Shown here: one piece after another, positions 1-64,000 of the stretch
Numbering within the stretch: position 1 is the first letter of the stretch
Layout: each line of letters opens with the position of its first letter
Origin: a virus
Taxonomy: Duplodnaviria; Caudoviricetes
Reading direction: 5' to 3' (one strand)
Virus record (IMG/VR): IMGVR_UViG_3300032290_001460
Coordinates: 42,309-106,308 of that record
Length of the DNA stretch: 64,000 bases
Position numbers and translations under genes: made by a program
The notes under the pieces: generated by a model
The model's input: only the letters and a program-made list of their open reading frames with translations
Databases searched by the model: none
What the model was told of the DNA's origin: nothing

Positions 1-189
1 AATAACGAAACTCAACGTTTAATTTCTGAAGCCATATATAATTCCTATGGGATACGGGACGAAGAACAGCGTGCTAGTGGTGTTAGGTCTAACCTAAATT
101 CTATTTTTACCGAAATTTTGGCTAAAAGACGACCAGATATGGCTATCAATGAGGCTCGTCGGGCGTGGAATTTCCCGCGCCCTCTATAG
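1..189 (+). CDS. 3' end of upstream gene, probably portal protein or MuF-like head morphogenesis protein (partial)
   Basis: Frame 1 is open from base 1 to TAG at 187-189 (NNETQRLISEAIYNS...RRPDMAINEARRAWNFPRPL). The pattern resembles the MuF/SPP1 gp7 helical segment (N.T...I / R...IA..E..RA.N). It lies directly upstream of the prohead protease. Confidence 0.5.
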   Translation, partial: NNETQRLISEAIYNSYGIRDEEQRASGVRSNLNSIFTEILAKRRPDMAINEARRAWNFPRPL

Positions 190-297
190 TTGCAGTAAAC
201 TCCCCCTATTTAGTTTACTGAAACTACATAAACACTAATAAACTTGCGTTCATCAGGATAAATAGAGACTATTATTACTCTAGATGATTGGAGTATC

Positions 298-3200
298 ATG
301 AGCCAAGGAACATTTGAAGACATCCATTTTAAGGCGATGAATGGCCAATTCAATATAGATGAGGCACAAGGAATCGTTGAATGTTTCGTTGCCGCCGTAG
401 GTAACAAAGACTCCGTGGGTGACATCGTCGCATCGGGGGCATTTACAGAAAGTCTCAAGCGCCGCAAACCGCGCGTTGTATGGGGACACAACTGGAACGA
501 CCCCATCGGTAAGGTTCTAGAAATTTACGAAGTACCAGCACACGACCCGCGTCTCCCAGGAAAAATGAAGCAAGCAGGAGTGGGCGGGCTCTATGCGAAG
601 GTTCAATTCAACCTTGCAACAGAAAAAGGTCGCGAAGCATTTGCTAGCGTCGCTTTCTTTGGTGGAGACCAAGAATGGTCTATCGGCTATAAGACTCTCC
701 AAGCAAACTTTGACTCCGCCATGCAAGCAAACGTTTTGCGTGAAGTTGAACTGTACGAAGTGAGTCCAGTTCTTCATGGTGCAAATCAACTGACAGCCAC
801 AATTTCCGTCAAGAGCGACGAAGGTGAAAAGTGCCACAGTCCTGCTATGGGCGCTGGAATGCCAATGATGCCAGCAGTAATGCGTGCTTTTAAACCAGGG
901 ATTCCAGAAGGTGGCCCATCGCGCATTTCGGCAAGAATTGGCTACGACGTTTCTAGTCCTCGTGAAGATATTTTTGCAGAAGGCGAAGCACGCGAACTTA
1001 ATCGCGAAGAAATTTATAGACTTGAAGAAGAACTGATGTCACGTTCTAATAATCGTCTCAAGATTATCTCCGCAACTGAAAATATGGTCACATTCCATCG
1101 GATGCTCCCCAATGGTTCATCAACGGCTTACCGTCTCCCATACCACTACGATACGGCTGTTAGACAATACATGTTTGGCAAACCAGAGAAGATGGGACAA
1201 GGTCCTAGCCAGCCTCAACCACAAACAGTCGTTCCTATGCAGATGCCCAGTATGCCAATGTCTGTCAAGCCGAATGCCGTCAGCCCATATGCCATGGTTA
1301 ACGGTGGATACGATGGCGAAAAATCCGTTGAAGAAAGACTCCATGAAGTTATTGCTGGCTTAAAGTTGCCGCTCTTCGACGATGAAGTAGCAGAAAAATC
1401 TCAACAAGATAAAATTGAGGAAGTAGTGAATCTTCTTCAATCCTATATTGAAGAGAAGAGCGAACCCATGCGTGTCATTATGAAATGTGAACCGCATCAA
1501 GCGTTCCGTGTTAAGGAACTACTCGACCCGGTAATTGAGTATCACGGACTTCAGGCAGAAGTCAGTGAAAAGGGCGTCCATCTTTCAGGGACATTCAATG
1601 ATGAAACACTCGATGCACTATATGCGTCAGAGAAAAGTATTCAACGGATGTTCATGAAAGAGGGTGGTTGGGGAAAAGATAACGGCCCTACGGGGCCGAC
1701 CTTCGAAGTTGAAGTAAAAGCCCTCGGAGGCCGAGTTGGCCAAAGAATCGGTGGAGGCCTGAGTGCTGCACCACCAGGGATGGTTTGGGTTGACGTAACC
1801 GGAGCCATAGATGGCGATAGCGATGGAATAGTTTTTGAGGGTACGCCTATGCAGCGTCCCATTATTCCTCGTGCGATGATTCCCAAGGTGCAGGCGTCTA
1901 TACTTCAACAGACTTCCCTCCCCCGCGCTATGGAAATGGAGCGAAATAGGGTTCCTAAACCATCTGTTTCGCAAGAAGATTCCAAACCACGTTTAAATCA
2001 GGTTCCTAAAAAGAATGAATCAGATTCAGTGGTGCCTTCTAAGCCTATTCCAAAAATAGACGACACTATTCCAACACCCAGTAAGGCTCCTAAAAAAACT
2101 CAGGGGCGCAAATCAAGAAAAAGCCCTCCTACTAATCCGAATATATACGACCCGTGGGTTTATAGAAATTCAGGAACCGAGCGCATTCTTGGTAACGAAT
2201 TCAGCATCATTACGCCACTAGATGAAATTATTAACTCTGTTAGTTCTAGAAGTAAAAAATTGACTCCTAAAGAAATTATTGACAATTATGCTTATTTCCT
2301 TAATTATAGAGGCCTAGACACTCAACAAGTTTTTAAAATTTTTGAAAACCATGGTTATGTTAATACTGAAAAAGTCAACCAAACCATATCTGATGAGTTG
2401 AAATTTGCGATAGATGACATTATTGCGGCAGGCGGAAGAATTGTTTTTGCACAAAATAATCTTCTAATTAATTTGGGTGGCAATAAATTAATAATTGATT
2501 TATTAGATAAAGATAGTTATAGTAATGTTAGACAGCAGTTAAGTATGCCCTTGAAGCAATTGTATGTAAAAGAAAGAAAGACAGTAACAAATATTTCGGA
2601 CTTGTCTCCTAGGTATAATTATCTTAAGCCAGAATTGAAAAAATTAAAAGAAAAGTATGGCGATTATTTTGTTATACGCGCCCTGGATGCCGGCCATTAT
2701 TCTGCTGTTCTTTTTGACCCCATCTCTGGTGACCCCCTAAAAACTTATCAATTTAGTGGTAGTCCACGAAGTACTTCTAACCTTTTAAAAAACCTTTCTT
2801 CAGAATTTACAAATGCAGCCGTAGTTAGAAGATTTGAATCAGCAAAAATATGGAAGCCAGCGCGCGAAGTCATTGATAAAGTACCGTTGAGACCAGCAAA
2901 TGAAGGGGAAACCCCAAAATTCGGTCCGCTGAGTGGTACTTCTAAGTTGGTTCAGATTTTTTCTGAACTAGGTTTTTCGCCAGACAGTAAAGAATATCCT
3001 AATGCTCTCGTTGAATTAGAAATACATGATATTGGTGACGGAAAATTTGGTGTATATGGTGTAATCGTAGATGAAGATGGCATAGAACACCTCGTGAGCC
3101 AGGAGCAGGATGGTCTTGCAGATTCATTAGATTTTCTTCGTGCACTAGGTTCAGAATATTCTCAGTCGCAATTATCAGAAATGAGAAGTGCTCATCTAAG

Positions 3201-6200
3201 ACGAATGGGGGTCGTTGGTCAATTGGGCGATACTTCTGGGTTGAGTCAAGAAGTTGAAGAAATGAGGGCTGCTCGTGATGAACGAACTTACAATCAGTGG
3301 TTCGTTGATGATGGTAGTCGTTCGCAAAGAACACCTACCCTAATTTATAATACTGCCGCAAAATCTATAAGAGATATTTTTGATGATGAAAAAACATGGG
3401 ACCCATTCTTTGAAGACCTAAAAGATGTTTTGGGTCATTCTCAAAAACAATCGCAACGCCTACTCGACCTCTACGATGACCCGAACGCTACAGAAGAGGC
3501 TATAACTAATCTTGAGGAATCAATTAGGGAATTAGATGAGCAAATTGCCGCCGTTATTGATTACGCAAAATTTTTAAATGGAGAAAATCGTCGCGCTCGT
3601 CTCAAAAGACTAAAGAATCCTCTTATTAACAAAATGATTGACGAACGTACTGGGGGCGAGTATTCGGATTTTACTGATGCTGAAATTGAAAGACTTAGAA
3701 ACAATCTGACTTTTTCCGAAAATGATATAAGCGATATCTTTGGCGTTGAGGGAAGCGATAAGGCTAGAAATTTCGTTGAATCAATGCAGGATGTTTTAGA
3801 TGATGCGGAATGGTATGACGGCATACTGAGCAGTCCTATAGAGGACGAGAATAACCCTGATTATTTGGAAAATCCATCTCAAGAACTTTACGATGATGCT
3901 ATTAGAAGTTTGAGCATGGAAATTGATTTCATAAAAGATGCTAGAAAGCGTAATCATCAACAAAGACTGGCTATTTCGGATGGTAGCAATTTATCCGATG
4001 GCACCAGTCGCTCGCAGCGTTCCTTCATTAATGGACGTGGAGTGGGCGAAACTAGGCAGATTTTCCCCAATGAAGACAAACAGGGAACTAGTAAAAAAAT
4101 TAAGTACGCTCGTTATGATGGGCGCAAAGAAGAACTGCTGGTTGAATATTCCTCTGGTGAAACCATCACCTATGGTGGAGTAACCGACAGGATGGTTTCT
4201 GCAGTTGAGAAATCACTAGATGATATTGATGGCGGGATTGACGGGATAAAAGCAGAAGCACGCTATTCTATTAAACCAGATGGACAAATAGAAGGCAGGG
4301 CGGTTAGTGTAGCAACGCTAGTGCAGAGAGATATTGAACGTCTCGAACAATACGATGTTATTACTGCAAAAGATAAGTTATGGATGCAATTAGCAGCAAA
4401 TGCCATATTGTCAAATTTTGAAGAACCGCCCGAATATGAACTATTATCCTTGTCTGACCAATTGGCTAATGTGGCAAATAAACTTGCTCGCGAATATGAA
4501 GAAAATTCTGCAGCCCTAAACCTTTTAGAAATTAAAAGTTCTATTGACGACAGAGTAGGCAATGGGCTTGGCGGAACTCGCGGTACACGCATGTATCGTC
4601 CACTGAAGGATGAAACAACATTAGATTTAACCAATGACGAAATTGGTGAATTAAGAGACGAAATTCAATCAATTCTAAACAAACATGGAGACAGAATTAC
4701 TTTTGCTCCTTTTGCAGAATTTGACAAAGCGTTAAAGGACGCTCAAGATTCAAACAAAAATAATGTAACAATTAAAAATAATTTACATTCAGCATTAACC
4801 GTTGCTTACGATGAACTTTACTGGATGGCTTCACACAGTCAAGCAGAGAAAAGATGGCTCAACCCCATTGGGGAAACACTACTCAATATTGCTGCAGCAT
4901 CCGGAAGATTCACCTCCCCACGCCTCAGTGCCAATAGGGGAGACTTCAAGGGCGTCCCATTCAATAATGGCGCACCATCAAGAATGACCCCCGAAGCACG
5001 AACTACCCTCATAGATTGGGCAAACGGAGACGGATTAGGGTTCTATGTTCTAAAAGACATACGTGATTCTTATCGACTCAGGAATGGAAATCTCACCTCG
5101 CGACAGTGGAACACTCTTGCGAACATGTACAGGCGCTTTGGTCCTGGTGGCAGTGACAGAAAAGACTCAAGTAGTAGAAGTAAAAAAGATACAGAAATCT
5201 ACTATGCCATTGTCCCTTCGGACGTCCCGGACCAAATTGACGATGAGGAAGAAGAAAAACCAAAACCCAAGAAGCCAGTAGGAAAACCTGCTTCAGAGTT
5301 ACTGCCAGGCGACTTTGATTCAATGACTGCAAAAGAAAAAATTGATGTCATGTTTCAAATTGGACGTGCAACAAAAGATAATCCCGATGGCATCGCCCCA
5401 GAAGATTGGGACAGACTAATTTATCCCCTAGACAAGGAACTTGATGTAGAAGAAGCAGTACAGAACCAAGCAGAATTCATGGCTGCACAAGAAGCCGCTG
5501 CAATGAGAGGCGAAGTACTAACAGAAGAACAGTTCTACGAAAACAAATCACGTCAAGCGGAATTACACGACAGAAGAACAATACAGCGTGCATTAAGTGA
5601 ATACGACGCTGGACGACCCGAGTTATTGCAAAAACTTGGCCTACGTAGAGAAAACTTTATTATTAAAGCAGATAGAGAATACAAGGCCCCCACTAAGCCA
5701 AAGCCGTTAGGTAAATGGGCTACAGATTTCTCCATGAAGATACGTTCTCAAATAGAAAAAGCAATTGCCAATGGGCTTGCCGGAGAAGAACATCTTGACC
5801 CATGGCTATCCATGGAAGAACTTATTAATGACAACGATGGTCTCCTTGATGAAGAAACTATCCAAAACATTATCCCTGTCCTAGAAGAATATGTCAGTGC
5901 TTATGATGGGGCAGAATTTGGACATCGTTCAGAAGGTAATAGTTATAAACAAGCCAACGACATGATTGAGGAGTTGGAAAATACTCTTTCAATTCTTCTT
6001 GACCCAACAATAATCGAAGACGATTCCGATGATAGCGGAGATGACAAGAAAGACAGCGACGCTGCCTCAGAAGTTCCAGATACAACTCAGGGAGTTTCTC
6101 TATCCATAGAGGGCGATAGTGGTTCAAAAAGCCGTCGCTCATCATCTATGGCAAGTACTACGGGCAGACAAGACGCTGTTGATTCCGGAAGTAACCAAAT

Positions 6201-9200
6201 AAATTCCGAAGATAGTAGCAGGAGTATCCGAGAAGTAATCAAATTAGAAGATTTACTTGAAATAGATAAGCGCGAACAATCCGAAGATATGGGAGAACCA
6301 TTCGTTGAGTTATCAAAGGCCCTCGAAAATTGGTTAAATAATCATATTTCAGATATGGGCGGATGGGACAAAAGTCACGAAACTCGACTACGTAGGCAGG
6401 TAGAAGATTTAATTTTGAATTTACGTGGCTTGCGAGACAAGTGGCAGTCCATGGGGACTGCTAAACGAAGCGGAATATTGAGACGCATGAAGATGGTTGA
6501 TGGCTACGAACCGCACCCTCTAACTAAAATGTCACTTGAAGATATCATTAGTAAATCAGAATTACGTATTCACGATGACGGAACTCTGTCTTTCAAATTG
6601 CCTCCCAACCCAATATTGCGGCAACTCATACCAGGCAACAGAAATTATCAAGATGTAGAGTTGCCCACTGCTGAAACTGTTAGTGAAATTTTTGATAATC
6701 TCACAAATGATTGGCGCAGATTAGATGAATTATTCAATTCAATATATGAAGTTTTTGATGAAGATGAAGACGGGCGACGTGGAGCGCGCCTAAGGAAATA
6801 CCCTGTCGGCGGGGAAAAACTGCCGCACCACTCCTTGTATCTTGGCAAGTACGCTGAACCCCCGACAGAAGCACCATCTCCGGAAGGGGCGCTCCAATAC
6901 CACTACAACGACATTTCTGCTCGTATTCTTCAGTATTACATTATCCCTGAATTAGCAAAAATTAAACGCAATGAAAATCCAAAAATTGGAGAAATCTCCA
7001 ACGATAACGACCATTTTATTCATGGATATTTACAGTTATTTACAGACCCGCATGCCTGGCAGGAGATGAGTGCTGTGTTGTCTGAAAACTTCCGTGTATC
7101 GCCCGGCACCATATTGCATGACTTATTGGGGCACTACGCCCTTGGTAATACTTTTGATAGACACGGAGAATATGGAAATATTCTTTCAACAATTCAACTT
7201 GCTCGCGATAAGAAGTTCTGGCAGAAGTTGCGCGAGATACCAGAACTTTCTGACCTATCCGAAGAGGACAGGGACCTCTACATGCGCGGCTTGCTCGTTG
7301 ATGTGGCCGCAAGATGGTTTAATCGTGTCGGTACAGACTCCCCGGATGACGAGAGGAGATTGAAGAAGAAAATAGCGTTCTACGATGGACCTATTGATGA
7401 ACTTCTTGACAAAATCGACCCGCCTAACGAACAATCGTCAAGTTCTAGTCGTTCTACACGAAGAATCCCATTAATCGATGTCGATGATAAACAACTTTCT
7501 GAGTTAGGTAAAGAATCTATTGATGGTATTGCAATAAGAGAAGAATTTATTAGACCATCTTCTCGTGACGAATTAGAACAATTTGTTTCACGAAGAAAAC
7601 CGATAGGTTCGGACCTGCCTGTTGATTTACGCACTGGCGAACCTCGCCGCATGTCTCATGAGACAGACAGAGAGTGGAATGCTAGAAGAAATAATTTTTA
7701 TAGAAACAACCCATGGTTTGACCGGCCCCCTATTGATGCTTCTGAAGATTCCCCTAAAATTGATAGAAATAACGAATTTGGTGATGGAGAATTAATTAAA
7801 CCCTCATATAAATTTAATTTTAAATGGAACCAGTATCAAGATTATACTGATGAGGAATTAATAGATAAACTTAAATCAGACAAAAAACCTTCCAATACTT
7901 TGGTGCATGAATTGTCTTTACGTGGATATGAAGTTAGAAAAAAAAGAGAATATGATTTAGGTGATTTTAGTGGTAGGGAAGGATATGACTACACATACTT
8001 CTTTGCTAAGCCAATGGATGAAATAACCCAAGAGCATCTTGATAGAAGAAAATCTAAATACAATCCAGTTGATGAAACACAAAAAATAGATGAGCCGTCA
8101 ACCAGCATAATTCCTACATTGGAAGAAGACGTTGTTGATGAACAGGATTTTGTTGAGCCAGAAGAATTCCCATTAAAGCCGAAACAGCCCAGGGTTCCTC
8201 GTCCTCGACCCGGTACCAACACCGTGAATATTGGTGGCAATAATTCGGGAATCATAAATCTCGGCAACAATGTGACAATTGATACTGGCGACATAAATGT
8301 TTCTAATCAGGGCAGTAAGATTACTATTATTAATGGGAACAAGGTTACTGTTGATGCCAATACGGATGTATTGAGTATGCCATTGAAAAAAGTTGATGAA
8401 GAACTTGCTAGCATACAGAAAGATTTAGCGGAACTTAAAGAAAGAAGAGTAAAGGGCAGTATTTCTGATGCTGATTATGCTCAGCGACGCGTAGATTTGG
8501 CTAATAGGAAAGTTGCTCTCAAATTAAAGAAACATTCCGTCCCTGATGGTGATGCAACCAAGGGCACACCCAATGTTTCCTATATTGGCAACAGTTCAAG
8601 GTCAACCAGAAATATTGATTATTATCGTAGGGAATTTAATCTTTCTCCAGAAGATTTGGAATTCATCAAATATACCAATGCCCCAGATTTATTTTTGCGT
8701 GAAGAATTTGGGATAGACGATACAGCCATAGCAGACATTCGTTCTTATGTGCCGCCGTTGGATGTCATCAAGGAAATAGATTCTTTAACCGATGATGATG
8801 TTAGATTCCTTGAATCTTACGATGGTATTGTTTCACAAATTACTGAAGAATTTAATTCTTTTGTAACTCGGACGATGGCCGAACGTCTTCAGGCTATTCA
8901 ATACATAGGAAATTCTAATCTCCCTGAATTGGAAAAACAAGAAAACATAAAAGAAATTGATGATGCATTTAATGAATTATTAAAAGTTAACAGTGAAATA
9001 CATTTCGATAGGCTGAATGATGCCGTACTATATACGGCACCTTTAAATTATCGCGGTTTTGGTTGGAGGATGACCCCAGAAAGAATTTCTTCACTTGGCT
9101 TACCTGAAGGCTATGAAAACAAATTAAAGTTCAATCAGGCTACTCGCATTTGGGAAATGATGAATGGACTGGGCTTTGACTGGGACGAAATCGAAGATTT

Positions 9201-12200
9201 CACTGGTTTGACTTTTGATGAATTGAAACCCCTATTCCCACATGTCCGAATTATCGGGATGATACGCGAACAGGAGAAAAACTCTTTAAATAATCCTCCT
9301 GAAGATGGTTCTTCTTCTCGTTCAATGAGGCCCGAACGTCGTCAGATAGTCCCAATATCTGGGAATTATACGAGACAAGGTAATTTACATAGAAAGTTAG
9401 ATGGACTTCTAACACCCGGCAGTAGTGATTATCGCAAAGATGATTTAAGTGATGAGGAAATATCTGCCATAAAGAAGTTTAGTTACTCCCAAACAGTAAG
9501 GTACGACTACGACTATGACCCGTTGTCGTTAATGACCTACGAAGAATTAGACACATTATCAAATCTCATAAGTGCAGACAGAGCAAAGTCTTTAAACGTT
9601 GAATTCGATAAAGATTTTCGAAAATTAATCGAACAAGAATTCGACATACGAGACATACGAAATGACCCCTTCAAGTATCGAGGTGGTGGCAACGAAAGAA
9701 AATTAAAGAGAGAATTCGTATCTGCAGAAGAATTCTTAGGCCCAGGCATGGACGGATATGCAATTAATAGAGGGATGCATGGTGGATGGCTGTATCCGGA
9801 TGGACGCATATATCCGCTACAACAAGATTCCCACGGTACTGAGTTTGTTTATCGTGATGCTTTTGAAGATGGTTTAATTCGGATTATTTTCTCTCAAAAA
9901 AGTCAAAGGCGAGATTCATCTATGGATTTGGAAATAGCAGACGCTCGACCAACTCCAGAGCAGTATGAGACTTTACAGAAACTTATGGATGCTGGAGAAC
10001 CTAGTGAAATACGTTTTGCTGCTGGTAAAAAAAGTGAGGAGTATGATGCGTCTTATACTTCTCGACCCACTTATCAGTATGAGAATGTTTTACGTGGCAA
10101 AGATACTAAAAAATTAAAAGAATCTTTGACGCAAGAAGTTTCATGGAAGCAAGAAGAGTCTACTAGTGATGACAGTTCTTCTTCTCTCTCAAAAAAGGGA
10201 ACATATCGACCTCTTCTTGGTCATACGTTCGAAGGTTATGGTCAAGCGGAAAAGAAGTTGTCATACAGTTTAGAAAAATTAAGTAAACAAAATGGTGCTG
10301 CCAAAAAATTAAACGATGAAGAAAAAAATGTAATTGAAAAATATTTTCAAATCAAAAATGCAGATGCAGAGCCATTGAGATTACTCTCAGATGATGAAAT
10401 AAAAACTTTACTTAATTTAATTAGTGAAGAAAAACTGACAGTGAGAAATGCCGACCTATCTGCAGAACTGTTGGGTGTTTATAGAAAAGATGCAGAATAT
10501 TTACTTATACGAGAATTAGATATTCGTTCCAACCCTCAAAAATATAAGTTTGGTGGAAATGAAAGAAAACTAAAAAACAGATTTCTTTCAGCAAAACAAC
10601 TAGTCGACCCTGAAACAATGGGTGTTTGGGAGACTCCATCATTACGGGCAGCATGGCTTTATCCAGATGGAAGGCTTTATCACGTAACTGATGGACATAC
10701 AAAAGAACATACCTACAACGACGCTTTTGGAGATGGTCTTATTAGGTTGAATGTAAGTTTGGCCAAGGAAAAAGATGACAGAGGTCCAGCCACCGCTCCA
10801 TTTTTGGCTATACATGCAGCCGACATAGCCCCTACTGCTGAGCAAATGAAAATATTAGAGGAACTTATTGATGTAGCCAAGCCGAAAGAAATCTTCTATC
10901 AGGCTGGAGTGAGTAGCAAAATACATAATCCGAACGAAGTTATTCCTGACGACTCCGACTTTGGCATCTATGTAGAAGGTGAACGAAGTGGAACTATAAA
11001 ATCTGGCGACCTGAAGAAAAGGCTGAAGCAAGAATTGGATGCAGTTGGCTGGGCGAAATTGCCAGACAACGACTCTTCTTCTCGTTCCAAGAAAGATACA
11101 GATTCTGATTTATCTGACGAAGAATTTAAAATCATCGACGATTTTGTTAATGCTGATATCGACAACATTGAGCCAGTTGAAGAAGAACCTACGGACGGCC
11201 GAACGCGTCGGGCTCGTGCAAAAAAAAGAGAAGAATTCTTAAGAGATGCTGTTACTCAAATCATCAAACTTTCAGAAAATGCGGAAAAATTTAAACGTGG
11301 GCCAGATGCTGGTGAAGTCTCTGGAGGTCTTTTGGAAAAGGTGGCACAGATGTTCGCCGCAGGAGACTATAGCATCATAGATAAATATGAAAAAATAGTC
11401 AAAGAAAAAGGCGCAGGAACAAGCCCGGGTGAATTTTTTGCTAACTCATATTATAAATATGAATCACTTGGCGCCGAACAAAGATTAGAACGCCAAAAAG
11501 GTGGAAACAAGCAAAAGGGCAAGTTTGTTGAAAATATAGAAGCATTAGAAGCAAAAATAACTGATGGGGAAAGTAGTTTTGTTTTGCCAGAATTGTCTAT
11601 AGAAGATGATTTGAGCGTCGGTGAAATTGATGAAGACGTCGCTAAGAAAATTGCGTTTTATGATAAATTTGAAGAATATTTACCCTTACATGCAGAAATT
11701 ATGGGATATATCGGGTCTGGGATGACTGCATCTAAAATTAGCAAGCAAACAGGAGTTCCTATAAAGATAGTTAATGCGATGAAAAGCAATATGGCTTTTA
11801 TTGCAGAACAATTGGGCGATATTGAAAATTGGCCCCTGGATTCACTGGACGAAGATTATCGGGATATAGCGAAACTTTTGCCAGGTGACGATATGTCGTT
11901 AAATTTGGATATTGCCAAACGTCTTCAAAAAGCAAAAACATTTTTTGAAACTATCGAATTTGATAGAGATACTGGAGAAATAAGTTTCGAGCAAACATCA
12001 ATTGCTCAAAGACAAATTAAACTTGAAAAAAATAATGATATTATATTGTCATTTTTTGAGGACGGGAAGCCTGCTCCGACCATAGAGGAAATTGCCAAAG
12101 CCCTTGGCGTTACGTTCGATTCCGCCAGAGGGCTAATTGTTAGATTGCGGAAAACTACTGGTAGAAAACTGAAAACTGGGAAGAAGGAAGAAAATAGCAA

Positions 12201-13563
12201 AAAAATAGATGATGATATTTTATCTTTATTTAAAGATGCTGAAAATCCACCGACTAAGAATGAACTGACGAAATTGACAGGACTATCACAGGATGCAGTA
12301 TATATCCGATTAATTAAATTGCGTGAAAATACTGGTCGAGAATTAAGCCTCGCAACAGATGACGAAAGAATAAATAATACAATTCTGTCTTTCTTTAAAG
12401 ATGGCGGAAAATCGCCAGATATGAAGAAAATAATGGAAGTAACAGGCCTGCCATATAAAGCGATACATAAAAGACTAGTAAGGTTGCGTAAGAAAACTGG
12501 ACGTGAACTAAAACTGGAAGGGCAGCGAACGAGCGTAATAGGAGATATTGGTGAGACTATTTTATCGTTTTTCGAGGATGGTAAAATTCCGCCAACTCGC
12601 GAACAACTAGCAGATGCAACGGGTTTGCAATTAGATTCGATAAGTCAAAAGTTATCTAAATTACGAGAAATAACTGGGCGGGATTTGCCAGTTCGTATAA
12701 ATCGAACAATTGAGCCGAAAAGTGCAGAAATAAACAATACAATTTTATCTTTATTTAAAGATGATGAAAAAAATCCTACTAGTGCTGAAATTATTGAAGC
12801 GACAGGGTTGACGCGTTCAATGTTGGGGAAAAGATTGGAATATTTGCGTAAAAGAACTGGGCGTGAATTAAAACTAAGAAAAAAAGAAAATAAAGAAAAA
12901 AAACCTAAATTGGTTGTTGAACGCAAACCTAAATTGGTTGTTGAACGCAAACCTGGAGATACGTCCAAAGAAGAAAAAAAGACTCCAGACGAATTGGTCT
13001 TATCTTTATTCAAAGATAGTAAAACGCCCCCAACCATGCAGGAAATAGTAAGAGAATTAGGAGTGTCGTATCCGGCTGCGAAAGAACGGCTTAAGAGATT
13101 ACGCCAAAAAACCGGCATGGCATTGTCAATTACTCCCGTGCCGGCGATGCCAATATTAAATGATGCCATAAATCAACAACTTTTATCTTTGTTTGAAAAT
13201 AATAAAAATATAACTACTGAACAAATTGCGAAAGCAACAGGGTTGTCTGTTTCTGCAATAAAGGGCAGATTGGTTCGTTTACGAAAAGAAACAGGAAAAG
13301 AGTTATCTATTAGTAGAGACCTGCCACCAAGCCTTAGAGATGATATTAGTAAGACTATTTTATCATTTTTTGAAGAAGGTAAAAGTGCACCAACCCGACA
13401 GCAACTAGTGGACGCAACGGGATTCTCCGCAGATGGAGTAACTAGACGCTTACAAAAATTGCGTAAAGGAACTGGGATGGACCTACAACTCGCCGGAACC
13501 AAAACCCCCGAAGGTCGAACCACAATGCCGAAGTTAGAAATTATTCCACCAAAAGAAAAATAA
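298..13563 (+). CDS. Giant 4421-aa protein: N-terminal HK97-family prohead protease fused to a multi-domain cargo region (KTSC-like domain, HDxxGH domain, duplicated WLYPDG domain, C-terminal HTH array)
   Basis: Residues ~20-170 carry caudoviral prohead protease motifs (GNKDSVGDIVASGAF, WGHNWNDPIGK, EWSIGY, LREVELYEVSPVLHGAN). GGAG precedes the ATG. The 13.3-kb ORF is uninterrupted. Confidence 0.9.
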   Translation: MSQGTFEDIHFKAMNGQFNIDEAQGIVECFVAAVGNKDSVGDIVASGAFTESLKRRKPRVVWGHNWNDPIGKVLEIYEVPAHDPRLPGKMKQAGVGGLYAKVQFNLATEKGREAFASVAFFGGDQEWSIGYKTLQANFDSAMQANVLREVELYEVSPVLHGANQLTATISVKSDEGEKCHSPAMGAGMPMMPAVMRAFKPGIPEGGPSRISARIGYDVSSPREDIFAEGEARELNREEIYRLEEELMSRSNNRLKIISATENMVTFHRMLPNGSSTAYRLPYHYDTAVRQYMFGKPEKMGQGPSQPQPQTVVPMQMPSMPMSVKPNAVSPYAMVNGGYDGEKSVEERLHEVIAGLKLPLFDDEVAEKSQQDKIEEVVNLLQSYIEEKSEPMRVIMKCEPHQAFRVKELLDPVIEYHGLQAEVSEKGVHLSGTFNDETLDALYASEKSIQRMFMKEGGWGKDNGPTGPTFEVEVKALGGRVGQRIGGGLSAAPPGMVWVDVTGAIDGDSDGIVFEGTPMQRPIIPRAMIPKVQASILQQTSLPRAMEMERNRVPKPSVSQEDSKPRLNQVPKKNESDSVVPSKPIPKIDDTIPTPSKAPKKTQGRKSRKSPPTNPNIYDPWVYRNSGTERILGNEFSIITPLDEIINSVSSRSKKLTPKEIIDNYAYFLNYRGLDTQQVFKIFENHGYVNTEKVNQTISDELKFAIDDIIAAGGRIVFAQNNLLINLGGNKLIIDLLDKDSYSNVRQQLSMPLKQLYVKERKTVTNISDLSPRYNYLKPELKKLKEKYGDYFVIRALDAGHYSAVLFDPISGDPLKTYQFSGSPRSTSNLLKNLSSEFTNAAVVRRFESAKIWKPAREVIDKVPLRPANEGETPKFGPLSGTSKLVQIFSELGFSPDSKEYPNALVELEIHDIGDGKFGVYGVIVDEDGIEHLVSQEQDGLADSLDFLRALGSEYSQSQLSEMRSAHLRRMGVVGQLGDTSGLSQEVEEMRAARDERTYNQWFVDDGSRSQRTPTLIYNTAAKSIRDIFDDEKTWDPFFEDLKDVLGHSQKQSQRLLDLYDDPNATEEAITNLEESIRELDEQIAAVIDYAKFLNGENRRARLKRLKNPLINKMIDERTGGEYSDFTDAEIERLRNNLTFSENDISDIFGVEGSDKARNFVESMQDVLDDAEWYDGILSSPIEDENNPDYLENPSQELYDDAIRSLSMEIDFIKDARKRNHQQRLAISDGSNLSDGTSRSQRSFINGRGVGETRQIFPNEDKQGTSKKIKYARYDGRKEELLVEYSSGETITYGGVTDRMVSAVEKSLDDIDGGIDGIKAEARYSIKPDGQIEGRAVSVATLVQRDIERLEQYDVITAKDKLWMQLAANAILSNFEEPPEYELLSLSDQLANVANKLAREYEENSAALNLLEIKSSIDDRVGNGLGGTRGTRMYRPLKDETTLDLTNDEIGELRDEIQSILNKHGDRITFAPFAEFDKALKDAQDSNKNNVTIKNNLHSALTVAYDELYWMASHSQAEKRWLNPIGETLLNIAAASGRFTSPRLSANRGDFKGVPFNNGAPSRMTPEARTTLIDWANGDGLGFYVLKDIRDSYRLRNGNLTSRQWNTLANMYRRFGPGGSDRKDSSSRSKKDTEIYYAIVPSDVPDQIDDEEEEKPKPKKPVGKPASELLPGDFDSMTAKEKIDVMFQIGRATKDNPDGIAPEDWDRLIYPLDKELDVEEAVQNQAEFMAAQEAAAMRGEVLTEEQFYENKSRQAELHDRRTIQRALSEYDAGRPELLQKLGLRRENFIIKADREYKAPTKPKPLGKWATDFSMKIRSQIEKAIANGLAGEEHLDPWLSMEELINDNDGLLDEETIQNIIPVLEEYVSAYDGAEFGHRSEGNSYKQANDMIEELENTLSILLDPTIIEDDSDDSGDDKKDSDAASEVPDTTQGVSLSIEGDSGSKSRRSSSMASTTGRQDAVDSGSNQINSEDSSRSIREVIKLEDLLEIDKREQSEDMGEPFVELSKALENWLNNHISDMGGWDKSHETRLRRQVEDLILNLRGLRDKWQSMGTAKRSGILRRMKMVDGYEPHPLTKMSLEDIISKSELRIHDDGTLSFKLPPNPILRQLIPGNRNYQDVELPTAETVSEIFDNLTNDWRRLDELFNSIYEVFDEDEDGRRGARLRKYPVGGEKLPHHSLYLGKYAEPPTEAPSPEGALQYHYNDISARILQYYIIPELAKIKRNENPKIGEISNDNDHFIHGYLQLFTDPHAWQEMSAVLSENFRVSPGTILHDLLGHYALGNTFDRHGEYGNILSTIQLARDKKFWQKLREIPELSDLSEEDRDLYMRGLLVDVAARWFNRVGTDSPDDERRLKKKIAFYDGPIDELLDKIDPPNEQSSSSSRSTRRIPLIDVDDKQLSELGKESIDGIAIREEFIRPSSRDELEQFVSRRKPIGSDLPVDLRTGEPRRMSHETDREWNARRNNFYRNNPWFDRPPIDASEDSPKIDRNNEFGDGELIKPSYKFNFKWNQYQDYTDEELIDKLKSDKKPSNTLVHELSLRGYEVRKKREYDLGDFSGREGYDYTYFFAKPMDEITQEHLDRRKSKYNPVDETQKIDEPSTSIIPTLEEDVVDEQDFVEPEEFPLKPKQPRVPRPRPGTNTVNIGGNNSGIINLGNNVTIDTGDINVSNQGSKITIINGNKVTVDANTDVLSMPLKKVDEELASIQKDLAELKERRVKGSISDADYAQRRVDLANRKVALKLKKHSVPDGDATKGTPNVSYIGNSSRSTRNIDYYRREFNLSPEDLEFIKYTNAPDLFLREEFGIDDTAIADIRSYVPPLDVIKEIDSLTDDDVRFLESYDGIVSQITEEFNSFVTRTMAERLQAIQYIGNSNLPELEKQENIKEIDDAFNELLKVNSEIHFDRLNDAVLYTAPLNYRGFGWRMTPERISSLGLPEGYENKLKFNQATRIWEMMNGLGFDWDEIEDFTGLTFDELKPLFPHVRIIGMIREQEKNSLNNPPEDGSSSRSMRPERRQIVPISGNYTRQGNLHRKLDGLLTPGSSDYRKDDLSDEEISAIKKFSYSQTVRYDYDYDPLSLMTYEELDTLSNLISADRAKSLNVEFDKDFRKLIEQEFDIRDIRNDPFKYRGGGNERKLKREFVSAEEFLGPGMDGYAINRGMHGGWLYPDGRIYPLQQDSHGTEFVYRDAFEDGLIRIIFSQKSQRRDSSMDLEIADARPTPEQYETLQKLMDAGEPSEIRFAAGKKSEEYDASYTSRPTYQYENVLRGKDTKKLKESLTQEVSWKQEESTSDDSSSSLSKKGTYRPLLGHTFEGYGQAEKKLSYSLEKLSKQNGAAKKLNDEEKNVIEKYFQIKNADAEPLRLLSDDEIKTLLNLISEEKLTVRNADLSAELLGVYRKDAEYLLIRELDIRSNPQKYKFGGNERKLKNRFLSAKQLVDPETMGVWETPSLRAAWLYPDGRLYHVTDGHTKEHTYNDAFGDGLIRLNVSLAKEKDDRGPATAPFLAIHAADIAPTAEQMKILEELIDVAKPKEIFYQAGVSSKIHNPNEVIPDDSDFGIYVEGERSGTIKSGDLKKRLKQELDAVGWAKLPDNDSSSRSKKDTDSDLSDEEFKIIDDFVNADIDNIEPVEEEPTDGRTRRARAKKREEFLRDAVTQIIKLSENAEKFKRGPDAGEVSGGLLEKVAQMFAAGDYSIIDKYEKIVKEKGAGTSPGEFFANSYYKYESLGAEQRLERQKGGNKQKGKFVENIEALEAKITDGESSFVLPELSIEDDLSVGEIDEDVAKKIAFYDKFEEYLPLHAEIMGYIGSGMTASKISKQTGVPIKIVNAMKSNMAFIAEQLGDIENWPLDSLDEDYRDIAKLLPGDDMSLNLDIAKRLQKAKTFFETIEFDRDTGEISFEQTSIAQRQIKLEKNNDIILSFFEDGKPAPTIEEIAKALGVTFDSARGLIVRLRKTTGRKLKTGKKEENSKKIDDDILSLFKDAENPPTKNELTKLTGLSQDAVYIRLIKLRENTGRELSLATDDERINNTILSFFKDGGKSPDMKKIMEVTGLPYKAIHKRLVRLRKKTGRELKLEGQRTSVIGDIGETILSFFEDGKIPPTREQLADATGLQLDSISQKLSKLREITGRDLPVRINRTIEPKSAEINNTILSLFKDDEKNPTSAEIIEATGLTRSMLGKRLEYLRKRTGRELKLRKKENKEKKPKLVVERKPKLVVERKPGDTSKEEKKTPDELVLSLFKDSKTPPTMQEIVRELGVSYPAAKERLKRLRQKTGMALSITPVPAMPILNDAINQQLLSLFENNKNITTEQIAKATGLSVSAIKGRLVRLRKETGKELSISRDLPPSLRDDISKTILSFFEEGKSAPTRQQLVDATGFSADGVTRRLQKLRKGTGMDLQLAGTKTPEGRTTMPKLEIIPPKEK
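12043..13488 (+). repeat. Eight tandem ~55-aa helix-turn-helix repeats at the C-terminus of the giant protease fusion
   Basis: The consensus ILS[FL]F[EK]Dx3-4PTxx[EQ][IL]xxxTG[LV]x7RLxxLRxxTGx[ED]L is readable eight times. Confidence 0.85.
12901..12948 (+). repeat. Exact 24-bp tandem duplication (KPKLVVER x2)
   Basis: aaacctaaattggttgttgaacgc at 12901-12924 and 12925-12948. Confidence 0.95.
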
Positions 13564-13571
13564 TATAAAAG

Positions 13572-13600
13572 GTGACTTTATCTTACTATTTTAAAGTCAC
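13572..13600 (+). terminator. Inverted repeat just after the giant protease gene; possible terminator or RNA-processing hairpin
   Basis: gtgacttta (13572-13580) pairs with taaagtcac (13592-13600). There is no clear U-tract. Confidence 0.35.
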
Positions 13601-13752
13601 AACAAGCCCCCGTAACCTACTTACGTCAAAGATTTTCCCTCAAAACAAATTTAGATTGCATAAACTATACATGTTTCAGTATTTATTCAAATTGATAGGC
13701 ACTCTCAGGGTATACTATGAGAAAGAATGATTTTATAATTAAATAGATACTT

Positions 13753-13821
13753 CTACTTCCTAGCCAATATACAGGCTAAGATACTGGAAGTAGGCACTAG
13801 CCACGCTGGGTGCGCATCCAG
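13753..13821 (+). promoter_or_regulatory. Structured 5' leader of the scaffold-like gene
   Basis: A ctacttcc/ggaagtag stem with an inner tagcc/ggcta stem (13753-13793), then the hairpin ctgggt-gcgc-atccag (13806-13821). AAGGAG precedes the ATG at 13850. Confidence 0.45.
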
Positions 13822-13849
13822 TACAAAGCATTACAAGGAGTCTCGAACT

Positions 13850-15646
13850 ATGAATTACGACGAAAAAGCCGTAGTGAAAATTGATGCCGAAGGTGGCGTC
13901 GTCAAATGTGCCAAAGGTGCAACAGGAAGCGACTGCGGCTACAAGGCAGGCGCAAAAGTTTGTGGAAAATGCGGAGCAATGGCCGTTGAAATCAAAATGG
14001 TTCCCGTCGATGCCATGGACGAAGACATGGAAGACGACGAGGAGATTACTCCTGAAGAACAGAAAATGTTGATGCGTCGTCGCAAGGCTATGCAAATGGG
14101 CATGGGCGATATGGCCGAAGAAGAAGATGTCATGGACGACGACGAGGAGATGACCCCCGAAGAACAGAAAATGGCCATGGACTACGAAAAAATGATGCTC
14201 AAGCGCAAGGGCATGGGCAAATATACGGAAGACGAAGAAGTCTTAGAAGTGCCCGAAGAAGACGAGATGATGGACGAAGAAGCCGTCACCCCAACAGCAA
14301 AAACTTATGGAATGAATCGCTTTAGAAAAGGCATGCCTGGGGTTTCGGCCATGGATGAAGATATGGCCGAAGAAGAAGATGTCATGGACGACGACGAGGA
14401 AATGACCCCCGAAGAACAAAAAATGGCTATGGCCTACGAAAAAATGATGCGTATGCGCAAGGGTATGGGCGAATACGTGGAAGACGAAGAAGAAATGCTT
14501 AGCCCTGCCAAGGGGATGGGCATGACGAAGCCAGGCATGAAGTTCAAGAATCCAATGGCTAAGCCAGGAATGGCCGGAATGCTTTCGGACGAAGAAGATG
14601 ACATGGACATCGAAGAAGAACTCCCATTGGACGATGCCGAAATGCCAATGGCAATGCCCAAAAAGAAGAACTACATGGGGGCAGAACCCAGCGCAGTATC
14701 TCCAGACATGGAAGCAATGCGCATGGCACGACTTAGAAAACTCGGTACCAAGTCTGCTGACATCGGTGCCAACGGATACTTGTGTGCTATCGAACGCAAA
14801 GTCTACCCCGGCGCCAACTCGGTATGTGACGACTGCCCAGGTGGATGCGTCTCAGAAAAAGGAATGCCTGGCCTCCTCCACATCGAAGGCCTTGCAGAAC
14901 AAATGTTCAAGGGCGACGTTATCGACTCTGGCTACTCGCAAGAAGCCGACATGTTCGTCGTTGATGTCCAGGTAAAGTCTGGTCATGTCAACGAAGTTTT
15001 TGTTGACGGCACAACCGGAGAAGTCCTAGGATTCCATCGCCTTGACGATTCAGTGTTCGAACAGAAGTCACTCGTCAGCGACATCGAAATCATTGACTTC
15101 AACGAAGCGGCAGATATTGCTGTCAAGTCAATCCCCGGTACAGTAGTCGCCGTAGAACCAGCAATCTTTGAAGGTTTTGACTCATACCAAGTCGAAATCG
15201 ATGGTCTTGACGGAAAATCTTACGATGCTTTCGTTTCGCTTGATGGCGAAGTTTTGGGCTACGACCAGTGGGACAATGACGACACAGCAGAGATTGAGGC
15301 TGAAGCCGCAGAAATTGCTTTGAAGCGCGCATTCGGTGACGAGAAGCGTCAAGAAATGGCTGAAGAAGGCACAGCAATGCCTGACGGCTCATTCCCCATT
15401 GCCAGCGAAGAAGACCTTCGTAACGCAATCATGGCTCATGGTAGAGCGAAGGATGTTGAGGCAGCAAAGCGTCATATCATGAAGCAGGCTGCAGCAATGG
15501 GTAAGGAAGACATGATTCCAGCAGAGTGGGTCGCCGGACAGAAGAATCTTTCAATTGAAGATGATTTGAACGGCACTGACGAGTTCTTGAAGACTTTGGT
15601 TGAGTTTGAATTAATGTCTGCAGAAGTTTCCGACAACGAACTGTGA
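13850..15646 (+). CDS. Putative scaffold or head-assembly protein: Met/Asp/Glu-rich low-complexity region, Cys clusters, two PepSY-like domains, C-terminal DUF6582-like domain
   Basis: It follows the protease gene, has a strong RBS, and has C/G-ending codon bias like the capsid gene. PepSY-like motif: FNEAADIAVKSIPGTVVAVE...YQVEI...VSLDGEVLG. C-terminal motif: AMPDGSFPIASEEDLRNAIMAHGRAKD...IPAEW. Confidence 0.65.
   Translation: MNYDEKAVVKIDAEGGVVKCAKGATGSDCGYKAGAKVCGKCGAMAVEIKMVPVDAMDEDMEDDEEITPEEQKMLMRRRKAMQMGMGDMAEEEDVMDDDEEMTPEEQKMAMDYEKMMLKRKGMGKYTEDEEVLEVPEEDEMMDEEAVTPTAKTYGMNRFRKGMPGVSAMDEDMAEEEDVMDDDEEMTPEEQKMAMAYEKMMRMRKGMGEYVEDEEEMLSPAKGMGMTKPGMKFKNPMAKPGMAGMLSDEEDDMDIEEELPLDDAEMPMAMPKKKNYMGAEPSAVSPDMEAMRMARLRKLGTKSADIGANGYLCAIERKVYPGANSVCDDCPGGCVSEKGMPGLLHIEGLAEQMFKGDVIDSGYSQEADMFVVDVQVKSGHVNEVFVDGTTGEVLGFHRLDDSVFEQKSLVSDIEIIDFNEAADIAVKSIPGTVVAVEPAIFEGFDSYQVEIDGLDGKSYDAFVSLDGEVLGYDQWDNDDTAEIEAEAAEIALKRAFGDEKRQEMAEEGTAMPDGSFPIASEEDLRNAIMAHGRAKDVEAAKRHIMKQAAAMGKEDMIPAEWVAGQKNLSIEDDLNGTDEFLKTLVEFELMSAEVSDNEL
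14108..14470 (+). repeat. Near-identical ~111-bp direct repeats inside the scaffold-like gene
   Basis: 14108-14218 and 14360-14470 both encode DMAEEEDVMDDDEEMTPEEQKMAMxYEKMMxxRKGMG. Confidence 0.9.
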
Positions 15647-15666
15647 TTCATAGTTCTATTTAGGGA

Positions 15667-18600
15667 TTGGAGCCCGGTATGACGGGTAGGAGTATCCCTC
15701 GCCGATATTCAAAAATAAATCAGAACACGAAGACTACTTCGCGTATTGAAAAGTCTGCTGTCCATTTTCGTTCTTTGCAGGAATTTTCGGCTACTAAACC
15801 TTTCATGGACCCAACTATTTCTGTCAAGGTTCTTGGCGATGGTCTGAAATCTTCTGGGTCCGGCGATGGCAAGGAACGTACTAGTGGGCCTGATGGCGAC
15901 GAATATGATGGTCCTGTAATTAAACTTGACTGGAATCCTCGTGCGAAGAGGAAACCTGGTCAGATTTTGAAACTGCATGCTTCTTATAGGGAGTTGACTT
16001 CCAAAGAGGGAGCGAAGTGGGGTTGGGTGGACCCTCCTAAGGAAGTTAGTGCTGAAGATAGTGCAAGATTTTTACAGCAAGCAATTGAATGGAAGAAAAA
16101 ACAACCAAAAGCAGTTTTAAAATTATATAAAAATACTTCTCATGGCACGCATGAATTGGAGCCAGTTAAAGAAATTAATATTAAGACTTTGGCTGAGTCT
16201 TTCAATTTTGAAAACTCACAAGATTTTTATTCAGGAAATTTTCATAATGCTCTTTCAGAAATCCCTCTCGAATTTAAACAATTAGGGCAAACTATCGGAC
16301 AAATTTTGCCTGGTCAACGAATTGACTTGGCTCGTGCTGTTAGTCGGGGATTAATAGTAGACGCAAACGGTAAATTCAGGTGTCCTTCAGGGACTCCAAA
16401 TGCCAACCAATTCACTGACTTGGACATGTCTAACTGCTCAACGTTTAGTCCAAAGAAAATTGCTGGAAGATTAGACAGGGCTATTAGTCGGTTTGAGGCT
16501 TGGAAGGAAGAGGGCCTAAGACTAGCGGACGAACGAGACATGATTGACTCTATTAACCCGCGTTTCCAAAGAGCCAAAAAAAATTATACGACCCTTGACC
16601 GTAATAGGGAAATTGAAGAACGTTCTCAAGACATTATTAAAACTATTTTAAATATGCCAGAACTTCGCCAGTTCTTGTTGGATAATGGCTTTGACCCAAG
16701 TGATGACACTACCGTAAATAATGCTGATTTATTTGCATATATCATGCTGTACGATAAGACGTTTGAAAGTCAACCCGATGCATTAGACCGCCAATTATCA
16801 AGAATTGAAGGACTGTTTGGAGATGCTTTGGTTTGGGAACCAGTTCTTGATAGCCAAGGTAACCCCGTTATGGATAGCCAAGGTAACCCCGTTATGAAGG
16901 CACGACCTTTTAAATATGATAGGAATAAAAACTTTAAAGAAAATATGGCGGACTATCGTGAAGCCGTAGGGAATACAATACTTTCGATAATTGGTGACCA
17001 GAGACTTACTTCAGGTAAAAGTTTGAGCGATGCTCTAAAAAATTATAAAAACCCCACTCATCCTTTGCATTCCCAGTATCTCGAAGCAAAAGTGATTTTG
17101 GATAATTTTATGTTGACGCACGAGATGGTGCAACGTGGAACATTGATGACGTATGCTCAACATTCCGTAGAAAACCCTGAACAATTCGGGATAATAACCA
17201 AATTTGAAGCGTTTATGCCGGAGCACGTTACACCTGGGGCTCCAGTCGACGACGAAACCATTGCAGCATTCTGGGCCATTGAGGGTGAGATGGCCTCTGG
17301 GGCTGGCATGGGTTACCAGACTGCAAAAATTATGCGCTCCAATACTTTTCAAATGATGTTCTCCCCCTTTATAGATATGCGTGCTCTTGCTCAAATTACG
17401 GAGCCAACTCCAGAAAATCCTTATGGATTGACAGCAAAACTAGATTTTCAGTCACAGGGGAACGTTGAACTTTCTCTTCAAGAGAAAATGCAACTTTGGA
17501 GTCAAATGCTCAACCAGATTCAAGATGCTGACACTTTTGCCAGAATGCTTCGACAACAAGCGCGAACAGATGAAGAAAAGATGTTCGTACAATTACAAGA
17601 ACAAGTTAAGCAAAGACAAGAGCAACTAGGTCGAATTTTTGTTGGTGCTGAATTACAAAATGAACTACGCAATATAGCCAAAAGAATGGGCATTAGCGAG
17701 GATGCTGCTTCTAGGATGTGGTATCAATTCTCCAAAGCATCAAATATGTTTGCCAACGACTTGTCTGCTTCAAGAATAACAGAACTAAATGGTGGAATGA
17801 GTTTCAATCTTGCCCTTCAGGCCAAAGCGCGACATGTCGCATGGCACGAAATAGGACATTCACTGCAATATTATTCGGCTGGTAAAAGAATTCAAGAATT
17901 TGTTGACGCCGAAGGGGGCTTTCCTTTATTCAGAGACGGAAAATTAATTAGAGAATTAGGGCCGGATACAACGCAATGGACTAACGACGACTGGCGAATG
18001 GCTGTCAATAGTTTAGTACTAGACGCCCCACAACTTATTACTCAATGGCCTCCTGATGGTGTTGGTAAATTTGAAGAAAAAATGCTCCATCTTCTTTCTG
18101 GAGCATATTATCAAAATGAAATAAAAGACTTTTGGAAAAATCCTTCTAGCGTGAGTCCCAAATTGGCCGTTGCTTTAACGGAAGCGCACGTTGAACTCTA
18201 TGCTCTCAAAAAAATGGGCGTCATAGAAGGTGATGATATAGATACTACTTTAGAGTATTTTGAAAATATTATTCCATCACGGGGGTATAGGTCTCCTCCC
18301 GCCCCCATATCACCGAACCCTCCACCGCAACCACCTGCTCCTCCAGGTCCTCCTGCTCCTCCAGGTCCTCCAGGCCCTCCAGGTCCTCCAGGCCCTCCAG
18401 GCCCTCCAACACCACCAACACCACCAACACCACCAACACCACCAGGTGGTGGTCGCACCGTGACTATTGGTGGCGATAATACTGGAATCGTCAATCTTGG
18501 CGATAATGTAACAATTGAGACCGGCGACACATTTGTTGTCGGCGACATTATCATTGATGGCAAAAAAATTGACCCAGATAACATTACTATCAACATTAAT

Positions 18601-21600
18601 GTGACATATGTTTATCCTTCAGGTGGCGGGGAAGAGCCAGACAAGCCGAAAATTGATATTGAAGTTGTAGATACGGATGGTCAACCACCAGTTCCTGAAG
18701 ATTTATGGCCTCGTATTGCGAGTCATATATCAGAAGACCAAGCAACGCAATGGGAACATGCACCTCGCGCCAAAACTAGAGTTGGACGAGATAGGTCTCG
18801 TATTAAAGACTGGACTGATGAGGTTTTTGGTTTAACTTCAGAAGACAAAGAAGTTGGTGGTGCTGGAGACGAGACAGGGGATGCTTTTGGTCAGACAAAA
18901 GCATATTCAGAGATGACGCCAGAACAACTAGATGCTCGTTTTGAAAAAATTAAATCTGAGACAGACAAACTATTGGAACGCTCCAAGACTGAGCCGTTGT
19001 CGGAAAATGAACAAGCAAAACTGTGGCTTGGGTTAAAGAGTCTACGTTACCTTTTGCACGTAAATCGTGAACGTTCCCATATGACGGACGAAAAACGTGC
19101 CAAGGCTGAAGAGCGTGGATACAAGACTAAGCCAGGAAAATACATGTCAAAGGCTGATGGGACATACCCACCAAGCAGAGTGTCTAAGTGGAAGTATCGT
19201 ACTGCCCTTGAACGCCATGCTGCGGCTGGTGGTGTAGAGATTTCTGAACTTGACGAAGATGAGTTAGTTCACTGGCTTCGCGAGATTGGGGCTCATGCTG
19301 GTTCTAATTTTGATGGTCGTCCTGGTTTTGATGCTTCTAGTTCACCTTATGAAAAAGGTAAGTTGCGTGAAAAAGCAAACTTTATAACTTCCGCTGATGC
19401 GGAAGCCGATGTTGATGACGCGACTACTCCTTCTGCCGCTACCGTCGCCCCATCAACTACAGGAACCCCAGACGTTGACGCTCCTGATTCTGCTACGCCT
19501 TCTGCCAGTAGTCCTAGTAAGAAACCTAGAAAGCCAAAAGTTACTGGAAAAACAAGCCCTAAGGAATGGGGTAAAAAAGAACGTGATTTCATTCTTGAAT
19601 GGCAGGCTGGAAGTGTTGGCGAATTCTTGGGAGGTGACGAGCCAATCAATGAACGTGAATCTTTTGGCATCCTCTTGGGTGCGTTTAATGAAGAAGGTAT
19701 GAGTTCGCTAATACGTCGTTCGTACGAGGCAAGAAAGAAATATATAGAAGGTACCGATAAGCGCCCAAGTAAACCTAGCCCAAATGAAACTTCTCCTTAT
19801 ATAGATGAAGAAATTACTGAAGTTATTGCTCCCATGTTAAGACTTTTGGACGAAACACAAATTTCGGAAGACATTGAAATTCATTATGTTATTCCTAGTG
19901 AGTTGGGGGCAGACGTTGGTACTGGGGAAATAATGGAAGTCGGCAGTTTGACTAGAGGAAAAATTATTGATGCAGAATCCTCTGTTGACATGGGTAGCAG
20001 TGAACTATCTGCTTCTACTCGTGTGAAGATAATTGTTCCTGCTGGTTCCCGTGGAATGCCTGACAAGAACTCTCATAACGGTGATATTGATGACATTATT
20101 CTTCCACCCGGAAGTTTTGTTATCGTTGACGTAGACAGTGATGGAACAATCACTGCGATACCTCATTATCAGAAAAGTGCCCCAGAAGTTCTAGAAGCGA
20201 TGCTTGATGACTTGCGTGAACTCCCTGCTCCAGAAAACGAGTTAGAACGTTTAGAACGTGAACGTATCGCTATAGCGATTAATGATGCCAGAGCAGCAAA
20301 ACCAGCAGGCGGAAGAATTAGTAATCGCGATGGTGCGGGCATACCTGGTGCTCCGGACGAGTCGCAAGTTCCTGATGATTTTGCTGAAAGTTCACGTTCA
20401 CAACGCGGTGTTAGTAAAACTGCAATTCAGCAAAATAGAATGAAGTCAAGAAATATTGACGCCTTGAATTCACAAAAAAAATCAGGAAGTCAACCATTCG
20501 CGCAAAACGAGAGTTTTGTCTCTTTGTCAACCATTAGTCCCGAGTATGAAAAAATAGGGATGTATATAAGCCCTGTCGAGGTCCAATCCAGACAAAAGCA
20601 AATTGATTCTGCTGTAGCAAATATTACAGAATATAGTTCTCAACTCAAGAAATTAATCGAAAATCCAGATGCCGACTTTCTTGAACTAAAAGATTCAGTC
20701 CCTCCTGATGTTTTTGAATTTGTTTCAAAAGCAACACCAGAAGAATTGAATAATATTGTATCTAGCACTTTATTTGATTTCCATAAAGGTTTTGATGACC
20801 GGGTGCACGTCCCTATTCAGGTTTCTGGTTTTGATGACGTAATGAAATTTGGTCGAGTTCGTCCAATAACTGAAATCAACCCAGACAGTAATGTTTCTCG
20901 TATGCGTTCTGCACGCGAGTTAAGCATTGGCATATCCCCAATAGCAGAATCGCGAGCGAGAACAGTTGATGGATATTTGCGCCATACTTCACACCAGGAT
21001 GCAATTCAACAACACTTAGACTCTTTGCCTCCTTCTGCAGTGAAAAGAAATATTAACAACTTTTTAGATACAGAAGAATTTTCTCCATTTGGAGATATTC
21101 GCAAAGGCGACGCCTCTATAGATTTAGTACTATTCCCAGAAGTATCTCGTCGCTCTGGATATGTTCGAGGCGACTTTATGCGCTCAGGCAACATCCCGAC
21201 ACCTATCCTCTCCGAATCTATGGATGATGTCAGTGCCGCACATATGTCATTGTCTGATTTGGGGCCATCCGATAGAAATGCCAAGTTGAAACAAATTTTT
21301 GATGTTGTTGATAGCAATCTGACTGGCAAGAATAGTAAATTATTTTCTAGTTCTAGTAGTAGAGGTAAATTACAGAGCGATAAGTTTGATGCAGTTGTTC
21401 CTAATGGCGTCGACTTTGATGAAGTTTCAGAAATCAAAATACCTAATCGTATTCTTGATACAAGTAAATTTACTTTGTCTATTGACGAAATAGGTGGGGT
21501 TGACATGTTGAAGGAGAACGGTTTTTCTCCAAAAGATAGAGAACTCTTATTAGCGAAGATTAATTCTGGTGAGATTAAATTAAATAATGCAAAATGGCTT

Positions 21601-24600
21601 GTAGAACACCGTGCGGCAAAAGAATGGCAGGACGGTTTCCGTCAACGATTCGGAAGTACTACGGCATTAACGTTCACAAACCCTGATGGTGTTGATGTAT
21701 TGGACAGGGAATCATTTAGTAATTATCCCGGAATCCAAAACAGTGAAAATATTGAACAAGTTTTACAAAAGCGTATTGCTGCAGAAATAGCAATGAATGC
21801 TCAAAAGTTATTGAAGGATGCTCGCACCAATAAAGAAGTACCTAAAAAAATAAATCGTTACGTAAGTCCTAATTCCGGAATGCCTGACTCAAGTCGCTCA
21901 ATGCGTCCCATAGGTTCTGACCTTCCGTTTGATTTACGTACTGGTGAGCCTCGCCGTATGTTTGATGAAACTGACGCACAGTGGAATGCTCGTCAAGTTC
22001 CAAAAATTGATTTTGATAAGTTTAAGTTCCCTGAATTAGAAGAAGATAAACCGAAGAAAAATCCATTGGATGGATATCTCAAAGATTATAATATTCCTTT
22101 GGATGCAATGGAAGGCGAAACTTGGAAAGAGTATGCTAAGAGAACTGGAACTAAAATTCCAAAAGGTGAAGACCCTAACTACGTTTTAGTCGAACCTCCC
22201 TTAAGAGGTGCTTCACTCGGTGATGTTTCAGGCAGTAGGTCACAACGTTCGACACCCCCAACTAGGACGGTATTGAAGGAGCGTACCAGGAAGGGCGCTG
22301 GAATAGCAGGGCGACTACTCACCTCTAAGAGAGCAAAGAAGTTACTTGAACGTATGGGCGTATCTGAAGAAGATGCAGAGGCAACGCAGTTTATTGGCGA
22401 ATTGGCTTCAGGTTTTGCTGTAGGTGGACCTGGTGGATTGGCAGCACTATTTGGACGTAGAGTTGGGCGAGATGTTGCCGATGTTGGTCTACGTGAAGCA
22501 GTTAAGCGAGGATGGTTGTCGCCAGACCAGGCTCAACGTATAGAGAAGCAATTATTGGATAGGGTAGCACCCGAAGGCTTGCCAGATAGATTGTCTGATG
22601 CAATTGAAAAAGGTGCGCAAGTAGCCACAAGCGATGCTGCTCGTGAAAAAGCACGAGATATCGCTGATGCGGCCAAAGAATTTGTTAGTGAAAATGAACG
22701 ACTCCAGAAAGTCAAGGACCGCCTAGGTGAATTGGGTGGTTCTTTGCGTGAAAGAATTGGCATTGGAAATTCTAGTAGCAGGTCCCAACGTTCAAGTCGA
22801 ACAGTACCACCAGAGAGTCCTAGGGTCCAAGTTGGAACAAGACCCGGAGCCGCACCAAAGAGTTCAAGAGTACTGAACGTCGTGGAACAACGTTCCAGAT
22901 ATTTGGAAGCAGAAAACAATAGACTTGCTAAAGAAAAACGTGATGCCTTAAAAAATCGTCCAGAAGGTGTTTCTAATGAAGACTGGAAGAAATATAAAGA
23001 ATATGTAAACTCACTTGAAAATTCTTTTGGTTTTGGTGGAAACGACAATTTTGCATTTGTTGAATCATATGACGCATGGGCGGAACGACGTGACATGCTT
23101 GAGACTGATGAAGAATGGAATGCTCGCTCGCAGAGAAATCAAGCAAGAAAAGCATCTATATCCGCCCCAGATGCGGCAGACACCACAGATACTCCAGATG
23201 CAGTAGATACTCCAGATGCAGATACGCCAAAAAAACCAAGAAAACCAAGAACGCCAAGAACTCCGATACAGCCAGCCTCCGGTAGTCGCGATGTGACTGT
23301 TAGTGGCGACAATGAAGGAATTATCAATTTGGGTGACGACGTGACAGTCAATAGTTCCCCGCGTATAAAGTTTGGGAAACGAGAGAAAATTGGCGATAAT
23401 CAAAAACCACAACCTGACTCGCCTCCCTCGACTCCCGACTCACCTCCCTCGACTCCTAAAGATGGCTACGTATCAATATATAACATAAAAACCGACGACT
23501 TCATAAGTGAAGCAGTGGATGTTGTTGAATACAATGCTGAGACTCGTGAACTACGTGTTATTTTCGCTGGTCAAGAAGATTATTACCATTTTATTGATGT
23601 GGATGAAAAAGAATTAAATGATTTTAATGGCGAATTTGAATCCATTGGTAGCAAAATTGACAGAATCAAGCGGAGCAATAATCGTTCCGTAAGGACGCCG
23701 GATGGTTCGGTAATTAGTTGGAACGGCAAAGAATGGTCATACAAAGAGCGTTCTTCGTCTTCGGGGGCTCCTAATAAGCCCAAGGTTCCATTCGAAGCAG
23801 ATATAGGCGATGAGTCGGGGACACTTAGAGATTTTTCGAGAAAACCCTCCACAGGTGCTGGGCCTTTTGCCGATAGTGGTTCTGGGCCAGAAATTTTTTC
23901 TGGACCAATAACCAAGAGGGTAAAAGGTAAAGAAGTATCAAATGCACGGCAGGAAATGTACAAAGCACGCAATGCTGTTTTCTCCCCATATGGGCAACCC
24001 GATGAGGGTACCCCAGAATATGCAAATTATTTTATAAAACATTTTAATACTTTGAATAGCAATCTTGAAGTTTTATATGAACATATTTTGGATATTGAAG
24101 ATACTCGTGACGAAAATGGCAAGTTGACTCCGAGCCAACAAAGCAAGTTGAAGACAATTAAAAAAGATGTTGCATATTACGAAAGTGCACGTGGACTTGC
24201 TCTCAGGAAATTGAAAGATAAAATTTCTTCTGAAGATTATGATGGTCTAGAAAAGAGCGTTACTACTAGGGCAACAAACTCTGCTGCAGATAAAGAATTT
24301 GGTAATCCAGTATCCAAAACAAAATTAGTTAAATATGGTGACTTGAAGCCACTTCTCGCATCTTTGGATGATGAACTTCTCCCCACTACACCTCCAGATG
24401 ATTTTGACCCAAATTCTACTAACCCTGGCCAGAGAGACGCGAGTTGGCAAAGAATAAGGCTTGAACATGCCAGAAAGCATGAATTAGTGAAAGTTGATGG
24501 AAAACTTGACGCTAGACATTTAAGTAATGGAGAGTTAGGTTCGGGGTACGAGTCCCTGCATGCTCAGCAAGCAATCGTTGACATGAAGGACGGGGAGTCA

Positions 24601-25755
24601 ATCCTTGTACAGAACTTGCCCGTAGGTGACGAGAACCATAGTCCTTATGGAATTGTAACTAAACACAATGGTCGGGCCATTTATTCAGATTTGTCAGAAG
24701 AAGATTTCAAAACACTTGATTCTAAGACTATTTCCACTGACAATCTACCCGATAGTGTAACTACTTACATCAAGGCAATAGATACTCTGAAACAACAAGT
24801 TTCTGGAACGCGTCTTAAAAATATTGACTTTACAGCAGTATACATATTGGACAGAGACGCAACTAAGGACATAAATGGTAAAACATATAATATTGGCGGC
24901 TTCGTAATCGGTTTTAGCCCAGCAGCACCAGAATCGGAAGGCACCTTAACTCTCAATGGTTTAGACATGCCTAGCCATAGGTCGTTGGTGCGCCATGAAT
25001 GGGGGCATCGAGTCAGTCAAATGCTTCAGGAAGATGCTGCAGTTAGTATAGGCAGTGATGATGTCATGGAATCACGAAAAGAAAATATACGAACTTTTTC
25101 TAAAACTCCGACATATTCCGTTCACGACTTAAAGATTTCCGATACTAATGACTGGAAAGATGCTATTGAGTCAGATAAGCAAACTTCATCTCAGTTTGAA
25201 TTAGCGAAACATGGGCATACTAAAGAAATTCAGGGTGGATTGGATGGTGTAACAGAGTATGGCACGACCAATCGTGAAGAAGATTTGGCTGAAGCAATAG
25301 CAATATATATGGAAGCAAGAGCACGACCTACTGGTGATTGGAGAATTGGAACGACTGCTGATGGGCGACATATTTCATATGGGGAGATGTTCCCTGCAAG
25401 ATTTAAGTTACTTAATGAAATATTTGATGGCAAGCCAGAAGATACTGCGGAAGTAAATGCTCCAGATTTATCTGGCCGTCCAATCATTACTCTAGATAGT
25501 CCACCTCAGTCGACGGGACGCCCCACTATCCCAGTTTCTCCTACGGCGGGTCGCCCCAATATCCCGAGTCCTAGTACTAGGCCAATTATTAAGTTGACTA
25601 ATGCTTCTTCGTTGAATAGTACTTCTTCTGTGCGAGATATTTTAAAGGCCTTAGATAACAATATGTCTGCCGAGGATATCGCCGAGGCTACTGGAATGTC
25701 GCTTAATTTCATTTTGGATATAATTGAAAAAAGAAATAACAGACTAGGAGTATAG
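15667..25755 (+). CDS. Giant 3362-aa multi-domain head-associated protein (two HExxH zincin domains, Pro-rich linker, degenerate ADP-ribosyltransferase-like domain, KTSC-like domain, C-terminal HTH)
   Basis: HEIGH at 17845. HEWGH at 24994 followed by VTEYGTTNREEDLAE. RVKIIVPAGSRG...DIDDIILPPG at ~20020-20110. SEAVDVVEYNAETRELRVIF at ~23506. The true start may be the ATG at 15679. Confidence 0.8.
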   Translation: MEPGMTGRSIPRRYSKINQNTKTTSRIEKSAVHFRSLQEFSATKPFMDPTISVKVLGDGLKSSGSGDGKERTSGPDGDEYDGPVIKLDWNPRAKRKPGQILKLHASYRELTSKEGAKWGWVDPPKEVSAEDSARFLQQAIEWKKKQPKAVLKLYKNTSHGTHELEPVKEINIKTLAESFNFENSQDFYSGNFHNALSEIPLEFKQLGQTIGQILPGQRIDLARAVSRGLIVDANGKFRCPSGTPNANQFTDLDMSNCSTFSPKKIAGRLDRAISRFEAWKEEGLRLADERDMIDSINPRFQRAKKNYTTLDRNREIEERSQDIIKTILNMPELRQFLLDNGFDPSDDTTVNNADLFAYIMLYDKTFESQPDALDRQLSRIEGLFGDALVWEPVLDSQGNPVMDSQGNPVMKARPFKYDRNKNFKENMADYREAVGNTILSIIGDQRLTSGKSLSDALKNYKNPTHPLHSQYLEAKVILDNFMLTHEMVQRGTLMTYAQHSVENPEQFGIITKFEAFMPEHVTPGAPVDDETIAAFWAIEGEMASGAGMGYQTAKIMRSNTFQMMFSPFIDMRALAQITEPTPENPYGLTAKLDFQSQGNVELSLQEKMQLWSQMLNQIQDADTFARMLRQQARTDEEKMFVQLQEQVKQRQEQLGRIFVGAELQNELRNIAKRMGISEDAASRMWYQFSKASNMFANDLSASRITELNGGMSFNLALQAKARHVAWHEIGHSLQYYSAGKRIQEFVDAEGGFPLFRDGKLIRELGPDTTQWTNDDWRMAVNSLVLDAPQLITQWPPDGVGKFEEKMLHLLSGAYYQNEIKDFWKNPSSVSPKLAVALTEAHVELYALKKMGVIEGDDIDTTLEYFENIIPSRGYRSPPAPISPNPPPQPPAPPGPPAPPGPPGPPGPPGPPGPPTPPTPPTPPTPPGGGRTVTIGGDNTGIVNLGDNVTIETGDTFVVGDIIIDGKKIDPDNITININVTYVYPSGGGEEPDKPKIDIEVVDTDGQPPVPEDLWPRIASHISEDQATQWEHAPRAKTRVGRDRSRIKDWTDEVFGLTSEDKEVGGAGDETGDAFGQTKAYSEMTPEQLDARFEKIKSETDKLLERSKTEPLSENEQAKLWLGLKSLRYLLHVNRERSHMTDEKRAKAEERGYKTKPGKYMSKADGTYPPSRVSKWKYRTALERHAAAGGVEISELDEDELVHWLREIGAHAGSNFDGRPGFDASSSPYEKGKLREKANFITSADAEADVDDATTPSAATVAPSTTGTPDVDAPDSATPSASSPSKKPRKPKVTGKTSPKEWGKKERDFILEWQAGSVGEFLGGDEPINERESFGILLGAFNEEGMSSLIRRSYEARKKYIEGTDKRPSKPSPNETSPYIDEEITEVIAPMLRLLDETQISEDIEIHYVIPSELGADVGTGEIMEVGSLTRGKIIDAESSVDMGSSELSASTRVKIIVPAGSRGMPDKNSHNGDIDDIILPPGSFVIVDVDSDGTITAIPHYQKSAPEVLEAMLDDLRELPAPENELERLERERIAIAINDARAAKPAGGRISNRDGAGIPGAPDESQVPDDFAESSRSQRGVSKTAIQQNRMKSRNIDALNSQKKSGSQPFAQNESFVSLSTISPEYEKIGMYISPVEVQSRQKQIDSAVANITEYSSQLKKLIENPDADFLELKDSVPPDVFEFVSKATPEELNNIVSSTLFDFHKGFDDRVHVPIQVSGFDDVMKFGRVRPITEINPDSNVSRMRSARELSIGISPIAESRARTVDGYLRHTSHQDAIQQHLDSLPPSAVKRNINNFLDTEEFSPFGDIRKGDASIDLVLFPEVSRRSGYVRGDFMRSGNIPTPILSESMDDVSAAHMSLSDLGPSDRNAKLKQIFDVVDSNLTGKNSKLFSSSSSRGKLQSDKFDAVVPNGVDFDEVSEIKIPNRILDTSKFTLSIDEIGGVDMLKENGFSPKDRELLLAKINSGEIKLNNAKWLVEHRAAKEWQDGFRQRFGSTTALTFTNPDGVDVLDRESFSNYPGIQNSENIEQVLQKRIAAEIAMNAQKLLKDARTNKEVPKKINRYVSPNSGMPDSSRSMRPIGSDLPFDLRTGEPRRMFDETDAQWNARQVPKIDFDKFKFPELEEDKPKKNPLDGYLKDYNIPLDAMEGETWKEYAKRTGTKIPKGEDPNYVLVEPPLRGASLGDVSGSRSQRSTPPTRTVLKERTRKGAGIAGRLLTSKRAKKLLERMGVSEEDAEATQFIGELASGFAVGGPGGLAALFGRRVGRDVADVGLREAVKRGWLSPDQAQRIEKQLLDRVAPEGLPDRLSDAIEKGAQVATSDAAREKARDIADAAKEFVSENERLQKVKDRLGELGGSLRERIGIGNSSSRSQRSSRTVPPESPRVQVGTRPGAAPKSSRVLNVVEQRSRYLEAENNRLAKEKRDALKNRPEGVSNEDWKKYKEYVNSLENSFGFGGNDNFAFVESYDAWAERRDMLETDEEWNARSQRNQARKASISAPDAADTTDTPDAVDTPDADTPKKPRKPRTPRTPIQPASGSRDVTVSGDNEGIINLGDDVTVNSSPRIKFGKREKIGDNQKPQPDSPPSTPDSPPSTPKDGYVSIYNIKTDDFISEAVDVVEYNAETRELRVIFAGQEDYYHFIDVDEKELNDFNGEFESIGSKIDRIKRSNNRSVRTPDGSVISWNGKEWSYKERSSSSGAPNKPKVPFEADIGDESGTLRDFSRKPSTGAGPFADSGSGPEIFSGPITKRVKGKEVSNARQEMYKARNAVFSPYGQPDEGTPEYANYFIKHFNTLNSNLEVLYEHILDIEDTRDENGKLTPSQQSKLKTIKKDVAYYESARGLALRKLKDKISSEDYDGLEKSVTTRATNSAADKEFGNPVSKTKLVKYGDLKPLLASLDDELLPTTPPDDFDPNSTNPGQRDASWQRIRLEHARKHELVKVDGKLDARHLSNGELGSGYESLHAQQAIVDMKDGESILVQNLPVGDENHSPYGIVTKHNGRAIYSDLSEEDFKTLDSKTISTDNLPDSVTTYIKAIDTLKQQVSGTRLKNIDFTAVYILDRDATKDINGKTYNIGGFVIGFSPAAPESEGTLTLNGLDMPSHRSLVRHEWGHRVSQMLQEDAAVSIGSDDVMESRKENIRTFSKTPTYSVHDLKISDTNDWKDAIESDKQTSSQFELAKHGHTKEIQGGLDGVTEYGTTNREEDLAEAIAIYMEARARPTGDWRIGTTADGRHISYGEMFPARFKLLNEIFDGKPEDTAEVNAPDLSGRPIITLDSPPQSTGRPTIPVSPTAGRPNIPSPSTRPIIKLTNASSLNSTSSVRDILKALDNNMSAEDIAEATGMSLNFILDIIEKRNNRLGV
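16849..16896 (+). repeat. Exact 24-bp tandem duplication (DSQGNPVM x2)
   Basis: gatagccaaggtaaccccgttatg at 16849-16872 and 16873-16896. Confidence 0.95.
18331..18444 (+). repeat. 9-bp-period coding repeat giving a (PPA/PPG)n(PPT)n linker
   Basis: cctccaggt/cctccaggc and ccaccaaca units. Confidence 0.9.
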
Positions 25756-25758
25756 AGG

Positions 25759-26283
25759 ATGAAACCCAGGGCTATTTTGGTTGGTGAAGATGAGGGGCGT
25801 AAATTATATTATTTCCTTGACCCTATTGGTTCGGGTAAAAGCGATGGCGCAATTATAAATGATGATAATAAACCAGAAATGATAGATTTCTTCACCTACA
25901 TCGCCACCCACCCGTACATTAAAGAATATAAATTCACCGACTTTCACAAATTCCTCTGGGAAAACCCAAGTCAAGAAGACGAAAAAAAATGGGTAAGAAC
26001 ATTCATAAATAAAACCCAAAGTGTAGATGGTGACCTGTTAAATGGTGTCAAAATAGAAACAGACCTTGACCCAGGAATTCGCTCAAAACACTACTTTGAA
26101 AATCGAGGAATCGACTTCAAAGCATTGCGTGCCTCCAATGCGCTGGAGAATATGGATGGTTCGGTACTTGCTAGACAAATACCGTACAATCTGCGGACGG
26201 TAGGTTCAAAAATATTTAAAGAAAAAACTTTAGAATCAAAGAAAAACAGAAAGTTCAAGTTGGATGGAACACAAAATGGATGA
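25759..26283 (+). CDS. Hypothetical protein (174 aa)
   Basis: ORF tightly coupled to its neighbours, with GGAG upstream. No motif recognised. Confidence 0.7.
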   Translation: MKPRAILVGEDEGRKLYYFLDPIGSGKSDGAIINDDNKPEMIDFFTYIATHPYIKEYKFTDFHKFLWENPSQEDEKKWVRTFINKTQSVDGDLLNGVKIETDLDPGIRSKHYFENRGIDFKALRASNALENMDGSVLARQIPYNLRTVGSKIFKEKTLESKKNRKFKLDGTQNG

Positions 26284-26941
26284 GTTTGAAATGGACGAAT
26301 TTGAAGTGAAGGCTCCACAAGACGCCATCTTGGATTTACCACAAGAAAAATTTACAGGCGATGTACTCAAGGGCCGTGGACCCCGGCGAGGCAATCTGGA
26401 ACGTCTCCTTCGCTACTGGCGTCCCATTATGCGCAAACCAGGCGGCTTTAGGCGATGCAAAGTCATCCTGGCAGACCATCCAGAACTGTATCCATTAAAT
26501 AATATTTGCGCATGGCTACACCATGAAACTACAGGCTTATGGCCCAATGAGGGGTGTCATCACCCTGGAATGAAGAATTGTAAACGTAAACTGAAGAAAG
26601 TTTTCAATGGTTCTAAGTGGAATGACAAGGAATGGGATTCCATGATGAATCGTCGGTTCAAGCCACAAGGTAAGTCGTTGCCATTTGATGATGAGATGTT
26701 CTTTTCTGATTCTTGGCATACAAAGACGGCCATTATTGTTATCCCTGGCGAAAATCATGTCGTGACACTCGATGACATGGCTCATGCAATGAGAGTTCTG
26801 AAAGATTTTTGTGAGATGGAATCAGATTTTGTTGAATTTTTGCGAAACAACGACAACTGGGACATGTTAGGAGAAGACGGTATGGGGAACATGATGAAGT
26901 CACTCGTACCGCTGGACGAGGATTGCGGTTGCGATAAATGA
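26264..26941 (+). CDS. Hypothetical head-associated protein with a Cys/His/Trp domain
   Basis: GNLERLLRYW...PGGFRRC...ICAWLHHETTGLWPNEG resembles small domains of phage head-module proteins. The start may be the ATG at 26276. Confidence 0.65.
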   Translation: MEHKMDEFEMDEFEVKAPQDAILDLPQEKFTGDVLKGRGPRRGNLERLLRYWRPIMRKPGGFRRCKVILADHPELYPLNNICAWLHHETTGLWPNEGCHHPGMKNCKRKLKKVFNGSKWNDKEWDSMMNRRFKPQGKSLPFDDEMFFSDSWHTKTAIIVIPGENHVVTLDDMAHAMRVLKDFCEMESDFVEFLRNNDNWDMLGEDGMGNMMKSLVPLDEDCGCDK

Positions 26942-28959
26942 TTATTTACGATATTCAGAAACCATCCAAATGTTGCGAGCAATTAATGATGCACGTTAAG
27001 CGTCATGTTGTTTCTGACCGTCAACCATCCCAGAGTAGTGTCATCCTAAGTAAAAGTGCATTGACTCCAGAGATAACAACGTATAAAGCGATGAGTCACG
27101 CCTATGGGGTTAGACATCTATACAACGTCAAGCGTGTTGGTTTATTAGGCTCAAATACCGCTATTGGTCAGATGGCACAATCTATTGGTTCATACGCCCT
27201 ACCAGGTGATATTTCCCCCATAAGAAGCCCTATTCGTTCTGCTGCTTTTTCGGCACTAACTCCGGGTATGCCAGGGATTCCTGGAGGTCGACCACGCAAG
27301 AGTAATCGTGTAGCACGATGCCCTGAGGGTTACCAATATGGTGGACGTTTTGCTAATAATGAACTTTCAAACTGTGGCGCACAATTATTCGACCTACCTA
27401 GTCCACTAGGTTTGGCTATTGGTGCTTTGCGTCGTATAGCACGCGCTGCGAATGCCCTAACTCCACCCACGCTCGTTGGCTCCCCTGTCACTCCAGGGCA
27501 ATACACTGACATCCTGGATTCACGTAGGCCACAAATACCGCGAGTTAGCAATCTTAATGCTCCAGCAAAGTTGCAAGCAATTACGAAACTTGTAGCAGAT
27601 ATGGGTGCTCCGGACATTAATGCGACACGCCTCGTTCGACGCGACGGCTTTGTTCTCCAACCTGTTGTCTCTGCTCGCGTTTTGCGTTCAATCCCAGATA
27701 ACAGAGACATGGAAGATGCCGCCTATCTAATGACTGCAGGGGACCTTCCATCATTGGGTGGAGAAGAATTGGGCCTGCTCTCAAATACTGGTGTTACTCG
27801 TTTGACATACGTTCTTCCCGGTGGCTCTACGTTGAGCCTAGAGAAGGTGCGTCCACTAACTATTGGTGAGCGTCGCAAACTTGGTCGCACAGTCAATGCT
27901 GCTAGCACTATAGATAATACCGAGAACCCTATTGCGCGTCTACAAAAAGTAGTTTCTGAAACTGGAGATGGTATTAAATATACCGAAAGTTTCAAAAATG
28001 TAGATAACCCCCACCAGGTTGTGCCTGGACGTAATGGTAAAAATACTGAGAAGTGGGTTAAGGAACTATTTGGCAAGCCATCTAAGGTATCTAAGGCTCC
28101 AGAACGTCCTTCCGCTTCAAATGCTGCAATAGGAACAAAAATTACTTCCGTTGACGAAGCAGTTTCACATATCAACTCTGGTGGTTCACTGGCCGATATT
28201 CCGCCTTCGTTGTTGGCTGAAGCGTTGAAGCAGGTCGATTTGTTTAAGAAGATACAGGCCCGCAATGGTTTGAATAGGGTTTACGGGCCAGATAATCATT
28301 CTTATTGGATGAAGGATTCTGCAGGTAATTTCGAGGCAATCAATGCTGTATTCCAGTCTGACATGCAACAACATCTTGGCCTTGAATCACCAGACGTATT
28401 CCCTGTGGGTACTGGCGATAAGCGTAGTTATCTATATCAGACATCAAATGTTGTTTATCCCGGAGTTTCTCCAGATAAGGAGAAAACTGTTAATGATGTC
28501 AACGAAAAAGATATGGCTAAACTTTTTGTGTCGGACTTTGTTTCCGCTAATACGAATAGGTCTCCAGCGTCCATTGACGTAGTGTCATCCGCCGAGGAGT
28601 ATAAGCCCGTGTCGAACGTATTCGAAACTGAGTTAACACCTCTTGCGGAAATTAAAGTACGTGAGCAAACCAAGAAAGTCATTGACGGATTCAAGGCTGC
28701 TCAGGGTGATGGCATATATGGCGATTACTACAAGAAATTGAAGGCATCTCAGCGCCGTTTATTTTTGCGTGAAATACAGAAAATGCTTGAACGCGCACGT
28801 TTATTCAACTTCACCAACTATAGGAGCCGTTTGACTTCAGGTGGAGAGTTGACTGCTGGAGAAAAAGCACATATTGATATTGTTCAAAAAATACAAAAAA
28901 ATAGATTAGAGATTTTGTCATCTACTATTGAAAACCTAAACGAAATCCTTGGTGGATAA
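26938..28959 (+). CDS. 673-aa protein with an RCPxG...F...SNC motif and a degenerate HipA/PI3K-like kinase fold at the C-terminus
   Basis: ATGA overlap with the previous gene. Motifs: RCPEGYQYGGRFANNELSNC and YWMK...HLGLESPDV...SDFVSANTNRSPASI. Confidence 0.65.
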   Translation: MIIYDIQKPSKCCEQLMMHVKRHVVSDRQPSQSSVILSKSALTPEITTYKAMSHAYGVRHLYNVKRVGLLGSNTAIGQMAQSIGSYALPGDISPIRSPIRSAAFSALTPGMPGIPGGRPRKSNRVARCPEGYQYGGRFANNELSNCGAQLFDLPSPLGLAIGALRRIARAANALTPPTLVGSPVTPGQYTDILDSRRPQIPRVSNLNAPAKLQAITKLVADMGAPDINATRLVRRDGFVLQPVVSARVLRSIPDNRDMEDAAYLMTAGDLPSLGGEELGLLSNTGVTRLTYVLPGGSTLSLEKVRPLTIGERRKLGRTVNAASTIDNTENPIARLQKVVSETGDGIKYTESFKNVDNPHQVVPGRNGKNTEKWVKELFGKPSKVSKAPERPSASNAAIGTKITSVDEAVSHINSGGSLADIPPSLLAEALKQVDLFKKIQARNGLNRVYGPDNHSYWMKDSAGNFEAINAVFQSDMQQHLGLESPDVFPVGTGDKRSYLYQTSNVVYPGVSPDKEKTVNDVNEKDMAKLFVSDFVSANTNRSPASIDVVSSAEEYKPVSNVFETELTPLAEIKVREQTKKVIDGFKAAQGDGIYGDYYKKLKASQRRLFLREIQKMLERARLFNFTNYRSRLTSGGELTAGEKAHIDIVQKIQKNRLEILSSTIENLNEILGG

Positions 28960-28961
28960 TA

Positions 28962-30581
28962 ATGAAACACTTTGCGCTTATCAAAAATTTTGAGACAAAC
29001 GATGTCTTCGCTATGGTCACCAAGCAAGACGACACCTTGTCCTTTCATGGGTACACCCCAGCAGGAGAACAATGGGCTAGATGGGCGTCATCAAATCAGG
29101 AAAAAGCATTAGAGGACGGACTTCCTCCAGAAGTATATTTTGGCAAGTTTCAGCCAATGGCCGACAACACTGAAGAAAATGTTGCAAATACAAAGTTTTT
29201 AGCAAAATCAATAGTCAACGAACATGAATCAATTAATCCCCCTGGACGTTCAGCAGAAATTAGAGTTTACGATATCGATTCACGTAAATCTATAATCGAC
29301 TACAAGGCTGTCGCTTTTAGAGCAGACACAAAATCACTTGAAGTAATGGCTTTTTCTAGAAAAAATTATCTAGCATTTGACCCTCACACTGCCTTATTCA
29401 AGTCTGCACCCCTGATGGAATCATCTCCAATACATGAAATTATTGTTGATAAATGGAAAGAATTGCCAATACGTACTTTTGGTAAAGAAATATTTGAACA
29501 AAAAATGCTTATTATCAAAAATCGGCGTGAAGTCAATAAAGAAAATTTGATTGACATTCAAGAAAAAGGCATTGGTCGAGGCCTTAGATTTATTGGTGGA
29601 AGATTTGACCCTAACGCTTTTGACGGTGACATGGATGGGCTCATCCAAGAAGGGACCGCTTTCCAACGTCCTGCACCTTTACGTAAGCCAGTATCAAACA
29701 TGTCTTCGTCAATGGGTAAAAACTTTGCTCGTCAAGGAATTATGAAAAGACGAGGTGTAGATACCTCGATTTCAAGAGAAACAGGGAAAGTTGACAAGTC
29801 CCCCGTTGGTGGTGGTCGTTTCCGTAAGGCGGGCGCAGAGATGGCTGCGTCTAGTAGTAGAAGTTCTCGTTCTGTAAAGATAGGTAAGCAATATAAGGGA
29901 ATACCCGGCATTGATAGAGCATCTGATTCAGATGGGCAGATATGGGAGTCGTTGAGTGCTGATGAGAAGACGACGATAGCCGCACGTGCTGCGAAACTTG
30001 AACAACGACGTTTCAATCAACTGACCGGGATGACTCCTGGCGGTAGGCCTCAGCCTTTTCATAGGAAGTATGTTGCGCGTCAAAATTTTGAACGTAATAG
30101 AGGTGGCGAATTAGATGGTCTTAATGGTTCTCTTGTAGAGCAAATGCAAACTTGGGTTGAAGATTACGTAAATAACGACAGTATTCCTTTGAAGGCTAGA
30201 CTTGAAGTATTGCGTACTTATGATGATATGCTTGCTCTATATAATATGAGAACCATGAAACAAGATAAGCCTTATGAATTTTTGGAGCACCTACATCCTG
30301 CTGCTCGTGCATCATTGTTTAATGATGAAAAGAATGATGATGGCAAAGTTACTAGTGTTTCACCTAAGGCGAAAGTTTCTACCGTAGAATCTACAGCCTT
30401 TGGGCGTGCTGGTGGGTATGAAAAGAAATCTCCTGTTGCTAAGAAGCCTTCAGGTGCCCGCAGCGAAGTTGGAGACAATAGAGAAAAGCCTGCAAAGGTT
30501 GACTCCTCATTGCGCAAGTTTATTAATCGAGTTATGAATCCTTCACCAGACAAGGCTGCAAAACCTAAGAAAAATAATTAA
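28962..30581 (+). CDS. 539-aa protein carrying the shared DxDxDG tag and one SSRS linker
   Basis: EKGIG...FDPNAFDGDMDGLIQEGTAFQRP at 29562-29672. SSSRSSR at 29850. Confidence 0.75.
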   Translation: MKHFALIKNFETNDVFAMVTKQDDTLSFHGYTPAGEQWARWASSNQEKALEDGLPPEVYFGKFQPMADNTEENVANTKFLAKSIVNEHESINPPGRSAEIRVYDIDSRKSIIDYKAVAFRADTKSLEVMAFSRKNYLAFDPHTALFKSAPLMESSPIHEIIVDKWKELPIRTFGKEIFEQKMLIIKNRREVNKENLIDIQEKGIGRGLRFIGGRFDPNAFDGDMDGLIQEGTAFQRPAPLRKPVSNMSSSMGKNFARQGIMKRRGVDTSISRETGKVDKSPVGGGRFRKAGAEMAASSSRSSRSVKIGKQYKGIPGIDRASDSDGQIWESLSADEKTTIAARAAKLEQRRFNQLTGMTPGGRPQPFHRKYVARQNFERNRGGELDGLNGSLVEQMQTWVEDYVNNDSIPLKARLEVLRTYDDMLALYNMRTMKQDKPYEFLEHLHPAARASLFNDEKNDDGKVTSVSPKAKVSTVESTAFGRAGGYEKKSPVAKKPSGARSEVGDNREKPAKVDSSLRKFINRVMNPSPDKAAKPKKNN

Positions 30582-30584
30582 CTC

Positions 30585-33500
30585 ATGAATCCAAAATCAT
30601 CGGCAACAATTGCAAAGATGAGAGCATTGCGCCAAGCGAAAGAACTTGGTTGCTCTGGGGCCCATCAGACAGAGGATGGTATTTGGCGTCCCTGTGCTAG
30701 TGCCGATGAATTAATTAAATTTGGCAAAATCAACGAGCAGGGTGATGACTCTAAGATTAGGGGTCGCTCTTCTCGTGGTGTAAATAAGATTCGTAGACAA
30801 TGGGAAACTCCCAAAAGACGAGAATATGTTGCTGTTGACACCATCAGTAATGCTGATTTGGCTAATAGTATTTCGTTTAAAGCAGATTGGTACGCCCCAA
30901 GCGATAATGACGTCGACGTATTCACAGACATTTCTTCAGCACAAAAACGTTCACGTCAACTTGGGTGCATAGGAGTCAGTAGAAGAGTTTCAAAGACAGG
31001 CAAAACTGTCTGGATGCCATGCACAAACATGACTGACTATTCACGCGTTGCAGGAACTACGGCCCTCGGTCGTCGCCATCTTAGAGAACAAGCCAAACGC
31101 ACAATTCTGGATGTAGTAGAACAATCCAAGAAACCTTTAAAGAATAGAAAAAAGTCTCTACTTTCAGAGATGAGCATCAACCCTAATGTCACCTTAGTTA
31201 AGGCTTTGGGTCCAAAAGTTGGCAATATTGGTCGACCATCTGGACCGGTTGCAGTTGACATCTCCGGAACGATTGACGCTGATATGGACGGTATTGTTTT
31301 CGAGGGTACGCCAAAAGCAAGACCAATTATACCGAGAGTCAATACCCCCGACATCCAAAACTTAGACAATGTCTCGCAACAAGTTACTCCTGATGTTCTT
31401 TCTCCTGAGGAACCTCAAGATACTGAAAAAAAGTTGCGTAGAAATCAAAGAGCCGCTGGTCTAGTAGCCAAAATTCGTACTAGTAGGTTAAATAAATTGA
31501 CACCTACTAACGATATGTATCGTAATTCAAACATATCAAAAATGATTAATGACTCCTTCCCATCCACGGAAGCGGAGTTGATGGAATCTCTGAAGTCAAA
31601 TCCATATTCGCGTAAAAATTGGGAAAAAATACACGCTTCTATTGTTAAAGCAAAACCAGACTGGGAAGAAACAGCAAAAATTAAAGATTTCCTGTTAGAT
31701 ATGGCTGGTGAATCCGGGGATAATGGCGGCCTTCAGAAACTTATTCGTATGCATGGTTTGCCAACTGTCGTTGCAACAAAGAATCAACCTAGACATAACC
31801 TTTTCCAACGCAAGTTTTGGGAATATACAACTGGGGCGTATCACAGTGATGGTTATATTGCGTTTAATGCTGGAGCGTTTGGGCGAAAGGGCTCATCATG
31901 GTGGATGGGCTATGACTCGATGTCTGATGCTGACTTGAAACATGATTTGCGTCATGAATTGGCGCATGCATTTCAGTTTATGGCCATAGCCCAGAATCAG
32001 CAGGCTAAAGATAATTTTGCTAATTCATTTGTTGACGACTTCATGACAACTTTAGAGAAGCCGGAAGATACGTCAAATAGACGAAGAACAAAACTTTCAA
32101 TGGACTTGTCGTGGGGGGAACCTGAGGAAATAGTAGATGCCCAAAAAATATCTGAATATGCCACTACTTCGCGAATTGAGTATTTTGCCGAAAGTCTTGC
32201 AACTGCACTAAGTGGGGATAGAAAAGAAATGTCCAAAATTAGTGGACAAACGATTTCTCATATGGCGGAATCCTTGGGCTTGTCAATGCCGGAGATGCTC
32301 GACATCATCGGCAGAAATAATGAAGGAGATTTTAATAATATAAATATTCTTTCACGTTCACGTTCTCAGAGAATCAATAAAATTGATAAGCCTTTAGTGG
32401 AATTTGCTAATAATAATCCCCAACTTCTCGACGAAATACCAATGCGCATCAGGAAAAATATGTCCCCCGAGGCTGTTGCTGCTGGTAGGGAATTACGCAT
32501 TGACGGACGTCGTGCATATTCTGTCGAGAGAACAGCAAATGGCACCGTGGTCGGTTCTGGCGGAATGGCTGTAACTAGAAAAATTATTGGCAATGTAGAT
32601 AATGATTTTAAAAATAAGCCTGATAAGAAATTGTACATGGTTGCAGGAACCAGTGGTTCTGGTAAGTCAACGCTAATTGAACGTGGATTGATTCCCGATA
32701 TGCCTACAGAAAAGATGGCAGCCCATTTAGATATTGACAGATTCAAGCAGGGCTTATCTGGGTACAATAATGGTGAAGGTGCAGTCAGAGTCCATCCAGC
32801 AGCACGGGCAGCCCTACAGAAGACTATTGATGCTTCTGCGGTAAAGGGAATTGATGTAGTGCTCCAAGGATACGGTAATGATTCTTCACAATTGCGCCGA
32901 GCAAAATCTATGGGGTACGAGACTATAGGACACTTTGTTCATACTCCCAAGTCGGTTGCTAGTAAGCGTGTGGAAGATAGAGAAAAATCAGGCGGACCAC
33001 AGATTGGTAGTGAATTAAGCCAAATTTTGTCTGATGAGTTACCTTCTATTGTTTCGCAACAGATACAACGTGGTTTATATGACGAATTTTATTTGTGGGA
33101 TAACAAAAAATCTTATGACGCCTTGGACCCTAATGCCAAATCGATTAAACCAGAGTTAATTGCCTATCGTAAAAATGATGGCTCCTATGCGATAGAAAAC
33201 GAATTTTTGTTCAATAAGTTTTTTGGTAATGAATCTAAAAATATTAAACAATATTGGGAAATGAATAATAATCAGGATGATGTTGACGAGATTTCCGAGC
33301 CAAGTATTAATTCATATTCAGAAAATAATGGTCGAATAGAATACAAGAAATTTACTGGGTTTAATTCATCTAATGCCATAAAAGATGATGATGTAAAAGA
33401 TTCTGATATATCTAATTATGTTTTCGACAATCAGGTGTTCTCGGATAAAATAAATATGGCATCCAAGAATGCTAACCATTCATCATTTTCTTTCACAAAA

Positions 33501-36500
33501 CTGAAAGAATCAAAATTTAATGCATCTAAATTGTTTGGTGCTAAATTTAATAGCGCAGATTTACGTGATGCTGATTTTAATTCATTAAATGACAAGCAGA
33601 TAACTGACTTGAGATATGCAGATTTTTCTAATGCTATTTTAACTAACGCCAATATGCGAGGAGCACTTCTTCAGGGGACGCATTTCGCTCATGCAGATTT
33701 AAGGAATGTGGACTTCCGTTCAGCAAATCTCCTTAATAGTAATTTGGATGGGGCAAACCTTGCTGGTGCAAACTTGAGTAACGCAAAAGTTCTTAAATCG
33801 CAATTAACTAATTCTAGGTGGAATGGTTCAACAATATTCCCAGATGGTTTCGTTCCACCAGAAATGACCCCCATCCGTCTAGACGAGCCATCGCCACGTC
33901 GACTTCCAGGGATATTTGATAGTGGGACAGACGACGCAGATAAACTCCGCCCATACGTAAAGAGTGGATTTGTTGGAATGAACGGCGCAGACAATGCCGA
34001 CATTTCGATACCTGGAAGAGACTTGAGTTACGCCACAATTATGTCAAGTAATTTTGACAATAGTAATCTTGAAGGTTCCAATTTGTTTGAGTCAGACATA
34101 GTTGAGTCATCGATGGTGAATGTTTTACTATCAAATTCAGATATGCGTAGTTCACGTCTTGACAATGTTGACTTTAGCAATTCCAGAATGAATGGTTCCA
34201 ATTTAGATGGAGCAACGATTTCGAATAATACTAGTTTCAATGGGACAAAATTGCGTAATTCGCGTTTGACGAATATGACTTTCGAAAATGAACCAGATTT
34301 CAGTGGGGCAGATTTGCGTAATGCAAATTTATCAAATACTGATTTGTCATCGATACTGACAGATGAATTGACAAATTTAGATGGTGCGCTGTTCTCTTCG
34401 TCAAAACATTATCCAAAAATCTACAAAGGTCAACCTACAGTCCTCATGCCATTTGCAGATACAACCAATTCTTATAATAGTGACATTCTGGATACTGATA
34501 GTCCCATTTTTCAAGGTCTTGACAGCACGAAATTATTGGAATTTGTAGAAAAAAATCTTTATAGCAAAAACCAGAAATCCACCTATAGGGGCCTCTCTGT
34601 CGATGACTGGAAGCAACACCTAGATAGCGTTGATTCGCATATTATTGACAATAATGATGCCATTGCACATTTGGGTAACAGGAACGATGCTGTCTCCAAA
34701 GACGTTGAATCGTTAAAGAACTTCCGCTTGCCAGATGGTTCATCAATCGATGTCTTGGCTTACACAGCCCATAACTCGCCCAATAAATTCATAGCAGACG
34801 TCAATGAACGACGAGACAAAAATCCTGATGCTTTTAAAAATCCCAACCCAGAACTTCTCTGGGAAAGAGCAATGTCAGTTCGGGAACAAGAGAAGCGTTT
34901 GCTTCAACAAAATACAGAACTTCAGGAACGCAAGAAAGAACTTAATCGCTTATTGAACTTAAGTAAGACAATTGATGCGCTCTATGTTAACAACATATAT
35001 AAGAATAATGATAAACCCATTGAAGACCCATCAGCAAATTTAATAGAACTAAATGTGTCGGTACAAAATGTTGAAACATTAACAAATTTCAGCCCCCGTG
35101 CTGCTCGTAAAATCAACAGGGCCGTCAATAAACTCGTAGACAACGACTTCGTTGTTAGTTCTAGGTCCAAGCGCGATACGAAGAAGAGTTTTGCTCCTAA
35201 GAAGACAAGTAAAGAAAAACTTGATTCGATGTACCAGGCAATGACTGATGCGTTAATAGCATCTCTAGAAGATGCAAAAGACGGTAATTGGGAGCGCCCT
35301 TGGAAACTGAACGGGATGCCCAGAAACGCCATAACAGGAAAACCATATGCTGGAGGAAACAGCGTAATTTTGGCTCTTGTCGAAAATGGTAAGGGTTACG
35401 AAATGCCAGTATGGATGACTTTCAAGCAGGCGAAAGCACTTGGCGGTACCGTTCGTGCTGGAGAAAAGGGGACCGAATGTGTTTATTGGGCTCGTAGAGA
35501 ATCAACAAAAGTTGGAACTGATGGGGATGAAGAAAAATCAAGTTTCTTAGTCGCAAATTTCTTTCATGTATTCAATATTGCGCAGACCGATGGGATTGAC
35601 CCGGAACGTTTCAAGATTGAAGAATTGTCACCAGAGCAACGATTAGAGGCATTAGATAAGATTGTTTCCGAATTAGCACCATCATTAGTTGAAGGAACTG
35701 GCGATAAGAATCGTGCCTATTATTCTCCTTCTACCGATGGCATTAATATGCCCCCGTTTGGTTACTTCAAAGACCCATTGTCTTATTATCAGACACTTAT
35801 GCACGAGTTGGTGCACTGGACTGGACATACGAGTCGCTTGGACCGTCCAAACATGAACCAGCATGGAACCCCAGAATACGCCTATGAGGAACTTGTTGCC
35901 GAAATTGGTTCAGTGTTCTTGATGGGTATTCTAGGTTTAGAGCCGGAGCCACAAGAGGGCCATTCAATCTATATTGCTGGATGGCTAACGAAGTTAAAGA
36001 ATGACCCGGATATGGTTCGTAAAGCATCTGCAGAAGCGCAAAAGGCAGTCAACTTACTTTTGGGCAAGTCTCCAACTTTGCAAGCAGAGTATGACCGCGG
36101 ATTCCCAGATGTTGACGAGACTCTTGATGCTGGTGAAAAAGTTATTGATGATTCACTACAAGTCGTTGAAGATGTTGTGGACAGCGTAACGTCCGTGGGA
36201 GATAGTTCCAGGTCCAAGAGACTTCCGTCGCCAGGAGAGGCCCCTCTCGAATCTATTGCAGCAATAATAGAAACAAGAGACAACTGGTTGGTCGATTTCT
36301 CAAACTCTCGTTGGCTATCAGCATTTGGCTCCCCTATTGTGGAGCAAAGCGAAAATCATCCTCACGTTCCAGTAGTTCGTTTCCCCCGTATTCCGATACT
36401 TGATAAATCTACAGGATTATCTGATGAAGATTTTGCATTAATTGATTCCGTTGAATACTTAACTAAGGAACAAAAAGATGCTCTCAGGGATTTCGGCGAA

Positions 36501-38807
36501 CAAGAAAGACTGCGCCGTTCCAAACTGACTACGGGGTGGAAGGTTAACCCACAATCTCTCAACGACCGTGGGCCCTCATTTATGAGGCTTGAGAAAAAAT
36601 TAGAATTAGTAAATAGTGATGGCGAAACTTTATTTACTTCAAAGAAAATTAAATTACAAAAAAAGAATTCATTCAACAATCAAGAAGTGGAATATATTTT
36701 TGTTCCTAGAACTTTTTTTTCACTCTATGATGGCGATGATTTGTCTCAAGCAATTTTTGTATTAAATGCCGAACTATCTAAATTTGATATTAGCAATATA
36801 AGCATAGATGATTTATTTGATTTTCCTGATACAGAAAATGGTCAATGGATTCGTGAACAATTAAATAAATTCATCGAATACCGCAAGAATTCAGACAGAT
36901 TCCTTGAACAAATAAACGGTGGATTTAAAACACTTTCCGAAGAAGCAAAAAAGACTGCTTCTAGTATTGAAGAAATAGATACTTCCGAAATCGAGGATAT
37001 TGATGTATTGGATGGCGTATTCACCCATACCAAAGATAGAATTCAGGCTATCAAAACAGGACAAATAGGAGCCATAGACCAAATAGGTGGAGTTGAACAT
37101 GAATTTGGCCATATCGCTCTTGGTTTGGGTTTCGATAGACATGGTGACTTTGCATCACAATATGCCGCCCATCTCATGCATGGAGGCCAGCCGTACATAG
37201 GTATAGTAGTCAACGCAATTAACTCCATACAGGCTGGAGGTTTTGCTCGCGACGAAAACGGTAATAATGATGGTACTTTCGTTATCCCACTGTGGTCGGA
37301 TGTACCAGAATCCATGTGGGGCTGGCCAGATGGTTCGTCGTCTCGTTCGACTAGGGGTAGTCGTGGCGCTCCTTCATTTGCCAAGAACCTCAAGAATGAA
37401 GAAGATATTCCCGATACTGGTGTTGCCCCATTAACAAAAGATGGATATCTGGATGTTCCTCAGCCTATTGAAGTTGGAAATAAAGCGGAACTCCCAAATG
37501 GTGAAACAATGGTTCTTGATTCCCCTGAAGCATCTATAAATTTTGTTTCTCAAGGTGGCTCACTTTCCCAAGTACCAGACACACATTTAGCACAAGCAAT
37601 AAAAGATAATGCTAGTCAAAATCCGCAAGATGGAAAACGTTTTAATGTTTTGGGTTCAGGTGGAGGCGTACATGGCATGCTCCGTCTGGAAGATACCACC
37701 AATGGCGGAATGATTGGTTTTAAATACTCTAATGGTCTTGGTGGGTATGGTGAACTCCTTGAAGATGGACCACGCAATGAAGTTATTTCAGAAATTGTTG
37801 CTGAAATATTTGGTTTTCCCGCCATGCCAATGAGACTGGTTCGTCGAGACGCTAAAGATTTTGCTCCAGGTGAACCTACATTCTCCCTTATTACTAATTT
37901 GGCCCATAATTCTTATACTGGCCAACTAACACCAGGCGGCGCAAATTATGCTGACCGTAAAAGTTCGTTTTCTAATTCAATTTTCTGGGGAGAGCAAGTC
38001 GCGTCGCTAGAGCAACGTCTTAGGATGCTCTTACTAGATTCTGTAATAGCAAATGAAGATAGACATAGAATGAATATGCTAGTTTCTACTGATGATAATG
38101 GAAATTCATCATTGATACCCATTGACCATTCTTGGGGCCTTGAGAGGCGTCTTCCAGGGCATCCTTCAAAAAAGGGTGTAAATTTTCTTGAAGAAGTATT
38201 CTTGTACGAAAGAGGAACTTCAAGCAGAAGAGATTTTCCATTTAATGATGTTTTTCTTACGATTGATAGTGAAGAAAAATATTCTGAATTTATTAAAATT
38301 ATTGAAGAAATACAAAAAGAAGTTAGTTCTGCAGATATTCAAGATGCGACAAATCGCATGAAAAAGGTTAATGAAATAGTCAATACTACTGAGAATGTTG
38401 ATTTTGCAGATAATCTTACTTGGAGTTTGTCCGACCTTAGGGATAGGTTGGATAGATTCTTAGGGGCTGATGCTGAGGAAATTGCTGGCCGTATTTTACC
38501 TAAAGAAATTATTGGACATAATGCTGCGATTAATAAAGCACTTTCGCTGGATAGAATGCTGACACAAGAAGAGTTAATTGAAATTGCAGAAAAATATAAG
38601 TCGGATGCAAGATTGTTGAAACTAGCCGTACTGGCCTTTTTGGAAAGTATCGAAATGATTGAACCTCCAAAAAATTATTCGGTACGCCCATCCGTTGACC
38701 GTCATAGGTCGTCATATCAAGATGCAATGGAATTTTACTTAAGAGATAAAGATGCTTATGAGGCATTCATTAAAAAAATTCCGCCCGACCAGAGACTGGA
38801 TTCATAG
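30585..38807 (+). CDS. Giant 2740-aa polyvalent protein: zincin, zeta-toxin-like P-loop kinase, pentapeptide repeats, ArdC-like antirestriction module, HEFGH domain, HipA/PI3K-like kinase
   Basis: HELAH at 31953. GTSGSGKST at 32646. A[DN]Lxx repeats at ~33480-34400. WERPW/PRNAITGKPYAGGN/HELVHWTGH/YAYEELVAEIGS at ~35220-36070. HEFGH at 37098. DSVIANEDRHRMN...LIPIDHS at ~38040-38130. Confidence 0.88.
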   Translation: MNPKSSATIAKMRALRQAKELGCSGAHQTEDGIWRPCASADELIKFGKINEQGDDSKIRGRSSRGVNKIRRQWETPKRREYVAVDTISNADLANSISFKADWYAPSDNDVDVFTDISSAQKRSRQLGCIGVSRRVSKTGKTVWMPCTNMTDYSRVAGTTALGRRHLREQAKRTILDVVEQSKKPLKNRKKSLLSEMSINPNVTLVKALGPKVGNIGRPSGPVAVDISGTIDADMDGIVFEGTPKARPIIPRVNTPDIQNLDNVSQQVTPDVLSPEEPQDTEKKLRRNQRAAGLVAKIRTSRLNKLTPTNDMYRNSNISKMINDSFPSTEAELMESLKSNPYSRKNWEKIHASIVKAKPDWEETAKIKDFLLDMAGESGDNGGLQKLIRMHGLPTVVATKNQPRHNLFQRKFWEYTTGAYHSDGYIAFNAGAFGRKGSSWWMGYDSMSDADLKHDLRHELAHAFQFMAIAQNQQAKDNFANSFVDDFMTTLEKPEDTSNRRRTKLSMDLSWGEPEEIVDAQKISEYATTSRIEYFAESLATALSGDRKEMSKISGQTISHMAESLGLSMPEMLDIIGRNNEGDFNNINILSRSRSQRINKIDKPLVEFANNNPQLLDEIPMRIRKNMSPEAVAAGRELRIDGRRAYSVERTANGTVVGSGGMAVTRKIIGNVDNDFKNKPDKKLYMVAGTSGSGKSTLIERGLIPDMPTEKMAAHLDIDRFKQGLSGYNNGEGAVRVHPAARAALQKTIDASAVKGIDVVLQGYGNDSSQLRRAKSMGYETIGHFVHTPKSVASKRVEDREKSGGPQIGSELSQILSDELPSIVSQQIQRGLYDEFYLWDNKKSYDALDPNAKSIKPELIAYRKNDGSYAIENEFLFNKFFGNESKNIKQYWEMNNNQDDVDEISEPSINSYSENNGRIEYKKFTGFNSSNAIKDDDVKDSDISNYVFDNQVFSDKINMASKNANHSSFSFTKLKESKFNASKLFGAKFNSADLRDADFNSLNDKQITDLRYADFSNAILTNANMRGALLQGTHFAHADLRNVDFRSANLLNSNLDGANLAGANLSNAKVLKSQLTNSRWNGSTIFPDGFVPPEMTPIRLDEPSPRRLPGIFDSGTDDADKLRPYVKSGFVGMNGADNADISIPGRDLSYATIMSSNFDNSNLEGSNLFESDIVESSMVNVLLSNSDMRSSRLDNVDFSNSRMNGSNLDGATISNNTSFNGTKLRNSRLTNMTFENEPDFSGADLRNANLSNTDLSSILTDELTNLDGALFSSSKHYPKIYKGQPTVLMPFADTTNSYNSDILDTDSPIFQGLDSTKLLEFVEKNLYSKNQKSTYRGLSVDDWKQHLDSVDSHIIDNNDAIAHLGNRNDAVSKDVESLKNFRLPDGSSIDVLAYTAHNSPNKFIADVNERRDKNPDAFKNPNPELLWERAMSVREQEKRLLQQNTELQERKKELNRLLNLSKTIDALYVNNIYKNNDKPIEDPSANLIELNVSVQNVETLTNFSPRAARKINRAVNKLVDNDFVVSSRSKRDTKKSFAPKKTSKEKLDSMYQAMTDALIASLEDAKDGNWERPWKLNGMPRNAITGKPYAGGNSVILALVENGKGYEMPVWMTFKQAKALGGTVRAGEKGTECVYWARRESTKVGTDGDEEKSSFLVANFFHVFNIAQTDGIDPERFKIEELSPEQRLEALDKIVSELAPSLVEGTGDKNRAYYSPSTDGINMPPFGYFKDPLSYYQTLMHELVHWTGHTSRLDRPNMNQHGTPEYAYEELVAEIGSVFLMGILGLEPEPQEGHSIYIAGWLTKLKNDPDMVRKASAEAQKAVNLLLGKSPTLQAEYDRGFPDVDETLDAGEKVIDDSLQVVEDVVDSVTSVGDSSRSKRLPSPGEAPLESIAAIIETRDNWLVDFSNSRWLSAFGSPIVEQSENHPHVPVVRFPRIPILDKSTGLSDEDFALIDSVEYLTKEQKDALRDFGEQERLRRSKLTTGWKVNPQSLNDRGPSFMRLEKKLELVNSDGETLFTSKKIKLQKKNSFNNQEVEYIFVPRTFFSLYDGDDLSQAIFVLNAELSKFDISNISIDDLFDFPDTENGQWIREQLNKFIEYRKNSDRFLEQINGGFKTLSEEAKKTASSIEEIDTSEIEDIDVLDGVFTHTKDRIQAIKTGQIGAIDQIGGVEHEFGHIALGLGFDRHGDFASQYAAHLMHGGQPYIGIVVNAINSIQAGGFARDENGNNDGTFVIPLWSDVPESMWGWPDGSSSRSTRGSRGAPSFAKNLKNEEDIPDTGVAPLTKDGYLDVPQPIEVGNKAELPNGETMVLDSPEASINFVSQGGSLSQVPDTHLAQAIKDNASQNPQDGKRFNVLGSGGGVHGMLRLEDTTNGGMIGFKYSNGLGGYGELLEDGPRNEVISEIVAEIFGFPAMPMRLVRRDAKDFAPGEPTFSLITNLAHNSYTGQLTPGGANYADRKSSFSNSIFWGEQVASLEQRLRMLLLDSVIANEDRHRMNMLVSTDDNGNSSLIPIDHSWGLERRLPGHPSKKGVNFLEEVFLYERGTSSRRDFPFNDVFLTIDSEEKYSEFIKIIEEIQKEVSSADIQDATNRMKKVNEIVNTTENVDFADNLTWSLSDLRDRLDRFLGADAEEIAGRILPKEIIGHNAAINKALSLDRMLTQEELIEIAEKYKSDARLLKLAVLAFLESIEMIEPPKNYSVRPSVDRHRSSYQDAMEFYLRDKDAYEAFIKKIPPDQRLDS

Positions 38808-39062
38808 ATGAGATACATATATTTGACATCAGATAAGTTAATGGATACACCAGAGTCCGTGGTAACTATTGATGGTGATGAAGTGAAAGTTTATTCTGCA
38901 TCTTTGGATTTTAAGAAGATTCTTGAGGATGTCATTCAGGGCAGTTCTGGTCAAAAACTTGAAGATAAATTCAGTCGCATGTCATACTATTCTACTGAAT
39001 TCGGTGATATGAATTCTGAGATGGAAGCGGTTATCAAAAAATTAGAAAGAACTGAAAAGTAA
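38808..39062 (+). CDS. Small hypothetical protein (84 aa); candidate inhibitor or partner of the upstream effector
   Basis: The ATG abuts the TAG of the polyvalent gene. Confidence 0.65.
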   Translation: MRYIYLTSDKLMDTPESVVTIDGDEVKVYSASLDFKKILEDVIQGSSGQKLEDKFSRMSYYSTEFGDMNSEMEAVIKKLERTEK

Positions 39063-39098
39063 CAATAATTTTACTTATTGCCAAGGAGGAGGTGTGTT

Positions 39099-40688
39099 AT
39101 GAAATACGAATATAGTTCTACTAAAAATAAACTATGGTTAAAGACTTTGCCAAGAAAAGTTAGATTACTAATGCCTACAATAGGTAAGAAATCTCTTGGT
39201 GGTTCTATTGGAAGGGCTGGAGAACCTTTTGACCCCAATGCGTTTGATGGTGATATGGATGCCTTGGTCCAAGAAGGAACCCCATGGGAGCGCCCAGCAA
39301 CACCATCTGTTCCTAGGGGTGCTCGCAATATCGTGAAGCCTTCTATTATGCCGATTGAACTAGAAGGAGTGCGTTCTGTTCAGACCCCTAGTAGTTCACG
39401 TTCAGCGCGAGGCCCCTTGAACTTACCCGACCCATTGCCGCCCCCATTAGAGAATGATGCCGTCGTTGATGAGTCTGGATTTGATTTCGTTGATTCCCTT
39501 CATGCAATTGTTGAAAGGAGCCCTAAGAAACTTGGGTTAAGAAGTCAAGAGTTACAGACGTTGAAGAAGATAAAAGATAGAGACTCAGATACAGAACTAT
39601 GGGAAGTTTCTGATTTTCTTGACAATGAGACTATTCGTTCTGAATTGAAAAAACATATCTCCGAACGCATTGGGAGTAAGTTTGCTGAGAGAGCACGCGA
39701 AGATGACGACTTTTTACAAAGTTTGCTCTTGAGTTCAATTGCCCCTACTCATGGCTTATGGTCGGATATTACTGAAGCCCTTAAAGGCGATGACATTGAG
39801 GAAAAGAGACAGAAGTTACAAAAACTTATGTCTGGCACTATGGATAAAGTTACTCCAAGTCAGAAAAGTTTTATTAAAGAGTCTATTGAGTGGCTATCTG
39901 ATAGAAGTAAGAAGAAATCTGAATCATTTGATAAAAAAATTGATGTTTTGGCAATTAATAAGGCTAGTGAATATATTAACGAGTGGGCTAATAGTTCTAA
40001 TAATTCTCCTCGCTCAATGGCTTTACAGCGCATGGCCATTCAGGAATTCGGCTTGGAAGATGGAAGTTACTATCCAGAAGATTTGTTACCTCTTTCTGGG
40101 CAGAGTCTTAACGCTCAATCTATGAAACAAAGAACAGACGAAGAAGTGGACATGAATGGGATGCTTCAACGCGAATTCCTGCGCATACAGTATGAAGAAA
40201 CTCAGAGAATGCTCAAAGAACTCAATGTTCAGTCATTGTCTGTTGCAAGAGGTATGACAGTTGGCGAGAATAGTCAACTCATAAAAGATATGAATTCCAC
40301 CAATCCTGATTGGAAAGAAAATAATGTTGGGGTAGAGAAACCTCTTACATTACGTCCGCTTTCTTCGTGGGCTACAAAATCATGGGAGGCTATGAAATTT
40401 GCGTCCCCCCTGGAAGAGGGTAACGAAAATGTTCTTGCAGTAGCAAACGTACCCGCAGAGCAAGTCTTATCCCTCTCAACAACAGGGATTGGATGTTTGC
40501 CTGAGTGGGAAGCAGTTTTAGTGGCGGCGCCGGTGAATGCCAGAATATTCAATATGCCAGAGAATATTGATGATGTTGAGAATGCGGAAGAATGGTTAAT
40601 GGACCCAGCGTCATACGAAGAAAATTCTGACTTTGACTTAGATTCACTCTACGACGACGATGACGATGACTTTGACTACGAAGACTAA
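39099..40688 (+). CDS. DxDxDG-tagged protein with a C-terminal ADP-ribosyltransferase-like domain
   Basis: AGGAGGAGG precedes the ATG at 39099 (ORF track starts at 39078). Tag: KSLGG...FDPNAFDGDMDALVQEGTPWERP. R-S-E type motifs: VARGM, LSSWAT, PEWEAVLV. Confidence 0.72.
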   Translation: MKYEYSSTKNKLWLKTLPRKVRLLMPTIGKKSLGGSIGRAGEPFDPNAFDGDMDALVQEGTPWERPATPSVPRGARNIVKPSIMPIELEGVRSVQTPSSSRSARGPLNLPDPLPPPLENDAVVDESGFDFVDSLHAIVERSPKKLGLRSQELQTLKKIKDRDSDTELWEVSDFLDNETIRSELKKHISERIGSKFAERAREDDDFLQSLLLSSIAPTHGLWSDITEALKGDDIEEKRQKLQKLMSGTMDKVTPSQKSFIKESIEWLSDRSKKKSESFDKKIDVLAINKASEYINEWANSSNNSPRSMALQRMAIQEFGLEDGSYYPEDLLPLSGQSLNAQSMKQRTDEEVDMNGMLQREFLRIQYEETQRMLKELNVQSLSVARGMTVGENSQLIKDMNSTNPDWKENNVGVEKPLTLRPLSSWATKSWEAMKFASPLEEGNENVLAVANVPAEQVLSLSTTGIGCLPEWEAVLVAAPVNARIFNMPENIDDVENAEEWLMDPASYEENSDFDLDSLYDDDDDDFDYED

Positions 40689-40697
40689 GGTAAACAA

Positions 40698-40919
40698 ATG
40701 AGTAAAAACAATAAACCGATATTCGTCAATGAGAATACTTTAACCAACAGGCAATTTGACTTAGATGCAAGCAATCTTGAAGAGTTGGCAAGACTTATTG
40801 GGGTAGCGAAAGATAGCCCTGAATTTGACGAGTATTTAACTGAGGCAAATAAACTATCTTGGGTAGAAACCGCCCCTAAAGATATTCGGGATGCCATTAG
40901 GGCACGCGAAGTAAAGTAA
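40698..40919 (+). CDS. Small hypothetical protein (73 aa); candidate inhibitor or partner
   Basis: AAGGT precedes the ATG. The ORF fills the gap between two tagged effector genes. Confidence 0.65.
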   Translation: MSKNNKPIFVNENTLTNRQFDLDASNLEELARLIGVAKDSPEFDEYLTEANKLSWVETAPKDIRDAIRAREVK

Positions 40920-40928
40920 AATACTACA

Positions 40929-43865
40929 ATGCGCCCCCGTATACGTTCCACGAGATTCTATCTTCCTTCAACGAAAGCCCTAGGCGGCTCTATTGGTCGT
41001 CTCAATGAACCTTTTGACCCAGATGCCCTCGATGGGGATGAGGATGGCATAGTTCAGGATGGTACTCCTTGGGAGCGCCCGGGAATACCTGGAACGCCTA
41101 GTATCTCTGGTGGCAAGATGAGGGATGGGTCAAAAAGAGAGATTACTGCGTCCTCTGATATTGACAACACTGAGGAAATCGCCACGCCCAATGATTCCTC
41201 GGAACAAGTCCCAGTCTCGGATATTACCTTAGAAGATATCGTTGATGAACTTTTAGAAATTCTAACTCCCGAATTCTTAGAAGAAATAAATAAATTTGGG
41301 GAAGAATTTATGTTTGGCTCTGGTCGCAATGTTAGAAAAACAGTTCAAAACGTTGATGAGTGGCGCGAGATACAGGATGCCGAGTTAGTTACCGTTGACG
41401 TGTTCGAACCAGGGGAAGGACCGGGGGAAACTAAATACCCCATTCCAAAAGGGAAATACACCATAGGCTCACCTTCGATGATGAAGGCAGAAGAGCGAAT
41501 TAGGGATGTTGGGATGAGGGTCGTCCAAGGATTGATGAATTTTCTTTCTGGTTCTAGGGAGAATAGAAAAAAAATGCTCGAAGAGGCAAGGGGCCGTCTT
41601 GAAGAGTACAGAGAGACTCAAAGAGAAGTTACTGAAAAACTTGGGCTTGTTACCTGGGCTAGAAAATGGGAAATGCGTTATGCTGATGAAGATTCAAAAG
41701 AAAGGGGTAATTTTGCGAGACAACTTTATGACACGGCTAAAGAATTATTTGGTAATCATCCAGACTTGAGCCCGGATGCTGATTTTAATGAAATTGCAAT
41801 GACTAGGTCTGAAGATGTGAACTATATTGTCAATAAATATCTTTTAAATTTACTTCAGTCAGATGTTTTCAAGGCCATCGATGAAGAAGATGGGGAAGAA
41901 AGTAATATTTTTGTTAATCAGATAAATAGGCTGAAAAAAAATATTAAAGAATATGAAAAATCTTCTCGTGAAATACCGGGAGTAATTAAAGAGGACTTAG
42001 TGAGATTGCAACAATCACTTGATGAATCGATGGCTGTTAGGAAGAAGTTGATTAACCAATTAAATGATGTTGCCACTAAGCCCATTGACCCAATATACGA
42101 TGATGAAATCATTATAGAAGATTTGACTACTGAAAGTGGAAAAGAATTTTCTAGAATAATCAATGAAGAACTATTGCCTATTTCAAGAAAAATACTTCTA
42201 CAGTATCGAGATATAGAAGTAAAACTAGATGAAGAAAAAATGGATGATGTCAAACGTCAAACCGGCATGAGCCATATTGACGCTAGGGATTTAGGGGAAA
42301 TTATTAATTCCGGTGGCGCCGTAATTCCATCTAAAGTAAATTCGCGAGCAGTTACTGCAAATGAAATTATGGATGAAATTAGCCTTTTGCAAAACGCCAA
42401 AATTTCTGAAGTGATAAAAGATATTGAAGAAAGAATAGTAGAAACTGAACGTCCAGCACTGCTTCGTAAAATATTTCCTACAGGATATTGGAAGTATGAT
42501 TCAAAAACTAAAAAACCTGTCAGAAATGCGCGAAGAGAAGATGGCTCTCTAATTTTCGCCACTCCATTGACCGTGCTGTTTGCGGGCAAATCTGGCAATG
42601 GCGTGATAAAAGAAACTTTTCAAAAAGCATTAAAATCTTTTGAAATATCCAGCAAGGATATTGATGCTTATTTAAATTCATATCATGTATCAGATGAGAG
42701 TCGCGATAATGCTATGTCTCTTTTGGGGCGACGTACTGAAATAATTGACGAGATGCAAACAATTTTACGTGATGTTTTTGAAGATTTGGAAAAAAATTAT
42801 CCTGACTTAGCAGAGCAATATATGATGGGTGGCTTAAATGCCCTGAAAGAGATTGCTCGCAAGGTGCCAGAAAGTAGCACTAGTCAAAAATGGAATGACT
42901 ATATGCAAAAAATGGTAGAACTAAATAAGGAATTACAAAAAATTTTATCTGATTTAATAGATGTGCTTTCTCCTGAAGAAAAAGATAAATTAAAAAAATT
43001 GCGGGAAGATTTAGAGCAGGCAAAAGTTAAAAAAGGTGATTATATTCTAGAAAAAATTTCATCATTATCAGCAGAAATTGATGAATTATTGGCTGATAAG
43101 CCACTGACATTTTCTCAAGAATTTAAAAAATCTTTAATTAACATATTAGAAGAAATGGGCATATCTCCTTCAAAAGATTCTTTATTGGACGTAAGTAAGC
43201 CAACAATAGGTGATGGCTCCATGAAGACGACTGAAGCAAATGTTGAAAAATTTAAACAACATATTAGTGAAATTGTTCCCGAACCAATTATTCAGTTATT
43301 AAATCTTTTTCTAAAAAATAATCCTCATACGGTTCGTGCATTAACTGTCGATGAAGTCGGTGATAGGGCTGGCCATTGGAAGAAGGGTTCTCGGCAGATA
43401 GCAACAAATTTTGAGCAAAAAGTAAACTTGCATGAATTTATGCACATGATGTCAACTTATTTTCCGTTTGCATCAATGGCTGAGCAAGCGTTTCTCTATA
43501 ACCGCGGCTTAAGGGGCGAGAAAGGTTCTTCCGTAGAAGAGAGAATGGTTGATTTAGACTTTGAAGATGCCGTCTACTGGCAATACTCGGCGACTCTTGG
43601 TATACGACAGCCAGCACCCGGAGTTCGCGATTATAGGAGTAGTGACTATTATATAGAAGATGAATTTGATAAGAGATATACTGGGCGAATCTATCCTAGA
43701 GATGAACCAGAAGATTTTGCTACAGAGGTTCTCAGCACTGGAATCGAAGTTTTAGCAGACACCTATACCGGTACGGACTTTCCTGACTACGAACATCTTG
43801 CTTTAGTGATAGGTGTCCTAATAACTGCTGGTATCATGTCTAGGGATGGAATAGCAAAAATATGA
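40929..43865 (+). CDS. 978-aa DxDxDG-tagged protein with a helical/coiled-coil body and a C-terminal zincin-like metallopeptidase domain
   Basis: Tag: KALGG...FDPDALDGDEDGIVQDGTPWERP. HEFMH at 43431, followed by YTGRIY...TEVLSTGIE...DYEHLALVIG. Confidence 0.78.
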   Translation: MRPRIRSTRFYLPSTKALGGSIGRLNEPFDPDALDGDEDGIVQDGTPWERPGIPGTPSISGGKMRDGSKREITASSDIDNTEEIATPNDSSEQVPVSDITLEDIVDELLEILTPEFLEEINKFGEEFMFGSGRNVRKTVQNVDEWREIQDAELVTVDVFEPGEGPGETKYPIPKGKYTIGSPSMMKAEERIRDVGMRVVQGLMNFLSGSRENRKKMLEEARGRLEEYRETQREVTEKLGLVTWARKWEMRYADEDSKERGNFARQLYDTAKELFGNHPDLSPDADFNEIAMTRSEDVNYIVNKYLLNLLQSDVFKAIDEEDGEESNIFVNQINRLKKNIKEYEKSSREIPGVIKEDLVRLQQSLDESMAVRKKLINQLNDVATKPIDPIYDDEIIIEDLTTESGKEFSRIINEELLPISRKILLQYRDIEVKLDEEKMDDVKRQTGMSHIDARDLGEIINSGGAVIPSKVNSRAVTANEIMDEISLLQNAKISEVIKDIEERIVETERPALLRKIFPTGYWKYDSKTKKPVRNARREDGSLIFATPLTVLFAGKSGNGVIKETFQKALKSFEISSKDIDAYLNSYHVSDESRDNAMSLLGRRTEIIDEMQTILRDVFEDLEKNYPDLAEQYMMGGLNALKEIARKVPESSTSQKWNDYMQKMVELNKELQKILSDLIDVLSPEEKDKLKKLREDLEQAKVKKGDYILEKISSLSAEIDELLADKPLTFSQEFKKSLINILEEMGISPSKDSLLDVSKPTIGDGSMKTTEANVEKFKQHISEIVPEPIIQLLNLFLKNNPHTVRALTVDEVGDRAGHWKKGSRQIATNFEQKVNLHEFMHMMSTYFPFASMAEQAFLYNRGLRGEKGSSVEERMVDLDFEDAVYWQYSATLGIRQPAPGVRDYRSSDYYIEDEFDKRYTGRIYPRDEPEDFATEVLSTGIEVLADTYTGTDFPDYEHLALVIGVLITAGIMSRDGIAKI

Positions 43866-46800
43866 ACATGAACTGGACTTTCACAATAGGGGATAAAGAC
43901 TATTCCGCCACTTATGACAATGCTTCTTTTGTTACGGATTCTCCACTCGTTGAATACTACGTGAACAAATTAATCGATGACAGAACTGTCGTCGAAATAG
44001 GCGATGTAGGCCCAATGGCTACCGCATCCTTTGAAACCGATGCTCACGCATGGGGAACAATAACGCACGCTATCAGGAAACTAGCCAACATAGGCTCAGG
44101 CAAATATCCATTCTCACCATTAAACGGCGAAGACGAAATAGTTAAACCTGATGATAAAGAACCAAAAACCAAGTCACTAGGACCATCCCTTGGTGGCGTC
44201 AACGAACCATTTGACCCTAATGCTTTCGATGGCGACAACGACGGCATGGTGCAAGACAGCACTCAATGGGAAAGACCTGCACTACCAGGTCAAATTCCAA
44301 CAGTAGTGTCGCAAGAAGTTGCTCGGCCTGTGAGTTTAACCTTCACTGGGCCAGACCCACGAATTTTATATCCAGACATGGTAGGCAAAACTGGCTCTGC
44401 TAGATATGGGAATTCCCCATCTATACGCATAGAGCATCCTCTATCTCCAGGCAATGACATTGCTTTTGTTTCCGTTAGAGACTTAATGAAACTCCCTGGG
44501 AATATGCCAAATGATGATGGGGAGATTATTTTTGAAGAACGCGTTGAAAAATTGAGACAAGAACTTCTATCGAATGGATTCCGAAGCCCGATTGATATTG
44601 CGTACGACCCGACAACGGGCAGAGCATACGTATCAGAAGGCAACCATAGGCTTCATGCGGCATTTGCTGCAGGATATTCCTATATTCCTACAACTATTTT
44701 TCCTATGCGAATTAATGAGAATCGTCCGGCTTTAATCATTACAAAAGATTTAGATAAATGGCCGTGGAGAGAAACCGCAGATGGCGTTTACTACAATAAA
44801 AATCATATGAGGGAAAGATACTTGGAGCGAGAAGATGCTTGGCCCCCATTCGCCCCATCGGAACAAGATAAGAAACATATACCAAACATGAGAATTCACC
44901 CGTTGTGGGTTCTTCCTCAAGGAAGTATTGCAGGAGAAATTAGCGATAACGGTGTTTGGGGTCCATTGCAGCCAAATGCAATAGAGCCATTGACGGACAC
45001 TTCGCGTTCCAAGCGCGAATTCAGTTTCTTCCCTTCCCTAGGAAAAAAGAATAGGGTAAATAAGAAGGCCTTAAGCCAAGTCGGTCCTTATCCCGTTGTT
45101 GGTGATGTTGACTATCCTTCTACGACGCATAGGTTTAAAGTACATGGTTATGAAACATTATGGGCAGTACCCGAAGTTGGTGGACTCAACCCTGGAGAAA
45201 TGCTACTTATCAGAGATTATTCAGATGAAATAAAAAATTTTCATCACATTGAAGGAATATCTGATGGATTAGTCCGTATGACAAAAAGTGGACAAGTATT
45301 ATTCACAATTTTGTCACCCGAAGAATCTGTTGAATTACGTGAAAGTATCAGCACGGGGAAGCCTCTATCCGCATCCATAGAACAGCGCATATCAGACAGG
45401 TTTGTAAAAATACCTGGTGAAGATGGAACCATTGATGATGCTATTGATTTTATGTACTCGATACTTCCATCAAATATAACTAAACCTAAACAGATTTCTT
45501 TGTTTGAACAAGAGGTTATAGACGAATTCACTTATCCGGATGGGCAAAAAACAATAGTTACAGTGGATGCACATGCTAGTCACACTCAAAAATCAATGAC
45601 TTTTTGGAACGGCCATACACCTACTGAATCACTTGAAACAATGCGAACGTTCTTTCATGAACATGGCCATATGATTGACCCAATACCACCTATGTATTAC
45701 ATGGTTCATCCAACTGCTACGCAGATGCTGGGCGACTCTCCCGAAAAGCCAATGTATTTCAGCGATTCAATAGCATGGGGGGCTGCAGTGGAGCGTGATA
45801 GCCAGGTCGCTCATAGTATGATTTTAAAAAATGCATTAATTCATCCTGAAACAAGAACACGCATGAGTTTTATTTCTGGCAAGAAGGCTGTTAGTTTATA
45901 TGGCACAACTGATGTTCGGGAGGATTTTTCTGAAGCATTGGCAATGTATTTGATAGATAAATTCTATGGCAGTTTTGTTATAAATGAAGAATTGGGCACA
46001 AACGTCAGATTTGCTCAACTGTTTCCAAATAGGGCACAATTTTTTGATGACGTTATAGGAACATTGTATAGTTTTGATGAGCCTCTTGAAAATTTAGTTA
46101 AAGCGATAACTACGGGTGATTTCAATGCTATTAATAGTTCACGCTCTAGTCGTATAGTTCCTTCTAAATCAACTTTAATACCTGATGGAATATTCGATGT
46201 CGAAGAGCCACGATTTGGAAGCGTTCAAAAATTAGTAAGATATACCATGGACAACCCAGAGATAAATGTTTTTCTTTTCAAAAATGCCGCGTTAAGTCCA
46301 AGTAGTTCACAAAAAACTGAGTTTGGTATTGCCGTAAAACATTTAGTCCCAAACAATTTACTTAGTCGCGATGGACACTTTATATCGGTTGATATTTCCG
46401 AAAGTGAATTTGAAGAGTTATCAACGAGCATGGTTCTTGGTAATGGAATCCCACAGGAAATATCTAATAGAATTAATTCAAAATTAGATATTATTCGTAA
46501 TCAGATGCAAAAATTGCATGCAGTTTTACCGGATGGCGCTGTTTCAAAAATGAGTTTCATACATGCAAGTGAAAAAAGTCTATTCTTGCCATGGGTGGAT
46601 GTAGACGGCCAGGCTGTTACGCAAATTTCTAACGGCCTTGGCCAAGAACCACGCAATTTTATTGCAATTTATAGTTTAAATAGACATACCGAAAGTCATT
46701 TAAGCGATGTATTAGCGCACGAACTCGGGCATATCCTTGATAGAGATGGTGGGCGAAACTATAAAAAATCATTTGTTAATGAATCTAATAGATGGCTAAA

Positions 46801-49339
46801 AGCAAGAGCAAGTGATAAAAAAACTTTTGAAACATTTAGACAATTACTTGATGACGAAATACTTGTTCCAATTTCTAGAGATTCTGCCGTCCCAAATATA
46901 CGTAAAGGGAAAAAAGGAATAACAGAATATGGCGGCACAAGTGATAGTGAAGATTTTGCTGAAACAATAAAATTGTATATATCAGACTTGCGGAATAGTG
47001 GTTTATTCAGAAATAAAGATACTAATGAAATGGTCCGTTTTTCGGATATGTTCCCTAATCTTCATGGAATGCTTAAAGAATTTTTATCAACATACGAAAC
47101 TAATACAACCGATAAGGAAGTTATAGAAACAGTAAGCGACAGTTCTTTCTCACGGCGTTCTAGTGGGTTTTCTAACGGGACGTGGAAAATCGAAGGAAAT
47201 GTCGTGCAGGAAATTAGTAAATGGCCCGATAAAAATACACCTCAGGGTAAAAAAATCCTTGATAGTGCCGAATTCAAAACACAGGTGGCATTGCTGGATG
47301 CAATGAATATTTGGCGAGGTAGTTTTAGTGACAGTAGAATGTTGGCTCGTATTCTTGGTGGTCTCAAGCCTCCAGAGGGAACTCAATACGTCGACGACAG
47401 GTTTATGAATATAGCACGAGTGCTTGATGGTGCTCTTGAAAATGCTCCCACTATTTCTGGTCAAGTTACTATCGCCGGAAAATCCATACCACTCCCCCTG
47501 TATCGTTCGATGCGATTAACGCCAGATGTTTTCGATAGCATAAATTTTGGTGTTGGCAGCGAATTGAATTTTAGGGCTGCTTCAGCAGCATTTAGGGCCG
47601 ATGTTGCGGCACAGTACAACATTGATGAATTAACCAATTTAGGTATTCGTGGAGGAATGCCTAAGAAAATCATTGTTCAGTTGCCCAGTGATACCAAGGG
47701 GCTAGTTTTTGATGATAGAAAAACTATCGTTGCGGACCAATTTAATGAACGCCCAGTAGAAGCAATCATTCGTGGAAACTTTAGGGTCGCTTCAGTCAAA
47801 ACAATAACTATGCGCGACCCAATAACACGCAAGGATATTGAACAAGAAATTCATGTTATGGAACATATTGAACCGCCGACAAGTTCTCGTTCCACTAGAC
47901 GTAAATATCACACAACGAATACACGACTAGACATCGGCGACTTTATTGTTTCACCTCGTAAGTCTGGCAAGGAGAATGAAAGTTCTAGTCAGATAGATTT
48001 CAATGATTCTTCAGTGGTTTACGCATCTCCCAATTTTGCTGATGTGACTAGAGGAATCGAAGATTTTGCTAGTTCTGGCAGATATAAAGATAGTAACGGG
48101 CCTCTCTATATGTATCAAATTGAGGACACATCTCCAGCGAGCCTTAGTAGCGACACGTTCCCCCGTAATGAACTATCAATGACGTCATCTAGGGTGGAAC
48201 GAGGCAAGGTCACTGGCATTTATAAGGTTTCCGATGATGGCGATGCTTTCATGTTTTCTGGTGGCTCGCGTTCAAGACGTAAGGGCGCAGGAGTACCAGC
48301 ATCCAAGCCTAAAGATACACGCAGAGCAATAAGAGGCAAAATTGTTTCTGGTCGTCAGGGAATTGACGAAGATGGACTTACTCCAGAATTCATTCAAGCC
48401 ATGGAGTCAAAAATGGAAGAGATGGGTCTTTCTAGGGAAATGTTTCAAAAGACTCTTGATGATTTTTTAAAAACTTTAACTAGAACTAATATCGATATTG
48501 GTAAAAGATGGTACCCATTCGTTAATCGTCGAATGAGAGATATGGTCGAAGATTTAAATAATAGATATGGTACTTCTATAACTTTCGAGCAGGGCGCCGC
48601 CGTAATGGCAGCGTTATCTCCTTTGAGGGAAGTGAATGAAAATATCAAGGCGGCAAAATTAATTTTAAGAACTTTTGCTGCTGATGAAGATTTTGAGATA
48701 ACAGAAGAATTATTAAGTAAGTTAAAAATTTCAAAAAAAGAAGTTGAGATTTTCCTTGCTCGTGCTGGCGATGGAAAAATTAGACCTTCTGAATTTAACG
48801 ATGACGAAATAGAAATACTCATAGGTTTGAATCTTGGTTTTCTTAAAGCCGGAAGTGTTGATGGTCTTGCGAATATTAAAAAATCAATTTTTATTTTGAG
48901 AGATAAAAATTCAATAGATGATGTGCTTAAAGGGCCCAAAGTCCGTTCTTTTTATTCTAATATCGTAGACCCAAATGGAACTAGAGTGACGATTGATACA
49001 TGGATGTATAAAATGATGGTTCCTCCAGATGTAAAAATATTATATAAAGGGCAAGAATTAACACTTGCCGAACATTTGAACATAAAGGGACCCGACGGCA
49101 AGAAAGTAAATAACGTTCAAGCGATGTTCCAAGCAACGCCACAAAGCAAAAAATTGGGTGGACAAATTGGTTTATACCCCATATTTGCTGAATTGATAAG
49201 AAATGCAGCAATAAAATATAATATTCCTCCCTCTGCTCTTCAGGCAGCACTTTGGGAAAGGTTCAGGATGCAACTTTCTAATTATCAGCCAACTGATTGG
49301 GATGAAGTTGCTGGACTTTTTGATTTGGATGTAGAATAA
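43862..49339 (+). CDS. 1825-aa polyvalent protein: ParB/Srx-like domain, two lethal-factor-like zincins, ADP-ribosyltransferase-like domain, Arr-like domain, C-terminal glycosylase-like helical domain
   Basis: Tag at 44171-44280. VSEGNHRLHAA at ~44630. HEHGH at 45656 and HELGH at 46718. LYRSM...PVEAIIRG at ~47500-47775. YHTTNTRLDIGD...VVYASP at ~47905. AALSP/GPKVRSFYSNI/VTIDTW/LQAALW at 48600-49256. Confidence 0.85.
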   Translation: MNMNWTFTIGDKDYSATYDNASFVTDSPLVEYYVNKLIDDRTVVEIGDVGPMATASFETDAHAWGTITHAIRKLANIGSGKYPFSPLNGEDEIVKPDDKEPKTKSLGPSLGGVNEPFDPNAFDGDNDGMVQDSTQWERPALPGQIPTVVSQEVARPVSLTFTGPDPRILYPDMVGKTGSARYGNSPSIRIEHPLSPGNDIAFVSVRDLMKLPGNMPNDDGEIIFEERVEKLRQELLSNGFRSPIDIAYDPTTGRAYVSEGNHRLHAAFAAGYSYIPTTIFPMRINENRPALIITKDLDKWPWRETADGVYYNKNHMRERYLEREDAWPPFAPSEQDKKHIPNMRIHPLWVLPQGSIAGEISDNGVWGPLQPNAIEPLTDTSRSKREFSFFPSLGKKNRVNKKALSQVGPYPVVGDVDYPSTTHRFKVHGYETLWAVPEVGGLNPGEMLLIRDYSDEIKNFHHIEGISDGLVRMTKSGQVLFTILSPEESVELRESISTGKPLSASIEQRISDRFVKIPGEDGTIDDAIDFMYSILPSNITKPKQISLFEQEVIDEFTYPDGQKTIVTVDAHASHTQKSMTFWNGHTPTESLETMRTFFHEHGHMIDPIPPMYYMVHPTATQMLGDSPEKPMYFSDSIAWGAAVERDSQVAHSMILKNALIHPETRTRMSFISGKKAVSLYGTTDVREDFSEALAMYLIDKFYGSFVINEELGTNVRFAQLFPNRAQFFDDVIGTLYSFDEPLENLVKAITTGDFNAINSSRSSRIVPSKSTLIPDGIFDVEEPRFGSVQKLVRYTMDNPEINVFLFKNAALSPSSSQKTEFGIAVKHLVPNNLLSRDGHFISVDISESEFEELSTSMVLGNGIPQEISNRINSKLDIIRNQMQKLHAVLPDGAVSKMSFIHASEKSLFLPWVDVDGQAVTQISNGLGQEPRNFIAIYSLNRHTESHLSDVLAHELGHILDRDGGRNYKKSFVNESNRWLKARASDKKTFETFRQLLDDEILVPISRDSAVPNIRKGKKGITEYGGTSDSEDFAETIKLYISDLRNSGLFRNKDTNEMVRFSDMFPNLHGMLKEFLSTYETNTTDKEVIETVSDSSFSRRSSGFSNGTWKIEGNVVQEISKWPDKNTPQGKKILDSAEFKTQVALLDAMNIWRGSFSDSRMLARILGGLKPPEGTQYVDDRFMNIARVLDGALENAPTISGQVTIAGKSIPLPLYRSMRLTPDVFDSINFGVGSELNFRAASAAFRADVAAQYNIDELTNLGIRGGMPKKIIVQLPSDTKGLVFDDRKTIVADQFNERPVEAIIRGNFRVASVKTITMRDPITRKDIEQEIHVMEHIEPPTSSRSTRRKYHTTNTRLDIGDFIVSPRKSGKENESSSQIDFNDSSVVYASPNFADVTRGIEDFASSGRYKDSNGPLYMYQIEDTSPASLSSDTFPRNELSMTSSRVERGKVTGIYKVSDDGDAFMFSGGSRSRRKGAGVPASKPKDTRRAIRGKIVSGRQGIDEDGLTPEFIQAMESKMEEMGLSREMFQKTLDDFLKTLTRTNIDIGKRWYPFVNRRMRDMVEDLNNRYGTSITFEQGAAVMAALSPLREVNENIKAAKLILRTFAADEDFEITEELLSKLKISKKEVEIFLARAGDGKIRPSEFNDDEIEILIGLNLGFLKAGSVDGLANIKKSIFILRDKNSIDDVLKGPKVRSFYSNIVDPNGTRVTIDTWMYKMMVPPDVKILYKGQELTLAEHLNIKGPDGKKVNNVQAMFQATPQSKKLGGQIGLYPIFAELIRNAAIKYNIPPSALQAALWERFRMQLSNYQPTDWDEVAGLFDLDVE

Positions 49340-49343
49340 TATA

Positions 49344-49523
49344 ATGATTATGAGAAAAATAACAAAAACCAATTCAAATGCAGAAACTCCCGCAGAATTG
49401 AATATTGTTGGCGGTTTGACTGATGATGAGTTGTCGAAAAAGTATGGCTTTAATCAGGAGAGGTCGCGCAGTATTGCTGAGGCTCTTGGTATTCCATACG
49501 ACAACGAGGAGTCTGGATTTTGA
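49344..49523 (+). CDS. Small hypothetical protein (59 aa), not in the ORF track
   Basis: Translated by hand: MIMRKITKTNSNAETPAELNIVGGLTDDELSKKYGFNQERSRSIAEALGIPYDNEESGF. TGATG overlap with the next ORF. Confidence 0.55.
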   Translation: MIMRKITKTNSNAETPAELNIVGGLTDDELSKKYGFNQERSRSIAEALGIPYDNEESGF

Positions 49524-49690
49524 TGAGTAAGGGCAAAAGAGAATCTAAGGGTGTTAAAAAGTTAGATAAGTCAAAATTGCTTAAACTGGCAAATGATGAT
49601 TATCACAACGCCTTTGGCCCAGATGGTTCTATGACGAATTTGAAGAACGAAATTGAAAGAAGTAGTAATGAGACAGATACCAAATCCTAA
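49523..49690 (+). CDS. Small hypothetical protein (55 aa), not in the ORF track
   Basis: MSKGKRESKGVKKLDKSKLLKLANDDYHNAFGPDGS...; translationally coupled, with GAGGAG upstream. Confidence 0.45.
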   Translation: MSKGKRESKGVKKLDKSKLLKLANDDYHNAFGPDGSMTNLKNEIERSSNETDTKS

Positions 49691-49844
49691 AAATGGCAGA
49701 TATACAGGTGACCAGAGGATTACTGCTGCAGAATATGCCTTGTCAACTATGGCTAGTAGCATCGAAGAAGAAACTTTAGTTTCCAAGGCTGTCAACAGAA
49801 TGCGAAATATTGTTTTAAAATTTAAGAGTAGTCAAAAAAAATAA
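49668..49844 (+). CDS. Small hypothetical protein
   Basis: ORF track gives 49653-49844. ATG at 49668 (MRQIPNPKNG...). Confidence 0.45.
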   Translation: MRQIPNPKNGRYTGDQRITAAEYALSTMASSIEEETLVSKAVNRMRNIVLKFKSSQKK

Positions 49845-49873
49845 ACTCAACACATTATTAGATGAGGTAATTT

Positions 49874-50224
49874 ATGAATGAGAAAGTCACCCCAGCACAA
49901 AGACTGATGGCAGGAGAGGTCAACCTCGTTATCTCTCCATCAAACGAGTCATTTAAAACACTCAACCCACAGGAAAGAAAATTTGCTGAAGCACTAATTT
50001 CCATCACTCAAGAATATGGAAAATTTGATGAAGACGGCGAAGGCGTATGGGCAGGATACTCCCCGCCATCAAAAAATGATGTCAAAGACATTGGTGTCAA
50101 ATGCGCAAACTGCGTCATGTGGGAAGGCGGCACAACATGCAAAATTATTGCCCTCCCAGTAGAAGCAGAAGCAAAATGCCGTTTGGCTGTAATCCCTGAT
50201 GGGGTTGTGCAAAAAAGCAAATGA
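49874..50224 (+). CDS. Small Cys-rich protein with HiPIP-like cysteine spacing
   Basis: GAGGT RBS. CANCVMWEGGTTCKII...AKCRL provides four Cys. Confidence 0.65.
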   Translation: MNEKVTPAQRLMAGEVNLVISPSNESFKTLNPQERKFAEALISITQEYGKFDEDGEGVWAGYSPPSKNDVKDIGVKCANCVMWEGGTTCKIIALPVEAEAKCRLAVIPDGVVQKSK

Positions 50225-51282
50225 CAGAAAACCTTCCCAATAGATTGCTACCGCGCAAACCAAAACTCAAACGAACAGGCATGATTGTTCCTGCTCGTGA
50301 CGTTACCTATGGAGAAACGCCCGATTGGATACAAAAGGCAACGAAGGATTTTTTGGATAATATCCCCAAAAAGAAATCTCTTTCTAACTTAAATTACACA
50401 AAACCAGAACTCAGAAATAATTTGAAAAAAAGAATTATGAACGGCTCTGATGGCGGTAGGCCCGGTCAATGGTCTGCCAGAAAAGCGCAACTACTCGCTC
50501 TTGCCTATCGCAAGGCGGGAGGCGGATATAGGGGTAAGCCTTCAAAGAGTCAACGTTCTCTAAGTAAGTGGACTAAAGAGAGATGGACTACTATTGATGG
50601 GAAACCCGCTTATCGTAAGGGCAAAATGAGCAGATATCTTCCCGCTAAAGCGTGGACTAGATTAACTGCCGCTCAACGTAAGGCTACCGTTGCTAAGAAA
50701 CTAGAGGGCAGTAAGCGTGGCGAGCAGTTTGTTGCGAATACTCGCAGGGCTGCTTCTGCTTCTGCTTCCGCTCGCAAGACTGGTCAGCCTTCACATTACG
50801 TTGTTAAGCAGTTGGATATCAAGAAAGATAAATCACCCAGTAACTCATCTGAAGGTAATATCGATGTTTCTTCTCGTAAGACTATTAAATTATCGAATGG
50901 TGAAGTAGAGTTATTTAAACCTATGGCTTTCCGGAATGCTGGAAAAGTTATCGTTGTCCCCACAATTACTGAGGGCGGCAAACTACTGACTGAGAGTGGA
51001 GCAATTAACAAATACTTCGAAACTGGAATGCACCTAGGCATATTTGACGATATGTCAGAAGCAAAAGTTCGTATTGAACAACTAGAAAAAGAACGTTTCA
51101 AAGACACTCCAAAAGAAAATACGGCAAAGAAAAAAGAAGATAAATACGATAGGCGTAAACACCGCCGGTCGCTGGCCGTCAACCCAGCAACAATAAAGCC
51201 TGTCATCGACCCCAAAGCAAATGAAAACCAGCCTAAAAATGGAGTAATGAAACGCTCAGATTTTCTTGCTCAATTTGAATAA
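50221..51282 (+). CDS. Basic protein with a DUF5872-like N-terminal domain and a C-terminal domain shared with 53301-57608
   Basis: NYTKPELR...GGRPGQWSARKAQLLA.AY.KAGGGY...SLSKWTKERW...RYLPAKAW. C-terminal motif VPTI...YFETGMHLGIF. Confidence 0.7.
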   Translation: MTENLPNRLLPRKPKLKRTGMIVPARDVTYGETPDWIQKATKDFLDNIPKKKSLSNLNYTKPELRNNLKKRIMNGSDGGRPGQWSARKAQLLALAYRKAGGGYRGKPSKSQRSLSKWTKERWTTIDGKPAYRKGKMSRYLPAKAWTRLTAAQRKATVAKKLEGSKRGEQFVANTRRAASASASARKTGQPSHYVVKQLDIKKDKSPSNSSEGNIDVSSRKTIKLSNGEVELFKPMAFRNAGKVIVVPTITEGGKLLTESGAINKYFETGMHLGIFDDMSEAKVRIEQLEKERFKDTPKENTAKKKEDKYDRRKHRRSLAVNPATIKPVIDPKANENQPKNGVMKRSDFLAQFE

Positions 51283-51339
51283 TTGGCATCATTGCGAATC
51301 TTGCTCTGATAAGTTTCATACTCTACAAAAGGAACGAAA

Positions 51340-51516
51340 ATGGCCAAAAATAAAAAACCCAATTACAAGATTATTAGTCAAGTCACCACGGATATCGATG
51401 GCAACGTTGTGCCCAAAGACAGTCCTGATGCCCACCATATTGAAGCAGAATTAGAGTATGAAGATGGCCGCATTGAGCGCATCTACGGCACCGTCGTAAA
51501 AGACGAAAAAGAGTAA
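51340..51516 (+). CDS. Small acidic protein (58 aa), paralog of 57662-57841 and 57850-58038; not in the ORF track
   Basis: AAGGA RBS. MAKNKKPNYKIISQVTTDIDGNVVPKDSPDAHHIEAELEYEDGRIERIYGTVVKDEKE. Confidence 0.7.
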   Translation: MAKNKKPNYKIISQVTTDIDGNVVPKDSPDAHHIEAELEYEDGRIERIYGTVVKDEKE

Positions 51517-51590
51517 TATTGTACTAAATCTGACAATTTAGAGTACTTAAAATAAAAAAGTACCATAAAAGTGTATTTCTTGCATTGAGC

Positions 51591-51675
51591 AGGGTTTACG
51601 TGATGTATTTTAGTATCTAGGGCTGGGTGCTTACCTAAGCCACAAGCAAAAAAATACATCCACTCCAACCCTAGA
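51591..51675 (+). promoter_or_regulatory. Structured 5' leader of the major capsid gene
   Basis: Nested inverted repeats: agggtt/aaccct; gatgtatttt (51602-51611)/aaaatacatc (51651-51660); inner ggctgggt-gctt-acct-a-agcc. AGAGGT RBS before 51692. Confidence 0.5.
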
Positions 51676-51691
51676 AACCAAGAGGTTTAAC

Positions 51692-53011
51692 ATGTCAGAA
51701 GACACTTCACGTCTGAACGAACTGCAAAGCGCACTCCGTTCAAAGATGTCCGATAATAAGGCCATCGCAGACTCATTCAAGATTCAAGACGGCACCGTCG
51801 TTGTATCAACCGACCAAAAGACAGCGTTTGACAAGAACATGCGCGACATCAAGGAAATCAAGAGTCTCATCGAGGGCCTTGAATCATTCCGCGAAGTCGA
51901 TGCATGGAGTAATCAGGCTTCAGGTCAGTCAGTTGGCGCATCGGCTGCTGCTAGCGCCGCTGGTGCTTCGGCACAGCGCACCCAATTCAAGTCAATCGGT
52001 GATGAGTTCGTCGGTTCGGCTGAATTCAAGTCACTTAACGGTGGCCGCAACGGCGCAAACATGCCTACCCCATTCACGACCAATGCAGTTCTCACCGGCT
52101 CATACAGCCAGAAGGACCTGTACTCAGGATTGCCGACCGGAAACCCCGGTACCTTCGGCAACATCCAGCGTGACCCGATTGTTATTCCTCCAATGCGCAC
52201 CAAGCGTGTTCGTGACTTGTTCCCCGTTCGTACAACGAACGCTCAAGTTATCGAATACTTCCGCATGACGGGATTCACCAACAACGCTGCAGCAGTTGCA
52301 CAGCGCAACAATGACAACACCAACTTCGGCATCAAGCCGCAGTCGTCCTTCACCTTTGTGGGCGAGCAGGCTCCGGTCCGCACCATCGCTCACTGGGAAG
52401 CCGCACACCGTAACGTTCTCGCTGACGAACCGCAATTGCGTTCAATCATCGACAACGAATTGATGTACGGTCTCCGTTTGCAAGAAGATGCACAGATTCT
52501 TGCTGGTGACGGTACTGGCGAAAACCTTCAGGGTGTTCTCACCACAACGGGTATCCAGACATACGACTGGTCGGACGGCGCACATTTGCCTGTCGCAGAT
52601 ACTAAGGTCGACGCAATTCGTCGTGCCGCAACCCTGTCGTTCTTGGCTTACTACGAGCCAACCGGCGTGGTTCTCCACCCGAATGACTGGGAAGACATGG
52701 AACTCGCTAAGGACGACAATGGCCAGTACCTCGTTGCTGTGTCGGTCGCCCTTGGTGGAGAGCCCAAGTTGTGGCGTATCCCTGTCGTCGAAACCCCAGC
52801 AATGACAGAAGGCACCGCTCTTGTCGGTGCATTCGGTACCGGAGCACAGTTGTACGACCGTGAGCAGGCCAGCATTAGAATCAGCGAACAGCACAGCGAC
52901 TTCTTCGTCCGTAACGCCATTGTGATTCTTGCCGAACAGCGTTTGGCTCTTGCTGTCAAGCGTCCGGAAGCATTCGTCAAGGTCAACTTCGACGCAGCAC
53001 CAACAGCCTGA
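51692..53011 (+). CDS. Major capsid protein, HK97 fold, with an N-terminal coiled-coil delta-like domain
   Basis: Motifs VRDLFP, VRTIAHW, LRSIIDNELMYGLRLQEDAQILAGDGTGENLQG, VVLHPNDW...KDDNGQYL and FVRNAIVILAEQRLALAVKRPEAFV. Strong codon bias. Confidence 0.97.
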   Translation: MSEDTSRLNELQSALRSKMSDNKAIADSFKIQDGTVVVSTDQKTAFDKNMRDIKEIKSLIEGLESFREVDAWSNQASGQSVGASAAASAAGASAQRTQFKSIGDEFVGSAEFKSLNGGRNGANMPTPFTTNAVLTGSYSQKDLYSGLPTGNPGTFGNIQRDPIVIPPMRTKRVRDLFPVRTTNAQVIEYFRMTGFTNNAAAVAQRNNDNTNFGIKPQSSFTFVGEQAPVRTIAHWEAAHRNVLADEPQLRSIIDNELMYGLRLQEDAQILAGDGTGENLQGVLTTTGIQTYDWSDGAHLPVADTKVDAIRRAATLSFLAYYEPTGVVLHPNDWEDMELAKDDNGQYLVAVSVALGGEPKLWRIPVVETPAMTEGTALVGAFGTGAQLYDREQASIRISEQHSDFFVRNAIVILAEQRLALAVKRPEAFVKVNFDAAPTA

Positions 53012-53044
53012 TAACTAACTCGTAAGAGGAAGAAGTAGTGGCTC

Positions 53045-53095
53045 GGCCCCTCGGAAGACGGTTCTCATGCCGTCAACTGAGGGGCCTTGTCATTT
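53045..53095 (+). terminator. Probable intrinsic terminator after the capsid gene
   Basis: A ggcccctc/gaggggcc stem with an inner gacgg/ccgtc stem, followed by ttgtcattt. Confidence 0.65.
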
Positions 53096-53127
53096 AGTAA
53101 ACATTTAGTATTTTAAGATTTGAGACT

Positions 53128-53304
53128 ATGGGACGCCATACATTTAAAGACGATGATAATGATTTCGATTGGGAAGAAATCGAAAAAGTTACAAAAAATT
53201 ACAAGGGCTCTGCAGACGATTTGGAAGACATACTCATTGATGAGGCTTACCAAAAACGTAAGAAGAAAAAGAAGCCAGGGCGCTTCACCGACGAAGAAGG
53301 TTGA
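53128..53304 (+). CDS. Small hypothetical protein (58 aa), not in the ORF track
   Basis: MGRHTFKDDDNDFDWEEIEKVTKNYKGSADDLEDILIDEAYQKRKKKKKPGRFTDEEG. The stop overlaps the next start. Confidence 0.6.
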   Translation: MGRHTFKDDDNDFDWEEIEKVTKNYKGSADDLEDILIDEAYQKRKKKKKPGRFTDEEG

Positions 53305-56300
53305 CCGTGAAGTTTGATTCAATAGATAAAATTCAGGTTGTTGAAACTGAAGGTAAGGCTGCCCCAGTTTGTCCACCAGCAACACAGGATATTGGATTAA
53401 ATATTAAAAATCGCCAGAACGCGATTGACACCGCTGGTTATGGCCCCCTAAATCCTGCCGAACCGAACGATGAGTTCTGGGAGAAAAAAGGTGACCGCTG
53501 GAGTGTCTCCATTGAAGAGGCTAAAAAGCAGGTTTGTGGCAACTGTATTCTTTTTGTTCGCTCTCCACGCATTTTAGACTGCATTGAGGGCGCCCTGGGT
53601 AATGAAGCCGGCAATACGGCAATGGATATTGTTGAAGCAGGCGAAATCGGGTACTGTGAAGCGTTCGACTTCAAGTGTCACTCTGCGCGTACTTGTGATG
53701 CATGGGTTGTTGGTGGTCCGACTGTCACCGATGGAAAAGCCAATGATGAGGACGAGGAAGACAAAGAAGAGACTAAAGACGTTTTCGGGTCTATGCCGAG
53801 TGGTAATCCCGGAACATTTGGTTCAGTGGAACGAGATGGAACCGTAGGTAAGCCGCCGTTTCGTGATGACAATGAAAAGAAAGCATATTCTTTCATCGAC
53901 TCCATGGATGATGATGAATTGGAAAAGACGTTCCCTATTGATGACGAGATAGCCGTTGAAGAAGTTAAGGGGATGTTCGGGGTTTCGACAGGTTTCATAT
54001 TAGGAACCCTGAATGAGCGACGCAAGAACAAGAAAAAGAAAAAGTTAGAGGAATTAGAAGGAAAAGAAAATTCCTTGTCTTTGCTAGAAATGAAGGAAGC
54101 AGAATTCAATAGTTATATTGACTCATTGGATGATGATGAATTTGACATCATGTTCCCTGACGATTCTGACGAAACAATTAATGATGCAAAATGGCTATTT
54201 GATACCGCTGGTGGTTTTATACGGAGGGGCATTACCGGTCGTCGCAAGAAAATAAGAAAGACAGATGAGCAGTTCTCTATCAAGGGTGCAGGTAATCGTG
54301 AATCAAGCGACTCCAAAGGTGGTCTATGTTGGGACGGTTACAAGCAAGTCGGTATGAAGAAGGGCAAGAACGGTCGAATGGTTCCTAATTGTGTTCCAAT
54401 TTCGCCAGAAGAGAAATCGGCAAGCAAGCCCGTTCTTCGTGACCCCAAGGGTGGTCTTACTGCTGCTGGCCGCAAGTATTTTAAGAATAAAGAAGGCGCC
54501 GACCTTAAGCCCGGAGTCAAGGGACCCGCTGATACTCCTGACAAAATGCGCCGTAAGGGTTCTTTTCTTGTGCGCTTCTTCACCACTCTTTCTGGCCCCC
54601 TAAAAGATGAGAATGGGCGGCCTACGCGTCTTGCTCTTTCTGCTGCGGCGTGGGGAGAGCCTGTCCCACAGACTGCAGTTGCCGCCAAGAAACTTGCTGC
54701 CAAGGGTCAACGACTTCTTGAGAGATATCGTAAATTGCAGGATAAGCAAAAGAAAAAAGAATACGATAATTCTATTATTGAAGAAAAATCTCTTACAGTT
54801 GATGAAATTGATTCAAAAAATTTCATTACTCCTAGTTTCAGAAATGCGGGATATAGAGAAGCAATCAATGGGGCTAAACCGATTGTAGAAAAAACTGCAA
54901 AAATATATGTCAAAATTGATAATTCTGATGATGTTTCTAAAGTTATTAATACAAAGGTCGATGGGGCAGGCGAGCCCGAAAACAAAAAAAAAATAGTTGA
55001 GTTAGAGTTTCTTTCCGTTAAGGAACTTGGTGCAACGATTTCTTCTAACGGGAAAAAACCTTCGACAACACAAAAGCCGGCCAAGTCCAACACTCGCACC
55101 ATTGGTGGAGGTTCATCATCTAGCGGCGGCTCGTCTGGTGAAAGGTATGACCCGAAAGCAGTAGACCGCGATGGCGATGGAAGCGTTCAAGAAGGAACTG
55201 ATTTCATGCGACCCGCACAGTCCCCTAAAAAAGATGAGGGGAACAAAACGAAGCCAAGAAGAACTGCCGACAACTTGGAACGAGCAATGGAATCTGTCAA
55301 CTGGGAAGACTTCAGTAAATTAGTTGCATCAGAAGCAAGAAAATTAAAACCAGGTCAAGCGACCAATTGGAATGCCGGCATTCTGCCGAATGGCATCATT
55401 GATACTGACGGTAGATTTATTCCAGCGCCAATTGAACCTGGGAACATTGATTTATCAAACAGAGAGCCGATACGTCTAGATGATGGTTCCATGGCTACTG
55501 TACGTAGTATTTCCGGAGTTGTTGATGGTAAAGAAGTATTAATACCTACAATAGGACCTAATGGTGAAAACTGGAATCCCGATACTGAAGAAGGAAGAAA
55601 TGCTGCTTGGAATGAGTATTTTGAAACAGGAAAAAATTTAGGAACGTTTAATAACGCCGAAGAGGCTAATGTTTTTGCGGAATGGCTGCATCGACAAGAA
55701 GAGTCAAGAGTTAAAGATAAGCCAACCCCGACGCCTACCACTCCTACTCCCAAGCCTCCTGTGCCCACACCTCCAACCCCACCCGCACCTACAGTGCCGC
55801 CGACGCCTACTCCTAAGCCCACTACTCCCACGCCTGGTCCAACGCCACCGACAGCACCGCCTGTCCCTGGTCCAACGCCACCGACAGCACCGCCTGTTAA
55901 GCCTGCACCAAAACCTCCCGTAGGACCCAAAGAACGTGGAGAAGGCGCTACGCCCAAGCCGCAGGCTCCTTCAGATACGCCTACTGAAGGACGGGGTGGG
56001 CCCTCAAAGCCTGACAAGCCGAGCGTTCTACTTCCACCCGTTTCTAGTCCTCCCCCAACAACGCAGCCGGGAATTCAGTTTAACCCACCCACAACAACCA
56101 CTCCACCCACAACAACCACTCCACCAGCGACTACAACGCCGCCTACGACTACACCAGCAAAACCAGTTACACCCGTTGGTCCAAAGGAAAGAGGAGAAGG
56201 TGACATTCCTCCACGTCTTGGGCCTGCACCAGTTGGCCCCACAACAACTGCCCCACCAAAAGTAGGACCAGCCACCCCTCCAATTAATCCACCCACAACA

Positions 56301-57608
56301 ACAAAACCTCCCACTACAACTAAGCCACCGACTACAACTCCACCGACTACAACTAAGCCACCGACTACTCCAATTCCTAAAGAGAGCACGGTAGATGTTG
56401 ACGCTATTAACGAGTATGTACGTTCGCGTATTGATGCCGCCAAAGAATCTGCAGACAAAGCAAAAGAAAAAAATGATGAGCGGAGACGAGAACAGGGTGC
56501 CAGGCGAGCAGGCATGTACGAAGAAGCAAAACGCCGACGTAGTGGCAGTGATGGCGAATCTACTAATTCAAACAACGATAATGAGACAGATATCGGCGAG
56601 CCATTATTCCCTCCAGAAACTACTCCAACTCCACCAACAGAAGGAGCGGGGGATACTGATAGCCAATTCGTACGTGGCTCTTATGACGTTGATAGTGATT
56701 TCTTGAATCAGAACTCATGGAATTTATGGAAGAACCCTGAATTTGATTCTTTAAAGGAAGGGCAATCAATGCTCCTTACTGATATCCCTGATGCGCGGGG
56801 AGTAGGAGATATGGAATTTGCTATTGCAGTAAAAATTAACGACACAATAGTCTTGCAAGAATTAGATAAGAAGTCATATTCAAAAATTGAGAATGACAGC
56901 AAAGATAAAATTAGTGACGCGACATTTAAATCATCAGAAACATACAAGATAATGGCAGAGGCAGCAAGTGGTTTTGATATGATAAAGGCCACTTTCCCAG
57001 ATGTTGAAAAAGTATTGGAACAGATAACAATTTCTAACGACCCTGCATTGGATGATGCGGAGCGAAATGATGGTTTTATAACTTGGGGTTCAGCGTTAAG
57101 TCCAGGAAATACCTATACTTTGTATCCGGCTGGAGTAAGAGGTACTTCTGCCTCGGGAGCGTTAGAGAGAACTGTTGCTCACGAGATTGCCCACCTCTAT
57201 CAGAATAACAGTATCTATTCATTTGACCGAGATTTGTCAATGAGTTGGGAAGAAGTCCAATCACGAGATGCTGAGATATCACGAAAATTTGCTGATGAAA
57301 ATGGATTCAGAATATACGATATTCCACAAGGGGAATATCATGCCCCCGATATAGGAAGTATTGGAATAACTGATTACGGCGATACGATGATTGAAGAAGA
57401 CTGGGCTGAATCGTTCATGTATTACTGTATTTCAAAACAGGAAGGCGGAATAGGGACTGATGATAACGGCAATGTAGTTACATTCGAAGACCTATATCCC
57501 AATAGAGCCAAGATGATTAATGAGTGGATGGATACATGGAAAAAAGATAATGAAAGTCCAGGTGTAGATGCAATTACAGATGCACTCACAGATGCATTTA
57601 CATTATAA
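53301..57608 (+). CDS. 1435-aa multi-domain head-associated protein: Cys-rich N-terminal domain, CWDGY motif, DUF6321-like domain, DxDxDG tag, Pro/Thr linker, C-terminal lethal-factor-like zincin
   Basis: Motifs CPPATQD...CGNC...GYCEAFDFKCHSARTCDAW, CWDGYKQVGMK...VPNCVP and DPKGGLTAAGRKYF...RRKGSFLVRF. YDPKAVDRDGDGSVQEGTDFMRP at 55146. HEIAH at 57180 followed by ITDYGDTMIEEDWAES. Confidence 0.82.
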   Translation: MTVKFDSIDKIQVVETEGKAAPVCPPATQDIGLNIKNRQNAIDTAGYGPLNPAEPNDEFWEKKGDRWSVSIEEAKKQVCGNCILFVRSPRILDCIEGALGNEAGNTAMDIVEAGEIGYCEAFDFKCHSARTCDAWVVGGPTVTDGKANDEDEEDKEETKDVFGSMPSGNPGTFGSVERDGTVGKPPFRDDNEKKAYSFIDSMDDDELEKTFPIDDEIAVEEVKGMFGVSTGFILGTLNERRKNKKKKKLEELEGKENSLSLLEMKEAEFNSYIDSLDDDEFDIMFPDDSDETINDAKWLFDTAGGFIRRGITGRRKKIRKTDEQFSIKGAGNRESSDSKGGLCWDGYKQVGMKKGKNGRMVPNCVPISPEEKSASKPVLRDPKGGLTAAGRKYFKNKEGADLKPGVKGPADTPDKMRRKGSFLVRFFTTLSGPLKDENGRPTRLALSAAAWGEPVPQTAVAAKKLAAKGQRLLERYRKLQDKQKKKEYDNSIIEEKSLTVDEIDSKNFITPSFRNAGYREAINGAKPIVEKTAKIYVKIDNSDDVSKVINTKVDGAGEPENKKKIVELEFLSVKELGATISSNGKKPSTTQKPAKSNTRTIGGGSSSSGGSSGERYDPKAVDRDGDGSVQEGTDFMRPAQSPKKDEGNKTKPRRTADNLERAMESVNWEDFSKLVASEARKLKPGQATNWNAGILPNGIIDTDGRFIPAPIEPGNIDLSNREPIRLDDGSMATVRSISGVVDGKEVLIPTIGPNGENWNPDTEEGRNAAWNEYFETGKNLGTFNNAEEANVFAEWLHRQEESRVKDKPTPTPTTPTPKPPVPTPPTPPAPTVPPTPTPKPTTPTPGPTPPTAPPVPGPTPPTAPPVKPAPKPPVGPKERGEGATPKPQAPSDTPTEGRGGPSKPDKPSVLLPPVSSPPPTTQPGIQFNPPTTTTPPTTTTPPATTTPPTTTPAKPVTPVGPKERGEGDIPPRLGPAPVGPTTTAPPKVGPATPPINPPTTTKPPTTTKPPTTTPPTTTKPPTTPIPKESTVDVDAINEYVRSRIDAAKESADKAKEKNDERRREQGARRAGMYEEAKRRRSGSDGESTNSNNDNETDIGEPLFPPETTPTPPTEGAGDTDSQFVRGSYDVDSDFLNQNSWNLWKNPEFDSLKEGQSMLLTDIPDARGVGDMEFAIAVKINDTIVLQELDKKSYSKIENDSKDKISDATFKSSETYKIMAEAASGFDMIKATFPDVEKVLEQITISNDPALDDAERNDGFITWGSALSPGNTYTLYPAGVRGTSASGALERTVAHEIAHLYQNNSIYSFDRDLSMSWEEVQSRDAEISRKFADENGFRIYDIPQGEYHAPDIGSIGITDYGDTMIEEDWAESFMYYCISKQEGGIGTDDNGNVVTFEDLYPNRAKMINEWMDTWKKDNESPGVDAITDALTDAFTL
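55720..56378 (+). repeat. Pro/Thr-rich low-complexity coding repeats
   Basis: PTPTTPTPKPP, PGPTPPTAPPV x2, PPTTTT and PPTTTK units, PVGPKERGEG x2. Confidence 0.85.
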
Positions 57609-57661
57609 GACCCACACCCCAATAGGGTCGCGATGATTAACGAGTGAATGGAAAGACAATA

Positions 57662-57841
57662 ATGGCTGAGAAAAAAGAAAAACTTATTTATGGAATATAC
57701 TTTGATGCACGAGGAAACGAAGTAACTGCTGATGACCCGAATGCTGTTTCTGGTGAAGAACTTGTGAAACTTCCTAGTGGTGAGAATCTTCGTAGGTATC
57801 TGACTAAACCACAAAATAATAAACGAGTGGATGGAAAGTAA
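57662..57841 (+). CDS. Small protein, paralog family with 51340-51516 and 57850-58038
   Basis: MAEKKEKLIYGIYFDARGNEVTADDPNAVSGEELVKLPSGENLRRYL (ORF track starts at the GTG at 57644). Confidence 0.68.
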   Translation: MAEKKEKLIYGIYFDARGNEVTADDPNAVSGEELVKLPSGENLRRYLTKPQNNKRVDGK

Positions 57842-57849
57842 GAACTGAT

Positions 57850-58038
57850 ATGAATTCGAGAGACAATACCGGAATTAATAAACAAAAACCTAAAGTAATT
57901 TTTGAAGCATACTTTGATAGCGACGGCGATGAAGTAACTGAAAAAGACGATTACATCAGAGGTGAACGACACGTAGATTTTGGTGATGGAAAAATTGCCA
58001 GAATGTACTTAGGACCAAAGGAAAAGACGGATGATTAA
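57850..58038 (+). CDS. Small protein, paralog family with 51340-51516 and 57662-57841
   Basis: IFEAYFDSDGDEVTEKDDYIRGERHVDFGDGKIARMYLG. Confidence 0.68.
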   Translation: MNSRDNTGINKQKPKVIFEAYFDSDGDEVTEKDDYIRGERHVDFGDGKIARMYLGPKEKTDD

Positions 58039-58435
58039 CCCATACTGGTACACAGGAAAAGTTCTTAACGTTATTGATGGTGACACCGTTGACTTAATGG
58101 TTGACCTTGGATTCAGCGTCCACCATAAAATTAGAGTCAGACTATACGGTATCAATACCCCGGAGTCACGCACCAAGGATGCCACCGAGAAGGCAATGGG
58201 ACTAAAGGCTAAGGAATTCACAAAAGATTGGTTCCATAACCACGAAAGTGTTTTCATCAAAACCATCGTTGATAAAAACGAAAAGTACGGTCGTGTACTC
58301 GCAGAACTCTACTCATCGGGCGATATTGATGCCCCAACAACGGCATGTCTCAATAAAGACATCGTCAGCGCAGGATACGCACGCGAATACTTTGGTGTTG
58401 GCGATAAAACATGGACTGAATTCAAAACTAAATAA
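58031..58435 (+). CDS. Thermonuclease (staphylococcal nuclease-like) family protein
   Basis: VIDGDTVD...RVRLYGINTPESR...KYGRVLA. Confidence 0.92.
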   Translation: MINPYWYTGKVLNVIDGDTVDLMVDLGFSVHHKIRVRLYGINTPESRTKDATEKAMGLKAKEFTKDWFHNHESVFIKTIVDKNEKYGRVLAELYSSGDIDAPTTACLNKDIVSAGYAREYFGVGDKTWTEFKTK

Positions 58436-58477
58436 AAGTTTGAGTTAACCGAGACTTACTTACTGGAGGAAAATAAA

Positions 58478-59185
58478 ATGGCAGCACAAAAAGGTATCGG
58501 AGTTGTTTTTCATTGCTCAGACTGTGACCCCTATGAAGTACGGTCTTACGGTTGGGGTGGTGAATGGCCAGGTTCGGACTGTGGCTATCACGCACTTACC
58601 GAAAACGCCAGAAAGTACATCCACGCTCATCCTGAAGAGAACCACACGTTTGAAGACATGGTTGCCATGGAGGTGGGAGACGAAGTACTACCAGTACTCA
58701 TTGATTTGGGAAACAAAATAGAATCAGGCTATGAAATAGTAAAAGATGGCGTAATCGATGCCTACCATTGGGTGGACGAAAACGGTTGCAACATAGCAGT
58801 GACTGCAGCAATCTCGGCTGGGGTTGTTGCCTATTTTACGCCAGCACAACCCGCAGGTGCAGCAACATCAACCACTCTATCAATTATGGCACAGCCGCTT
58901 CTTTATGTTGCAGATATGGCAACCAAGGCCGTGGCAGTAGCGGCAATGAGCGAAATCATAACGGAAGGATTTTTACTAATACCATTCGTCAGTGAGAGCA
59001 TTGACCACACGCTATTAAAAAACATAATCTCAAACTGTTTAGCCAAAAGTTTAGATTCAGCAGCATTGTGGGCAACGCCAGCGGGTGTTGGTATTGCAAT
59101 CGGAGCAGCAGTTGCACCTGTTATCGCAGATTTGATATGCAAAAAAACTTGTCCTGAAGGATTTACTAAAGCGTTTAATGCGTAA
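58478..59185 (+). CDS. Hypothetical protein with a hydrophobic Ala-rich C-terminal half
   Basis: GGAGGA RBS. Cys/His-containing N-terminus and several hydrophobic stretches. Confidence 0.7.
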   Translation: MAAQKGIGVVFHCSDCDPYEVRSYGWGGEWPGSDCGYHALTENARKYIHAHPEENHTFEDMVAMEVGDEVLPVLIDLGNKIESGYEIVKDGVIDAYHWVDENGCNIAVTAAISAGVVAYFTPAQPAGAATSTTLSIMAQPLLYVADMATKAVAVAAMSEIITEGFLLIPFVSESIDHTLLKNIISNCLAKSLDSAALWATPAGVGIAIGAAVAPVIADLICKKTCPEGFTKAFNA

Positions 59186-59206
59186 TGCAGAATACGGAGC
59201 CTGTAA

Positions 59207-59452
59207 ATGAAAGTTTGGATTGACCAAGATTTATGTACCGGAGATGGTTTATGCGCGGAGATAGCCCCAGATGTATTCGTAATGATGTCGGATGGTCTTG
59301 CCTATGTGCAAGAGAGCGGAAAGATTTATGCGGCAGCAGCGGGCAATTTAGAGGGTTCCGCTGGCCTGGCTTCTTTCTCAGACGACAGAATAGATGATGT
59401 TGTTGAGGCTGCCGACGATTGTCCTGGGGAATGCATTTTTATAGAACCCTAG
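59207..59452 (+). CDS. Single-cluster ferredoxin
   Basis: MKVWIDQDLCTGDGLCAEIAPDVF...AADDCPGECI (CxxDxxC...CP). Confidence 0.92.
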   Translation: MKVWIDQDLCTGDGLCAEIAPDVFVMMSDGLAYVQESGKIYAAAAGNLEGSAGLASFSDDRIDDVVEAADDCPGECIFIEP

Positions 59453-59492
59453 TTATTCTTGTATTGCGTTGATAATTCAGAAATAAGCCGCT

Positions 59493-59726
59493 ATGTTGGT
59501 CACCATGACCAGCAGAGACACCCACGACATCCTCGCTTACGAACAAGAACAACAAAACAGCGGAATCAACATTCAAATCAACACCCTTATTGATGCGATG
59601 ATTGATGCAGAGAAATGCTTGTTTCATAACAGCGACGCAAACCTTATGACAAACTCCCTTGATAACCCCATCGTCGCAAGTGCAGTCCCATTCATCTGGC
59701 GTGGATGCCATCCCATTACGTCATAA
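59493..59726 (+). CDS. Hypothetical protein (77 aa)
   Basis: Last + strand ORF before the convergent block. The start may be 59505. Confidence 0.5.
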   Translation: MLVTMTSRDTHDILAYEQEQQNSGINIQINTLIDAMIDAEKCLFHNSDANLMTNSLDNPIVASAVPFIWRGCHPITS

Positions 59727-59757
59727 CATACTGCTCAATAAGATTTTCTATAGAGCC

Positions 59758-60240
59758 TTAGTCATTGGTCGTTTTATATTTATTTCTTCTGCGTATATTA
59801 ATTTTATTTCTATTGTTTTTATGATACTCATTACTTGCTTTATTAGAACAATATTTGCACACCCTATGTCCACTGCTCCTATGATAAGTATTTTCAATGG
59901 AGTATTCGCGTGAACATGTTCCACAATGTGTTTTTACTTGATTTCGATGTCTTTTTTTCCCAATCATGTCATCGACATTTCCTTGATTATCAGAAACAAA
60001 TAAATGACTTGGATTTACACATGATGGATTATCGCATGAATGGCAAACAAAAATATCACTGAATATTTCCCCATTAAGTAATGACCATGAGATACGAGAT
60101 GCCGTGACTGTCTTACCATTTAATTTAAAATTACCGTATCCACGAGAATTTTTTCCAGCAATCCATTCCCAGCATTCACTTTCTGTTTTTTTATCTACTT
60201 TTGCCCAAAATCTTTTTAGTTGTTCATCTGTAAGTTTCAT
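59758..60240 (-). CDS. HNH homing endonuclease-like protein
   Basis: RFWAKV...CWEW...GYGNF...VCHSCDNPSCVNPSHLF...N, plus a C-terminal THC...RVCKYC zinc finger. Confidence 0.9.
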   Translation of the reverse strand: MKLTDEQLKRFWAKVDKKTESECWEWIAGKNSRGYGNFKLNGKTVTASRISWSLLNGEIFSDIFVCHSCDNPSCVNPSHLFVSDNQGNVDDMIGKKRHRNQVKTHCGTCSREYSIENTYHRSSGHRVCKYCSNKASNEYHKNNRNKINIRRRNKYKTTND

Positions 60241-60731
60241 TTGATTTCTTTAGTGTCCGTGTGGAAACTTTCTGTTGTGTGAATTTTAATTTTTTTAAAA
60301 ATTCTACGTTTTCTTTCAGCATCACGTTTGCAAGACCTACAAACACGAGTAATCCCGCGGCCTTTTCGATCCCGAAGAAATGTATTTTCTTGATTAAACT
60401 CATGCCCATTTTTACAATGTGTTTTTGACTGTTCAAAATGACGCATTTCACGAACGGATTGCTTCATATTGTCACTGCTTGTTCCGGCGTAAAGGTGATT
60501 TGGGTTTATGCAGGGAGGGTTATTGCAGGTGTGGCAAATCATGAGTCCGTCAGGGATTTCACCTTTGTGCATGATGTAACTGATTCTGTGTGTTGATTTG
60601 GCAATTTTATTCACACCGAACTGCCCGTAACCTCTAGTGCTTATCGCTCCGGTCCATTCCCAGCATCCATTGTCCGTTTCTTTATTTACTTTTGCCCAAA
60701 AGCGTTTTAATTGTTCTTCTGCAAGTTCCAT
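60237..60731 (-). CDS. HNH homing endonuclease-like protein
   Basis: RFWAKV...CWEW...GYGQF...HRISY...ICHTCNNPPCINPNHL...THCKNGHEF...CRSC. Start chosen to match the adjacent paralog (ORF track starts at 60779). Confidence 0.9.
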   Translation of the reverse strand: MELAEEQLKRFWAKVNKETDNGCWEWTGAISTRGYGQFGVNKIAKSTHRISYIMHKGEIPDGLMICHTCNNPPCINPNHLYAGTSSDNMKQSVREMRHFEQSKTHCKNGHEFNQENTFLRDRKGRGITRVCRSCKRDAERKRRIFKKIKIHTTESFHTDTKEIK

Positions 60732-60760
60732 GTTTCCCTTTATGGTGTTTTTGTAAAATG

Positions 60761-61267
60761 CTATTTGTGTGCGCTCCAACGAACATCATTATTGATTGTG
60801 TTTACTATGACGTTTTTGAAATTGTTTCTTTCTAGAGTCCATCGCATATCGCGGGCACCGATATTTGCATAGTATTCCCAATCACGAATTGGGTTTTCGT
60901 CAATTGCCGAGTGAGGGAATCTGCCTTCGCCTGCAGCGGTGCCAATAAAAATTCCGCCTGGTTTCAGGTTTTTGTAAGTCATTTCTACGATTCTTCGCCA
61001 CTCTTGAGCATGTTCAAAAACTTCGCAGCAAACAACTATGTCTACTGGTTCTGGGGCTAACCAATATGCGGAATCTGCTATTAGGTCAACTCCAGGACCT
61101 GTTTGCATATCAACACCACAATAGTTTTTGGCATCAGCAAAAATTATTCTGATAGTGCCGTTAATGTTGAGGCTGCCAATTTCGATAACTTCATAGTTGT
61201 CGTTTGGGTGAATTTCTCTCCATTTTCTGAATGAACTTTCTACCCATTCAAACACTTCAGCGTGCAT
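60761..61267 (-). CDS. Class I SAM-dependent methyltransferase
   Basis: VIEIGSLNINGT...GVDMQTGPGVD...DIVVCCEVFEH...LKPGG. Confidence 0.85.
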   Translation of the reverse strand: MHAEVFEWVESSFRKWREIHPNDNYEVIEIGSLNINGTIRIIFADAKNYCGVDMQTGPGVDLIADSAYWLAPEPVDIVVCCEVFEHAQEWRRIVEMTYKNLKPGGIFIGTAAGEGRFPHSAIDENPIRDWEYYANIGARDMRWTLERNNFKNVIVNTINNDVRWSAHK

Positions 61268-63023
61268 TGTTCTCTCCCCATTTCATGATGAAACGTTTTT
61301 TGTCTTCTTCAACAATATTTTCAAAGTCTACTGGCTTATTCGTCTTTATGGTCATACTATCAGCATGGACGCAGTGTGTTTTATGTGAAATAACAGTTTT
61401 GTATGGCGTATTATGATTCACCCAATTAACTAAATCGTCGTCGCCGTACCACCATTTGTACCCTTCATCGAACGACCATGCTTTGACGAGTTCTGAACGT
61501 AGAACCATAGCGAAACCAGCCATGCCACCAGTGCCGTCATATCGTGATCGGCAGGTATCAAAAACTTGCTTATCGTCGTTCATCTTGATATCTGTGTAGT
61601 TTGGGCAGACAAGACCAATTGCTTCGTTTCTATCTAGTGTCTCGCAAAGCGAACTAATGCAAGATTCATCTAGTCGCACATCGTCGTTCAAGAATGCTAT
61701 ATGGTTCTTTCTACCAACAGTATTCATACCTAAATTCCATAAATACTGGATTCCTTTGCCTTCTTCAGCAGTAATGAATTGAATAGATTTATTGATTTCT
61801 AAGTCGTATGGCAATTCTGGAAGATTGTCAAATACGTGAGGTCCATCGGCAACTACGCATATTTTGTCAACTTTTTTATCGATGCATAAATCTTGTAATA
61901 AAGCAATAAGCCCTTCAAAATTACTTTTTGTTGGTATAACAACATTGACGCAAGTTTTTGCGCTCTCATACCAGTATTGATTATCTAGAAGACGTTCATC
62001 TTCGGGATGAAAACTCAGCGCTTCTAAACCATGTTTGATTGCTTCGTCGTAAAAACCTAGATAATAAGCACTAAGCGCGGCTAGGTCATGCGGAAAATAT
62101 CCCCATGATTTTGCTTCAGTAAGATATAAAGACTCTCGCGCAGTAATTGCTAGGGCTCGCTTTGCAGCCCAATAGCATCCTAGCCACTGGCGATTATTAA
62201 GGTAATGTTGCGCTAAATCAAGGGCTGGTTCACGACCTTCTGGATATTCGCCACATGCACGCAGAAGCCAAAATTCCGTTTTATGTGGATGCATTCTTGC
62301 AAGGAATCGCATTGAATAAGCACGTTCTGCATTCCATTTAGAATCTTCCATTACTAAATGTCGTTCAAATAGTTTTGTTGCTTCTTCGTATCTGTTGTTA
62401 AAAAACAGTTCTCGTGCCGTGTAGTAGGTTTGCCGACCATTTTCTGGATCGTCTTCTATGTCTTGCAGTAATAGGGGGAGGTAGGAACTTCGTGATTTAG
62501 ATTGGTCTGGGAAATGATGTATTTGAAATTCGTTAGTGAAGTGGTGGCGTTCTTCCCCACTTGTTTGTACGTTGACTTCGTGACATGCGCCTTTCCATCT
62601 GAACATTTGGCGTCTAACTATTTTGTCTCCATGATAAACCAGGCCCGGGCTTCCGTCTTCTAGCCAATTCCAGGTATATGAGTAACGTACTCGTGTTGCC
62701 CAATCTGGTGAATTTTTTAATGCTTGAATCCAGCCACCTACTAGTTGTTCATCTAAATCTAGGTTGATTATCCATGCATCAACATCTGGTAGTGAATCAA
62801 GTAAATGATTTCGTGCGTTAGCGAAATGCCATGGATTGAACGTTTGTTCAAATACGGTAATGCCACATTCTTTGGCTATTGAAACAGTGTTATCCGTTGA
62901 GCCAGTATCGAGAAGGAATATGCCGTCTGCACCCTTGGCACTTTCTGCCCAAGTTTTAACATACTTTTCTTCATTCTTGGCAATAGATGCAACAAAAATT
63001 GGTTTACTCATATCGCTCATCAT
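61257..63023 (-). CDS. Glycosyltransferase family 2 protein with a TPR region and a second GT2-like domain
   Basis: IAKNEE...LDTGSTD...FANARN...LDLDE...WKGACHE, then TPR-like helices, then VVIPT...FLNDD...WWYGDDD. Confidence 0.88.
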   Translation of the reverse strand: MMSDMSKPIFVASIAKNEEKYVKTWAESAKGADGIFLLDTGSTDNTVSIAKECGITVFEQTFNPWHFANARNHLLDSLPDVDAWIINLDLDEQLVGGWIQALKNSPDWATRVRYSYTWNWLEDGSPGLVYHGDKIVRRQMFRWKGACHEVNVQTSGEERHHFTNEFQIHHFPDQSKSRSSYLPLLLQDIEDDPENGRQTYYTARELFFNNRYEEATKLFERHLVMEDSKWNAERAYSMRFLARMHPHKTEFWLLRACGEYPEGREPALDLAQHYLNNRQWLGCYWAAKRALAITARESLYLTEAKSWGYFPHDLAALSAYYLGFYDEAIKHGLEALSFHPEDERLLDNQYWYESAKTCVNVVIPTKSNFEGLIALLQDLCIDKKVDKICVVADGPHVFDNLPELPYDLEINKSIQFITAEEGKGIQYLWNLGMNTVGRKNHIAFLNDDVRLDESCISSLCETLDRNEAIGLVCPNYTDIKMNDDKQVFDTCRSRYDGTGGMAGFAMVLRSELVKAWSFDEGYKWWYGDDDLVNWVNHNTPYKTVISHKTHCVHADSMTIKTNKPVDFENIVEEDKKRFIMKWGENNAR

Positions 63024-63050
63024 AATATAAATATCTAAACAAGTTTTCTT

Positions 63051-63539
63051 TTATGGCAAATCTATTTTTAAATGTTCTTTATTGAGTAGGCGAGTTGTTT
63101 CTGGAGCATAATGTGCTGGTTCTGCTAATTCCCATGCTTTGTCGTAATCTAACCATCCCCAGATATCAACATTAATAAATTCTGGTACTTCGGGTTGGGC
63201 GGCAAAAAGAACTAAACCTTTTCCTAATTGGTGTTTCCGCACTGCGACAGTGTTTCCTTTGCGTACACGCCGTACTTCAATGTTTCTGCCGACATCGGGA
63301 ACATTTCGATATTTATTATGTTCTTCTTTTGACCATACATGCCCACTCCAAAAACGATTAGTTGCTTTTGCTACGGCGAGTTCACAAATAGCAGATGCGA
63401 CTGTTGCCGTTCTATCGTCTTCCATTAATTCTTTTTTATAATGTGGAGCATCTTGTTTTCCCCAATTTGCTGCAAATCTTGCTATGCCAACATTGCACGC
63501 ATGCACGTATTCCCATGGTTCAAGAGTGATAATGGTCAT
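63051..63539 (-). CDS. Hypothetical phage protein
   Basis: ATG at 63539 (MTIITLEPWEY...). The ELAVAK...PDVG..IEVR pattern could be a PD-(D/E)xK-like fold. ORF track extends to 63632. Confidence 0.65.
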   Translation of the reverse strand: MTIITLEPWEYVHACNVGIARFAANWGKQDAPHYKKELMEDDRTATVASAICELAVAKATNRFWSGHVWSKEEHNKYRNVPDVGRNIEVRRVRKGNTVAVRKHQLGKGLVLFAAQPEVPEFINVDIWGWLDYDKAWELAEPAHYAPETTRLLNKEHLKIDLP

Positions 63540-63594
63540 ATATAAATTCCGTTTCGTAACGTGATGGCAATGTGAGTTCAAGTATAATTGAAAG

Positions 63595-64000
63595 ATGTTA
63601 GAAAAGCACCTAAAATCATCTAGTGAACGCAAGTTTTCTGGCGTTTACACAGATTCTGATATCGCGGTGTTGATGAACTATGGGCGCGTGAGTAGTAACA
63701 GGTATAAAAATAGACAAATAATGCATGACCCAATGTTTTTGAATGCGATGCGTATGCTCATTGACCACGAACGGCCTTCATATGTAATGGAATTCGGCAC
63801 TTTTGATGGTGGCCTATCTGAGTACATGAGCGATACTGCTAAAAATATTAATCATGACATGAATATCATTTCGTACGACATCGATTTTTTGAGAAATGTT
63901 ATTCAGGAACCAATTAGTGATGTTGAGTTGGTTCAACTTGATATTTTTGACATCAAAAATTATTTAACAGTTAATCACGAAATGATCGCAAATCTTGAGG
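63595..64000 (+). CDS. CmcI (cephalosporin hydroxylase)-like methyltransferase, truncated by the window end
   Basis: Translated by hand: ...YKNRQIMHDP...LIDHERPSYVMEFGTFDGGLSEYM...IISYDID...; open to the end of the window. Confidence 0.7.
   Translation, partial: MLEKHLKSSSERKFSGVYTDSDIAVLMNYGRVSSNRYKNRQIMHDPMFLNAMRMLIDHERPSYVMEFGTFDGGLSEYMSDTAKNINHDMNIISYDIDFLRNVIQEPISDVELVQLDIFDIKNYLTVNHEMIANLE

Follow-up and report, generated by a model that had tools for sequence, protein, structure and literature searches.

The window, the whole 64,000-nucleotide stretch of DNA analysed here, carries a 57-kb block, the head module of an uncultivated phage with a genome of about 150 kb, whose host possibly belongs to the Actinobacteria. 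The block encodes a head protease, a major capsid protein and a series of very large proteins that share two short motifs, called here the tag and the linker.

1..186 (genome 40404-42494), + strand: 3' end of the portal gene (PF04860 Phage_portal, E 2.4e-47)
298..13563, + strand: 4421-aa ORF with S78 protease, extension, tag, nine linker-separated cargo segments and an HTH array at its end
361..819, + strand: S78 (HK97 gp4-type) prohead protease domain, aa 22-174 (PF04586, E 2.7e-10)
823..1716, + strand: protease extension, aa 176-473, with small folded domains at about 231-300 and 344-455; kept in relatives
1714..1869, + strand: tag copy 1 (VKALGG ... DGDSDG ... EGT ... RP), 55 bits by HMM
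2242..11094, + strand: nine linkers of 18 nt each in the protease ORF, at 2242, 3313, 4003, 5170, 6214, 7444, 8593, 9313 and 11077
13850..15646, + strand: conserved 598-aa head-module ORF with neither tag nor linker; homologues follow the protease ORF in 22 loci
15667..25755, + strand: 3362-aa ORF with a conserved N-terminal domain and four linkers (nt 20389, 21889, 22231 and 22774), tag absent
25759..28959, + strand: three ORFs of 174, 225 and 673 aa, syntenic and conserved, with neither motif
28962..30581, + strand: 539-aa ORF with a conserved N-domain (aa 1-188), tag, linker SSRSSR and a helical C-domain (aa 312-480)
29562-29678, + strand: tag of the 539-aa ORF, from the HMM scan
29853-29870, + strand: linker SSRSSR of the 539-aa ORF
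30585..38807, + strand: 2740-aa polyvalent protein with a DUF3721 N-domain, tag, then cargo segments and four linkers (nt 32355, 35157, 36204 and 37338)
31197-31334, + strand: tag of the 2740-aa ORF, from the HMM scan
39078..40688, + strand: 536-aa ORF with a tag near its N-terminus and one linker
39186-39305, + strand: tag of the 536-aa ORF, from the HMM scan
39393-39410, + strand: single linker of the 536-aa ORF
40929..43865, + strand: 978-aa ORF with a tag at aa 15-54 and no linker
40971-41090, + strand: tag of the 978-aa ORF, from the HMM scan
43862..49339, + strand: 1825-aa ORF with a tag, four linkers (nt 44999, 46136, 47882 and 48263), DUF7178 and a zincin-like segment
44168-44287, + strand: tag of the 1825-aa ORF, from the HMM scan
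51692..53011, + strand: HK97-fold major capsid protein with an N-terminal delta-like domain (PF05065, E 1.1e-45)
53301..57608, + strand: 1435-aa ORF after the capsid gene, with DUF6321, a tag and no linker
55092-55223, + strand: tag of the 1435-aa ORF, from the HMM scan

By ORF coordinates, 38.1 kb separate the end of the protease ORF from the start of the capsid gene, in agreement with the roughly 38 kb given in an earlier note on this sequence. The cargo block amounts to about 16,000 residues of giant multi-enzyme proteins, with the head protease and the capsid gene at its flanks; Pfam matches place portal, terminase and capsid genes around it, so that the polyvalent proteins are encoded among virion and packaging genes. 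The portal gene lies directly upstream of the protease ORF, as its homologues lie upstream of the protease in 29 related loci. Several small ORFs follow the large ORF at 43862-49339, a pattern that the earlier note had described. Neither the 598-aa ORF at 13850..15646 (Pfam, PHROG and NCBIfam) nor the three ORFs within 25759..28959 matched any family in the searches. The segments after the tag of the 2740-aa protein are Zeta-toxin-like, pentapeptide-repeat, ArdC-N with MPTase, and kinase-like (PF08401, PF18818, PF06414 and PF00805), with the ArdC-N and MPTase unit (aa 1548-1816) bracketed by linkers at aa 1525 and 1874. This protein thus combines several unrelated conflict-type domains in one chain, as polyvalent proteins do, and the first ORF joins an S78 protease to an HTH array. 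A MuF (SPP1 gp7-like) domain was absent among the Pfam, PHROG and NCBIfam matches of all block ORFs, which sets the block apart from MuF-anchored head effectors.

The protease domain matches PF04586 with 41.1 bits against a curated cut-off of 21 and is encoded between the portal gene, which ends at nt 186, and the capsid gene, which starts at nt 51692, placing it in the S78 family. Residues H64 (in WGH) and S128 (in EWSIGY), which we take to be the catalytic His and Ser of S78, are invariant in 29 homologues. The domain is folded in the AlphaFold model; the best Foldseek rows were the EBV, HCMV, HSV and VZV proteases and T4 gp21, all weak, with E values of at least 0.05 and low TM scores. Disordered stretches separate the two small domains of the extension. 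Tag copy 1 falls within a predicted disordered stretch, aa 473-655, which is closed by the first linker (aa 649-654), and the next helix begins at aa 657; in the models, the disordered stretches that hold tag and first linker stop 8-14 residues short of the next folded domain. The capsid protein matches HK97 capsids in the PDB (E 1e-55), and alignment with relatives reveals a conserved boundary, FK|SIGDEF, at aa 100/101.

The tag spans about 40 aa, [KR]-x-[LI]-G ... DPNAxDGDxDGxVQEGTxxxRP, and occurs in seven plus-strand ORFs, one copy each; a six-frame HMM scan found no eighth copy in the block and none elsewhere in the 106-kb genome. The leader K-[ASGE]-[LI]-G proposed earlier holds for six of the seven copies, which begin K-[ASG]-[LI]-G, and fails for the seventh, R-T-I-G. 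Residues D21, D23 and D25 are invariant in all seven, followed by Gly in six and Ala in one, and the sequence carries the D-x-D-x-D-G pattern of DxDxDG calcium-binding loops. The tag is predicted to be disordered (pLDDT 30-45) and matches no family in Pfam, NCBIfam or PHROGs. At the DNA level the copies are 67% identical, and codons vary among copies here and in relatives, indicating that selection acts on the protein.

Rather than an address, the tag could be a junction or processing module between conserved carrier and variable cargo, perhaps one that binds Ca2+, which might serve as a protease docking and cleavage site or ease cassette exchange; we regard this as unlikely. The tag mostly sits exactly between conserved N-domains (protease plus extension, N28962, N30585 and DUF6321) and hypervariable C-terminal cargo, in some relatives' proteins it is repeated 2-5 times between modules in a linker-like manner, and its K-[AS]-[LI]-G start resembles the capsid maturation boundary, all of which, with the DxDxDG loop pattern, fit such a junction. 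Polymorphic toxins offer a parallel, in that their pre-toxin motifs (VENN in CdiA, DPxGL in Rhs) part a conserved delivery region from a swappable C-terminal effector, as the tag may here; these are, however, secreted bacterial toxins rather than virion cargo, and a protein has just one such motif instead of 6-25. Many proteins, moreover, bear the tag at their extreme N-terminus, with no preceding carrier from which to be released, and the tag DNA copies share no long identical runs, which would make them poor recombination substrates within a genome. A protease fusion should already carry its cargo into the head, yet the tag is retained there, which fits a role beyond junction marking. We keep to a sorting function, with the qualification that the tag may be a docking or processing module and not a pure address.

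The linker is the second shared motif. Exact SSRSx[RK] occurs 17 times in six ORFs against 0.07 expected, and xSRSx[RK] 23 times in total (17 exact and six variants) against about 0.9; every SSRS within the linker ORFs precedes x-[RK], and the maximum over 2000 shuffles was four SSRS. Among the remaining ORFs of 150 aa or more in the 106-kb genome, none contains SSRSx[RK] or xSRSx[RK]. No linker of the block ORFs lies within a Pfam domain. The flanks are rich in Arg, Ser and Gly; a composition test was weakly positive (p = 0.018), and hydropathy was no different. That large head-module proteins share tag and linker, as the earlier note had it, is borne out by counts far above chance and by confinement to head-module ORFs. 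The recurring order of tag, domain and linker that it described is real in its parts and less regular than stated: the ORF at 15667 has linkers and no tag, those at 40929 and 53301 have tags and no linker, so that the two signals are separable, and five block ORFs (starts 13850, 25759, 26264, 26938 and 50221) have neither. Its figure of 30 or more effectors stands as an upper bound, about 31 segments if every site were cut.

At least 843 protein clusters, nearly all of them from viruses, match the tag profile, as do at least 397 stretches in IMG/VR; all of the relatives are metagenomic sequences. Gene order is conserved, running from portal and protease-extension-tag-cargo through to two carrier-tag-cargo genes and the capsid. 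Both S78 and PF05065 are present in each of the three tag-bearing records with a completeness of at least 90%, and the motif scan for co-occurrence with the head module that had been proposed links the grammar to a protease of the S78 family and a capsid of HK97 type. A start made up of protease, extension and tag recurs in at least 222 giant proteins of 2,431-5,687 aa, and 106 of 113 of these fusions contain a single four-residue linker in 6-25 copies, where fewer than 0.2 would be expected. SSRSx[RK] itself did not prove general: relatives use GMRS, GLRS, GFAS, GLAS, GLSS, (R)LSSG or LGSRS instead, and, judged from sequence, it is one lineage's form of a [G/S]-[M/L/F/S]-[R/A/S]-S linker. In a relative with 62-87% identity, SRSx[RK] is kept at 12 of 13 alignable sites, and module insertions and deletions begin at linkers. 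Distant relatives carry their own lineage's motif at corresponding boundaries in 17 of 27 cases (63%), compared with 10 of 164 (6%; p = 5e-11). The motifs are thus conserved and their sites fall at domain or module boundaries, for tag and first linker in the AlphaFold models as well, two of the points on which the earlier idea had been open to refutation. Together, the sequence comparisons support a tag-plus-linker grammar on which selection acts at the protein level, which is found in the head module only and which hundreds of related uncultivated phages have kept. The literature searched contained no description of it, in keeping with the earlier claim.

Linkers need not be cut: they might be short motifs for binding (to the capsid interior or DNA, for instance) or for modification such as phosphorylation, set in flexible connectors of giant proteins that act as intact chains. 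Uncut transfer is known for the N4 virion RNA polymerase and for several polyvalent proteins of plasmids (PMC5512222), and the composition of the flanks would suit connectors. We nonetheless consider this very improbable. The motif is strictly uniform within a genome and is exchanged in concert, at corresponding sites, between lineages, which points to a single, narrowly specific reader acting in trans; the known phage-head cases of such a pattern are protease sites, and intact chains of 3,000-5,700 residues would need passage through the tail.

If the linkers are cut, the S78 protease is the likeliest cutter, although the comparison of S78 domains does not single it out. The domains barely vary between linker classes (74-97% identity), pairs 95-97% identical carry different linkers, and no consistent specificity residue tracking linker class was found among them. 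The capsid boundary, x|[ST][IVL]G[DEQ]xF, has no linker and stays constant while the lineages' linkers change, so that S78 must accept two kinds of site if it cuts both. The residue before this boundary differs from relative to relative (K, S, Q, G, R, A, Y or E), which leaves the HK97 K|S analogy of the earlier note weak for the capsid. Packaged cargo could alternatively be cut at its linkers by MPTase-PolyVal or another cargo zincin in trans, or by a host protease after injection, and each lineage's linker would then track that enzyme or host; this seems to us improbable. Zincins usually prefer a hydrophobic P1' residue, which cutting at G-|-[M/L/F] would fit, but the linker here has Ser at the relevant position, and a host protease of such four-residue specificity is not known to us. 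Iyer et al. proposed that polyvalent proteins are self-processed by their MPTase (PMC5512222). An MPTase is present in cis in 75 of the 106 linker-rich protease fusions, three relatives (G000, G001 and G003) each carry one, and G002, the only near-complete relative whose protease is separate and which lacks MPTase, has tags and no linker enrichment. The other 31 fusions, however, lack it in cis, and in five linker-bearing records (84-118 kb, 56-79% complete) MPTase-PolyVal is missing altogether, among them G007, which has the whole head module on its contig; it is because of these five that S78 remains our preferred cutter.

The system is a variant of polyvalent proteins and of protease-processed head proteins, both already known. 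We take the tag start, [KR]|x-[LI]-G, to resemble the HK97 cut, K|SLG. Like HK97, in which the protease is co-assembled into the prohead, the phage has a PF04586 protease, a PF05065 capsid fold and a capsid protein with its own N-terminal scaffolding-like domain; unlike here, HK97 gp4 is small, self-digesting and cargo-free. An encapsidation signal of the HK97 protease is attributed to Duda, Oh and Hendrix 2013 as cited in PMC9024508. The prediction made for polyvalent proteins is that they are packaged, enter the host together with the DNA and are freed by peptidases embedded in them, and RNA-virus polyproteins are named as an explicit analogy (PMC5512222). The proteins here resemble them as giant chains that combine conflict domains (ArdC-N, MPTase zincin, Zeta-toxin-like, helicase, HTH and others) and as products of genes that lie beside those for portal, terminase and capsid; they differ in the address tag and repeated cleavage or linker motif, none of which is described there, in the N-terminal protease, found here and in at least 222 relatives, and in lacking a MuF anchor.

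Capsid-targeting sequences of T4 and P1 have been reviewed (PMC9024508). As with T4 IPI-III and Alt, whose N-terminal targeting sequence of about 10 aa is removed by gp21 at (I/L)-x-E, a short peptide would send proteins into the prohead. In T4, phiKZ, 201phi2-1 and SPN3US, one head protease cuts many head proteins at I/L-x-E or A/S/G-x-E, including, in SPN3US, ejection proteins (PMC10052503); at A/S/G-x-E sites Ser is preferred at P1'. In all of these systems propeptides are removed and the products are ejected into the host. The protease here is S78/HK97 gp4-type rather than T4 gp21-type and the motifs, [KR]-x-[LI]-G and SSRSx[RK], differ too, which places the system outside T4-type targeting and gp21 processing, though by analogy it may work in a similar manner. 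Substrates of T4/phiKZ type, moreover, are for the most part individual proteins that are shortened by an N-terminal propeptide and do not form chains of 5-25 modules, and no lineage-private code replaced at corresponding sites is reported for them. In P1, the 250 kDa anti-restriction protein DarB is similarly loaded into an HK97-like head through an N-terminal signal, a 30-aa capsid-targeting sequence that also works on a reporter, and DarA is processed (PMC9024508); the Dar signal, however, has no sequence similarity to the tag, Dar loading proceeds stepwise through partners, and Dar proteins have no repeated linker.

What the sequences show is the motifs and their statistics, their placement at the boundaries of modules, their conservation, and a replacement in concert from lineage to lineage; encapsidation, cleavage, the identity of the cutter and delivery we infer. 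Some cargo would enter the procapsid covalently joined to the protease and its extension, some joined to one of three conserved N-terminal carrier domains, and the shared disordered tag, which begins with a site resembling that of capsid maturation, [KR]|x-[LI]-G, would dock and sort the remainder. Within the procapsid, cuts would fall at the repeated linker (SSRSx[RK] in this phage, G-[MLF]-[RAS]-S or [LF]-S-S-G in those of other lineages), releasing up to about 30 separate enzyme and DNA-binding modules that would exit with the DNA and counter host defences. We put head-loaded cargo, cut at its linkers most likely by S78 and delivered with the DNA, at about an even chance.

A broader proposition, which we offer tentatively and think rather doubtful, is that a large phage group uses a two-part code, made up of a universal disordered address tag and a lineage-private cut word, which is rewritten in concert at dozens of positions in each genome and co-evolves with the specificity of the head protease. 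CBASS has been reported to sense prohead-protease activity through decoy loops (PMC12991175), and, if the code is real, host immunity of this kind would be a candidate driver of its divergence. Modules would then be freely swappable between phages, because only the joints of 4-6 residues would need rewriting.

The window comprises the right-hand 64 kb of one 106,308-bp virus record, whose completeness CheckV places at 71%. Its packaging and head genes are arranged as follows:

Window start, plus strand: 3' end of the portal gene (PF04860)
After the portal gene, plus strand: ORF1, 4421 aa, with an S78 prohead protease (PF04586) as its first 175 residues
51692-53011, plus strand: major capsid gene with the HK97 fold (PF05065; PDB HK97 capsids at E about 1e-55)
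After the capsid gene, plus strand: 1435-aa ORF
Upstream of the window, opposite strand: large terminase with a LAGLIDADG/Hom_end insertion

Twelve more plus-strand ORFs, with sizes that include 3362, 2740, 1825 and 978 aa, lie between ORF1 and the capsid gene. The domains identified in this block, namely ArdC-N, the zincin MPTase-PolyVal, Zeta-toxin-like, pentapeptide repeats, a kinase-like segment, DUF7178 and an HTH array, are those typical of polyvalent proteins; most of the block sequence has no match in Pfam, PHROG or NCBIfam. Four small plus-strand ORFs (59, 56, 63 and 116 aa; 49344-50224) follow the 1825-aa ORF. Just left of the window, the LAGLIDADG/Hom_end segment that interrupts the minus-strand terminase (Terminase_6N + 6C; L083:17654-19999, genome 37654-40149) is probably an intein. 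In the left arm, also on the minus strand, a 1222-aa protein with Lcl_C domains (L082:5153-8818) and one of 652 aa that carries a Peptidase_S74 chaperone domain (L082:11077-13032) are probably tail fibres.

Two peptide motifs recur in this genome. The first, the tag, is a module of about 40 residues with one copy in each of seven ORFs, and takes the form [KR]-x-[LI]-G, a short basic/glycine-rich stretch and then (F/Y)DPNAxDGDxDGxVQEGTxxxRP; an HMM scan of all six frames turned up no eighth copy. The second is the linker SSRSx[RK], with 17 copies spread over six ORFs where 0.07 would be expected; x-[RK] comes after every SSRS in the linker-bearing ORFs, and counting six xSRSx[RK] variants as well gives 23 (about 0.9 expected from composition). 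The remaining 50 kb of the genome holds zero linkers, its tape measure and tail genes included. The tag and repeated linker described in the earlier note are therefore real. The recurring layout that it read into them, a tag followed by domains separated by linkers, stands as to the shared motifs but not as to its uniformity: the giant ORF 15667 (ORFs are named by their start nucleotide) carries linkers but lacks a tag, in two ORFs a tag stands without linkers, and five have neither. The Ser and Arg codons of the linkers differ freely among copies, and column identity among the tag DNA copies is only 67%, which argues that both motifs are selected as peptides and rules out a DNA-level repeat or recombination signal.

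Searching with a profile built from all seven tag copies gave at least 843 protein clusters (E <= 1e-3; 1.84 billion representatives) and at least 397 IMG/VR stretches. The tag belongs to no known family in Pfam, NCBIfam or PHROGs, and was not found in GenBank phages by tblastn, nor in the Gordonia GMA6-like phages, the nearest cultured relatives by capsid and protease. A strict tag DNA pattern matched 30 times in 596 Gb of prokaryote genomes; only one match is a true tag (L113:3651-3682), located on a low-coverage contig of 7 kb that was binned with an Acidimicrobiia MAG. This tag and the actinophage-like capsid offer a weak hint of the host group, and Actinobacteria of freshwater or the sea are suspected as hosts. 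Across 80 IMG/VR loci, the tag-bearing ORFs are very large and place the tag at one of four recurring positions, giving four architectures, in which the extension is the part of the protease fusion ahead of the tag and the cargo is the variable part after it:

Architecture 1: protease, extension, tag, cargo
Architecture 2: conserved 200-aa N-domain (as in ORF 28962), tag, cargo
Architecture 3: DUF3721 N-domain (as in ORF 30585), tag, cargo
Architecture 4: tag at the extreme N-terminus

A common gene order is kept: portal, protease fusion, a homologue of ORF 13850, three small conserved ORFs, two genes with a conserved N-terminal carrier followed by tag and cargo, capsid, and a DUF6321 protein. 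With S78 and PF05065 both found in three of three tag-bearing records at least 90% complete, the tag and the head module co-occur in related phages. In the two complete genomes (141 and 151 kb), the protease stands at the start of open frames of 3988 and 4905 aa, and a search limited to proteins of 2431-7737 aa recovered at least 222 with a protease-extension-tag start, named in the databases only as 'HK97 family phage prohead protease'. Genes for an ART toxin and an HNH endonuclease sit between portal and protease in the nearest cultured relatives. Such proteins in Gordonia phage ChisanaKitsune, gp22 and gp23 (a VIP2-like ART toxin and a 969-aa HNH endonuclease; L001:7657-7743 and L001:8736-8822), have in common a 29-residue N-terminal motif, 17/29 identical and ending ...WGxPYGTPITPG, which is possibly a head-cargo tag of another kind or a degenerate one.

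In a de novo count of four-residue words, every relative strongly over-represents a word of its own (GMRS, GLRS, GFAS, GLAS, GLSS, GFSS, (R)LSSG, FSSG); among the dialects of this general linker, SSRS is one. The top word is repeated 6-25 times in 106 of 113 giant protease fusions, where fewer than 0.2 are expected; repeated linkers are thus near-universal in these fusions, while SSRSx[RK], the motif originally put forward, is itself one lineage's form. Linker codons are heterogeneous in relatives too. The linker of the complete 141-kb relative (L124, G001:C1:63913-75876), [KR]-x-L-G-S-R-S, occurs about 22 times; in it x-L-G, as at the start of the tag, is combined with SRS, the core of the window linker. 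In a relative 62-87% identical, 12 of the 13 sites that can be aligned still read SRSx[RK], and insertions or deletions of modules start at linkers. In distant relatives, GLSS, GMAS, GMSS, GLRS and GLAS stand opposite the linker at aa 298 of ORF 28962, and GFSS, GFAS and GLSS opposite that at aa 2189 of ORF 15667. BLAST HSP end-points fell near linkers in 30 of 379 cases against a null mean of 11.7, a crude test with a noisy null, and an upstream-motif test was used in its place. Where alignments to distant homologues start just after a window linker, the subject carries a linker-type word at most 35 residues upstream in 17 of 27, against 10 of 164 at other alignment starts (Fisher p = 5e-11, for alignments that are not phylogenetically independent); several exceptions have the subject's tag directly upstream in place of a linker. 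Since corresponding sites carry each lineage's own word, the modules are common to lineages and their joints rewritten to the local word.

We modelled aa 1-700 of ORF1 from a 29-row alignment. In the model, the protease is folded at aa 23-160 and two small folded domains lie in the extension, followed by predicted disorder at 473-655 that holds the tag and first linker (649-654), with the next helix starting at 657. The model of ORF 28962 has a folded N-domain (1-188) and a folded helical C-domain (312-480), and the disordered stretch between them (189-311) holds the tag (202-245) and linker (298-303). In both models the two motifs thus lie in predicted disorder between folds, in agreement with the claim of the earlier note that they mark domain boundaries. 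No linker falls within a Pfam domain, and the ArdC-N + MPTase unit of ORF 30585, whose MPTase segment covers aa ~1700-1820, has a linker on each side. Linker-flank composition was only weakly positive in a crude test, and hydropathy was also weak. Fold searches pointed only weakly to the protease fold, and matched the carrier and C-domain of ORF 28962 only to uncharacterised phage proteins and generic helical bundles. Elsewhere in these proteins, the ORF1 extension has four copies of the word E-K-S in a stretch of about 100 residues (1321-1640, aa 342-446), which could represent self-digestion sites by analogy with HK97 K|S. The last cargo segment of ORF1 (12034-13492, aa ~3914-4390) is an array of about eight winged-helix/HTH domains with LexA-, AsnC-, MarR- and IclR-type Pfam matches. 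The untagged ORF 15667 has a proline-rich run of PGP and TPPT repeats after a conserved domain (~18300-18460, aa ~880-930); TPPT occurs 13 times in the block.

Given its predicted disorder, the tag probably works as a short linear motif and becomes ordered upon binding; Ca2+ binding would be compatible with its DxDxDG pattern. A role as an address is suggested by its place at the extreme N-terminus of proteins having no other conserved part. Its exact location at carrier-cargo junctions, the resemblance of its [KR]-x-[LI]-G start to the capsid boundary and the 2-5 tag repeats in some proteins would suit a junction or processing module.

The best-supported reading of the locus is a head-cargo system, of which we infer all that goes beyond the sequence grammar. 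The proteins would enter the procapsid via fusion to head components or via the tag, the cargo would be cut at the linkers, and the resulting modules would be delivered with the DNA. Capsid-targeting sequences in T4 IPIII and P1 DarB provide a precedent (PMC9024508), SPN3US gp245 cleaves head and ejection proteins at A/S/G-x-E with a P1' preference for Ser (PMC10052503), and polyvalent proteins were proposed in 2017 to be packaged and self-processed (PMC5512222).

If the linkers are cut, the likeliest cutting enzyme is the S78 protease, the sole protease always present and often part of the same chain. Five linker-bearing records (56-79% complete), one with the whole head module on its contig, are without MPTase-PolyVal, and 31 of 106 linker-rich fusions have no MPTase in cis. 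The same five records weaken the alternative that the zincin is the cutting enzyme, to which a cut ahead of the hydrophobic linker residue would be suited. Counting against S78, or at least unexplained by it, the capsid protein is without a linker and its maturation boundary is constant across linker classes while the linkers vary. Proteases in a pair 95-97% identical have different linkers with no consistent residue change, and neither mutual information nor near-identical pairs yielded a consistent column for an S78 specificity residue. The one near-complete relative without MPTase is, moreover, also without linkers. Herpesvirus assemblin cleaves at (V/L/I)-x-A|S, and a cut after the register [M/L/F/S]-x-S, one of two candidate scissile bonds, would resemble this rule.

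The concept of packaging and processing is already in the papers covered, where we found no description of the tag-plus-linker grammar. The polyvalent proteins of Iyer et al. (PMC5512222) carry an assemblin-like peptidase at the C-terminus, whereas here the protease is N-terminal. In a recent preprint, prohead-protease activity is sensed by CBASS (PMC12991175), which we speculate might be a selective reason for lineage-private cleavage words. If the head-cargo reading is true, the 2017 prediction of packaged, self-processed polyvalent proteins would become directly testable, with defined sites and a tag, and a natural portable tag and cleavable linker would be at hand for putting foreign proteins into HK97-type capsids. 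That the cleavage word switches in concert at 95-97% protease identity would make an unusually clean case of co-evolution in protease-substrate specificity. A sequence rule would then locate virion-delivered effectors and their exact module boundaries, most such modules being without any known family, in thousands of metagenomic phage genomes.

Follow-up and report, generated by a model that had tools for sequence, protein, structure and literature searches.

A prohead protease at the head of a giant ORF: a candidate packaged cargo polyprotein in an uncultured phage

Tailed phages are thought to encode each protein of their head cargo separately and to equip it with a targeting peptide of its own, and their prohead proteases normally cut scaffold and capsid proteins. 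In herpesviruses, UL26 is a capsid-internal protein with an assemblin-fold protease at its N-terminus, which releases itself by cutting at short Ala/Ser sites; with the nested UL26.5, one locus yields two products, and through them the proportion of chains with and without a protease is set. In retroviral Gag / Gag-Pro-Pol, a -1 heptamer and a structure set the fraction of chains with extra domains, and the in-chain protease cuts short linkers after assembly. The head cargoes of T4 and SPN3US have targeting propeptides that are removed by the prohead protease (PMC7411985). Polyvalent proteins are described as giant multidomain proteins encoded beside head genes and predicted to be packaged, self-processed by an in-built peptidase and injected; an assemblin-like peptidase is rare among them and 'always at the C termini' (PMC5512222).

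The locus described here lies in a 64,000-nucleotide stretch of a tailed-phage record (the window; positions 42,309 to 106,308 of IMGVR_UViG_3300032290_001460), where a protease-headed polyprotein ORF stays open for 4421 codons (298..13563; coordinates are those of the window, and all features are on the + strand). On balance it is probable that this ORF encodes a capsid-internal, self-cut, ejected cargo polyprotein of an uncultured freshwater myovirus. Like the polyvalent proteins, it is a giant multidomain ORF among virion/head genes; unlike them, its peptidase is N-terminal and universal in the family. In the passages searched, the polyvalent-protein paper describes no clade-specific repeated linker, shared tag or peptidase-boundary recoding site (PMC5512222). 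New here are the strict linkers that divide the cargo, a ~50-aa tag that opens it and a slippery heptamer at the protease/tag boundary. A search of mainly open-access literature returned no description of an N-terminal S78-polyprotein fusion.

The protease module and its relatives

An earlier note on this DNA had reported an HK97-type protease heading a 4421-aa ORF. The ORF is indeed intact, with the protease confined to its first ~175 aa, and the three motif strings that the note had picked out are present: WGHNW (His64), WSIGY (Ser128) and EVSPV (Glu154, Ser156). The HK97-type prohead serine protease domain (361..819; His64, Ser128) matches Pfam Peptidase_S78 (PF04586) over aa 22-174 (E 2.7e-10, 41.1 bits against a cut-off of 21) and PHROG 80, 'head maturation protease', over aa 19-176 (E 7e-27). 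Ser128, Glu154, Ser156 and His160 are invariant in 121 of 121 giant homologues, as are His64 and Ser128 in a 43-sequence alignment (A1). HK97 gp4 Ser114 aligns with Ser128, and gp4 His65 falls one column off His64 through a local MAFFT shift. The domain has pLDDT values of 60-79 in the AlphaFold model. Foldseek placed the EBV protease first (E 0.055), followed by weaker matches to other herpesvirus proteases and T4 gp21, with no match at E <= 0.001, and a sequence search with aa 1-561 against PDB chains returned nothing at E <= 1. This is the one S78 match in the record, which has no ClpP match and is 71% complete according to CheckV; the giant ORF thus carries the sole prohead protease found in the 71% complete record. 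The domain is predicted to be proteolytically active on head proteins.

Beyond the protease lie two small family-specific domains, the first at aa 231-300 (988..1197; AlphaFold pLDDT 81-87; conserved in 43 + 121 homologues) and the second at aa 390-455 (1465..1662; pLDDT 78-86). Stand-alone proteases of relatives, 35 of them with lengths of 456-486 aa, terminate just past the second. The N-module (aa 1-~460) is a prohead protease with two small domains specific to this family.

The protease domain is homologous to those of HK97 gp4 and Gordonia phage ChisanaKitsune gp30 (501 aa; 40% identity to this Gordonia ORF), which are likewise encoded in the head module. The HK97 and actinobacteriophage proteases are 225-500 aa long and directly precede the capsid gene. 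The Gordonia protease bears a scaffold-like tail, and here the counterpart is a separate gene after the giant ORF, encoding B_598, an acidic, Met-rich, scaffold-like protein of 598 aa (13850..15646) that resembles the Gordonia ORF. Its aa 492-562 share 54% identity with the C-terminal region of that protease-scaffold ORF (E 2e-20).

The same N-terminal module is found in more than 200 proteins from metagenomes, which are 2400-5700 aa long. Fusion is the predominant state of this large phage family (204 of 236 sampled N-modules), and the protease is N-terminal in all 236. The loci of five relatives keep the gene order terminase, portal, protease[-giant ORF], and a capsid gene follows in L005, the sole relative locus that reaches so far. 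Origin of the fusion by a lost stop between two ancestral genes was rejected: the split forms are two clades nested among fused ones in a midpoint-rooted FastTree tree, whose root position is uncertain and whose sampling carries a bias from the search windows.

A shared tag and a candidate frameshift site at the cargo boundary

The cargo opens with a conserved tag at aa 474-525 (1717..1872), K-A-L-G-G ... D-G-D-x-D-G-I-V-x-E-G-T-P-x-x-R-P, of which Lys474 and Asp505 are invariant in 121 of 121 homologues. Seven copies occur in the window, each in its own head-block ORF, and none elsewhere in the contig. Besides the giant ORF, six ORFs bear it. Five are located between portal and major capsid protein (539, 2740, 536, 978 and 1825 aa, within 28962..49339), and one of 1435 aa just past the capsid gene has DUF6321 and the tag at aa 601-639 (53301..57608). 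Among 1.84 billion representatives, the tag was found in 860 protein clusters, most of them without a protease. Most of 130 other proteins that bear the tag have it at their N-terminus or close to it. One tag-bearing protein carries a Zeta toxin and an ADP-ribosyltransferase, and in split relatives the tag opens the downstream giant ORF. HK97 and the Gordonia phage have no copy. The tag was also compared with the motif at the C-terminus of the Gordonia protease-scaffold ORF, and the two are not the same; that motif matches B_598 instead.

By analogy with the capsid targeting sequence (CTS) of T4, the tag is plausibly a capsid-targeting address. The earlier note had held that fusion guarantees packaging. 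The fusion is real, follows the portal gene and carries the sole S78 domain, and to this extent the packaging idea is plausible from the gene arrangement. The guarantee did not survive: tag-bearing ORFs without a protease point to other addressing, and fusion is not the sole addressing route because six head-block ORFs and most tag clusters have no protease. As proposed for this locus, an N-terminal address, trimming at short motifs and ejection with the DNA are features of T4 internal proteins and Alt and of phiKZ/SPN3US ejection proteins (PMC7411985). In T4, phiKZ and SPN3US, the cargoes are separate proteins that are cut once, and the protease, of the T4 gp21 family, has its own gene. Here, in contrast, about eleven modules share one S78-headed chain, and the ~50-aa tag is unrelated in sequence.

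Just ahead of the tag, codons 459-460 hold a candidate -1 slippery heptamer, G_GGA_AAA (1671..1677), in frame and followed by a TAA stop in the -1 frame one codon past the slip (1680..1682), which predicts a product of ~460 aa. ViennaRNA predicts a GC-rich hairpin, CGGCCC / GGGCCG, 5 nt past the heptamer (1683..1698), and a folding energy of -24.2 kcal/mol for the 60 nt downstream (z = -2.8). In-frame heptamers are common in this ORF, at 32 per 4420 codons; among the three in the first 700 codons, the boundary one has the most stable predicted downstream fold. Codon usage in this 41% GC genome favours A-rich heptamers, which counts against recoding.

A slippery heptamer with a hairpin occurs at the N-module/tag boundary in seven of eight loci of the clade, and relatives show a comparable stem with two compensatory pairs. 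The clade uses two heptamer types, under differing residues (WGK, LGK, SKK, PKK). In the five fused loci, the -1 frame terminates after 1, 1, 5, 1 and 2 codons, and one of the clade's loci, L016, retains the immediate -1 stop despite different zero-frame codons. In two split loci, by contrast, the -1 frame stays open into the tag-led ORF, over 3324 codons in one and at least 1005 in the other. Another split relative, L008, lacks a slippery heptamer. As judged from these alignments, conservation of the heptamer exceeds what the protein sequence demands, and the site is recoding-like. The claim is limited to this clade, since the loci L005 and L007, from other clades, have no slippery site at the equivalent boundary.

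Under the proposed scheme, standard decoding would yield the protease-cargo fusion, and a -1 ribosomal slip at G_GGA_AAA would meet the stop one codon on and release a free ~460-aa protease, so that the proportion of the two forms would be fixed. In split genomes, the same slip would produce the fusion protein, and the presence of a boundary heptamer there fits the importance of a covalent linkage to the protease. Gag-Pro-Pol differs in that here the protease belongs to the upstream portion shared by both products, the slip in fused genomes shortens the product, and the host of the device is a dsDNA tailed phage. Herpesvirus UL26 is similar in having an N-terminal protease on a longer chain, and herpesvirus proteases are the best, if weak, fold matches. 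There, however, the protease is joined at its C-terminal side to the scaffold, and a nested promoter determines the ratio; here, it is joined to a string of cargo, and a frameshift is proposed.

Linkers, cargo modules and the cutting enzyme

Ten copies of a strict linker, [SGT]-S-[RK]-S-x-[RK], divide the cargo of the giant ORF. They were located by motif search at aa 649-654 (2242..2259), aa 1006-1011 (3313..3330; natural variants G1006S and Q1010R), aa 1236-1241 (4003..4020), aa 1625-1630 (5170..5187), aa 1942-1947 (6121..6138), aa 1973-1978 (6214..6231), aa 2383-2388 (7444..7461), aa 2766-2771 (8593..8610), aa 3006-3011 (9313..9330) and aa 3594-3599 (11077..11094). The head-module ORFs contain 24 in 18,298 aa and all other ORFs 0 in 14,335 aa; 2000 shuffles averaged 0.43 and never exceeded 3. 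Four of the motifs fall in a 3362-aa ORF (15667..25755) in which no tag was detected, and this presence of linkers without a tag speaks against the explanation that we favour for the giant ORF.

The layout is one of about eleven modules of 230-410 aa, followed by a final module of 827 aa. Relatives that are ~90% identical gain and lose modules at linker sites. One module is duplicated: copy A (aa 3050-3302; 9445..10203) ends in a degenerate linker, S-S-L-S-K-K, and copy B (aa 3338-3601; 10309..11100) is closed by the tenth linker. The copies share 35% identity (E 1e-38), and relatives have a single copy. The only recognisable domains in the giant ORF are the protease, a weak KTSC-like domain at aa 1265-1301 (4090..4200; Pfam PF13619, E 3e-4, below cut-off), whose family is also annotated in many homologues, and eight winged helix-turn-helix (wHTH) repeats. 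The latter form a C-terminal array at aa 3916-4410 (12043..13527) with no linker motif within it; seven repeat starts were located by regular expression and the eighth by eye from the translation, and LexA_DNA_bind, HTH_AsnC, MarR_2 and HTH_24 (Pfam, above cut-offs) and PHROG 16568 match the array. When ten cargo segments were searched separately, Pfam gave nothing above cut-off and the one weak KTSC match; ESM Atlas gave no usable match for aa 1977-2383. No MuF domain was seen in the giant ORF.

Where might the chain be cut? The earlier note had suggested that the N-terminal part is rich in K-[SA] sites, which proved not to be significant: aa 1-480 has 7 against 4.1 expected (P = 0.10). Local enrichment was limited to aa 330-480 (5 versus 1.3, P = 0.004), a window picked post hoc. 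Three of the seven sites are conserved, namely K172-S173, which is present in HK97 gp4 too, K342-S343, found in at least 90% of close relatives, and K474, present in 121 of 121 homologues. The [SGT]-S-[RK]-S-x-[RK] linker is a much stronger candidate cut signal. It fits a preference for a basic residue followed by Ser, like that at K103/S104 of HK97: gp5 contains Lys103-Ser104, where the HK97 protease cuts it.

Related clades have linkers of their own, GMRS, GFAS, GLAS and LSSG, each clade with its own over-represented motif (GFAS 20-26 versus 1.1 expected, P down to 1e-26). These share the template G/S-hydrophobic/S-[R/A/S]-S, in which the fourth position is always Ser, preceded by R, A or S. 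The protease domain is near-invariant across the clades whose linkers differ at this presumed P1 residue. Protease residues 137 and 92 track the linker class and were rejected as evidence because the pattern is confounded by phylogeny.

The chain may instead be packaged but have its linkers cut by another enzyme, such as the MPTase-PolyVal zincin or, after ejection, a host protease, or the linkers may stay uncut as flexible or regulatory segments (Ser/Arg phosphorylation). The 2740-aa neighbour encodes a Zeta toxin, pentapeptide repeats and ArdC-N with the zincin MPTase-PolyVal. This enzyme in a neighbouring ORF is an alternative candidate that weighs against self-cutting. A zincin MPTase is encoded in this head module, many homologous giant ORFs contain one too, and Iyer et al. 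2017 predicted that such MPTases process polyvalent proteins (PMC5512222). The near-constancy of the S78 domain while linkers differ among clades, and the absence of the motif from the scaffold-like and capsid proteins of this phage, point the same way. On the other hand, many family members, P0007, P0014, P0022 and P0095 among them, are strongly linker-enriched with no MPTase in the giant ORF, and the only peptidase that all of them share is S78. The invariant Ser after R, A or S also fits the cleavage preferences for Lys/Ser (HK97) and Ala/Ser (assemblin). We consider cutting by another enzyme, or none, unlikely.

Packaged cargo, its alternatives and what it would mean

The reading that we favour is of a self-cut cargo chain. 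The polyprotein would join the prohead along with the assembling shell; after the shell closes, the protease would cut the linkers, most likely at the Arg-Ser bond; and the freed modules would be ejected with the DNA and act early in infection. The genomic setting suits such a role. The fusion occupies the canonical slot, directly after the portal gene, whose 3' end is in the window (1..189; 695 aa, start upstream at contig position 40410; PHROG 2662/12, E 1e-58). An HK97-fold major capsid protein of 439 aa follows at 51692..53011 (PHROG 10, E 1e-63; Pfam Phage_capsid, E 1e-45; 35% identity to HK97 gp5). Cargo in the head module amounts to about 50 kb, roughly half of the contig. As for clues to the host, no WhiB and no tRNA were found.

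Could the protein serve chiefly as structure, as a many-module scaffold of the head core or inner body or as a core that organises DNA, instead of supplying effectors for ejection? No known enzyme family matches ten of its roughly twelve modules, the eight-fold wHTH array could organise packaged DNA, and the gene sits amid head-assembly genes. Nevertheless, a separate scaffold-like protein is present, and module content varies between ~90%-identical relatives, as would not be expected of a structural core. Homologues also swap in effector and anti-defence domains at the same place, among them ArdC-N with MPTase, UvrD helicases, an exonuclease, sigma region 4 and pentapeptide repeats. Multiple unrelated effector domains are clear in homologues and the 2740-aa neighbour, and it is there that the polyvalent hallmarks (ArdC-N + MPTase-PolyVal, Zeta toxin, helicase) are found. 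These observations make a mainly structural role improbable. Polyprotein expression is a common viral economy, and the chain could also be a cytoplasmic polyprotein that is never packaged, with its protease freeing non-structural proteins in cis or trans. Yet the sole prohead protease in the record must enter the prohead for maturation, the gene lies between the portal and scaffold genes, and the shared tag is restricted to head-module ORFs, which together leave an unpackaged polyprotein highly improbable.

Split relatives with a stop codon at the same boundary might suggest that the fusion arose through chimeric assembly or through a sequencing frameshift joining two genes. This is refuted by contigs from three independent lake-water metagenomes that bridge the protease/cargo junction with 0 indels (X2 spans 1-1973, X4 1157-1927 and X6 1100-1733) and by homologues with the same fusion, five ~90% identical over the N-terminal 500 aa (ENA, JGI, Logan) and >200 more distant. 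Natural variants in the ORF (n = 35) fall mostly at third codon positions (27/35, p = 1.4e-7) and are mostly synonymous (26/35); purifying selection acts on the 4421-aa ORF.

A packaged, self-cut cargo chain may be one instance of a wider arrangement in this freshwater phage family, which we put forward tentatively. A -1 slip would set the ratio of free protease to tethered cargo, the tag would address the chains, and anti-host modules would be injected together. If the clade-specific linkers are private cut sites, dozens of swappable modules could be loaded, diced and injected at once. The way in which retroviruses, RNA viruses and herpesvirus UL26 organise expression would then extend to dsDNA phages, especially if recoding sets the ratio, and tens of kilobases of mostly unknown cargo genes in phage head modules would be accounted for. 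The linker motif offers a simple computational rule for dividing giant ORFs into real functional units, so that hundreds of unknown modules could be screened for anti-defence or host-takeover functions, and the tag and N-module could be developed to load foreign proteins into HK97-fold capsids. Its abundance in lake metagenomes makes the family ecologically relevant; there, this one strain alone occurs in 20 runs from 19 studies.

The giant ORF and its protease

The giant ORF (window 298-13563, + strand) stays open for 4421 codons in one frame. Its source, a 106,308 bp IMG/VR virus record estimated by CheckV to be 71% complete, also encodes a tail sheath, and the 695-aa portal gene stops ~100 nt upstream of it. 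When metagenomes were searched for the stretch around the junction (window 1200-3200), 20 runs belonging to 19 studies matched, 18 of them with a lake water label. Contigs of independent runs span the protease/cargo junction without indels, and 27 of 35 natural variants fall at third codon positions (p = 1.4e-7), with 26 synonymous. The giant ORF is therefore not an assembly artefact, which disposes of the chimera or frameshift that the earlier note had raised against it.

Peptidase_S78 (Pfam) matches aa 22-174 at 41 bits against a cut-off of 21, and PHROG 80, 'head maturation protease', matches aa 19-176 (E 7e-27). The protease strings quoted in the earlier note are present; Ser128, Glu154, Ser156 and His160 are invariant across 121 giant homologues, as are His64 and Ser128 in a 43-sequence alignment. 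The catalytic Ser114 of HK97 gp4 aligns with Ser128, and gp4 His65 lies one column off His64. The AlphaFold model of the domain is of moderate confidence, its best (weak) structural matches being herpesvirus assemblins and T4 gp21. Throughout the record, S78 matches occur in the giant ORF only, and no ClpP-type protease was found across its 71% of the genome.

The protease and two small family-specific domains make up an N-module (aa 1 to ~460). Between the small domains, in an otherwise disordered and poorly conserved linker, P-x-Q-M-P-S-M-P-M-x-V-K-P is near-invariant family-wide (window 1231-1272, aa 312-325) and could be a docking or cleavage site. In some relatives, a DUF6321 insertion separates the protease from the first small domain.

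Linkers, tag and neighbouring genes

The giant ORF has 10 copies of the hexapeptide [SGT]-S-[RK]-S-x-[RK], which divide the cargo into pieces of 230-410 aa and a last piece of 827 aa. Head-module ORFs, 18,298 aa in total, contain 24 copies, and all other contig ORFs, 14,335 aa in total, contain none (shuffle control: mean 0.43, maximum 3 in 2000). A linker terminates both copies of an internal duplication (aa 3050-3302 and 3338-3601, E 1e-38). The linkers of related clades follow one common template, each clade strongly over-representing a version of its own (G-M-R-S-R-x-G, D-G-F-A-S-R-G, G-L-A-S or R-L-S-S-G), and the fourth-position Ser is invariant. D-G-F-A-S-R-G reaches 20-26 copies versus 1.1 expected, and in a relative with the GFAS motif this motif is restricted to the giant ORF and one neighbour. 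Two lake-metagenome variants fall inside linker 2 (window 3313 and 3326): G1006S shifts it towards the S-S-R-S consensus, and Q1010R alters the free position.

The N-module is followed by a conserved tag (aa 474-525, K-A-L-G-G ... D-G-D-x-D-G-I-V-x-E-G-T-P-x-x-R-P), with Lys474 and Asp505 invariant in 121 homologues. It recurs once per ORF in six further members of the head-gene block: five lie between the portal and major capsid protein (MCP) genes, the sixth just past the MCP. It was found nowhere else in the contig, nor in the Gordonia phage or HK97. A tag profile searched against 1.84 billion representatives matched 860 clusters. Among the 130 best new clusters, only 12 contain the protease and 45 have the tag starting at or before residue 40; one combines a Zeta toxin with an ADP-ribosyltransferase. 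The recognisable cargo of the giant ORF consists only of a weak KTSC match and eight C-terminal wHTH repeats.

Just downstream lies a 598-aa acidic, Met-rich repeat protein (window 13850-15646, +). Among cultured phages, the closest relatives belong to the actinobacteriophages, Gordonia phage ChisanaKitsune being an example (capsid protein 47%, protease 40% identity); in these, a 501-aa protease-scaffold ORF immediately precedes the capsid gene. That ORF carries the motif PDGSFPI...DL.NAI...GRAKD in its C-terminal part; the window phage has the motif in the separate 598-aa protein (aa 492-562, 54% identical, E 2e-20), which is probably the scaffold, set apart from its protease by the giant cargo.

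A 3362-aa ORF (window 15667-25755, +) begins with TTG 21 nt past the scaffold-like gene. SRS linkers lie at four places in this ORF (aa 1576, 2076, 2190 and 2371), and several of its segments are shared with the giant ORF (e.g., aa 2434-2559 versus 2080-2189). A 2740-aa polyvalent-type protein (window 30585-38807, +) contains DUF3721, the tag (aa 205-258), Zeta toxin/AAA (675-803), pentapeptide repeats (968-1253), ArdC-N (1548-1663) and an MPTase-PolyVal zincin (1706-1816). Its strict linkers lie at aa 1526, 1875 and 2253, and there is a looser S-R-S match at aa 590. Past the capsid gene, a 1435-aa ORF (window 53301-57608, +; DUF6321 at aa 380-451, tag at aa 601-639) is 28% identical over 277 aa to a 353-aa ORF just upstream of that gene (window 50221-51282, +). 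Upstream of the window, the same contig encodes a PAPS-reductase-like protein (PHROG 2302, E 3e-74; G000:C1:20001-40000, locus L002). In relatives' loci, the opposite strand carries PAPS-reductase-like, ParB_N, Cas4/PD-(D/E)XK, Rad52 and RuvC genes ahead of the terminase, a replication and DNA-modification block conserved in the phage family.

Fused and split relatives and a candidate recoding site

So, is the fusion an accident of one phage? Searching proteins of 2431-7737 aa with aa 1-500 returned 212 matches. All 120 matches listed are giant, and S78 is N-terminal in them with one exception in the precomputed Pfam list. Their cargo is varied (ArdC-N with MPTase-PolyVal, UvrD-type helicases, sigma region 4, pentapeptide repeats, exonuclease, KTSC), and five matches ~90% identical over the N-terminal 500 aa share the terminal wHTH array and differ in module content. 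Five relatives' loci keep the gene order terminase, portal, protease(-giant ORF), with a capsid gene after these in L005, the sole relative's locus extending far enough.

Shorter homologues form a continuous size range from 456 aa up, and 35 of 456-486 aa stop just past the second small domain (~aa 455-465 of the giant ORF). In split relatives, where the protease gene stands alone, the tag is the start of the downstream giant ORF; in two such phages the next gene is an ORF of 3322 or 3693 aa. A tree of 236 N-modules comprises 204 fused and 32 split forms, the latter as two clades nested within fused ones, one of them the sister group of the window phage's clade. Fusion thus appears to be the prevailing state and no accident.

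Exactly at the N-module/tag boundary of the window lies G_GGA_AAA (nt 1671-1677), a -1 slippery heptamer of canonical form. A GC-rich hairpin is predicted 5 nt past it (-24.2 kcal/mol for 60 nt, z = -2.8), and an RNAalifold consensus of five sequences retains a stem of 5 bp that includes two compensatory pairs. Of the giant ORF's codons, 0.7% carry an in-frame heptamer. A -1 slip would meet TAA after one codon, giving a product of ~460 aa, the size of the stand-alone proteases. Among fused relatives, the slip leads to a stop after one codon in L013 (A_AAA_AAA) and L016 (G_GGA_AAA), two in L017 (A_AAA_AAA) and five in L015 (G_GGA_AAA); the zero-frame codons past the L016 heptamer are unlike those of the window, but a slip there still meets a -1 stop at once. 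In the split loci L009 and L014 (both A_AAA_AAA), the same slip would instead carry translation into the tag-led giant ORF, for 3324 codons in L009 and at least 1005 in L014. Two loci examined from other clades have no slippery site at this boundary. The split locus L008 has no heptamer for such a slip, yet its giant ORF is in the -1 frame with its own ATG (L008:11380-11440), making it either a true split or a user of another recoding signal.

The candidate recoding site suggests production of both fused and free protease, the default ratio in fused genomes being the reverse of that in split ones, which argues that the covalent protease-cargo link is functional. To that extent the earlier proposal, that fusion guarantees packaging of the cargo, gains support; the tag is independent of the protease, so fusion would not be the sole route of entry.

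Proposed packaging, cleavage and delivery of the cargo

Lying between portal and scaffold genes, the giant ORF supplies the only detectable prohead protease. This protease has to get into the prohead, so on the simplest reading the chain would enter with it, and further tag-bearing chains would be packaged alongside. The protease may next cleave the linkers; a putative Arg/Ser cut would be like that at Lys103/Ser104, the cleavage site of HK97 gp5, whose sequence contains this dipeptide. The freed modules would then pass into the host along with the DNA. However, neither the scaffold-like protein nor the capsid protein has the linker motif, linkers occur without a detectable tag in the 3362-aa ORF, and the protease is near-invariant though linkers vary among clades. 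Alternatively, the nearby zincin MPTase may be the processing enzyme.

Polyvalent proteins are the closest described class. The paper on these gives assemblin-like peptidases as rare and always C-terminal, whereas the peptidase of the giant ORF is N-terminal, and the passages searched describe no punctuating motif, tag or recoding site (PMC5512222). Full-text searches turned up no account of N-terminal S78-polyprotein fusions. The system is functionally similar to herpesvirus UL26/UL26.5 and to retroviral Gag/Gag-Pro-Pol. The proposed mechanism agrees with the known behaviour of T4 internal proteins, Alt and SPN3US ejection proteins (PMC7411985) and with the prediction of Iyer et al. for polyvalent proteins (PMC5512222). 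Taken as a whole, packaging of the chain, cutting at its linkers and delivery of the modules seems to us a moderately probable reading of these genomes.

Follow-up and report, generated by a model that had tools for sequence, protein, structure and literature searches.

A short acidic-loop tag in head-module proteins of uncultured HK97-type phages as a candidate label for capsid cargo

What is the role of a short acidic motif that recurs in seven different proteins of a single phage? The question arises from the window, by which we mean the whole 64,000-nucleotide stretch of phage DNA that was analyzed and in which the original prediction placed one D-x-D-x-D-G tag in each of the seven proteins. 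A six-frame regular-expression search bore out all seven copies at the predicted places. The first Asp of the motif lies at positions 1810, 29622, 31275, 39246, 41031, 44228 and 55164, in each case 3 nt beyond the coordinate first given, which had also counted the preceding residue. All seven copies are on the plus strand, with one copy per ORF, and no eighth copy was found in any frame of the whole 106,308-bp virus record. By a rough estimate, the strict pattern would arise by chance about 1e-4 times per genome.

The seven tagged proteins are encoded between the portal gene and a point just past the gene for the HK97-type major capsid protein (51692–53011; PF05065, E=1e-45; phrog_10), and all of these genes are on the plus strand. 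The portal gene starts before the window and contributes its 3′ end (1–189; record positions 40410–42497; PF04860, E=2.4e-47). The first tagged protein (298–13563, 4421 aa), as delineated by Pfam and AF2, comprises in order an S78 prohead protease (residues 22–174, nucleotides 361–819; PF04586, E=2.7e-10), two folded domains, the tag (module at 1717–1860, K474 to P521), about 3900 aa of cargo, and wHTH domains at the end; Pfam matched LexA/AsnC HTH domains in this protein. The second, of 539 aa and no known family (28962–30581; module at 29565–29672, K202 to P237), is similar in size to tagged proteins of about 540 aa in relatives, which carry the tag near residues 210–250 and are encoded directly upstream of the capsid gene. 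The third is a polyvalent protein of 2740 aa (30585–38807) that begins with DUF3721 and continues with the tag (31200–31325, K206 to P247), a zeta-toxin kinase, pentapeptide repeats, ArdC-N and the zincin MPTase-PolyVal. Two further proteins of no known family, of 536 aa (39078–40688; module at 39189–39296, K38 to P73) and 978 aa (40929–43865; module at 40974–41081, K16 to P51), are followed by one of 1825 aa with a C-terminal DUF7178 (43862–49339; module at 44171–44278, K104 to P139). The last, of 1435 aa (53301–57608; module at 55095–55214, R599 to P638), is encoded just after the capsid gene and has DUF6321 upstream of the tag. Effector-like cargo domains in the window and in a census of the family include zeta toxin, ADP-ribosyltransferases, PI3K/HipA-like kinases and ArdC/MPTase. 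The expectation that the tag lies upstream of the effector domains has to be qualified, in that four of the proteins have a sizeable part N-terminal to the tag: the S78 protease with two folded domains, DUF3721, DUF6321, and a region of 200 aa with no assigned family. The same block also encodes a 3362-aa ORF that carries no tag, and thus a large protein can be encoded there without one.

The tag is a unit of about 43 residues (with the module ranging from about 25 to 43 aa) that consists of K-[A/S/G]-[L/I]-G, a basic Gly/Arg linker, and an acidic loop of the form F-D-P-N-A-x-D-G-D-x-D-G-x-V-Q-[E/D]-G-T-x-x-x-R-P. The first element resembles the site at which the HK97 capsid protein is cut, K103/S104 (PMC10275583). 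It had been predicted, as K-[ASGE]-[LI]-G, to precede every loop; six copies have it 19–31 aa upstream, whereas in the seventh K-E-L-G lies 48 aa upstream (55020–55031) and the K-x-L-G position is matched in the alignment by a nearer T-R-T-I-G-G. In variant A of the tag a [D/N]-P is conserved four residues ahead of the loop, and variants B and C are without Asp-Pro. The module of the protease-cargo fusion is of variant B (V-D-V-T-G...I-V-F-E-G-T...R-P-I-I-P-R), as is that of the 2740-aa protein. At the DNA level the seven copies are 44–74% identical and use the same codon at only about 10–58% of the conserved residues, with synonymous sites differing freely. This finding indicates that the conservation of the tag results from selection on the protein and not from a recent DNA repeat. 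BLAST found no other similarity among the seven tagged proteins, before or after the tag, and no model in Pfam, PHROGs or NCBIfam covers it. The tag on its own is predicted to be disordered, and in the AF2 model of the 4421-aa protein the last folded domain ends directly before residue 474, from which point on pLDDT stays under 50.

D-x-D-x-D-G is a Ca2+-binding loop motif that is present in many unrelated structural contexts. All seven copies in the window have D1, D3 and D5, and position 6 is Gly in six and Ala in one. Among 205 family tags, which were located by a regular expression that itself required D1, D3 and D5, Gly at position 6 and Thr at position 12 each occur in 95%, and position 10 is Glu or Asp. 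The tag has Asp at positions 1, 3 and 5, Gly at 6 and a hydrophobic residue at 8 in common with the loops of EF-hands, Excalibur and integrin FG-GAP, and an acidic residue at position 10 in common with Excalibur (D-x-D-x-D-G-x-x-C-E). In contrast to the canonical EF-hand, it has Thr instead of Glu at position 12 and lacks the flanking EF helices, and its invariant G-T-x-x-x-R-P lies outside all three motifs. Calmodulin EF loops were the sole sequence resemblance in the PDB, by a profile match that is not significant (E=0.34). Judged by its residues, the loop is not a canonical EF-hand and would be a putative Ca2+ loop compatible with the Excalibur pattern.

A profile search for the tag returned 827 protein clusters at E≤1e-3, of which 139 reach E≤1e-10; the profile included K-x-L-G, which biases the top matches, and this bias was partly controlled by a subset of 62 internal tags in which that part lay outside the profile match. 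The tag is present at no fewer than 370 IMG/VR sites. Among 185,579 species genomes only four loci matched, all on MAG contigs, and at the one whose neighborhood was examined (L085) the capsid gene is 64% identical to that of the window. No match was found in 400 other gammaproteobacterial genomes and none in isolate phages; no cultured carrier of the tag was found. The tag was found only in phage head-module proteins, in keeping with the confinement to head-module genes for which the original prediction proposed a motif search. In divergent phages the order of portal, cargo and capsid genes recurs around it, and PF04860 portals are encoded by the window's record and by three of four divergent contexts (L091, L092 and L094), with none on the short contig L093. 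One divergent context has the tag alongside a capsid protein without BLAST similarity to that of the window, which disfavors a fast-evolving shell surface as the partner of the tag.

The placement of the tag within its proteins follows a consistent rule. Family tags are N-proximal, lying either about 12–45 aa from the start codon or 5–35 aa after K-[A/S/G], and 47 of 207 are within 45 aa of the protein start. For the 62 internal tags, K-[ASG] occurs no more than 45 aa upstream in 95%, compared with 36% at control positions, and [DE]-x-K-[ASG] in 32% compared with 5.5%. Polyproteins hold up to five tags, the first at the extreme N-terminus and the later ones after E-x-K/A (the slash marking the putative cut). 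Such placement is what would be predicted if the tag became N-terminal after cleavage, and in the window proteins it would be N-terminal only if the candidate Lys site were cut. Peptidase_S78 is present upstream of the tag in 29 of 60 relatives, and the stand-alone proteases of related phages are without the tag and have ends that match the K/A-L-G position of the fusions. The S78 protease and the HK97-fold capsid protein share a module in the window and in its relatives. The window's capsid protein has a candidate maturation site of its own, F-K100/S101-I-G (51989–51994), at the end of a helical, delta-like N-terminal domain (helices at residues 5–73 in the AF2 model, the remainder of which is poor). 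In an alignment of 16 capsid proteins, the position preceding [S/T]-[I/L/V]-G is taken in relatives by K, Q, G, R, N, A or Y, often by one other than Lys, so that the data do not fix the protease rule.

The tag probably marks proteins that are packed in the capsids of a large uncultured clade of HK97-type phages, presumably to be injected with the DNA. With moderate confidence, we propose that it would serve as an N-proximal address or retention label for capsid cargo, exposed by putative protease cleavage and possibly dependent on Ca2+; the cleavage, the Ca2+ binding, the binding partner and the packaging of the cargo are what we infer from the sequences. The precursor would be built into the procapsid, often fused to the S78 protease, the portal or another N-terminal domain. 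The protease would then cut after Lys, so that each cargo piece would acquire a new N-terminus with the tag a few residues behind it. Finally the tag, probably with a divalent cation, would hold the piece at, or address it to, a conserved internal component until ejection, the candidates being the capsid scaffolding domain, the shell interior and the portal. The original reading as a capsid-targeting, portal-docking or ejection signal agrees with the restriction to head modules, the Lys-[A/S/G] site and the N-proximal position, but a simple "entry ticket" may not be the whole story, because stand-alone proteases are untagged and every segment of polyproteins fused to protease or portal is still tagged. 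The latter suggests that the action of the tag may come after entry or accompany cleavage.

An action exclusively after assembly is, in our judgment, unlikely. The tag would then be an N-terminal leader or an anchor to the portal, tail channel or DNA, would set the order of ejection, or would be a switch that responds to Ca2+, adopting its fold in the virion, where Ca2+ is high, and being released in the cytoplasm, where it is low. Each segment of the fused polyproteins is tagged though fusion already guarantees entry, but this would follow equally from cleavage before assembly, from avidity or from the fusion of separately tagged genes. The position of the tag, which is invariably close to an N-terminus that is either free or newly made, the basic stretch before it and its predicted disorder are consistent with a leader, and so is its retention where capsid proteins have diverged beyond the reach of BLAST and the PF04860 portal accompanies it in most contexts. 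We consider it improbable that the tag is instead a docking element for the S78 prohead protease on the C-terminal (primed) side, directing the Lys cut and perhaps recruiting substrates. The roughly one-to-one pairing of K-[A/S/G] and tag at a spacing of 5–35 aa, the frequent fusion of tag and protease, and the presence of S78 proteases with the tag in the window clade and in L094 point to such a role, but the 47 tags at native N-termini have no upstream Lys site, the capsid protein, itself untagged, is presumably cut as well, and Pfam found no S78 domain in the L092 context. In the AF2 model of a natural protease-tag fusion the tag gains no confidence, and hence the model gives no hint of docking in cis. 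Least probable is an ordinary Ca2+-binding linker spread by domain shuffling with no addressing role, or a Ca2+-dependent Asp-Pro self-cleaving element like that of FrpC, for which the wide occurrence of such loops, the calmodulin resemblance and the [D/N]-P of variant A could be cited, while a plain linker leaves the N-proximal placement, the single copy per window protein, the head-module restriction and the G-T-x-x-x-R-P flanks unexplained. We rejected the FrpC-type module, which opens with a conserved Asp-Pro scissile bond and at about 177 aa is far longer than the tag; variants B and C have no Asp-Pro, and no Pfam model matches.

The address or retention label that we favor allows a bolder formulation, which is possible and is offered tentatively: a portable Ca2+-dependent N-terminal label might dock cut cargo at one conserved site inside HK97-type procapsids, as a counterpart of encapsulin peptides with which hundreds of lineages would load, and later release, anti-host enzymes. 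The entry of giant multi-enzyme proteins into phage heads is known for few model phages (T4 and P1), each with its own signal. A short and sharply defined tag in at least 827 protein clusters could predict the virion cargo of uncultured phages from sequence alone. This cargo would be the first weapons delivered into the host, and the question of which metagenomic phage proteins are injected would become searchable. The tag is also a candidate portable label for loading foreign proteins into HK97-type capsids.

Among known systems, the cargo-loading peptides of encapsulins are likewise short terminal peptides on diverse cargo, with an HK97-fold shell and cargo genes that adjoin the shell gene; they are sufficient for loading, and shell-cargo fusions also occur (PMC7355545). 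The encapsulin is a cellular nanocompartment without a protease step and not a virion. The encapsulin G-S-L-[K/R] resembles G-S-[I/L]-G-R of the tag, a likeness from which kinship of the sequences is not demonstrable. HK97 and the window phage have the same protease family (PF04586) and capsid fold (PF05065), a Lys/Ser-[L/I]-Gly type site that ends the N-terminal scaffolding domain (a candidate site in the window) and, by the same likeness, a protease co-assembled inside the procapsid. The HK97 protease reportedly has a capsid-targeting tail of its own. HK97 lacks both giant cargo and a D-x-D-x-D-G tag, whereas the window protease is fused to its cargo. The 2740-aa protein has the hallmark ArdC-N, MPTase-PolyVal and zeta toxin of polyvalent proteins (Iyer et al. 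2017, PMC5512222), in which a number of effector domains are combined in a single chain whose gene lies with those for packaging, and other members of the tag family carry ART-PolyVal and are likewise encoded among head genes. That paper mentions "prohead protease" once and "calcium" not at all, and the passages matched in it describe no shared tag. T4 IPIII and P1 DarB (N-terminal 30 aa; PMC9024508) are established carriers of N-terminal capsid-targeting peptides, and DarB is itself a giant polyvalent protein. As with the tag, a short peptide is common to otherwise unrelated head-encoded proteins, and these signals are N-terminal, occur on proteins that are packaged into the head for injection, and are tied to processing by the prohead protease. 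The tag has no sequence similarity to them, and its acidic D-x-D-x-D-G loop has no T4 or P1 counterpart. In T4 the signal precedes the cut and is lost on processing, whereas the loop of the tag follows its putative cut and would stay on the protein.

All seven motif positions listed in the original prediction proved exact, with one copy per open reading frame, and no further copy was found in any of the six frames of the rest of the IMG/VR virus record, which is 106,308 bp long. Alignment of the copies revealed a unit of about 43 aa, longer than the motif alone, in which K-[A/S/G]-[L/I]-G is followed by a basic linker, rich in Gly and Arg and differing in length between copies, and then by F-D-P-N-A-x-D-G-D-x-D-G-x-V-Q-[E/D]-G-T-x-x-x-R-P. 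In two of the seven copies, those in the protease fusion and in the protein with DUF3721, V-D-[V/I]-[T/S]-G stands ahead of the loop and I-V-F-E-G-T...R-P-I-I-P-R past it. The seventh copy has T-R-T-I-G-G at the site aligned with K-x-L-G, and the K-E-L-G listed in the original prediction is 48 aa upstream. Because the codons for conserved tag residues differ between the DNA copies, and because BLAST among the seven tagged proteins found no similarity apart from the tag, we conclude that this is a protein-level tag on unrelated proteins. The scrambling of synonymous sites between copies rules out a DNA repeat or a recent duplication, and a common pro-domain as the true shared element is ruled out by the lack of BLAST similarity between the pre-tag regions.

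The tagged genes lie in the head block of a record with an estimated completeness of 71%, of which the window covers bases 42309-106308. On the plus strand, the 3' end of the portal gene (PF04860, record 40410-42497, up to window position 189) is followed by ORF1 (298-13563), a tagged 4421-aa fusion with an N-terminal Peptidase_S78 prohead protease at aa 22-174. ORFs of 598, 3362, 174, 225 and 673 aa separate ORF1 from a group of five tagged ORFs (539, 2740, 536, 978 and 1825 aa), after which come two small ORFs, the HK97-type major capsid gene (PF05065, 51692-53011) and, directly after it, a tagged 1435-aa ORF, all on the same strand. The 2740-aa product, whose predicted domains are a zeta toxin, pentapeptide repeats, ArdC-N and MPTase-PolyVal, is a textbook example of a polyvalent protein. 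For the untagged 3362-aa ORF (15667-25755), which sits amid the cargo block, Pfam and PHROGs gave nothing beyond a sub-threshold KTSC match. A staphylococcal-nuclease-like gene (58031-58435) lies after the last tagged protein, and two HNH endonucleases, a methyltransferase and a GT2 glycosyltransferase with TPR repeats occupy the minus strand at 59758-63023. Just upstream of the window, an 823-aa large terminase is encoded on the minus strand (record 37651-40122; 7652-10123 of L088, the stretch of the same record that reaches upstream). A LAGLIDADG/Hom_end homing-endonuclease insertion at aa ~300-365, probably an intein, splits its N- and C-terminal terminase domains.

A second element, [S/G]-S-R-S-x-[R/K], is present in 23 copies between window positions 2242 and 48282, spaced ~115-930 aa apart. 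All but one of the seven tagged proteins carry it, as does the untagged 3362-aa ORF, and it was not found in the capsid protein; examples in ORF1 (298-13563) are at aa 650, 1007, 1237, 1626, 1974, 2384, 2767, 3007 and 3595. It probably serves as a second linker between modules, or as a processing site, that is specific to this genome and separate from K|[A/S]-L-G.

To examine the distribution of the tag, a search profile built from the seven window copies was run against 1.84 billion cluster representatives. It matched 827 proteins at E<=1e-3, of which 139 reached E<=1e-10, and 48 of the 150 top matches carry two to five copies. At least 370 tag sites were confirmed in IMG/VR, near-complete relatives of 116-137 kb have two to six tags apiece, and capsid proteins from tag-bearing contigs are 64-78% identical to that of the window. 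A scan of prokaryotes with narrower patterns (185,579 species, one genome each) gave four tag loci, all on MAG contigs; at L085, the MAG locus whose neighbourhood was examined, the capsid protein is 64% identical to the window's. The tag was not found in 400 further gammaproteobacterial genomes, nor did tblastn with the tag as query match any of 50,697 isolate phage records. The isolates closest in capsid and protease sequence, Gordonia phages GMA6 and ChisanaKitsune and Brevibacterium phage Cantare (capsid identity 47-56%), likewise gave no tag by HMM, and database members retrieved by word search were all metagenomic. Common occurrence of the motif in non-virion proteins, which would have refuted the original prediction, was therefore not seen in these searches. 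Pfam, PHROGs and NCBIfam contain no model that spans the tag. In the polyvalent-protein paper (Iyer et al. 2017, PMC5512222) the term 'calcium' is absent and 'prohead protease' occurs once, and the passages brought up by these terms mention no such tag. The tag is real, strongly conserved and previously uncatalogued, and is located on putative phage head cargo.

The domains that precede the tag in 60 relatives (Peptidase_S78 in 29, DUF3721 in 12 and DUF6321 in 4) mirror those of the window. The same architectural logic is followed by more divergent members. In one protein, P0016, a portal is fused to five tagged segments. Contig L092 has the order terminase, portal fusion, four-tag ART-PolyVal protein and capsid protein, the last without BLAST similarity to the window's, and L094 has portal, MuF, four-tag kinase-like protein, S78 fusion and a capsid protein 49% identical to that of the window. 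A Pfam census of 48 members recovered zeta toxins, ADP-ribosyltransferases, PI3K/HipA-like kinases and many unknowns. Two small proteins, P0050 (L089:7094-7729) and P0046, of 172-211 aa, consist of two tandem N-terminal tags and a C-terminal domain that looks peptidoglycan-binding-like by eye and to which Pfam and NCBIfam assigned no family; an SLT_3 lytic transglycosylase gene adjoins P0050. Both are possibly ejected virion proteins that act on the cell wall.

The placement of the tag follows a rule that is well supported. The annotated start is no more than 45 aa away for 47 of the 207 tags that were located, and these usually come after a short basic leader directly following Met. For the 160 internal tags, K-[ASGT]-[LIVA]-G was present in the preceding 55 aa in 48%, compared with 1.8% for control positions. 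Since K-x-L-G was part of the search profile, the test was repeated on the 62 internal tags whose match starts past that part: K-[ASG] was present within 45 aa upstream in 95% (controls, 36%) and [DE]-x-K-[ASG] in 32% (controls, 5.5%). Proteins with several tags have the first one at the very N-terminus, and later tags begin 5-15 residues past ...E-x-K|A....

Lys-[A/S/G] is a candidate cut site. In HK97, the type S78 system, cleavage takes place at K103/S104, in an unstructured stretch past the scaffolding domain (PMC10275583), and the window capsid protein has a candidate site, F-K100|S-I-G, past its N-terminal helical domain. The AF2 model of this protein is poor (mean pLDDT 40) apart from helices at residues 5-73 (pLDDT 61-85), and therefore lends weak support to the position of the delta-domain boundary. 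Similarity to a number of more distant capsid proteins, among them those of Cantare and of Mesorhizobium, Paraburkholderia and Alteromonas phages, starts near residue 100, whereas those of Gordonia phages align from residues 2-8; the Cantare gene codes for 436 aa, and it is the tblastn similarity alone that begins near the equivalent of residue 100. However, in the capsid proteins of relatives [S/T]-[I/L/V]-G is preceded by K, Q, G, R, N, A or Y, which counts against a Lys cut site. In ORF1, AF2 of residues 1-560 (26-sequence alignment) gave three folded domains up to ~472 and confidence below 50 starting at K474, where the tag begins. In two tag-bearing relatives, stand-alone proteases end at the equivalent point without a tag, which indicates that the tag is part of the cargo and rules it out as the protease's own targeting signal. 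An apparent split in one relative, at locus L005, was excluded from this evidence because it looks like a frameshift, which is either a sequencing error or programmed where protease and cargo join: the protease ORF (8253-10011) runs into the tagged cargo ORF (9947 onward), which is in another frame, close to a Lys-rich stretch immediately ahead of the tag. Trypsin-like (Trypsin_2) serine proteases lie near the head module of two divergent tag-bearing contigs (L092:1-1121 and L093:1004-1642), and the L092 ORFs tested with Pfam had no S78 domain; in such phages cleavage might fall to a Lys-specific protease outside the S78 family.

The consensus of 205 distinct tags, some positions of which were preset by the locating regular expression, is [F/Y]-[D/N]-P-[N/D]-A-x-D-[G/A]-D-x-D-G-[I/L]-V-Q-[E/D]-G-T-[P/A]-[F/W]-[E/Q]-R-P-A-x-P, preceded by Arg-rich positions. 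The loop fits the D-x-D-x-D-G pattern of calcium loops and, like Excalibur, is acidic at position 10; set against the EF-hand, it has Thr at position 12. A sequence-profile search of the PDB gave nothing significant, calmodulin loops being the sole, non-significant resemblance, and Foldseek with the protease-tag model gave no match at E<=1e-3 and just weak herpesvirus-protease rows. Ca2+ binding by the loop is plausible.

As to its biochemical role, which we infer, the evidence best fits an N-proximal tag that addresses or retains capsid cargo and that prohead-protease cleavage would expose. The position of the tag downstream of the putative cut, its retention in every segment of protease- or portal-fused polyproteins and its conservation among phages with diverged capsid proteins suggest that its role may extend past entry to the retention, organisation or ejection of each mature fragment. 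Two observations weaken a rival reading in which the tag docks the protease: some copies are at native N-termini, and the ORF1 model showed no cis docking signal between protease and tag. As an address or retention tag, the element would belong with known kinds of peptide, capsid-targeting or cargo-loading, its analogues being the capsid-targeting sequences of T4 IPIII and P1 DarB (PMC9024508) and the cargo-loading peptides of encapsulins (PMC7355545).

Follow-up and report, generated by a model that had tools for sequence, protein, structure and literature searches.

The stretch of DNA analysed here, in the following referred to as the window (64,000 nt of an uncultured Caudoviricetes virus, positions 42,309 to 106,308 of IMG/VR record IMGVR_UViG_3300032290_001460), raises the question why one short Ser-Arg-Ser peptide recurs in six of its proteins, several of them of extraordinary length, and what would recognize it. 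A sequence-only reading had described the peptide as [SGT]SRS.[RK] and had proposed that it marks domain boundaries at which the proteins are cut. Its coordinates were reproduced: the regular expression gave 23 matches, nine in ORF 298-13563, four in ORF 15667-25755, two overlapping ones (29853 and 29862) in ORF 28962-30581, three in ORF 30585-38807, one in ORF 39078-40688 and four in ORF 43862-49339. The core S-R-S-x-[RK] was found at 24 sites, all within these six proteins; the site given at 32352 reads R-S-R-S-Q-R and fits the core but not the first position of the regular expression.

Shuffling of whole proteins yielded an expectation of 0.2 matches to the regular expression (0.95 to the core), and shuffling within blocks of 20 residues, by which the local Ser/Arg richness is kept, one of 0.36, compared with the 23 observed; the recurrence is thus real and non-random. 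Furthermore, 25 of the 27 S-R-S tripeptides in the ORFs of the window were followed by x-[RK]. About seven positions were informative, [SD]-[SGT]-S-R-S-x-[RK], the flanks being uninformative; some flanks are Ser-rich (SSSSSRS). At the sites, Ser was encoded by both AGY and TCN and Arg by both CGN and AGR codons: The signal therefore resides at the peptide level, in agreement with the earlier statement, and a DNA-level repeat or gene conversion is ruled out by this codon diversity. The three variant sites named before are present, and a fourth was identified in ORF 40929 (Table 1). In the comparison with a relative whose giant protein is 71% identical, motif positions were under purifying selection (36 of 40 identical versus 217 of 312 in the flanks). 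The dip in hydrophobicity at the sites was narrow (approximately ±10 residues) and barely visible in the window, so that long disordered linkers cannot be strongly argued from it.

The distribution of the sites was equally restricted. Core sites were absent from the portal gene, ORF 13850, ORF 26938, the capsid gene, ORF 53301 and the minus-strand genes, which includes the capsid and scaffold-like genes for which absence had been stated, and from all ORFs in the 42 kb of contig that precede the window. They are confined to the block from the portal and prohead protease genes to the major capsid gene, the remaining ~55 kb of the 106-kb contig being free of them. This recurrence of a short consensus in head/ejection-type proteins and its absence elsewhere are shared with prohead-protease cleavage motifs of the T4/phiKZ type.

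Table 1. Positions of proteins, domains and motif sites in the window (nt; site sequences as amino acids).
Feature	Position	Strand	Remark
Giant ORF 1 (4421 aa): S78 prohead protease, tag, cargo	298..13563	+	9 canonical sites, 2 variants
Peptidase_S78 (HK97-type prohead serine protease), residues 22-174	361..819	+	Pfam PF04586, E 2.7e-10
Shared tag in ORF 298 (residues 471-537)	1708..1908	+	N-terminal to all sites
Site SSRSKK	2242..2259	+	
Site GSRSQR	3313..3330	+	aligned with GSKSHT site of lineage G001
Site TSRSQR	4003..4020	+	aligned with GSKSRT site of G001
Site SSRSKK	5170..5187	+	
Variant site SGSKSRR	6118..6138	+	
Site SSRSIR	6214..6231	+	
Site SSRSTR	7444..7461	+	
Site SSRSTR	8593..8610	+	
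Site SSRSMR	9313..9330	+	
Variant site SSSLSKK	10177..10197	+	
Site SSRSKK	11077..11094	+	
Acidic, repeat-rich scaffold-like protein (598 aa)	13850..15646	+	no sites
Giant ORF 2 (3362 aa)	15667..25755	+	no tag; 4 sites in C-terminal half
Conserved HExxHxxQ zincin-like domain (HEIGH at residue 727)	17629..18276	+	rival candidate protease
Site SSRSQR	20389..20406	+	aligned exactly with GSKSTT of G001; RGVS after both
Site SSRSMR	21889..21906	+	aligned with GMRSR of G002
Site GSRSQR	22231..22248	+	
Site SSRSQR	22774..22791	+	
Tag-bearing protein (539 aa)	28962..30581	+	tag 29535-29699; double site SSRSSRSVK 29853-29879
Giant ORF 3 (2740 aa)	30585..38807	+	tag 31182-31376
Site RSRSQR	32355..32372	+	aligned exactly with GSKSTT of G001
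Site SSRSKR, upstream boundary of ArdC-N/MPTase	35157..35174	+	aligned with GSKSST of a different G001 giant
ArdC-N (PF08401) + MPTase-PolyVal zincin (PF18818) module	35226..36032	+	Pfam
Site SSRSKR, downstream boundary of ArdC module	36204..36221	+	
Site SSRSTR	37338..37355	+	
Tag-bearing protein (536 aa)	39078..40688	+	tag 39150-39338; single site SSRSAR 39393-39410
Tag-bearing protein (978 aa)	40929..43865	+	tag 40947-41108; no canonical site; variant ESSTSQK 42870-42890
Giant ORF 4 (1825 aa)	43862..49339	+	tag 44147-44308; 4 canonical sites, 1 variant
Site TSRSKR	44999..45016	+	
Site SSRSSR	46136..46153	+	
Variant site DSSFSRR	47138..47158	+	
Site SSRSTR	47882..47899	+	
Site GSRSRR	48263..48280	+	G001 GSKS site ≤5 residues away in alignment
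HK97-fold major capsid protein, N-terminal delta-like domain	51692..53011	+	PF05065, phrog_10
Presumptive maturation site Q-F-K|S-I-G-D-E-F	51983..52009	+	Ser101 invariant in 15 relatives
Tag-bearing protein (1435 aa), downstream of capsid gene	53301..57608	+	tag 55077-55247; no sites

Modules and boundaries of the site-bearing proteins

The portal gene (PF04860) lies directly upstream of giant ORF 1, which combines the S78 domain with multiple HTH domains and is divided by its sites into pieces of 230-825 aa. The PF04586 match was confirmed on the contig (41.1 bits, curated cut-off 21); the domain terminates in a conserved S-V-K-S-D. Its position is that of a prohead protease in a head module, with 51 kb of cargo genes instead of adjacency between protease and capsid genes. 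Among 28 lineage representatives the S78 domain is 80-90% identical with the WGH and WSIG motifs kept; VWGHNW and QEWSIGY, which we take to contain the catalytic His and Ser, are invariant. Lineage G001 encodes the protease as an ORF of its own, which lacks the tag.

This tag, a segment of about 50 residues (FDPxAxDGDxDGxVQEGTPxERP), is located N-terminal to every site in all 24 tag-bearing proteins of the six lineages compared, and a search of 5.8 billion proteins returned matches solely within this phage family. The site-free ORF 13850 possesses orthologs in all five other lineages, site-free as well; its C-terminal PDGSFPI...GRAK segment matches the C-terminal end of capsid maturation proteases from Gordonia phages. 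In giant ORF 2, the N-terminal piece of 1577 aa bears a zincin-like domain that is kept in every lineage, its HExxHxxQ motif being intact in all six lineages fetched and in each additional locus that was inspected. Its identity across lineages is 24-43% versus the 80-90% of the S78 domain. No Pfam match to a peptidase family and nothing meaningful in a PDB profile search were obtained for it; an AlphaFold2 model from the alignment reached a mean pLDDT of 51, and the ESM Atlas yielded only leads below threshold, among them an ATLF-like cluster (0.86).

Giant ORF 3 displays the order DUF3721, tag, site, Zeta-toxin-like P-loop, pentapeptide repeats, site, ArdC-N with MPTase-PolyVal, site, site and C-terminal piece; the reported bracketing of the ArdC module was confirmed, since sites at residues 1528 and 1877 enclose ArdcN (1548-1663) and MPTase (1706-1816). 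Unrelated conflict-type domains in ORF 30585 (DUF3721, Zeta_toxin, pentapeptide, ArdcN, MPTase-PolyVal) and in ORF 298, encoded in a structural neighbourhood of portal and capsid genes, are the features by which polyvalent proteins are recognized. The cargo additionally comprises PI3/PI4-kinase-like domains beside the Zeta-toxin-like P-loop. In giant ORF 4, HExxH is present in two pieces and DUF7178 at the C-terminus; the ParB, ART, Arr-like and glycosylase-like domains formerly assigned to its pieces were not recovered, as Pfam searches with each piece gave weak zincin matches and DUF7178. The general notion that the sites lie at domain boundaries was supported: no site fell within a Pfam domain, and the ends of alignment blocks were enriched near the sites, approximately 3-fold within 10-30 residues.

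In the capsid protein, the presumptive boundary of the delta domain, at which a Ser is invariant in 15 relatives, reads F-K|S-I-G in lineages with basic P1 and L-G-S-S or Y-G-S in those with small P1 residues; the full lineage motif is absent from this protein. Hydrophobic-[KR]-S occurs five times in the delta domain of the window compared with 0.7 expected and is not conserved in the relatives.

Replacement of the motif among related phages

IMG/VR relatives numbered 305 by protease and 379 by capsid protein, and synteny was common to the window and the five fully fetched relatives. Each of the latter has an enriched motif of its own (GSKS[TS]T, 21 occurrences; G[MLFV]RS, 51; GLAS, 15; G[FLM][SA]S[SR], 11; GM[ARS]S, 17; each with an expectation below 1.4), with lineage consensus sequences such as GSKSTT (G001), GMRSR (G002), RGMASR (G005), GLAS[TS] and GFSSST. 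The different motifs occupy orthologous positions: Within cross-lineage alignments, 74 of 112 sites were located no more than 8 residues from the different motif of the partner, compared with 5.5% of random positions; the double site of ORF 28962, for instance, is aligned with RGMASR of G005. A single Ser is all that the lineage motifs have in common; the residue before it is R, K, A or S. Since 15-50 dispersed sites were rewritten in concert with unrelated codons, a shared trans-acting reader is needed. The motif has switched between closely related phage lineages.

The modules themselves have moved. ArdC-N/MPTase is part of giant 3 in the window and of giant 1 in G001, with the respective local motif on either side in each case; three lineages lack MPTase-PolyVal and nevertheless contain 11-17 sites. 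As the sites bound modules and their positions persist, effector modules could be shuffled as cassettes. Among GenBank phages, no fusion, tag or motif was detected; matches there, mostly in Gordonia phages, were limited to the protease domain (~40% identity) and the capsid gene (~48%). In the literature, we found no description of the motif or of protease-headed phage polyproteins.

Candidate enzymes and alternative readings

Processing at R|S, which had been suggested by analogy with K|S, is the best-supported reading of these sequence data on account of the motif replacement at orthologous positions, the common Ser, the bounding of modules and the confinement to head-module proteins with a tag; candidates for the enzyme are the prohead protease and the conserved zincin. 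In our judgement it is somewhat more likely than not that the HK97-type S78 prohead protease processes the proteins at these motifs by cutting on the N-side of the invariant Ser, whereby the polyvalent polyproteins would be divided into approximately 30 ejected effectors. The polyproteins are encoded in the 51-kb block inserted between the portal and prohead protease genes and the major capsid gene. The tag would load each of them into the assembling prohead, the protease constituting the N-terminus of the largest one; after assembly, S78 would cut each site, most likely S-R|S, and free the cargo modules from the tag. Such a load-first, cut-later scheme requires the tag to precede all sites. 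The choice of bond would mirror K103|S104 of HK97 and A|S of herpesvirus assemblin. The pieces (predicted: ArdC-N + zincin, Zeta-toxin-like kinase, pentapeptide-repeat protein, HTH proteins and several zincins) would be ejected with the DNA and, to judge from their domain content, act early in the host. The motif would represent a family-wide, fast-evolving specificity code of which each lineage rewrote all sites with the positions kept.

Against this explanation were counted the conserved HExxHxxQ zincin of giant 2 as a rival candidate, the capsid protein without the full lineage motif, giant 2 with sites and without tag, the separate, tagless protease of G001 and the narrow hydrophobicity dip. 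In addition, near-identical S78 proteases are paired with L-R-S-S-G, R-L-A-S-G-R and G-L-A-S-S-T, and no S78 residue, those near the catalytic motifs included, convincingly tracked the motif class (the best columns were explained by phylogeny); with 80-90% identity across differing motifs, the lineage specificity is unexplained if S78 is the reader. Its divergence could allow a zincin to carry such specificity. That the sites are cut by a cargo-borne zincin, for which the giant-2 domain is the best candidate and MPTase-PolyVal a possible one in some lineages, is the main rival reading but unlikely in our judgement. The site of action of this enzyme might be the capsid or, following injection, the host, along the lines put forward by Iyer et al. 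for polyvalent proteins. It might cut at G|[M/L/F/S], i.e. on the N-side of the variable residue, so that P1', usually the main specificity determinant of zincins, would be taken by the motif position that varies most among lineages (M, L, F, S, A or T). The invariant Ser would then be P3' with no obvious role, MPTase-PolyVal is missing from three site-bearing lineages, the giant-2 zincin is without peptidase-family match, and a protease within the cargo would, if already active before loading, split the cargo from its tag; autoproteolytic domain release by MPTases has nonetheless been predicted by Iyer et al. 2017 (PMC5512222).

The requirement for a trans-acting reader is not necessarily one for a protease. 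The peptide may stay uncleaved and serve for modification of the Ser (phosphorylation, glycosylation or ADP-ribosylation by a phage enzyme) or as a docking or ejection signal, with which the invariance of the Ser, the Ser/Thr-rich motifs and the kinase-like cargo (Zeta-toxin-like, PI3/PI4-kinase-like P-loop or kinase domains) are compatible. We consider this improbable: several lineage motifs (GLAST, GFSSST) contain no basic residues and hence define no single kinase-type consensus, by which the phosphorylation alternative mentioned in the sequence-only reading is weakened; the sites are situated at module boundaries and move with shuffled modules; the tag precedes all sites; and the proteins are fused to or adjoin a maturation protease of a family that cuts before Ser. 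Still more remote is cleavage by a host protease after injection, with lineage motifs reflecting differing hosts. We know of no bacterial cytoplasmic endoprotease with such specificities for 5-6 residues, and a phage-encoded protease of a family with Ser in P1' is present in the same polypeptide, although switches of the motif between close lineages might result from host switches and giant virion proteins such as the N4 vRNAP are ejected intact (PMC5512222). An origin by chance or as a Ser/Arg-rich low-complexity artefact, suggested by the Ser-rich flanks of some sites, is practically negligible, being refuted by the block shuffles and the orthologous positions of the sites and disfavored by the regular continuation of S-R-S with x-[RK].

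Relation to known processing systems

Processing by HK97-type prohead proteases is known as such; what appears to be new are the putative sites at polyprotein scale and their lineage-specific code. HK97 gp4 (MEROPS S78), which cuts K|S (PMC10275583) and removes the gp5 delta domain at K103|S104, belongs to the same family and shares the portal-protease-capsid logic, the N-terminal delta-like domain and the presumed basic|Ser scissile bond. In contrast to HK97, approximately 51 kb of cargo separate protease and capsid genes in the window, the protease heads a protein of 4421 aa, and the candidate substrates comprise at least 24 sites with a 6-residue consensus in six non-structural proteins. 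T4 gp21 with its internal proteins and Alt, phiKZ gp175 and SPN3US gp245 provide the precedent for ejected proteins trimmed by a prohead protease at a short consensus (PMC5694885, PMC10052503, PMC9026906), including N-terminal targeting sequences removed after loading. Those proteases, however, are of family S77 and recognize L/I-x-E or S/A/G-x-E, whereas S78 and a motif without Glu are found here; they usually perform one or a few cuts per protein, not the dissection of polyproteins with 9-24 sites into unrelated enzymes, and no lineage-by-lineage rewriting of their motif has been described.

For polyvalent proteins, packaging, injection and proteolytic release of domains were predicted by Iyer, Burroughs, Anand, de Souza and Aravind in 2017 (PMC5512222), and the combination of ArdC-N, MPTase zincin, Zeta-toxin-like, pentapeptide and HTH modules in one chain in a late/structural context agrees with their definition. 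Assemblin-like peptidases of such proteins are reported to be "always at the C termini" (PMC5512222), unlike the N-terminal protease of giant ORF 1; neither a linker or cleavage motif nor a common loading tag is described there, and the term "linker" does not appear in that paper. With the exact bonds now predicted, the processing postulated in 2017 becomes directly testable.

Whether the scheme extends to a whole family of uncultured tailed phages, in which tag-loaded chains of up to 4,400 aa are diced by the maturation protease at 15-50 sites per genome with a code rewritten per lineage, appears evenly balanced. If the sites are cut as proposed, prohead maturation would extend from the trimming of propeptides to full polyprotein processing with dozens of effectors, and a sequence rule would be available for splitting unannotatable phage ORFs of 2,000-4,400 aa, which would aid the discovery of anti-defence genes. 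The lineages would further offer a natural series of protease/site-code variants for the study of specificity-substrate co-evolution, and the pair of tag and site, as a natural programmable system of cargo loading and release in an HK97-type capsid, would suggest the loading and release of arbitrary proteins in HK97-fold capsids of laboratory phages or encapsulin-like systems.

Very large anti-defence or early proteins that are loaded into the capsid by an N-terminal signal and injected are also represented by phage P1 Dar (DarB, DdrB and others) and the N4 virion RNA polymerase; these act largely as single polypeptides, in which a recurrent processing motif is not known. Herpesvirus assemblin (pUL26) is likewise a protease fused N-terminally to its own substrate; it releases itself and cuts within the capsid at A-S bonds (PMC13486704), the bond also suggested for the GLAS, GMAS and GFAS lineages, but at two sites only (R and M) and in a scaffold instead of effector cargo. 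With an embedded protease and multiple like, putatively processed sites, the architecture in the window fits the polyprotein logic of picornaviruses and retroviruses, the protease being a separate ORF in G001.

Linker peptides and their lineage-specific forms

The sequence-only reading had proposed [SGT]-S-R-S-x-[RK] linkers at domain boundaries. All of its site coordinates were reproduced: its regular expression gave 23 matches and the core S-R-S-x-[RK] 24, with 0.2 expected from shuffled proteins (0.36, maximum 4, when shuffled inside 20-residue blocks); chance is hardly a credible explanation. S-R-S was followed by x-[RK] in 25 of 27 tripeptides, only about 7 positions being informative ([SD]-[SGT]-S-R-S-x-[RK]). 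Ser and Arg codons were mixed; therefore, the conservation lies at the peptide level, as had been claimed. The three variant sites listed earlier were recovered by a position-weight scan, together with a fourth in ORF 40929 (ORFs are named by their start coordinate). The motif was not found in the other ORFs of the window nor in any ORF of the 42 kb upstream. The sole high-scoring near-match outside the head block was DSSRAKR, residue 642 of a 1528-aa ORF, possibly the tape measure protein, in the tail-gene region upstream of the window (G000:C1:17296-21882 of the same contig, minus strand).

S-R-S-x-[RK] was abundant in the two closest relatives only; for each other lineage, unbiased k-mer enrichment revealed its own recurrent peptide. 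In the five metagenomic relatives whose protease-to-capsid blocks were fetched whole, these dialects were G-S-K-S-[TS]-T (G001; 21 sites observed, 0.45 expected, alternation regular expression), G-[MLFV]-R-S(-R) (G002; 51 versus 1.35), G-L-A-S-[TS] (G003; 15 versus 0.31), G-[FLM]-[SA]-S-[SR](-T) (G004; 11 versus 0.18) and (R)-G-M-[ARS]-S(-R) (G005; 17 versus 0.36); other loci contained L-R-S-S-G, R-L-A-S-G-R, G-A-R-S-S, S-T-R-S-S and R-L-S-S-G-R. The lineage motif was not found in the portal, acidic, 670-aa or capsid protein of any lineage. Judged from these comparisons of sequence, the window motif is one dialect of a putative family-wide code.

In cross-lineage BLAST alignments, 74 of 112 sites were located within 8 residues of the partner lineage's differing motif (random positions: 5.5%): ...AESSRSQRGVS... 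of the window aligned to ...PIGSKSTTRGVS... of G001, ...PDSSRSMRPIG... to ...GMRSRGEMQPIG... of G002, and ...SSSRSSRS... to ...ERGMASRAE... of G005. In a relative with a 71%-identical giant, identity was 36/40 at motif positions and 217/312 in the flanks. In every lineage, 15-50 scattered sites with unrelated codons have thus switched to another consensus; such wholesale rewriting requires a shared factor that acts in trans and reads the peptide.

None of the Pfam domains of the window proteins contains a site, the ends of cross-lineage alignment blocks are approximately 3-fold enriched near sites, and the site-delimited pieces comprise 108-1577 aa (most 230-600). In ORF 30585, the ArdC-N plus MPTase-PolyVal unit (residues 1528-1877) has one site on each side; its counterpart in the first G001 giant (residues 173-506, 51% identity) also lies between two sites (G-S-K-S type). 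The ParB, ART, Arr and glycosylase labels formerly assigned to ORF 43862 received no confirmation from Pfam.

Gene layout between protease and capsid

The window covers positions 42309-106308 of an IMG/VR viral contig of 106 kb (71% estimated completeness; G+C only ~42%). In usual HK97-like phages the protease gene is next to the capsid gene; here, the gap between them is 51 kb, filled largely by giant genes (see table). Synteny was the same in 5/5 fetched relatives (block length 24-44 kb), the common order being portal, protease-giant, acidic protein, second giant, small ORF, conserved ~670-aa protein, one to three giants bearing a common segment (the tag, see below) and capsid. IMG/VR contained 305 relatives of the N-terminal 647 aa of ORF 298 and 379 of the capsid protein; in most protease loci retrieved there, the protease ORF continues into a 1,000-4,000-aa protein. 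A protease-giant fusion was not found in any GenBank phage.

Features of the protease-to-capsid block and its surroundings (window coordinates)
Feature	Position	Strand	Remarks
Portal gene	end just inside window	+	PF04860, E 2e-47
ORF 298	298-13563	+	4421 aa; residues 1-174 HK97-type prohead serine protease (Peptidase_S78)
ORF 13850	13850-15646	+	acidic repeat protein
ORF 15667		+	3362 aa; second giant, after ORF 13850
HExxHxxQ zincin-like domain	17629-18276		ORF 15667 residues 655-870; further invariant Glu residues
Pro-rich low-complexity tract	18270-18500		
Three mid-sized ORFs		+	between ORFs 15667 and 28962
ORFs 28962, 30585, 39078, 40929, 43862		+	in that order; ORF 30585 2740 aa, ORF 43862 1825 aa
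Basic ORF		+	353 aa; between ORF 43862 and capsid gene
Major capsid gene, HK97-fold	51692-53011	+	PF05065, phrog_10
ORF 53301	53301-57608	+	1435 aa; downstream of capsid gene
Tag copies	1708-1908, 29535-29699, 31182-31376, 39150-39338, 40947-41108, 44147-44308, 55077-55247		
Two neighbouring small paralogous ORFs	59758-60779	-	39% identity; one with HNH_3 match
GT2 glycosyltransferase/TPR protein	61257-63023		after the paralog pair

ORF 13850 contains internal MDEDM..EEQKM repeats, and a PDGSFPI...GRAKD segment at its C-terminal end matches the same end of the Gordonia phage ChisanaKitsune capsid maturation protease; what is a protease-scaffold fusion in those Gordonia phages seems to be encoded by two genes in the window. 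Identity of the capsid protein to its Gordonia-phage counterparts (GMA6, Chidieberevirus group) is 47-48%; over the mature part, it is 56% to that of Brevibacterium phage Cantare. ORF 53301 has no linker sites; it contains the tag, DUF6321, a region of Pro/Thr-rich repeats and, C-terminally, an HExxH domain with homologous pieces in ORFs 43862 and 15667. Its residues 159-188 resemble capsid residues 141-169 (SGLPTGNPGTFGNIQRD versus SMPSGNPGTFGSVERD). Pro-rich tracts (PPGPPG, TPPTPP) after conserved domains are common to ORF 15667 and ORF 53301 (residues ~800-1020) according to BLAST; in many relatives such a tract also follows the protease domain, and PGMPGMP repeats occur.

A common segment as candidate loading signal

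The tag, a segment of ~50 residues identified by alignment, is present as a single copy in each of seven otherwise unrelated window proteins (ORFs 298, 28962, 30585, 39078, 40929, 43862 and 53301), with the consensus K-A-L-G-G..G..F-D-P-x-A-x-D-G-D-x-D-G-x-V-Q-E-G-T-P-x-E-R-P including a DxDxDG-type loop. Its HMM gave one significant match per protein in 24 proteins of six lineages (plus one chance-level hit), and a search of 5.8 billion proteins yielded matches confined to the own phage family. The tag is a candidate capsid-loading signal: it would carry the whole polypeptide into the prohead, cutting coming after. Its location N-terminal to all sites in 24/24 tag-bearing proteins is as expected, because loading would precede cutting; T4 internal proteins, with their capsid-targeting sequences, offer a parallel (PMC9026906, PMC5694885). 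Two exceptions were observed: the second giant has sites and lacks the tag, and the G001 protease is a separate ORF in a different frame from tag and cargo. In G001 (L008, re-oriented block nt 11380-11600), the protease ORF ends 24 nt upstream of the tag-plus-cargo ORF; the frame break could mean that the genes are separate, or it could stem from programmed frameshifting or faulty assembly.

Candidate processing enzyme and known systems

The sole residue common to the aligned dialects is one Ser. Directly before it stands R, K, A or S, one position earlier S, M, L, F, A or T, and yet another position upstream, in most cases, G or S. An invariant Ser also marks the presumptive delta-like domain end in the capsid proteins of 15 relatives, in the context F-K|S-I-G-D-E-F (window, G001, G002) or with L-G-S-S or Y-G-S upstream of S-I-G (G003, G004); in one clade with the cargo motif R-L-S-S-G-R, the capsid reads Q-L-S-S-R-E-I-K|S-I-G. 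Herpesvirus assemblins cleave at Ala|Ser. The HCMV substrate contains ...N-A-S-S-R... (PMC13486704), and HK97 gp4 cuts gp5 at K103|S104 (PMC10275583). Because of the Ser common to the dialects, the invariant capsid Ser, these precedents and the fact that MPTase-PolyVal was not found in G003-G005, although sites are present there, processing by the prohead protease S78, which would cut just before the invariant Ser, is regarded as somewhat more probable than not.

However, between dialects the catalytic domain of S78 shows 80-90% identity, different motifs accompany near-identical proteases, no residue was found to track the motif, and the full dialect is not present at the capsid site. Moreover, the N-terminal piece of the tag-less second giant harbors an intact HExxHxxQ zincin-like domain in every lineage examined; being far more divergent than the S78 domain, it could encode the lineage specificity. 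For this domain of ORF 15667, neither Pfam nor a sequence search of the PDB gave a match, and its AF2 model was poor. Processing by such a cargo zincin is considered unlikely. That the peptide is read by a non-proteolytic factor is improbable, and a host protease as the acting enzyme more improbable still.

In T4, phiKZ and SPN3US, prohead proteases are well known to process ejected proteins from inside the capsid by trimming them at a consensus motif. Proteolytic release was also predicted for polyvalent proteins by Iyer et al. 2017 (PMC5512222); their assemblin-like peptidases, however, reside at the C-termini, and neither linker motif nor tag was described. Full-text literature searches revealed no account of these motifs or of phage polyproteins headed by a protease. 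The present analysis covers metagenomic sequence, from which alone cleavage, packaging and ejection are predicted. New are the scale (9-24 sites per protein, 24-51 per genome), the S78 protease as polyprotein N-terminus, the tag common to the proteins and a site code rewritten lineage by lineage with its positions kept.
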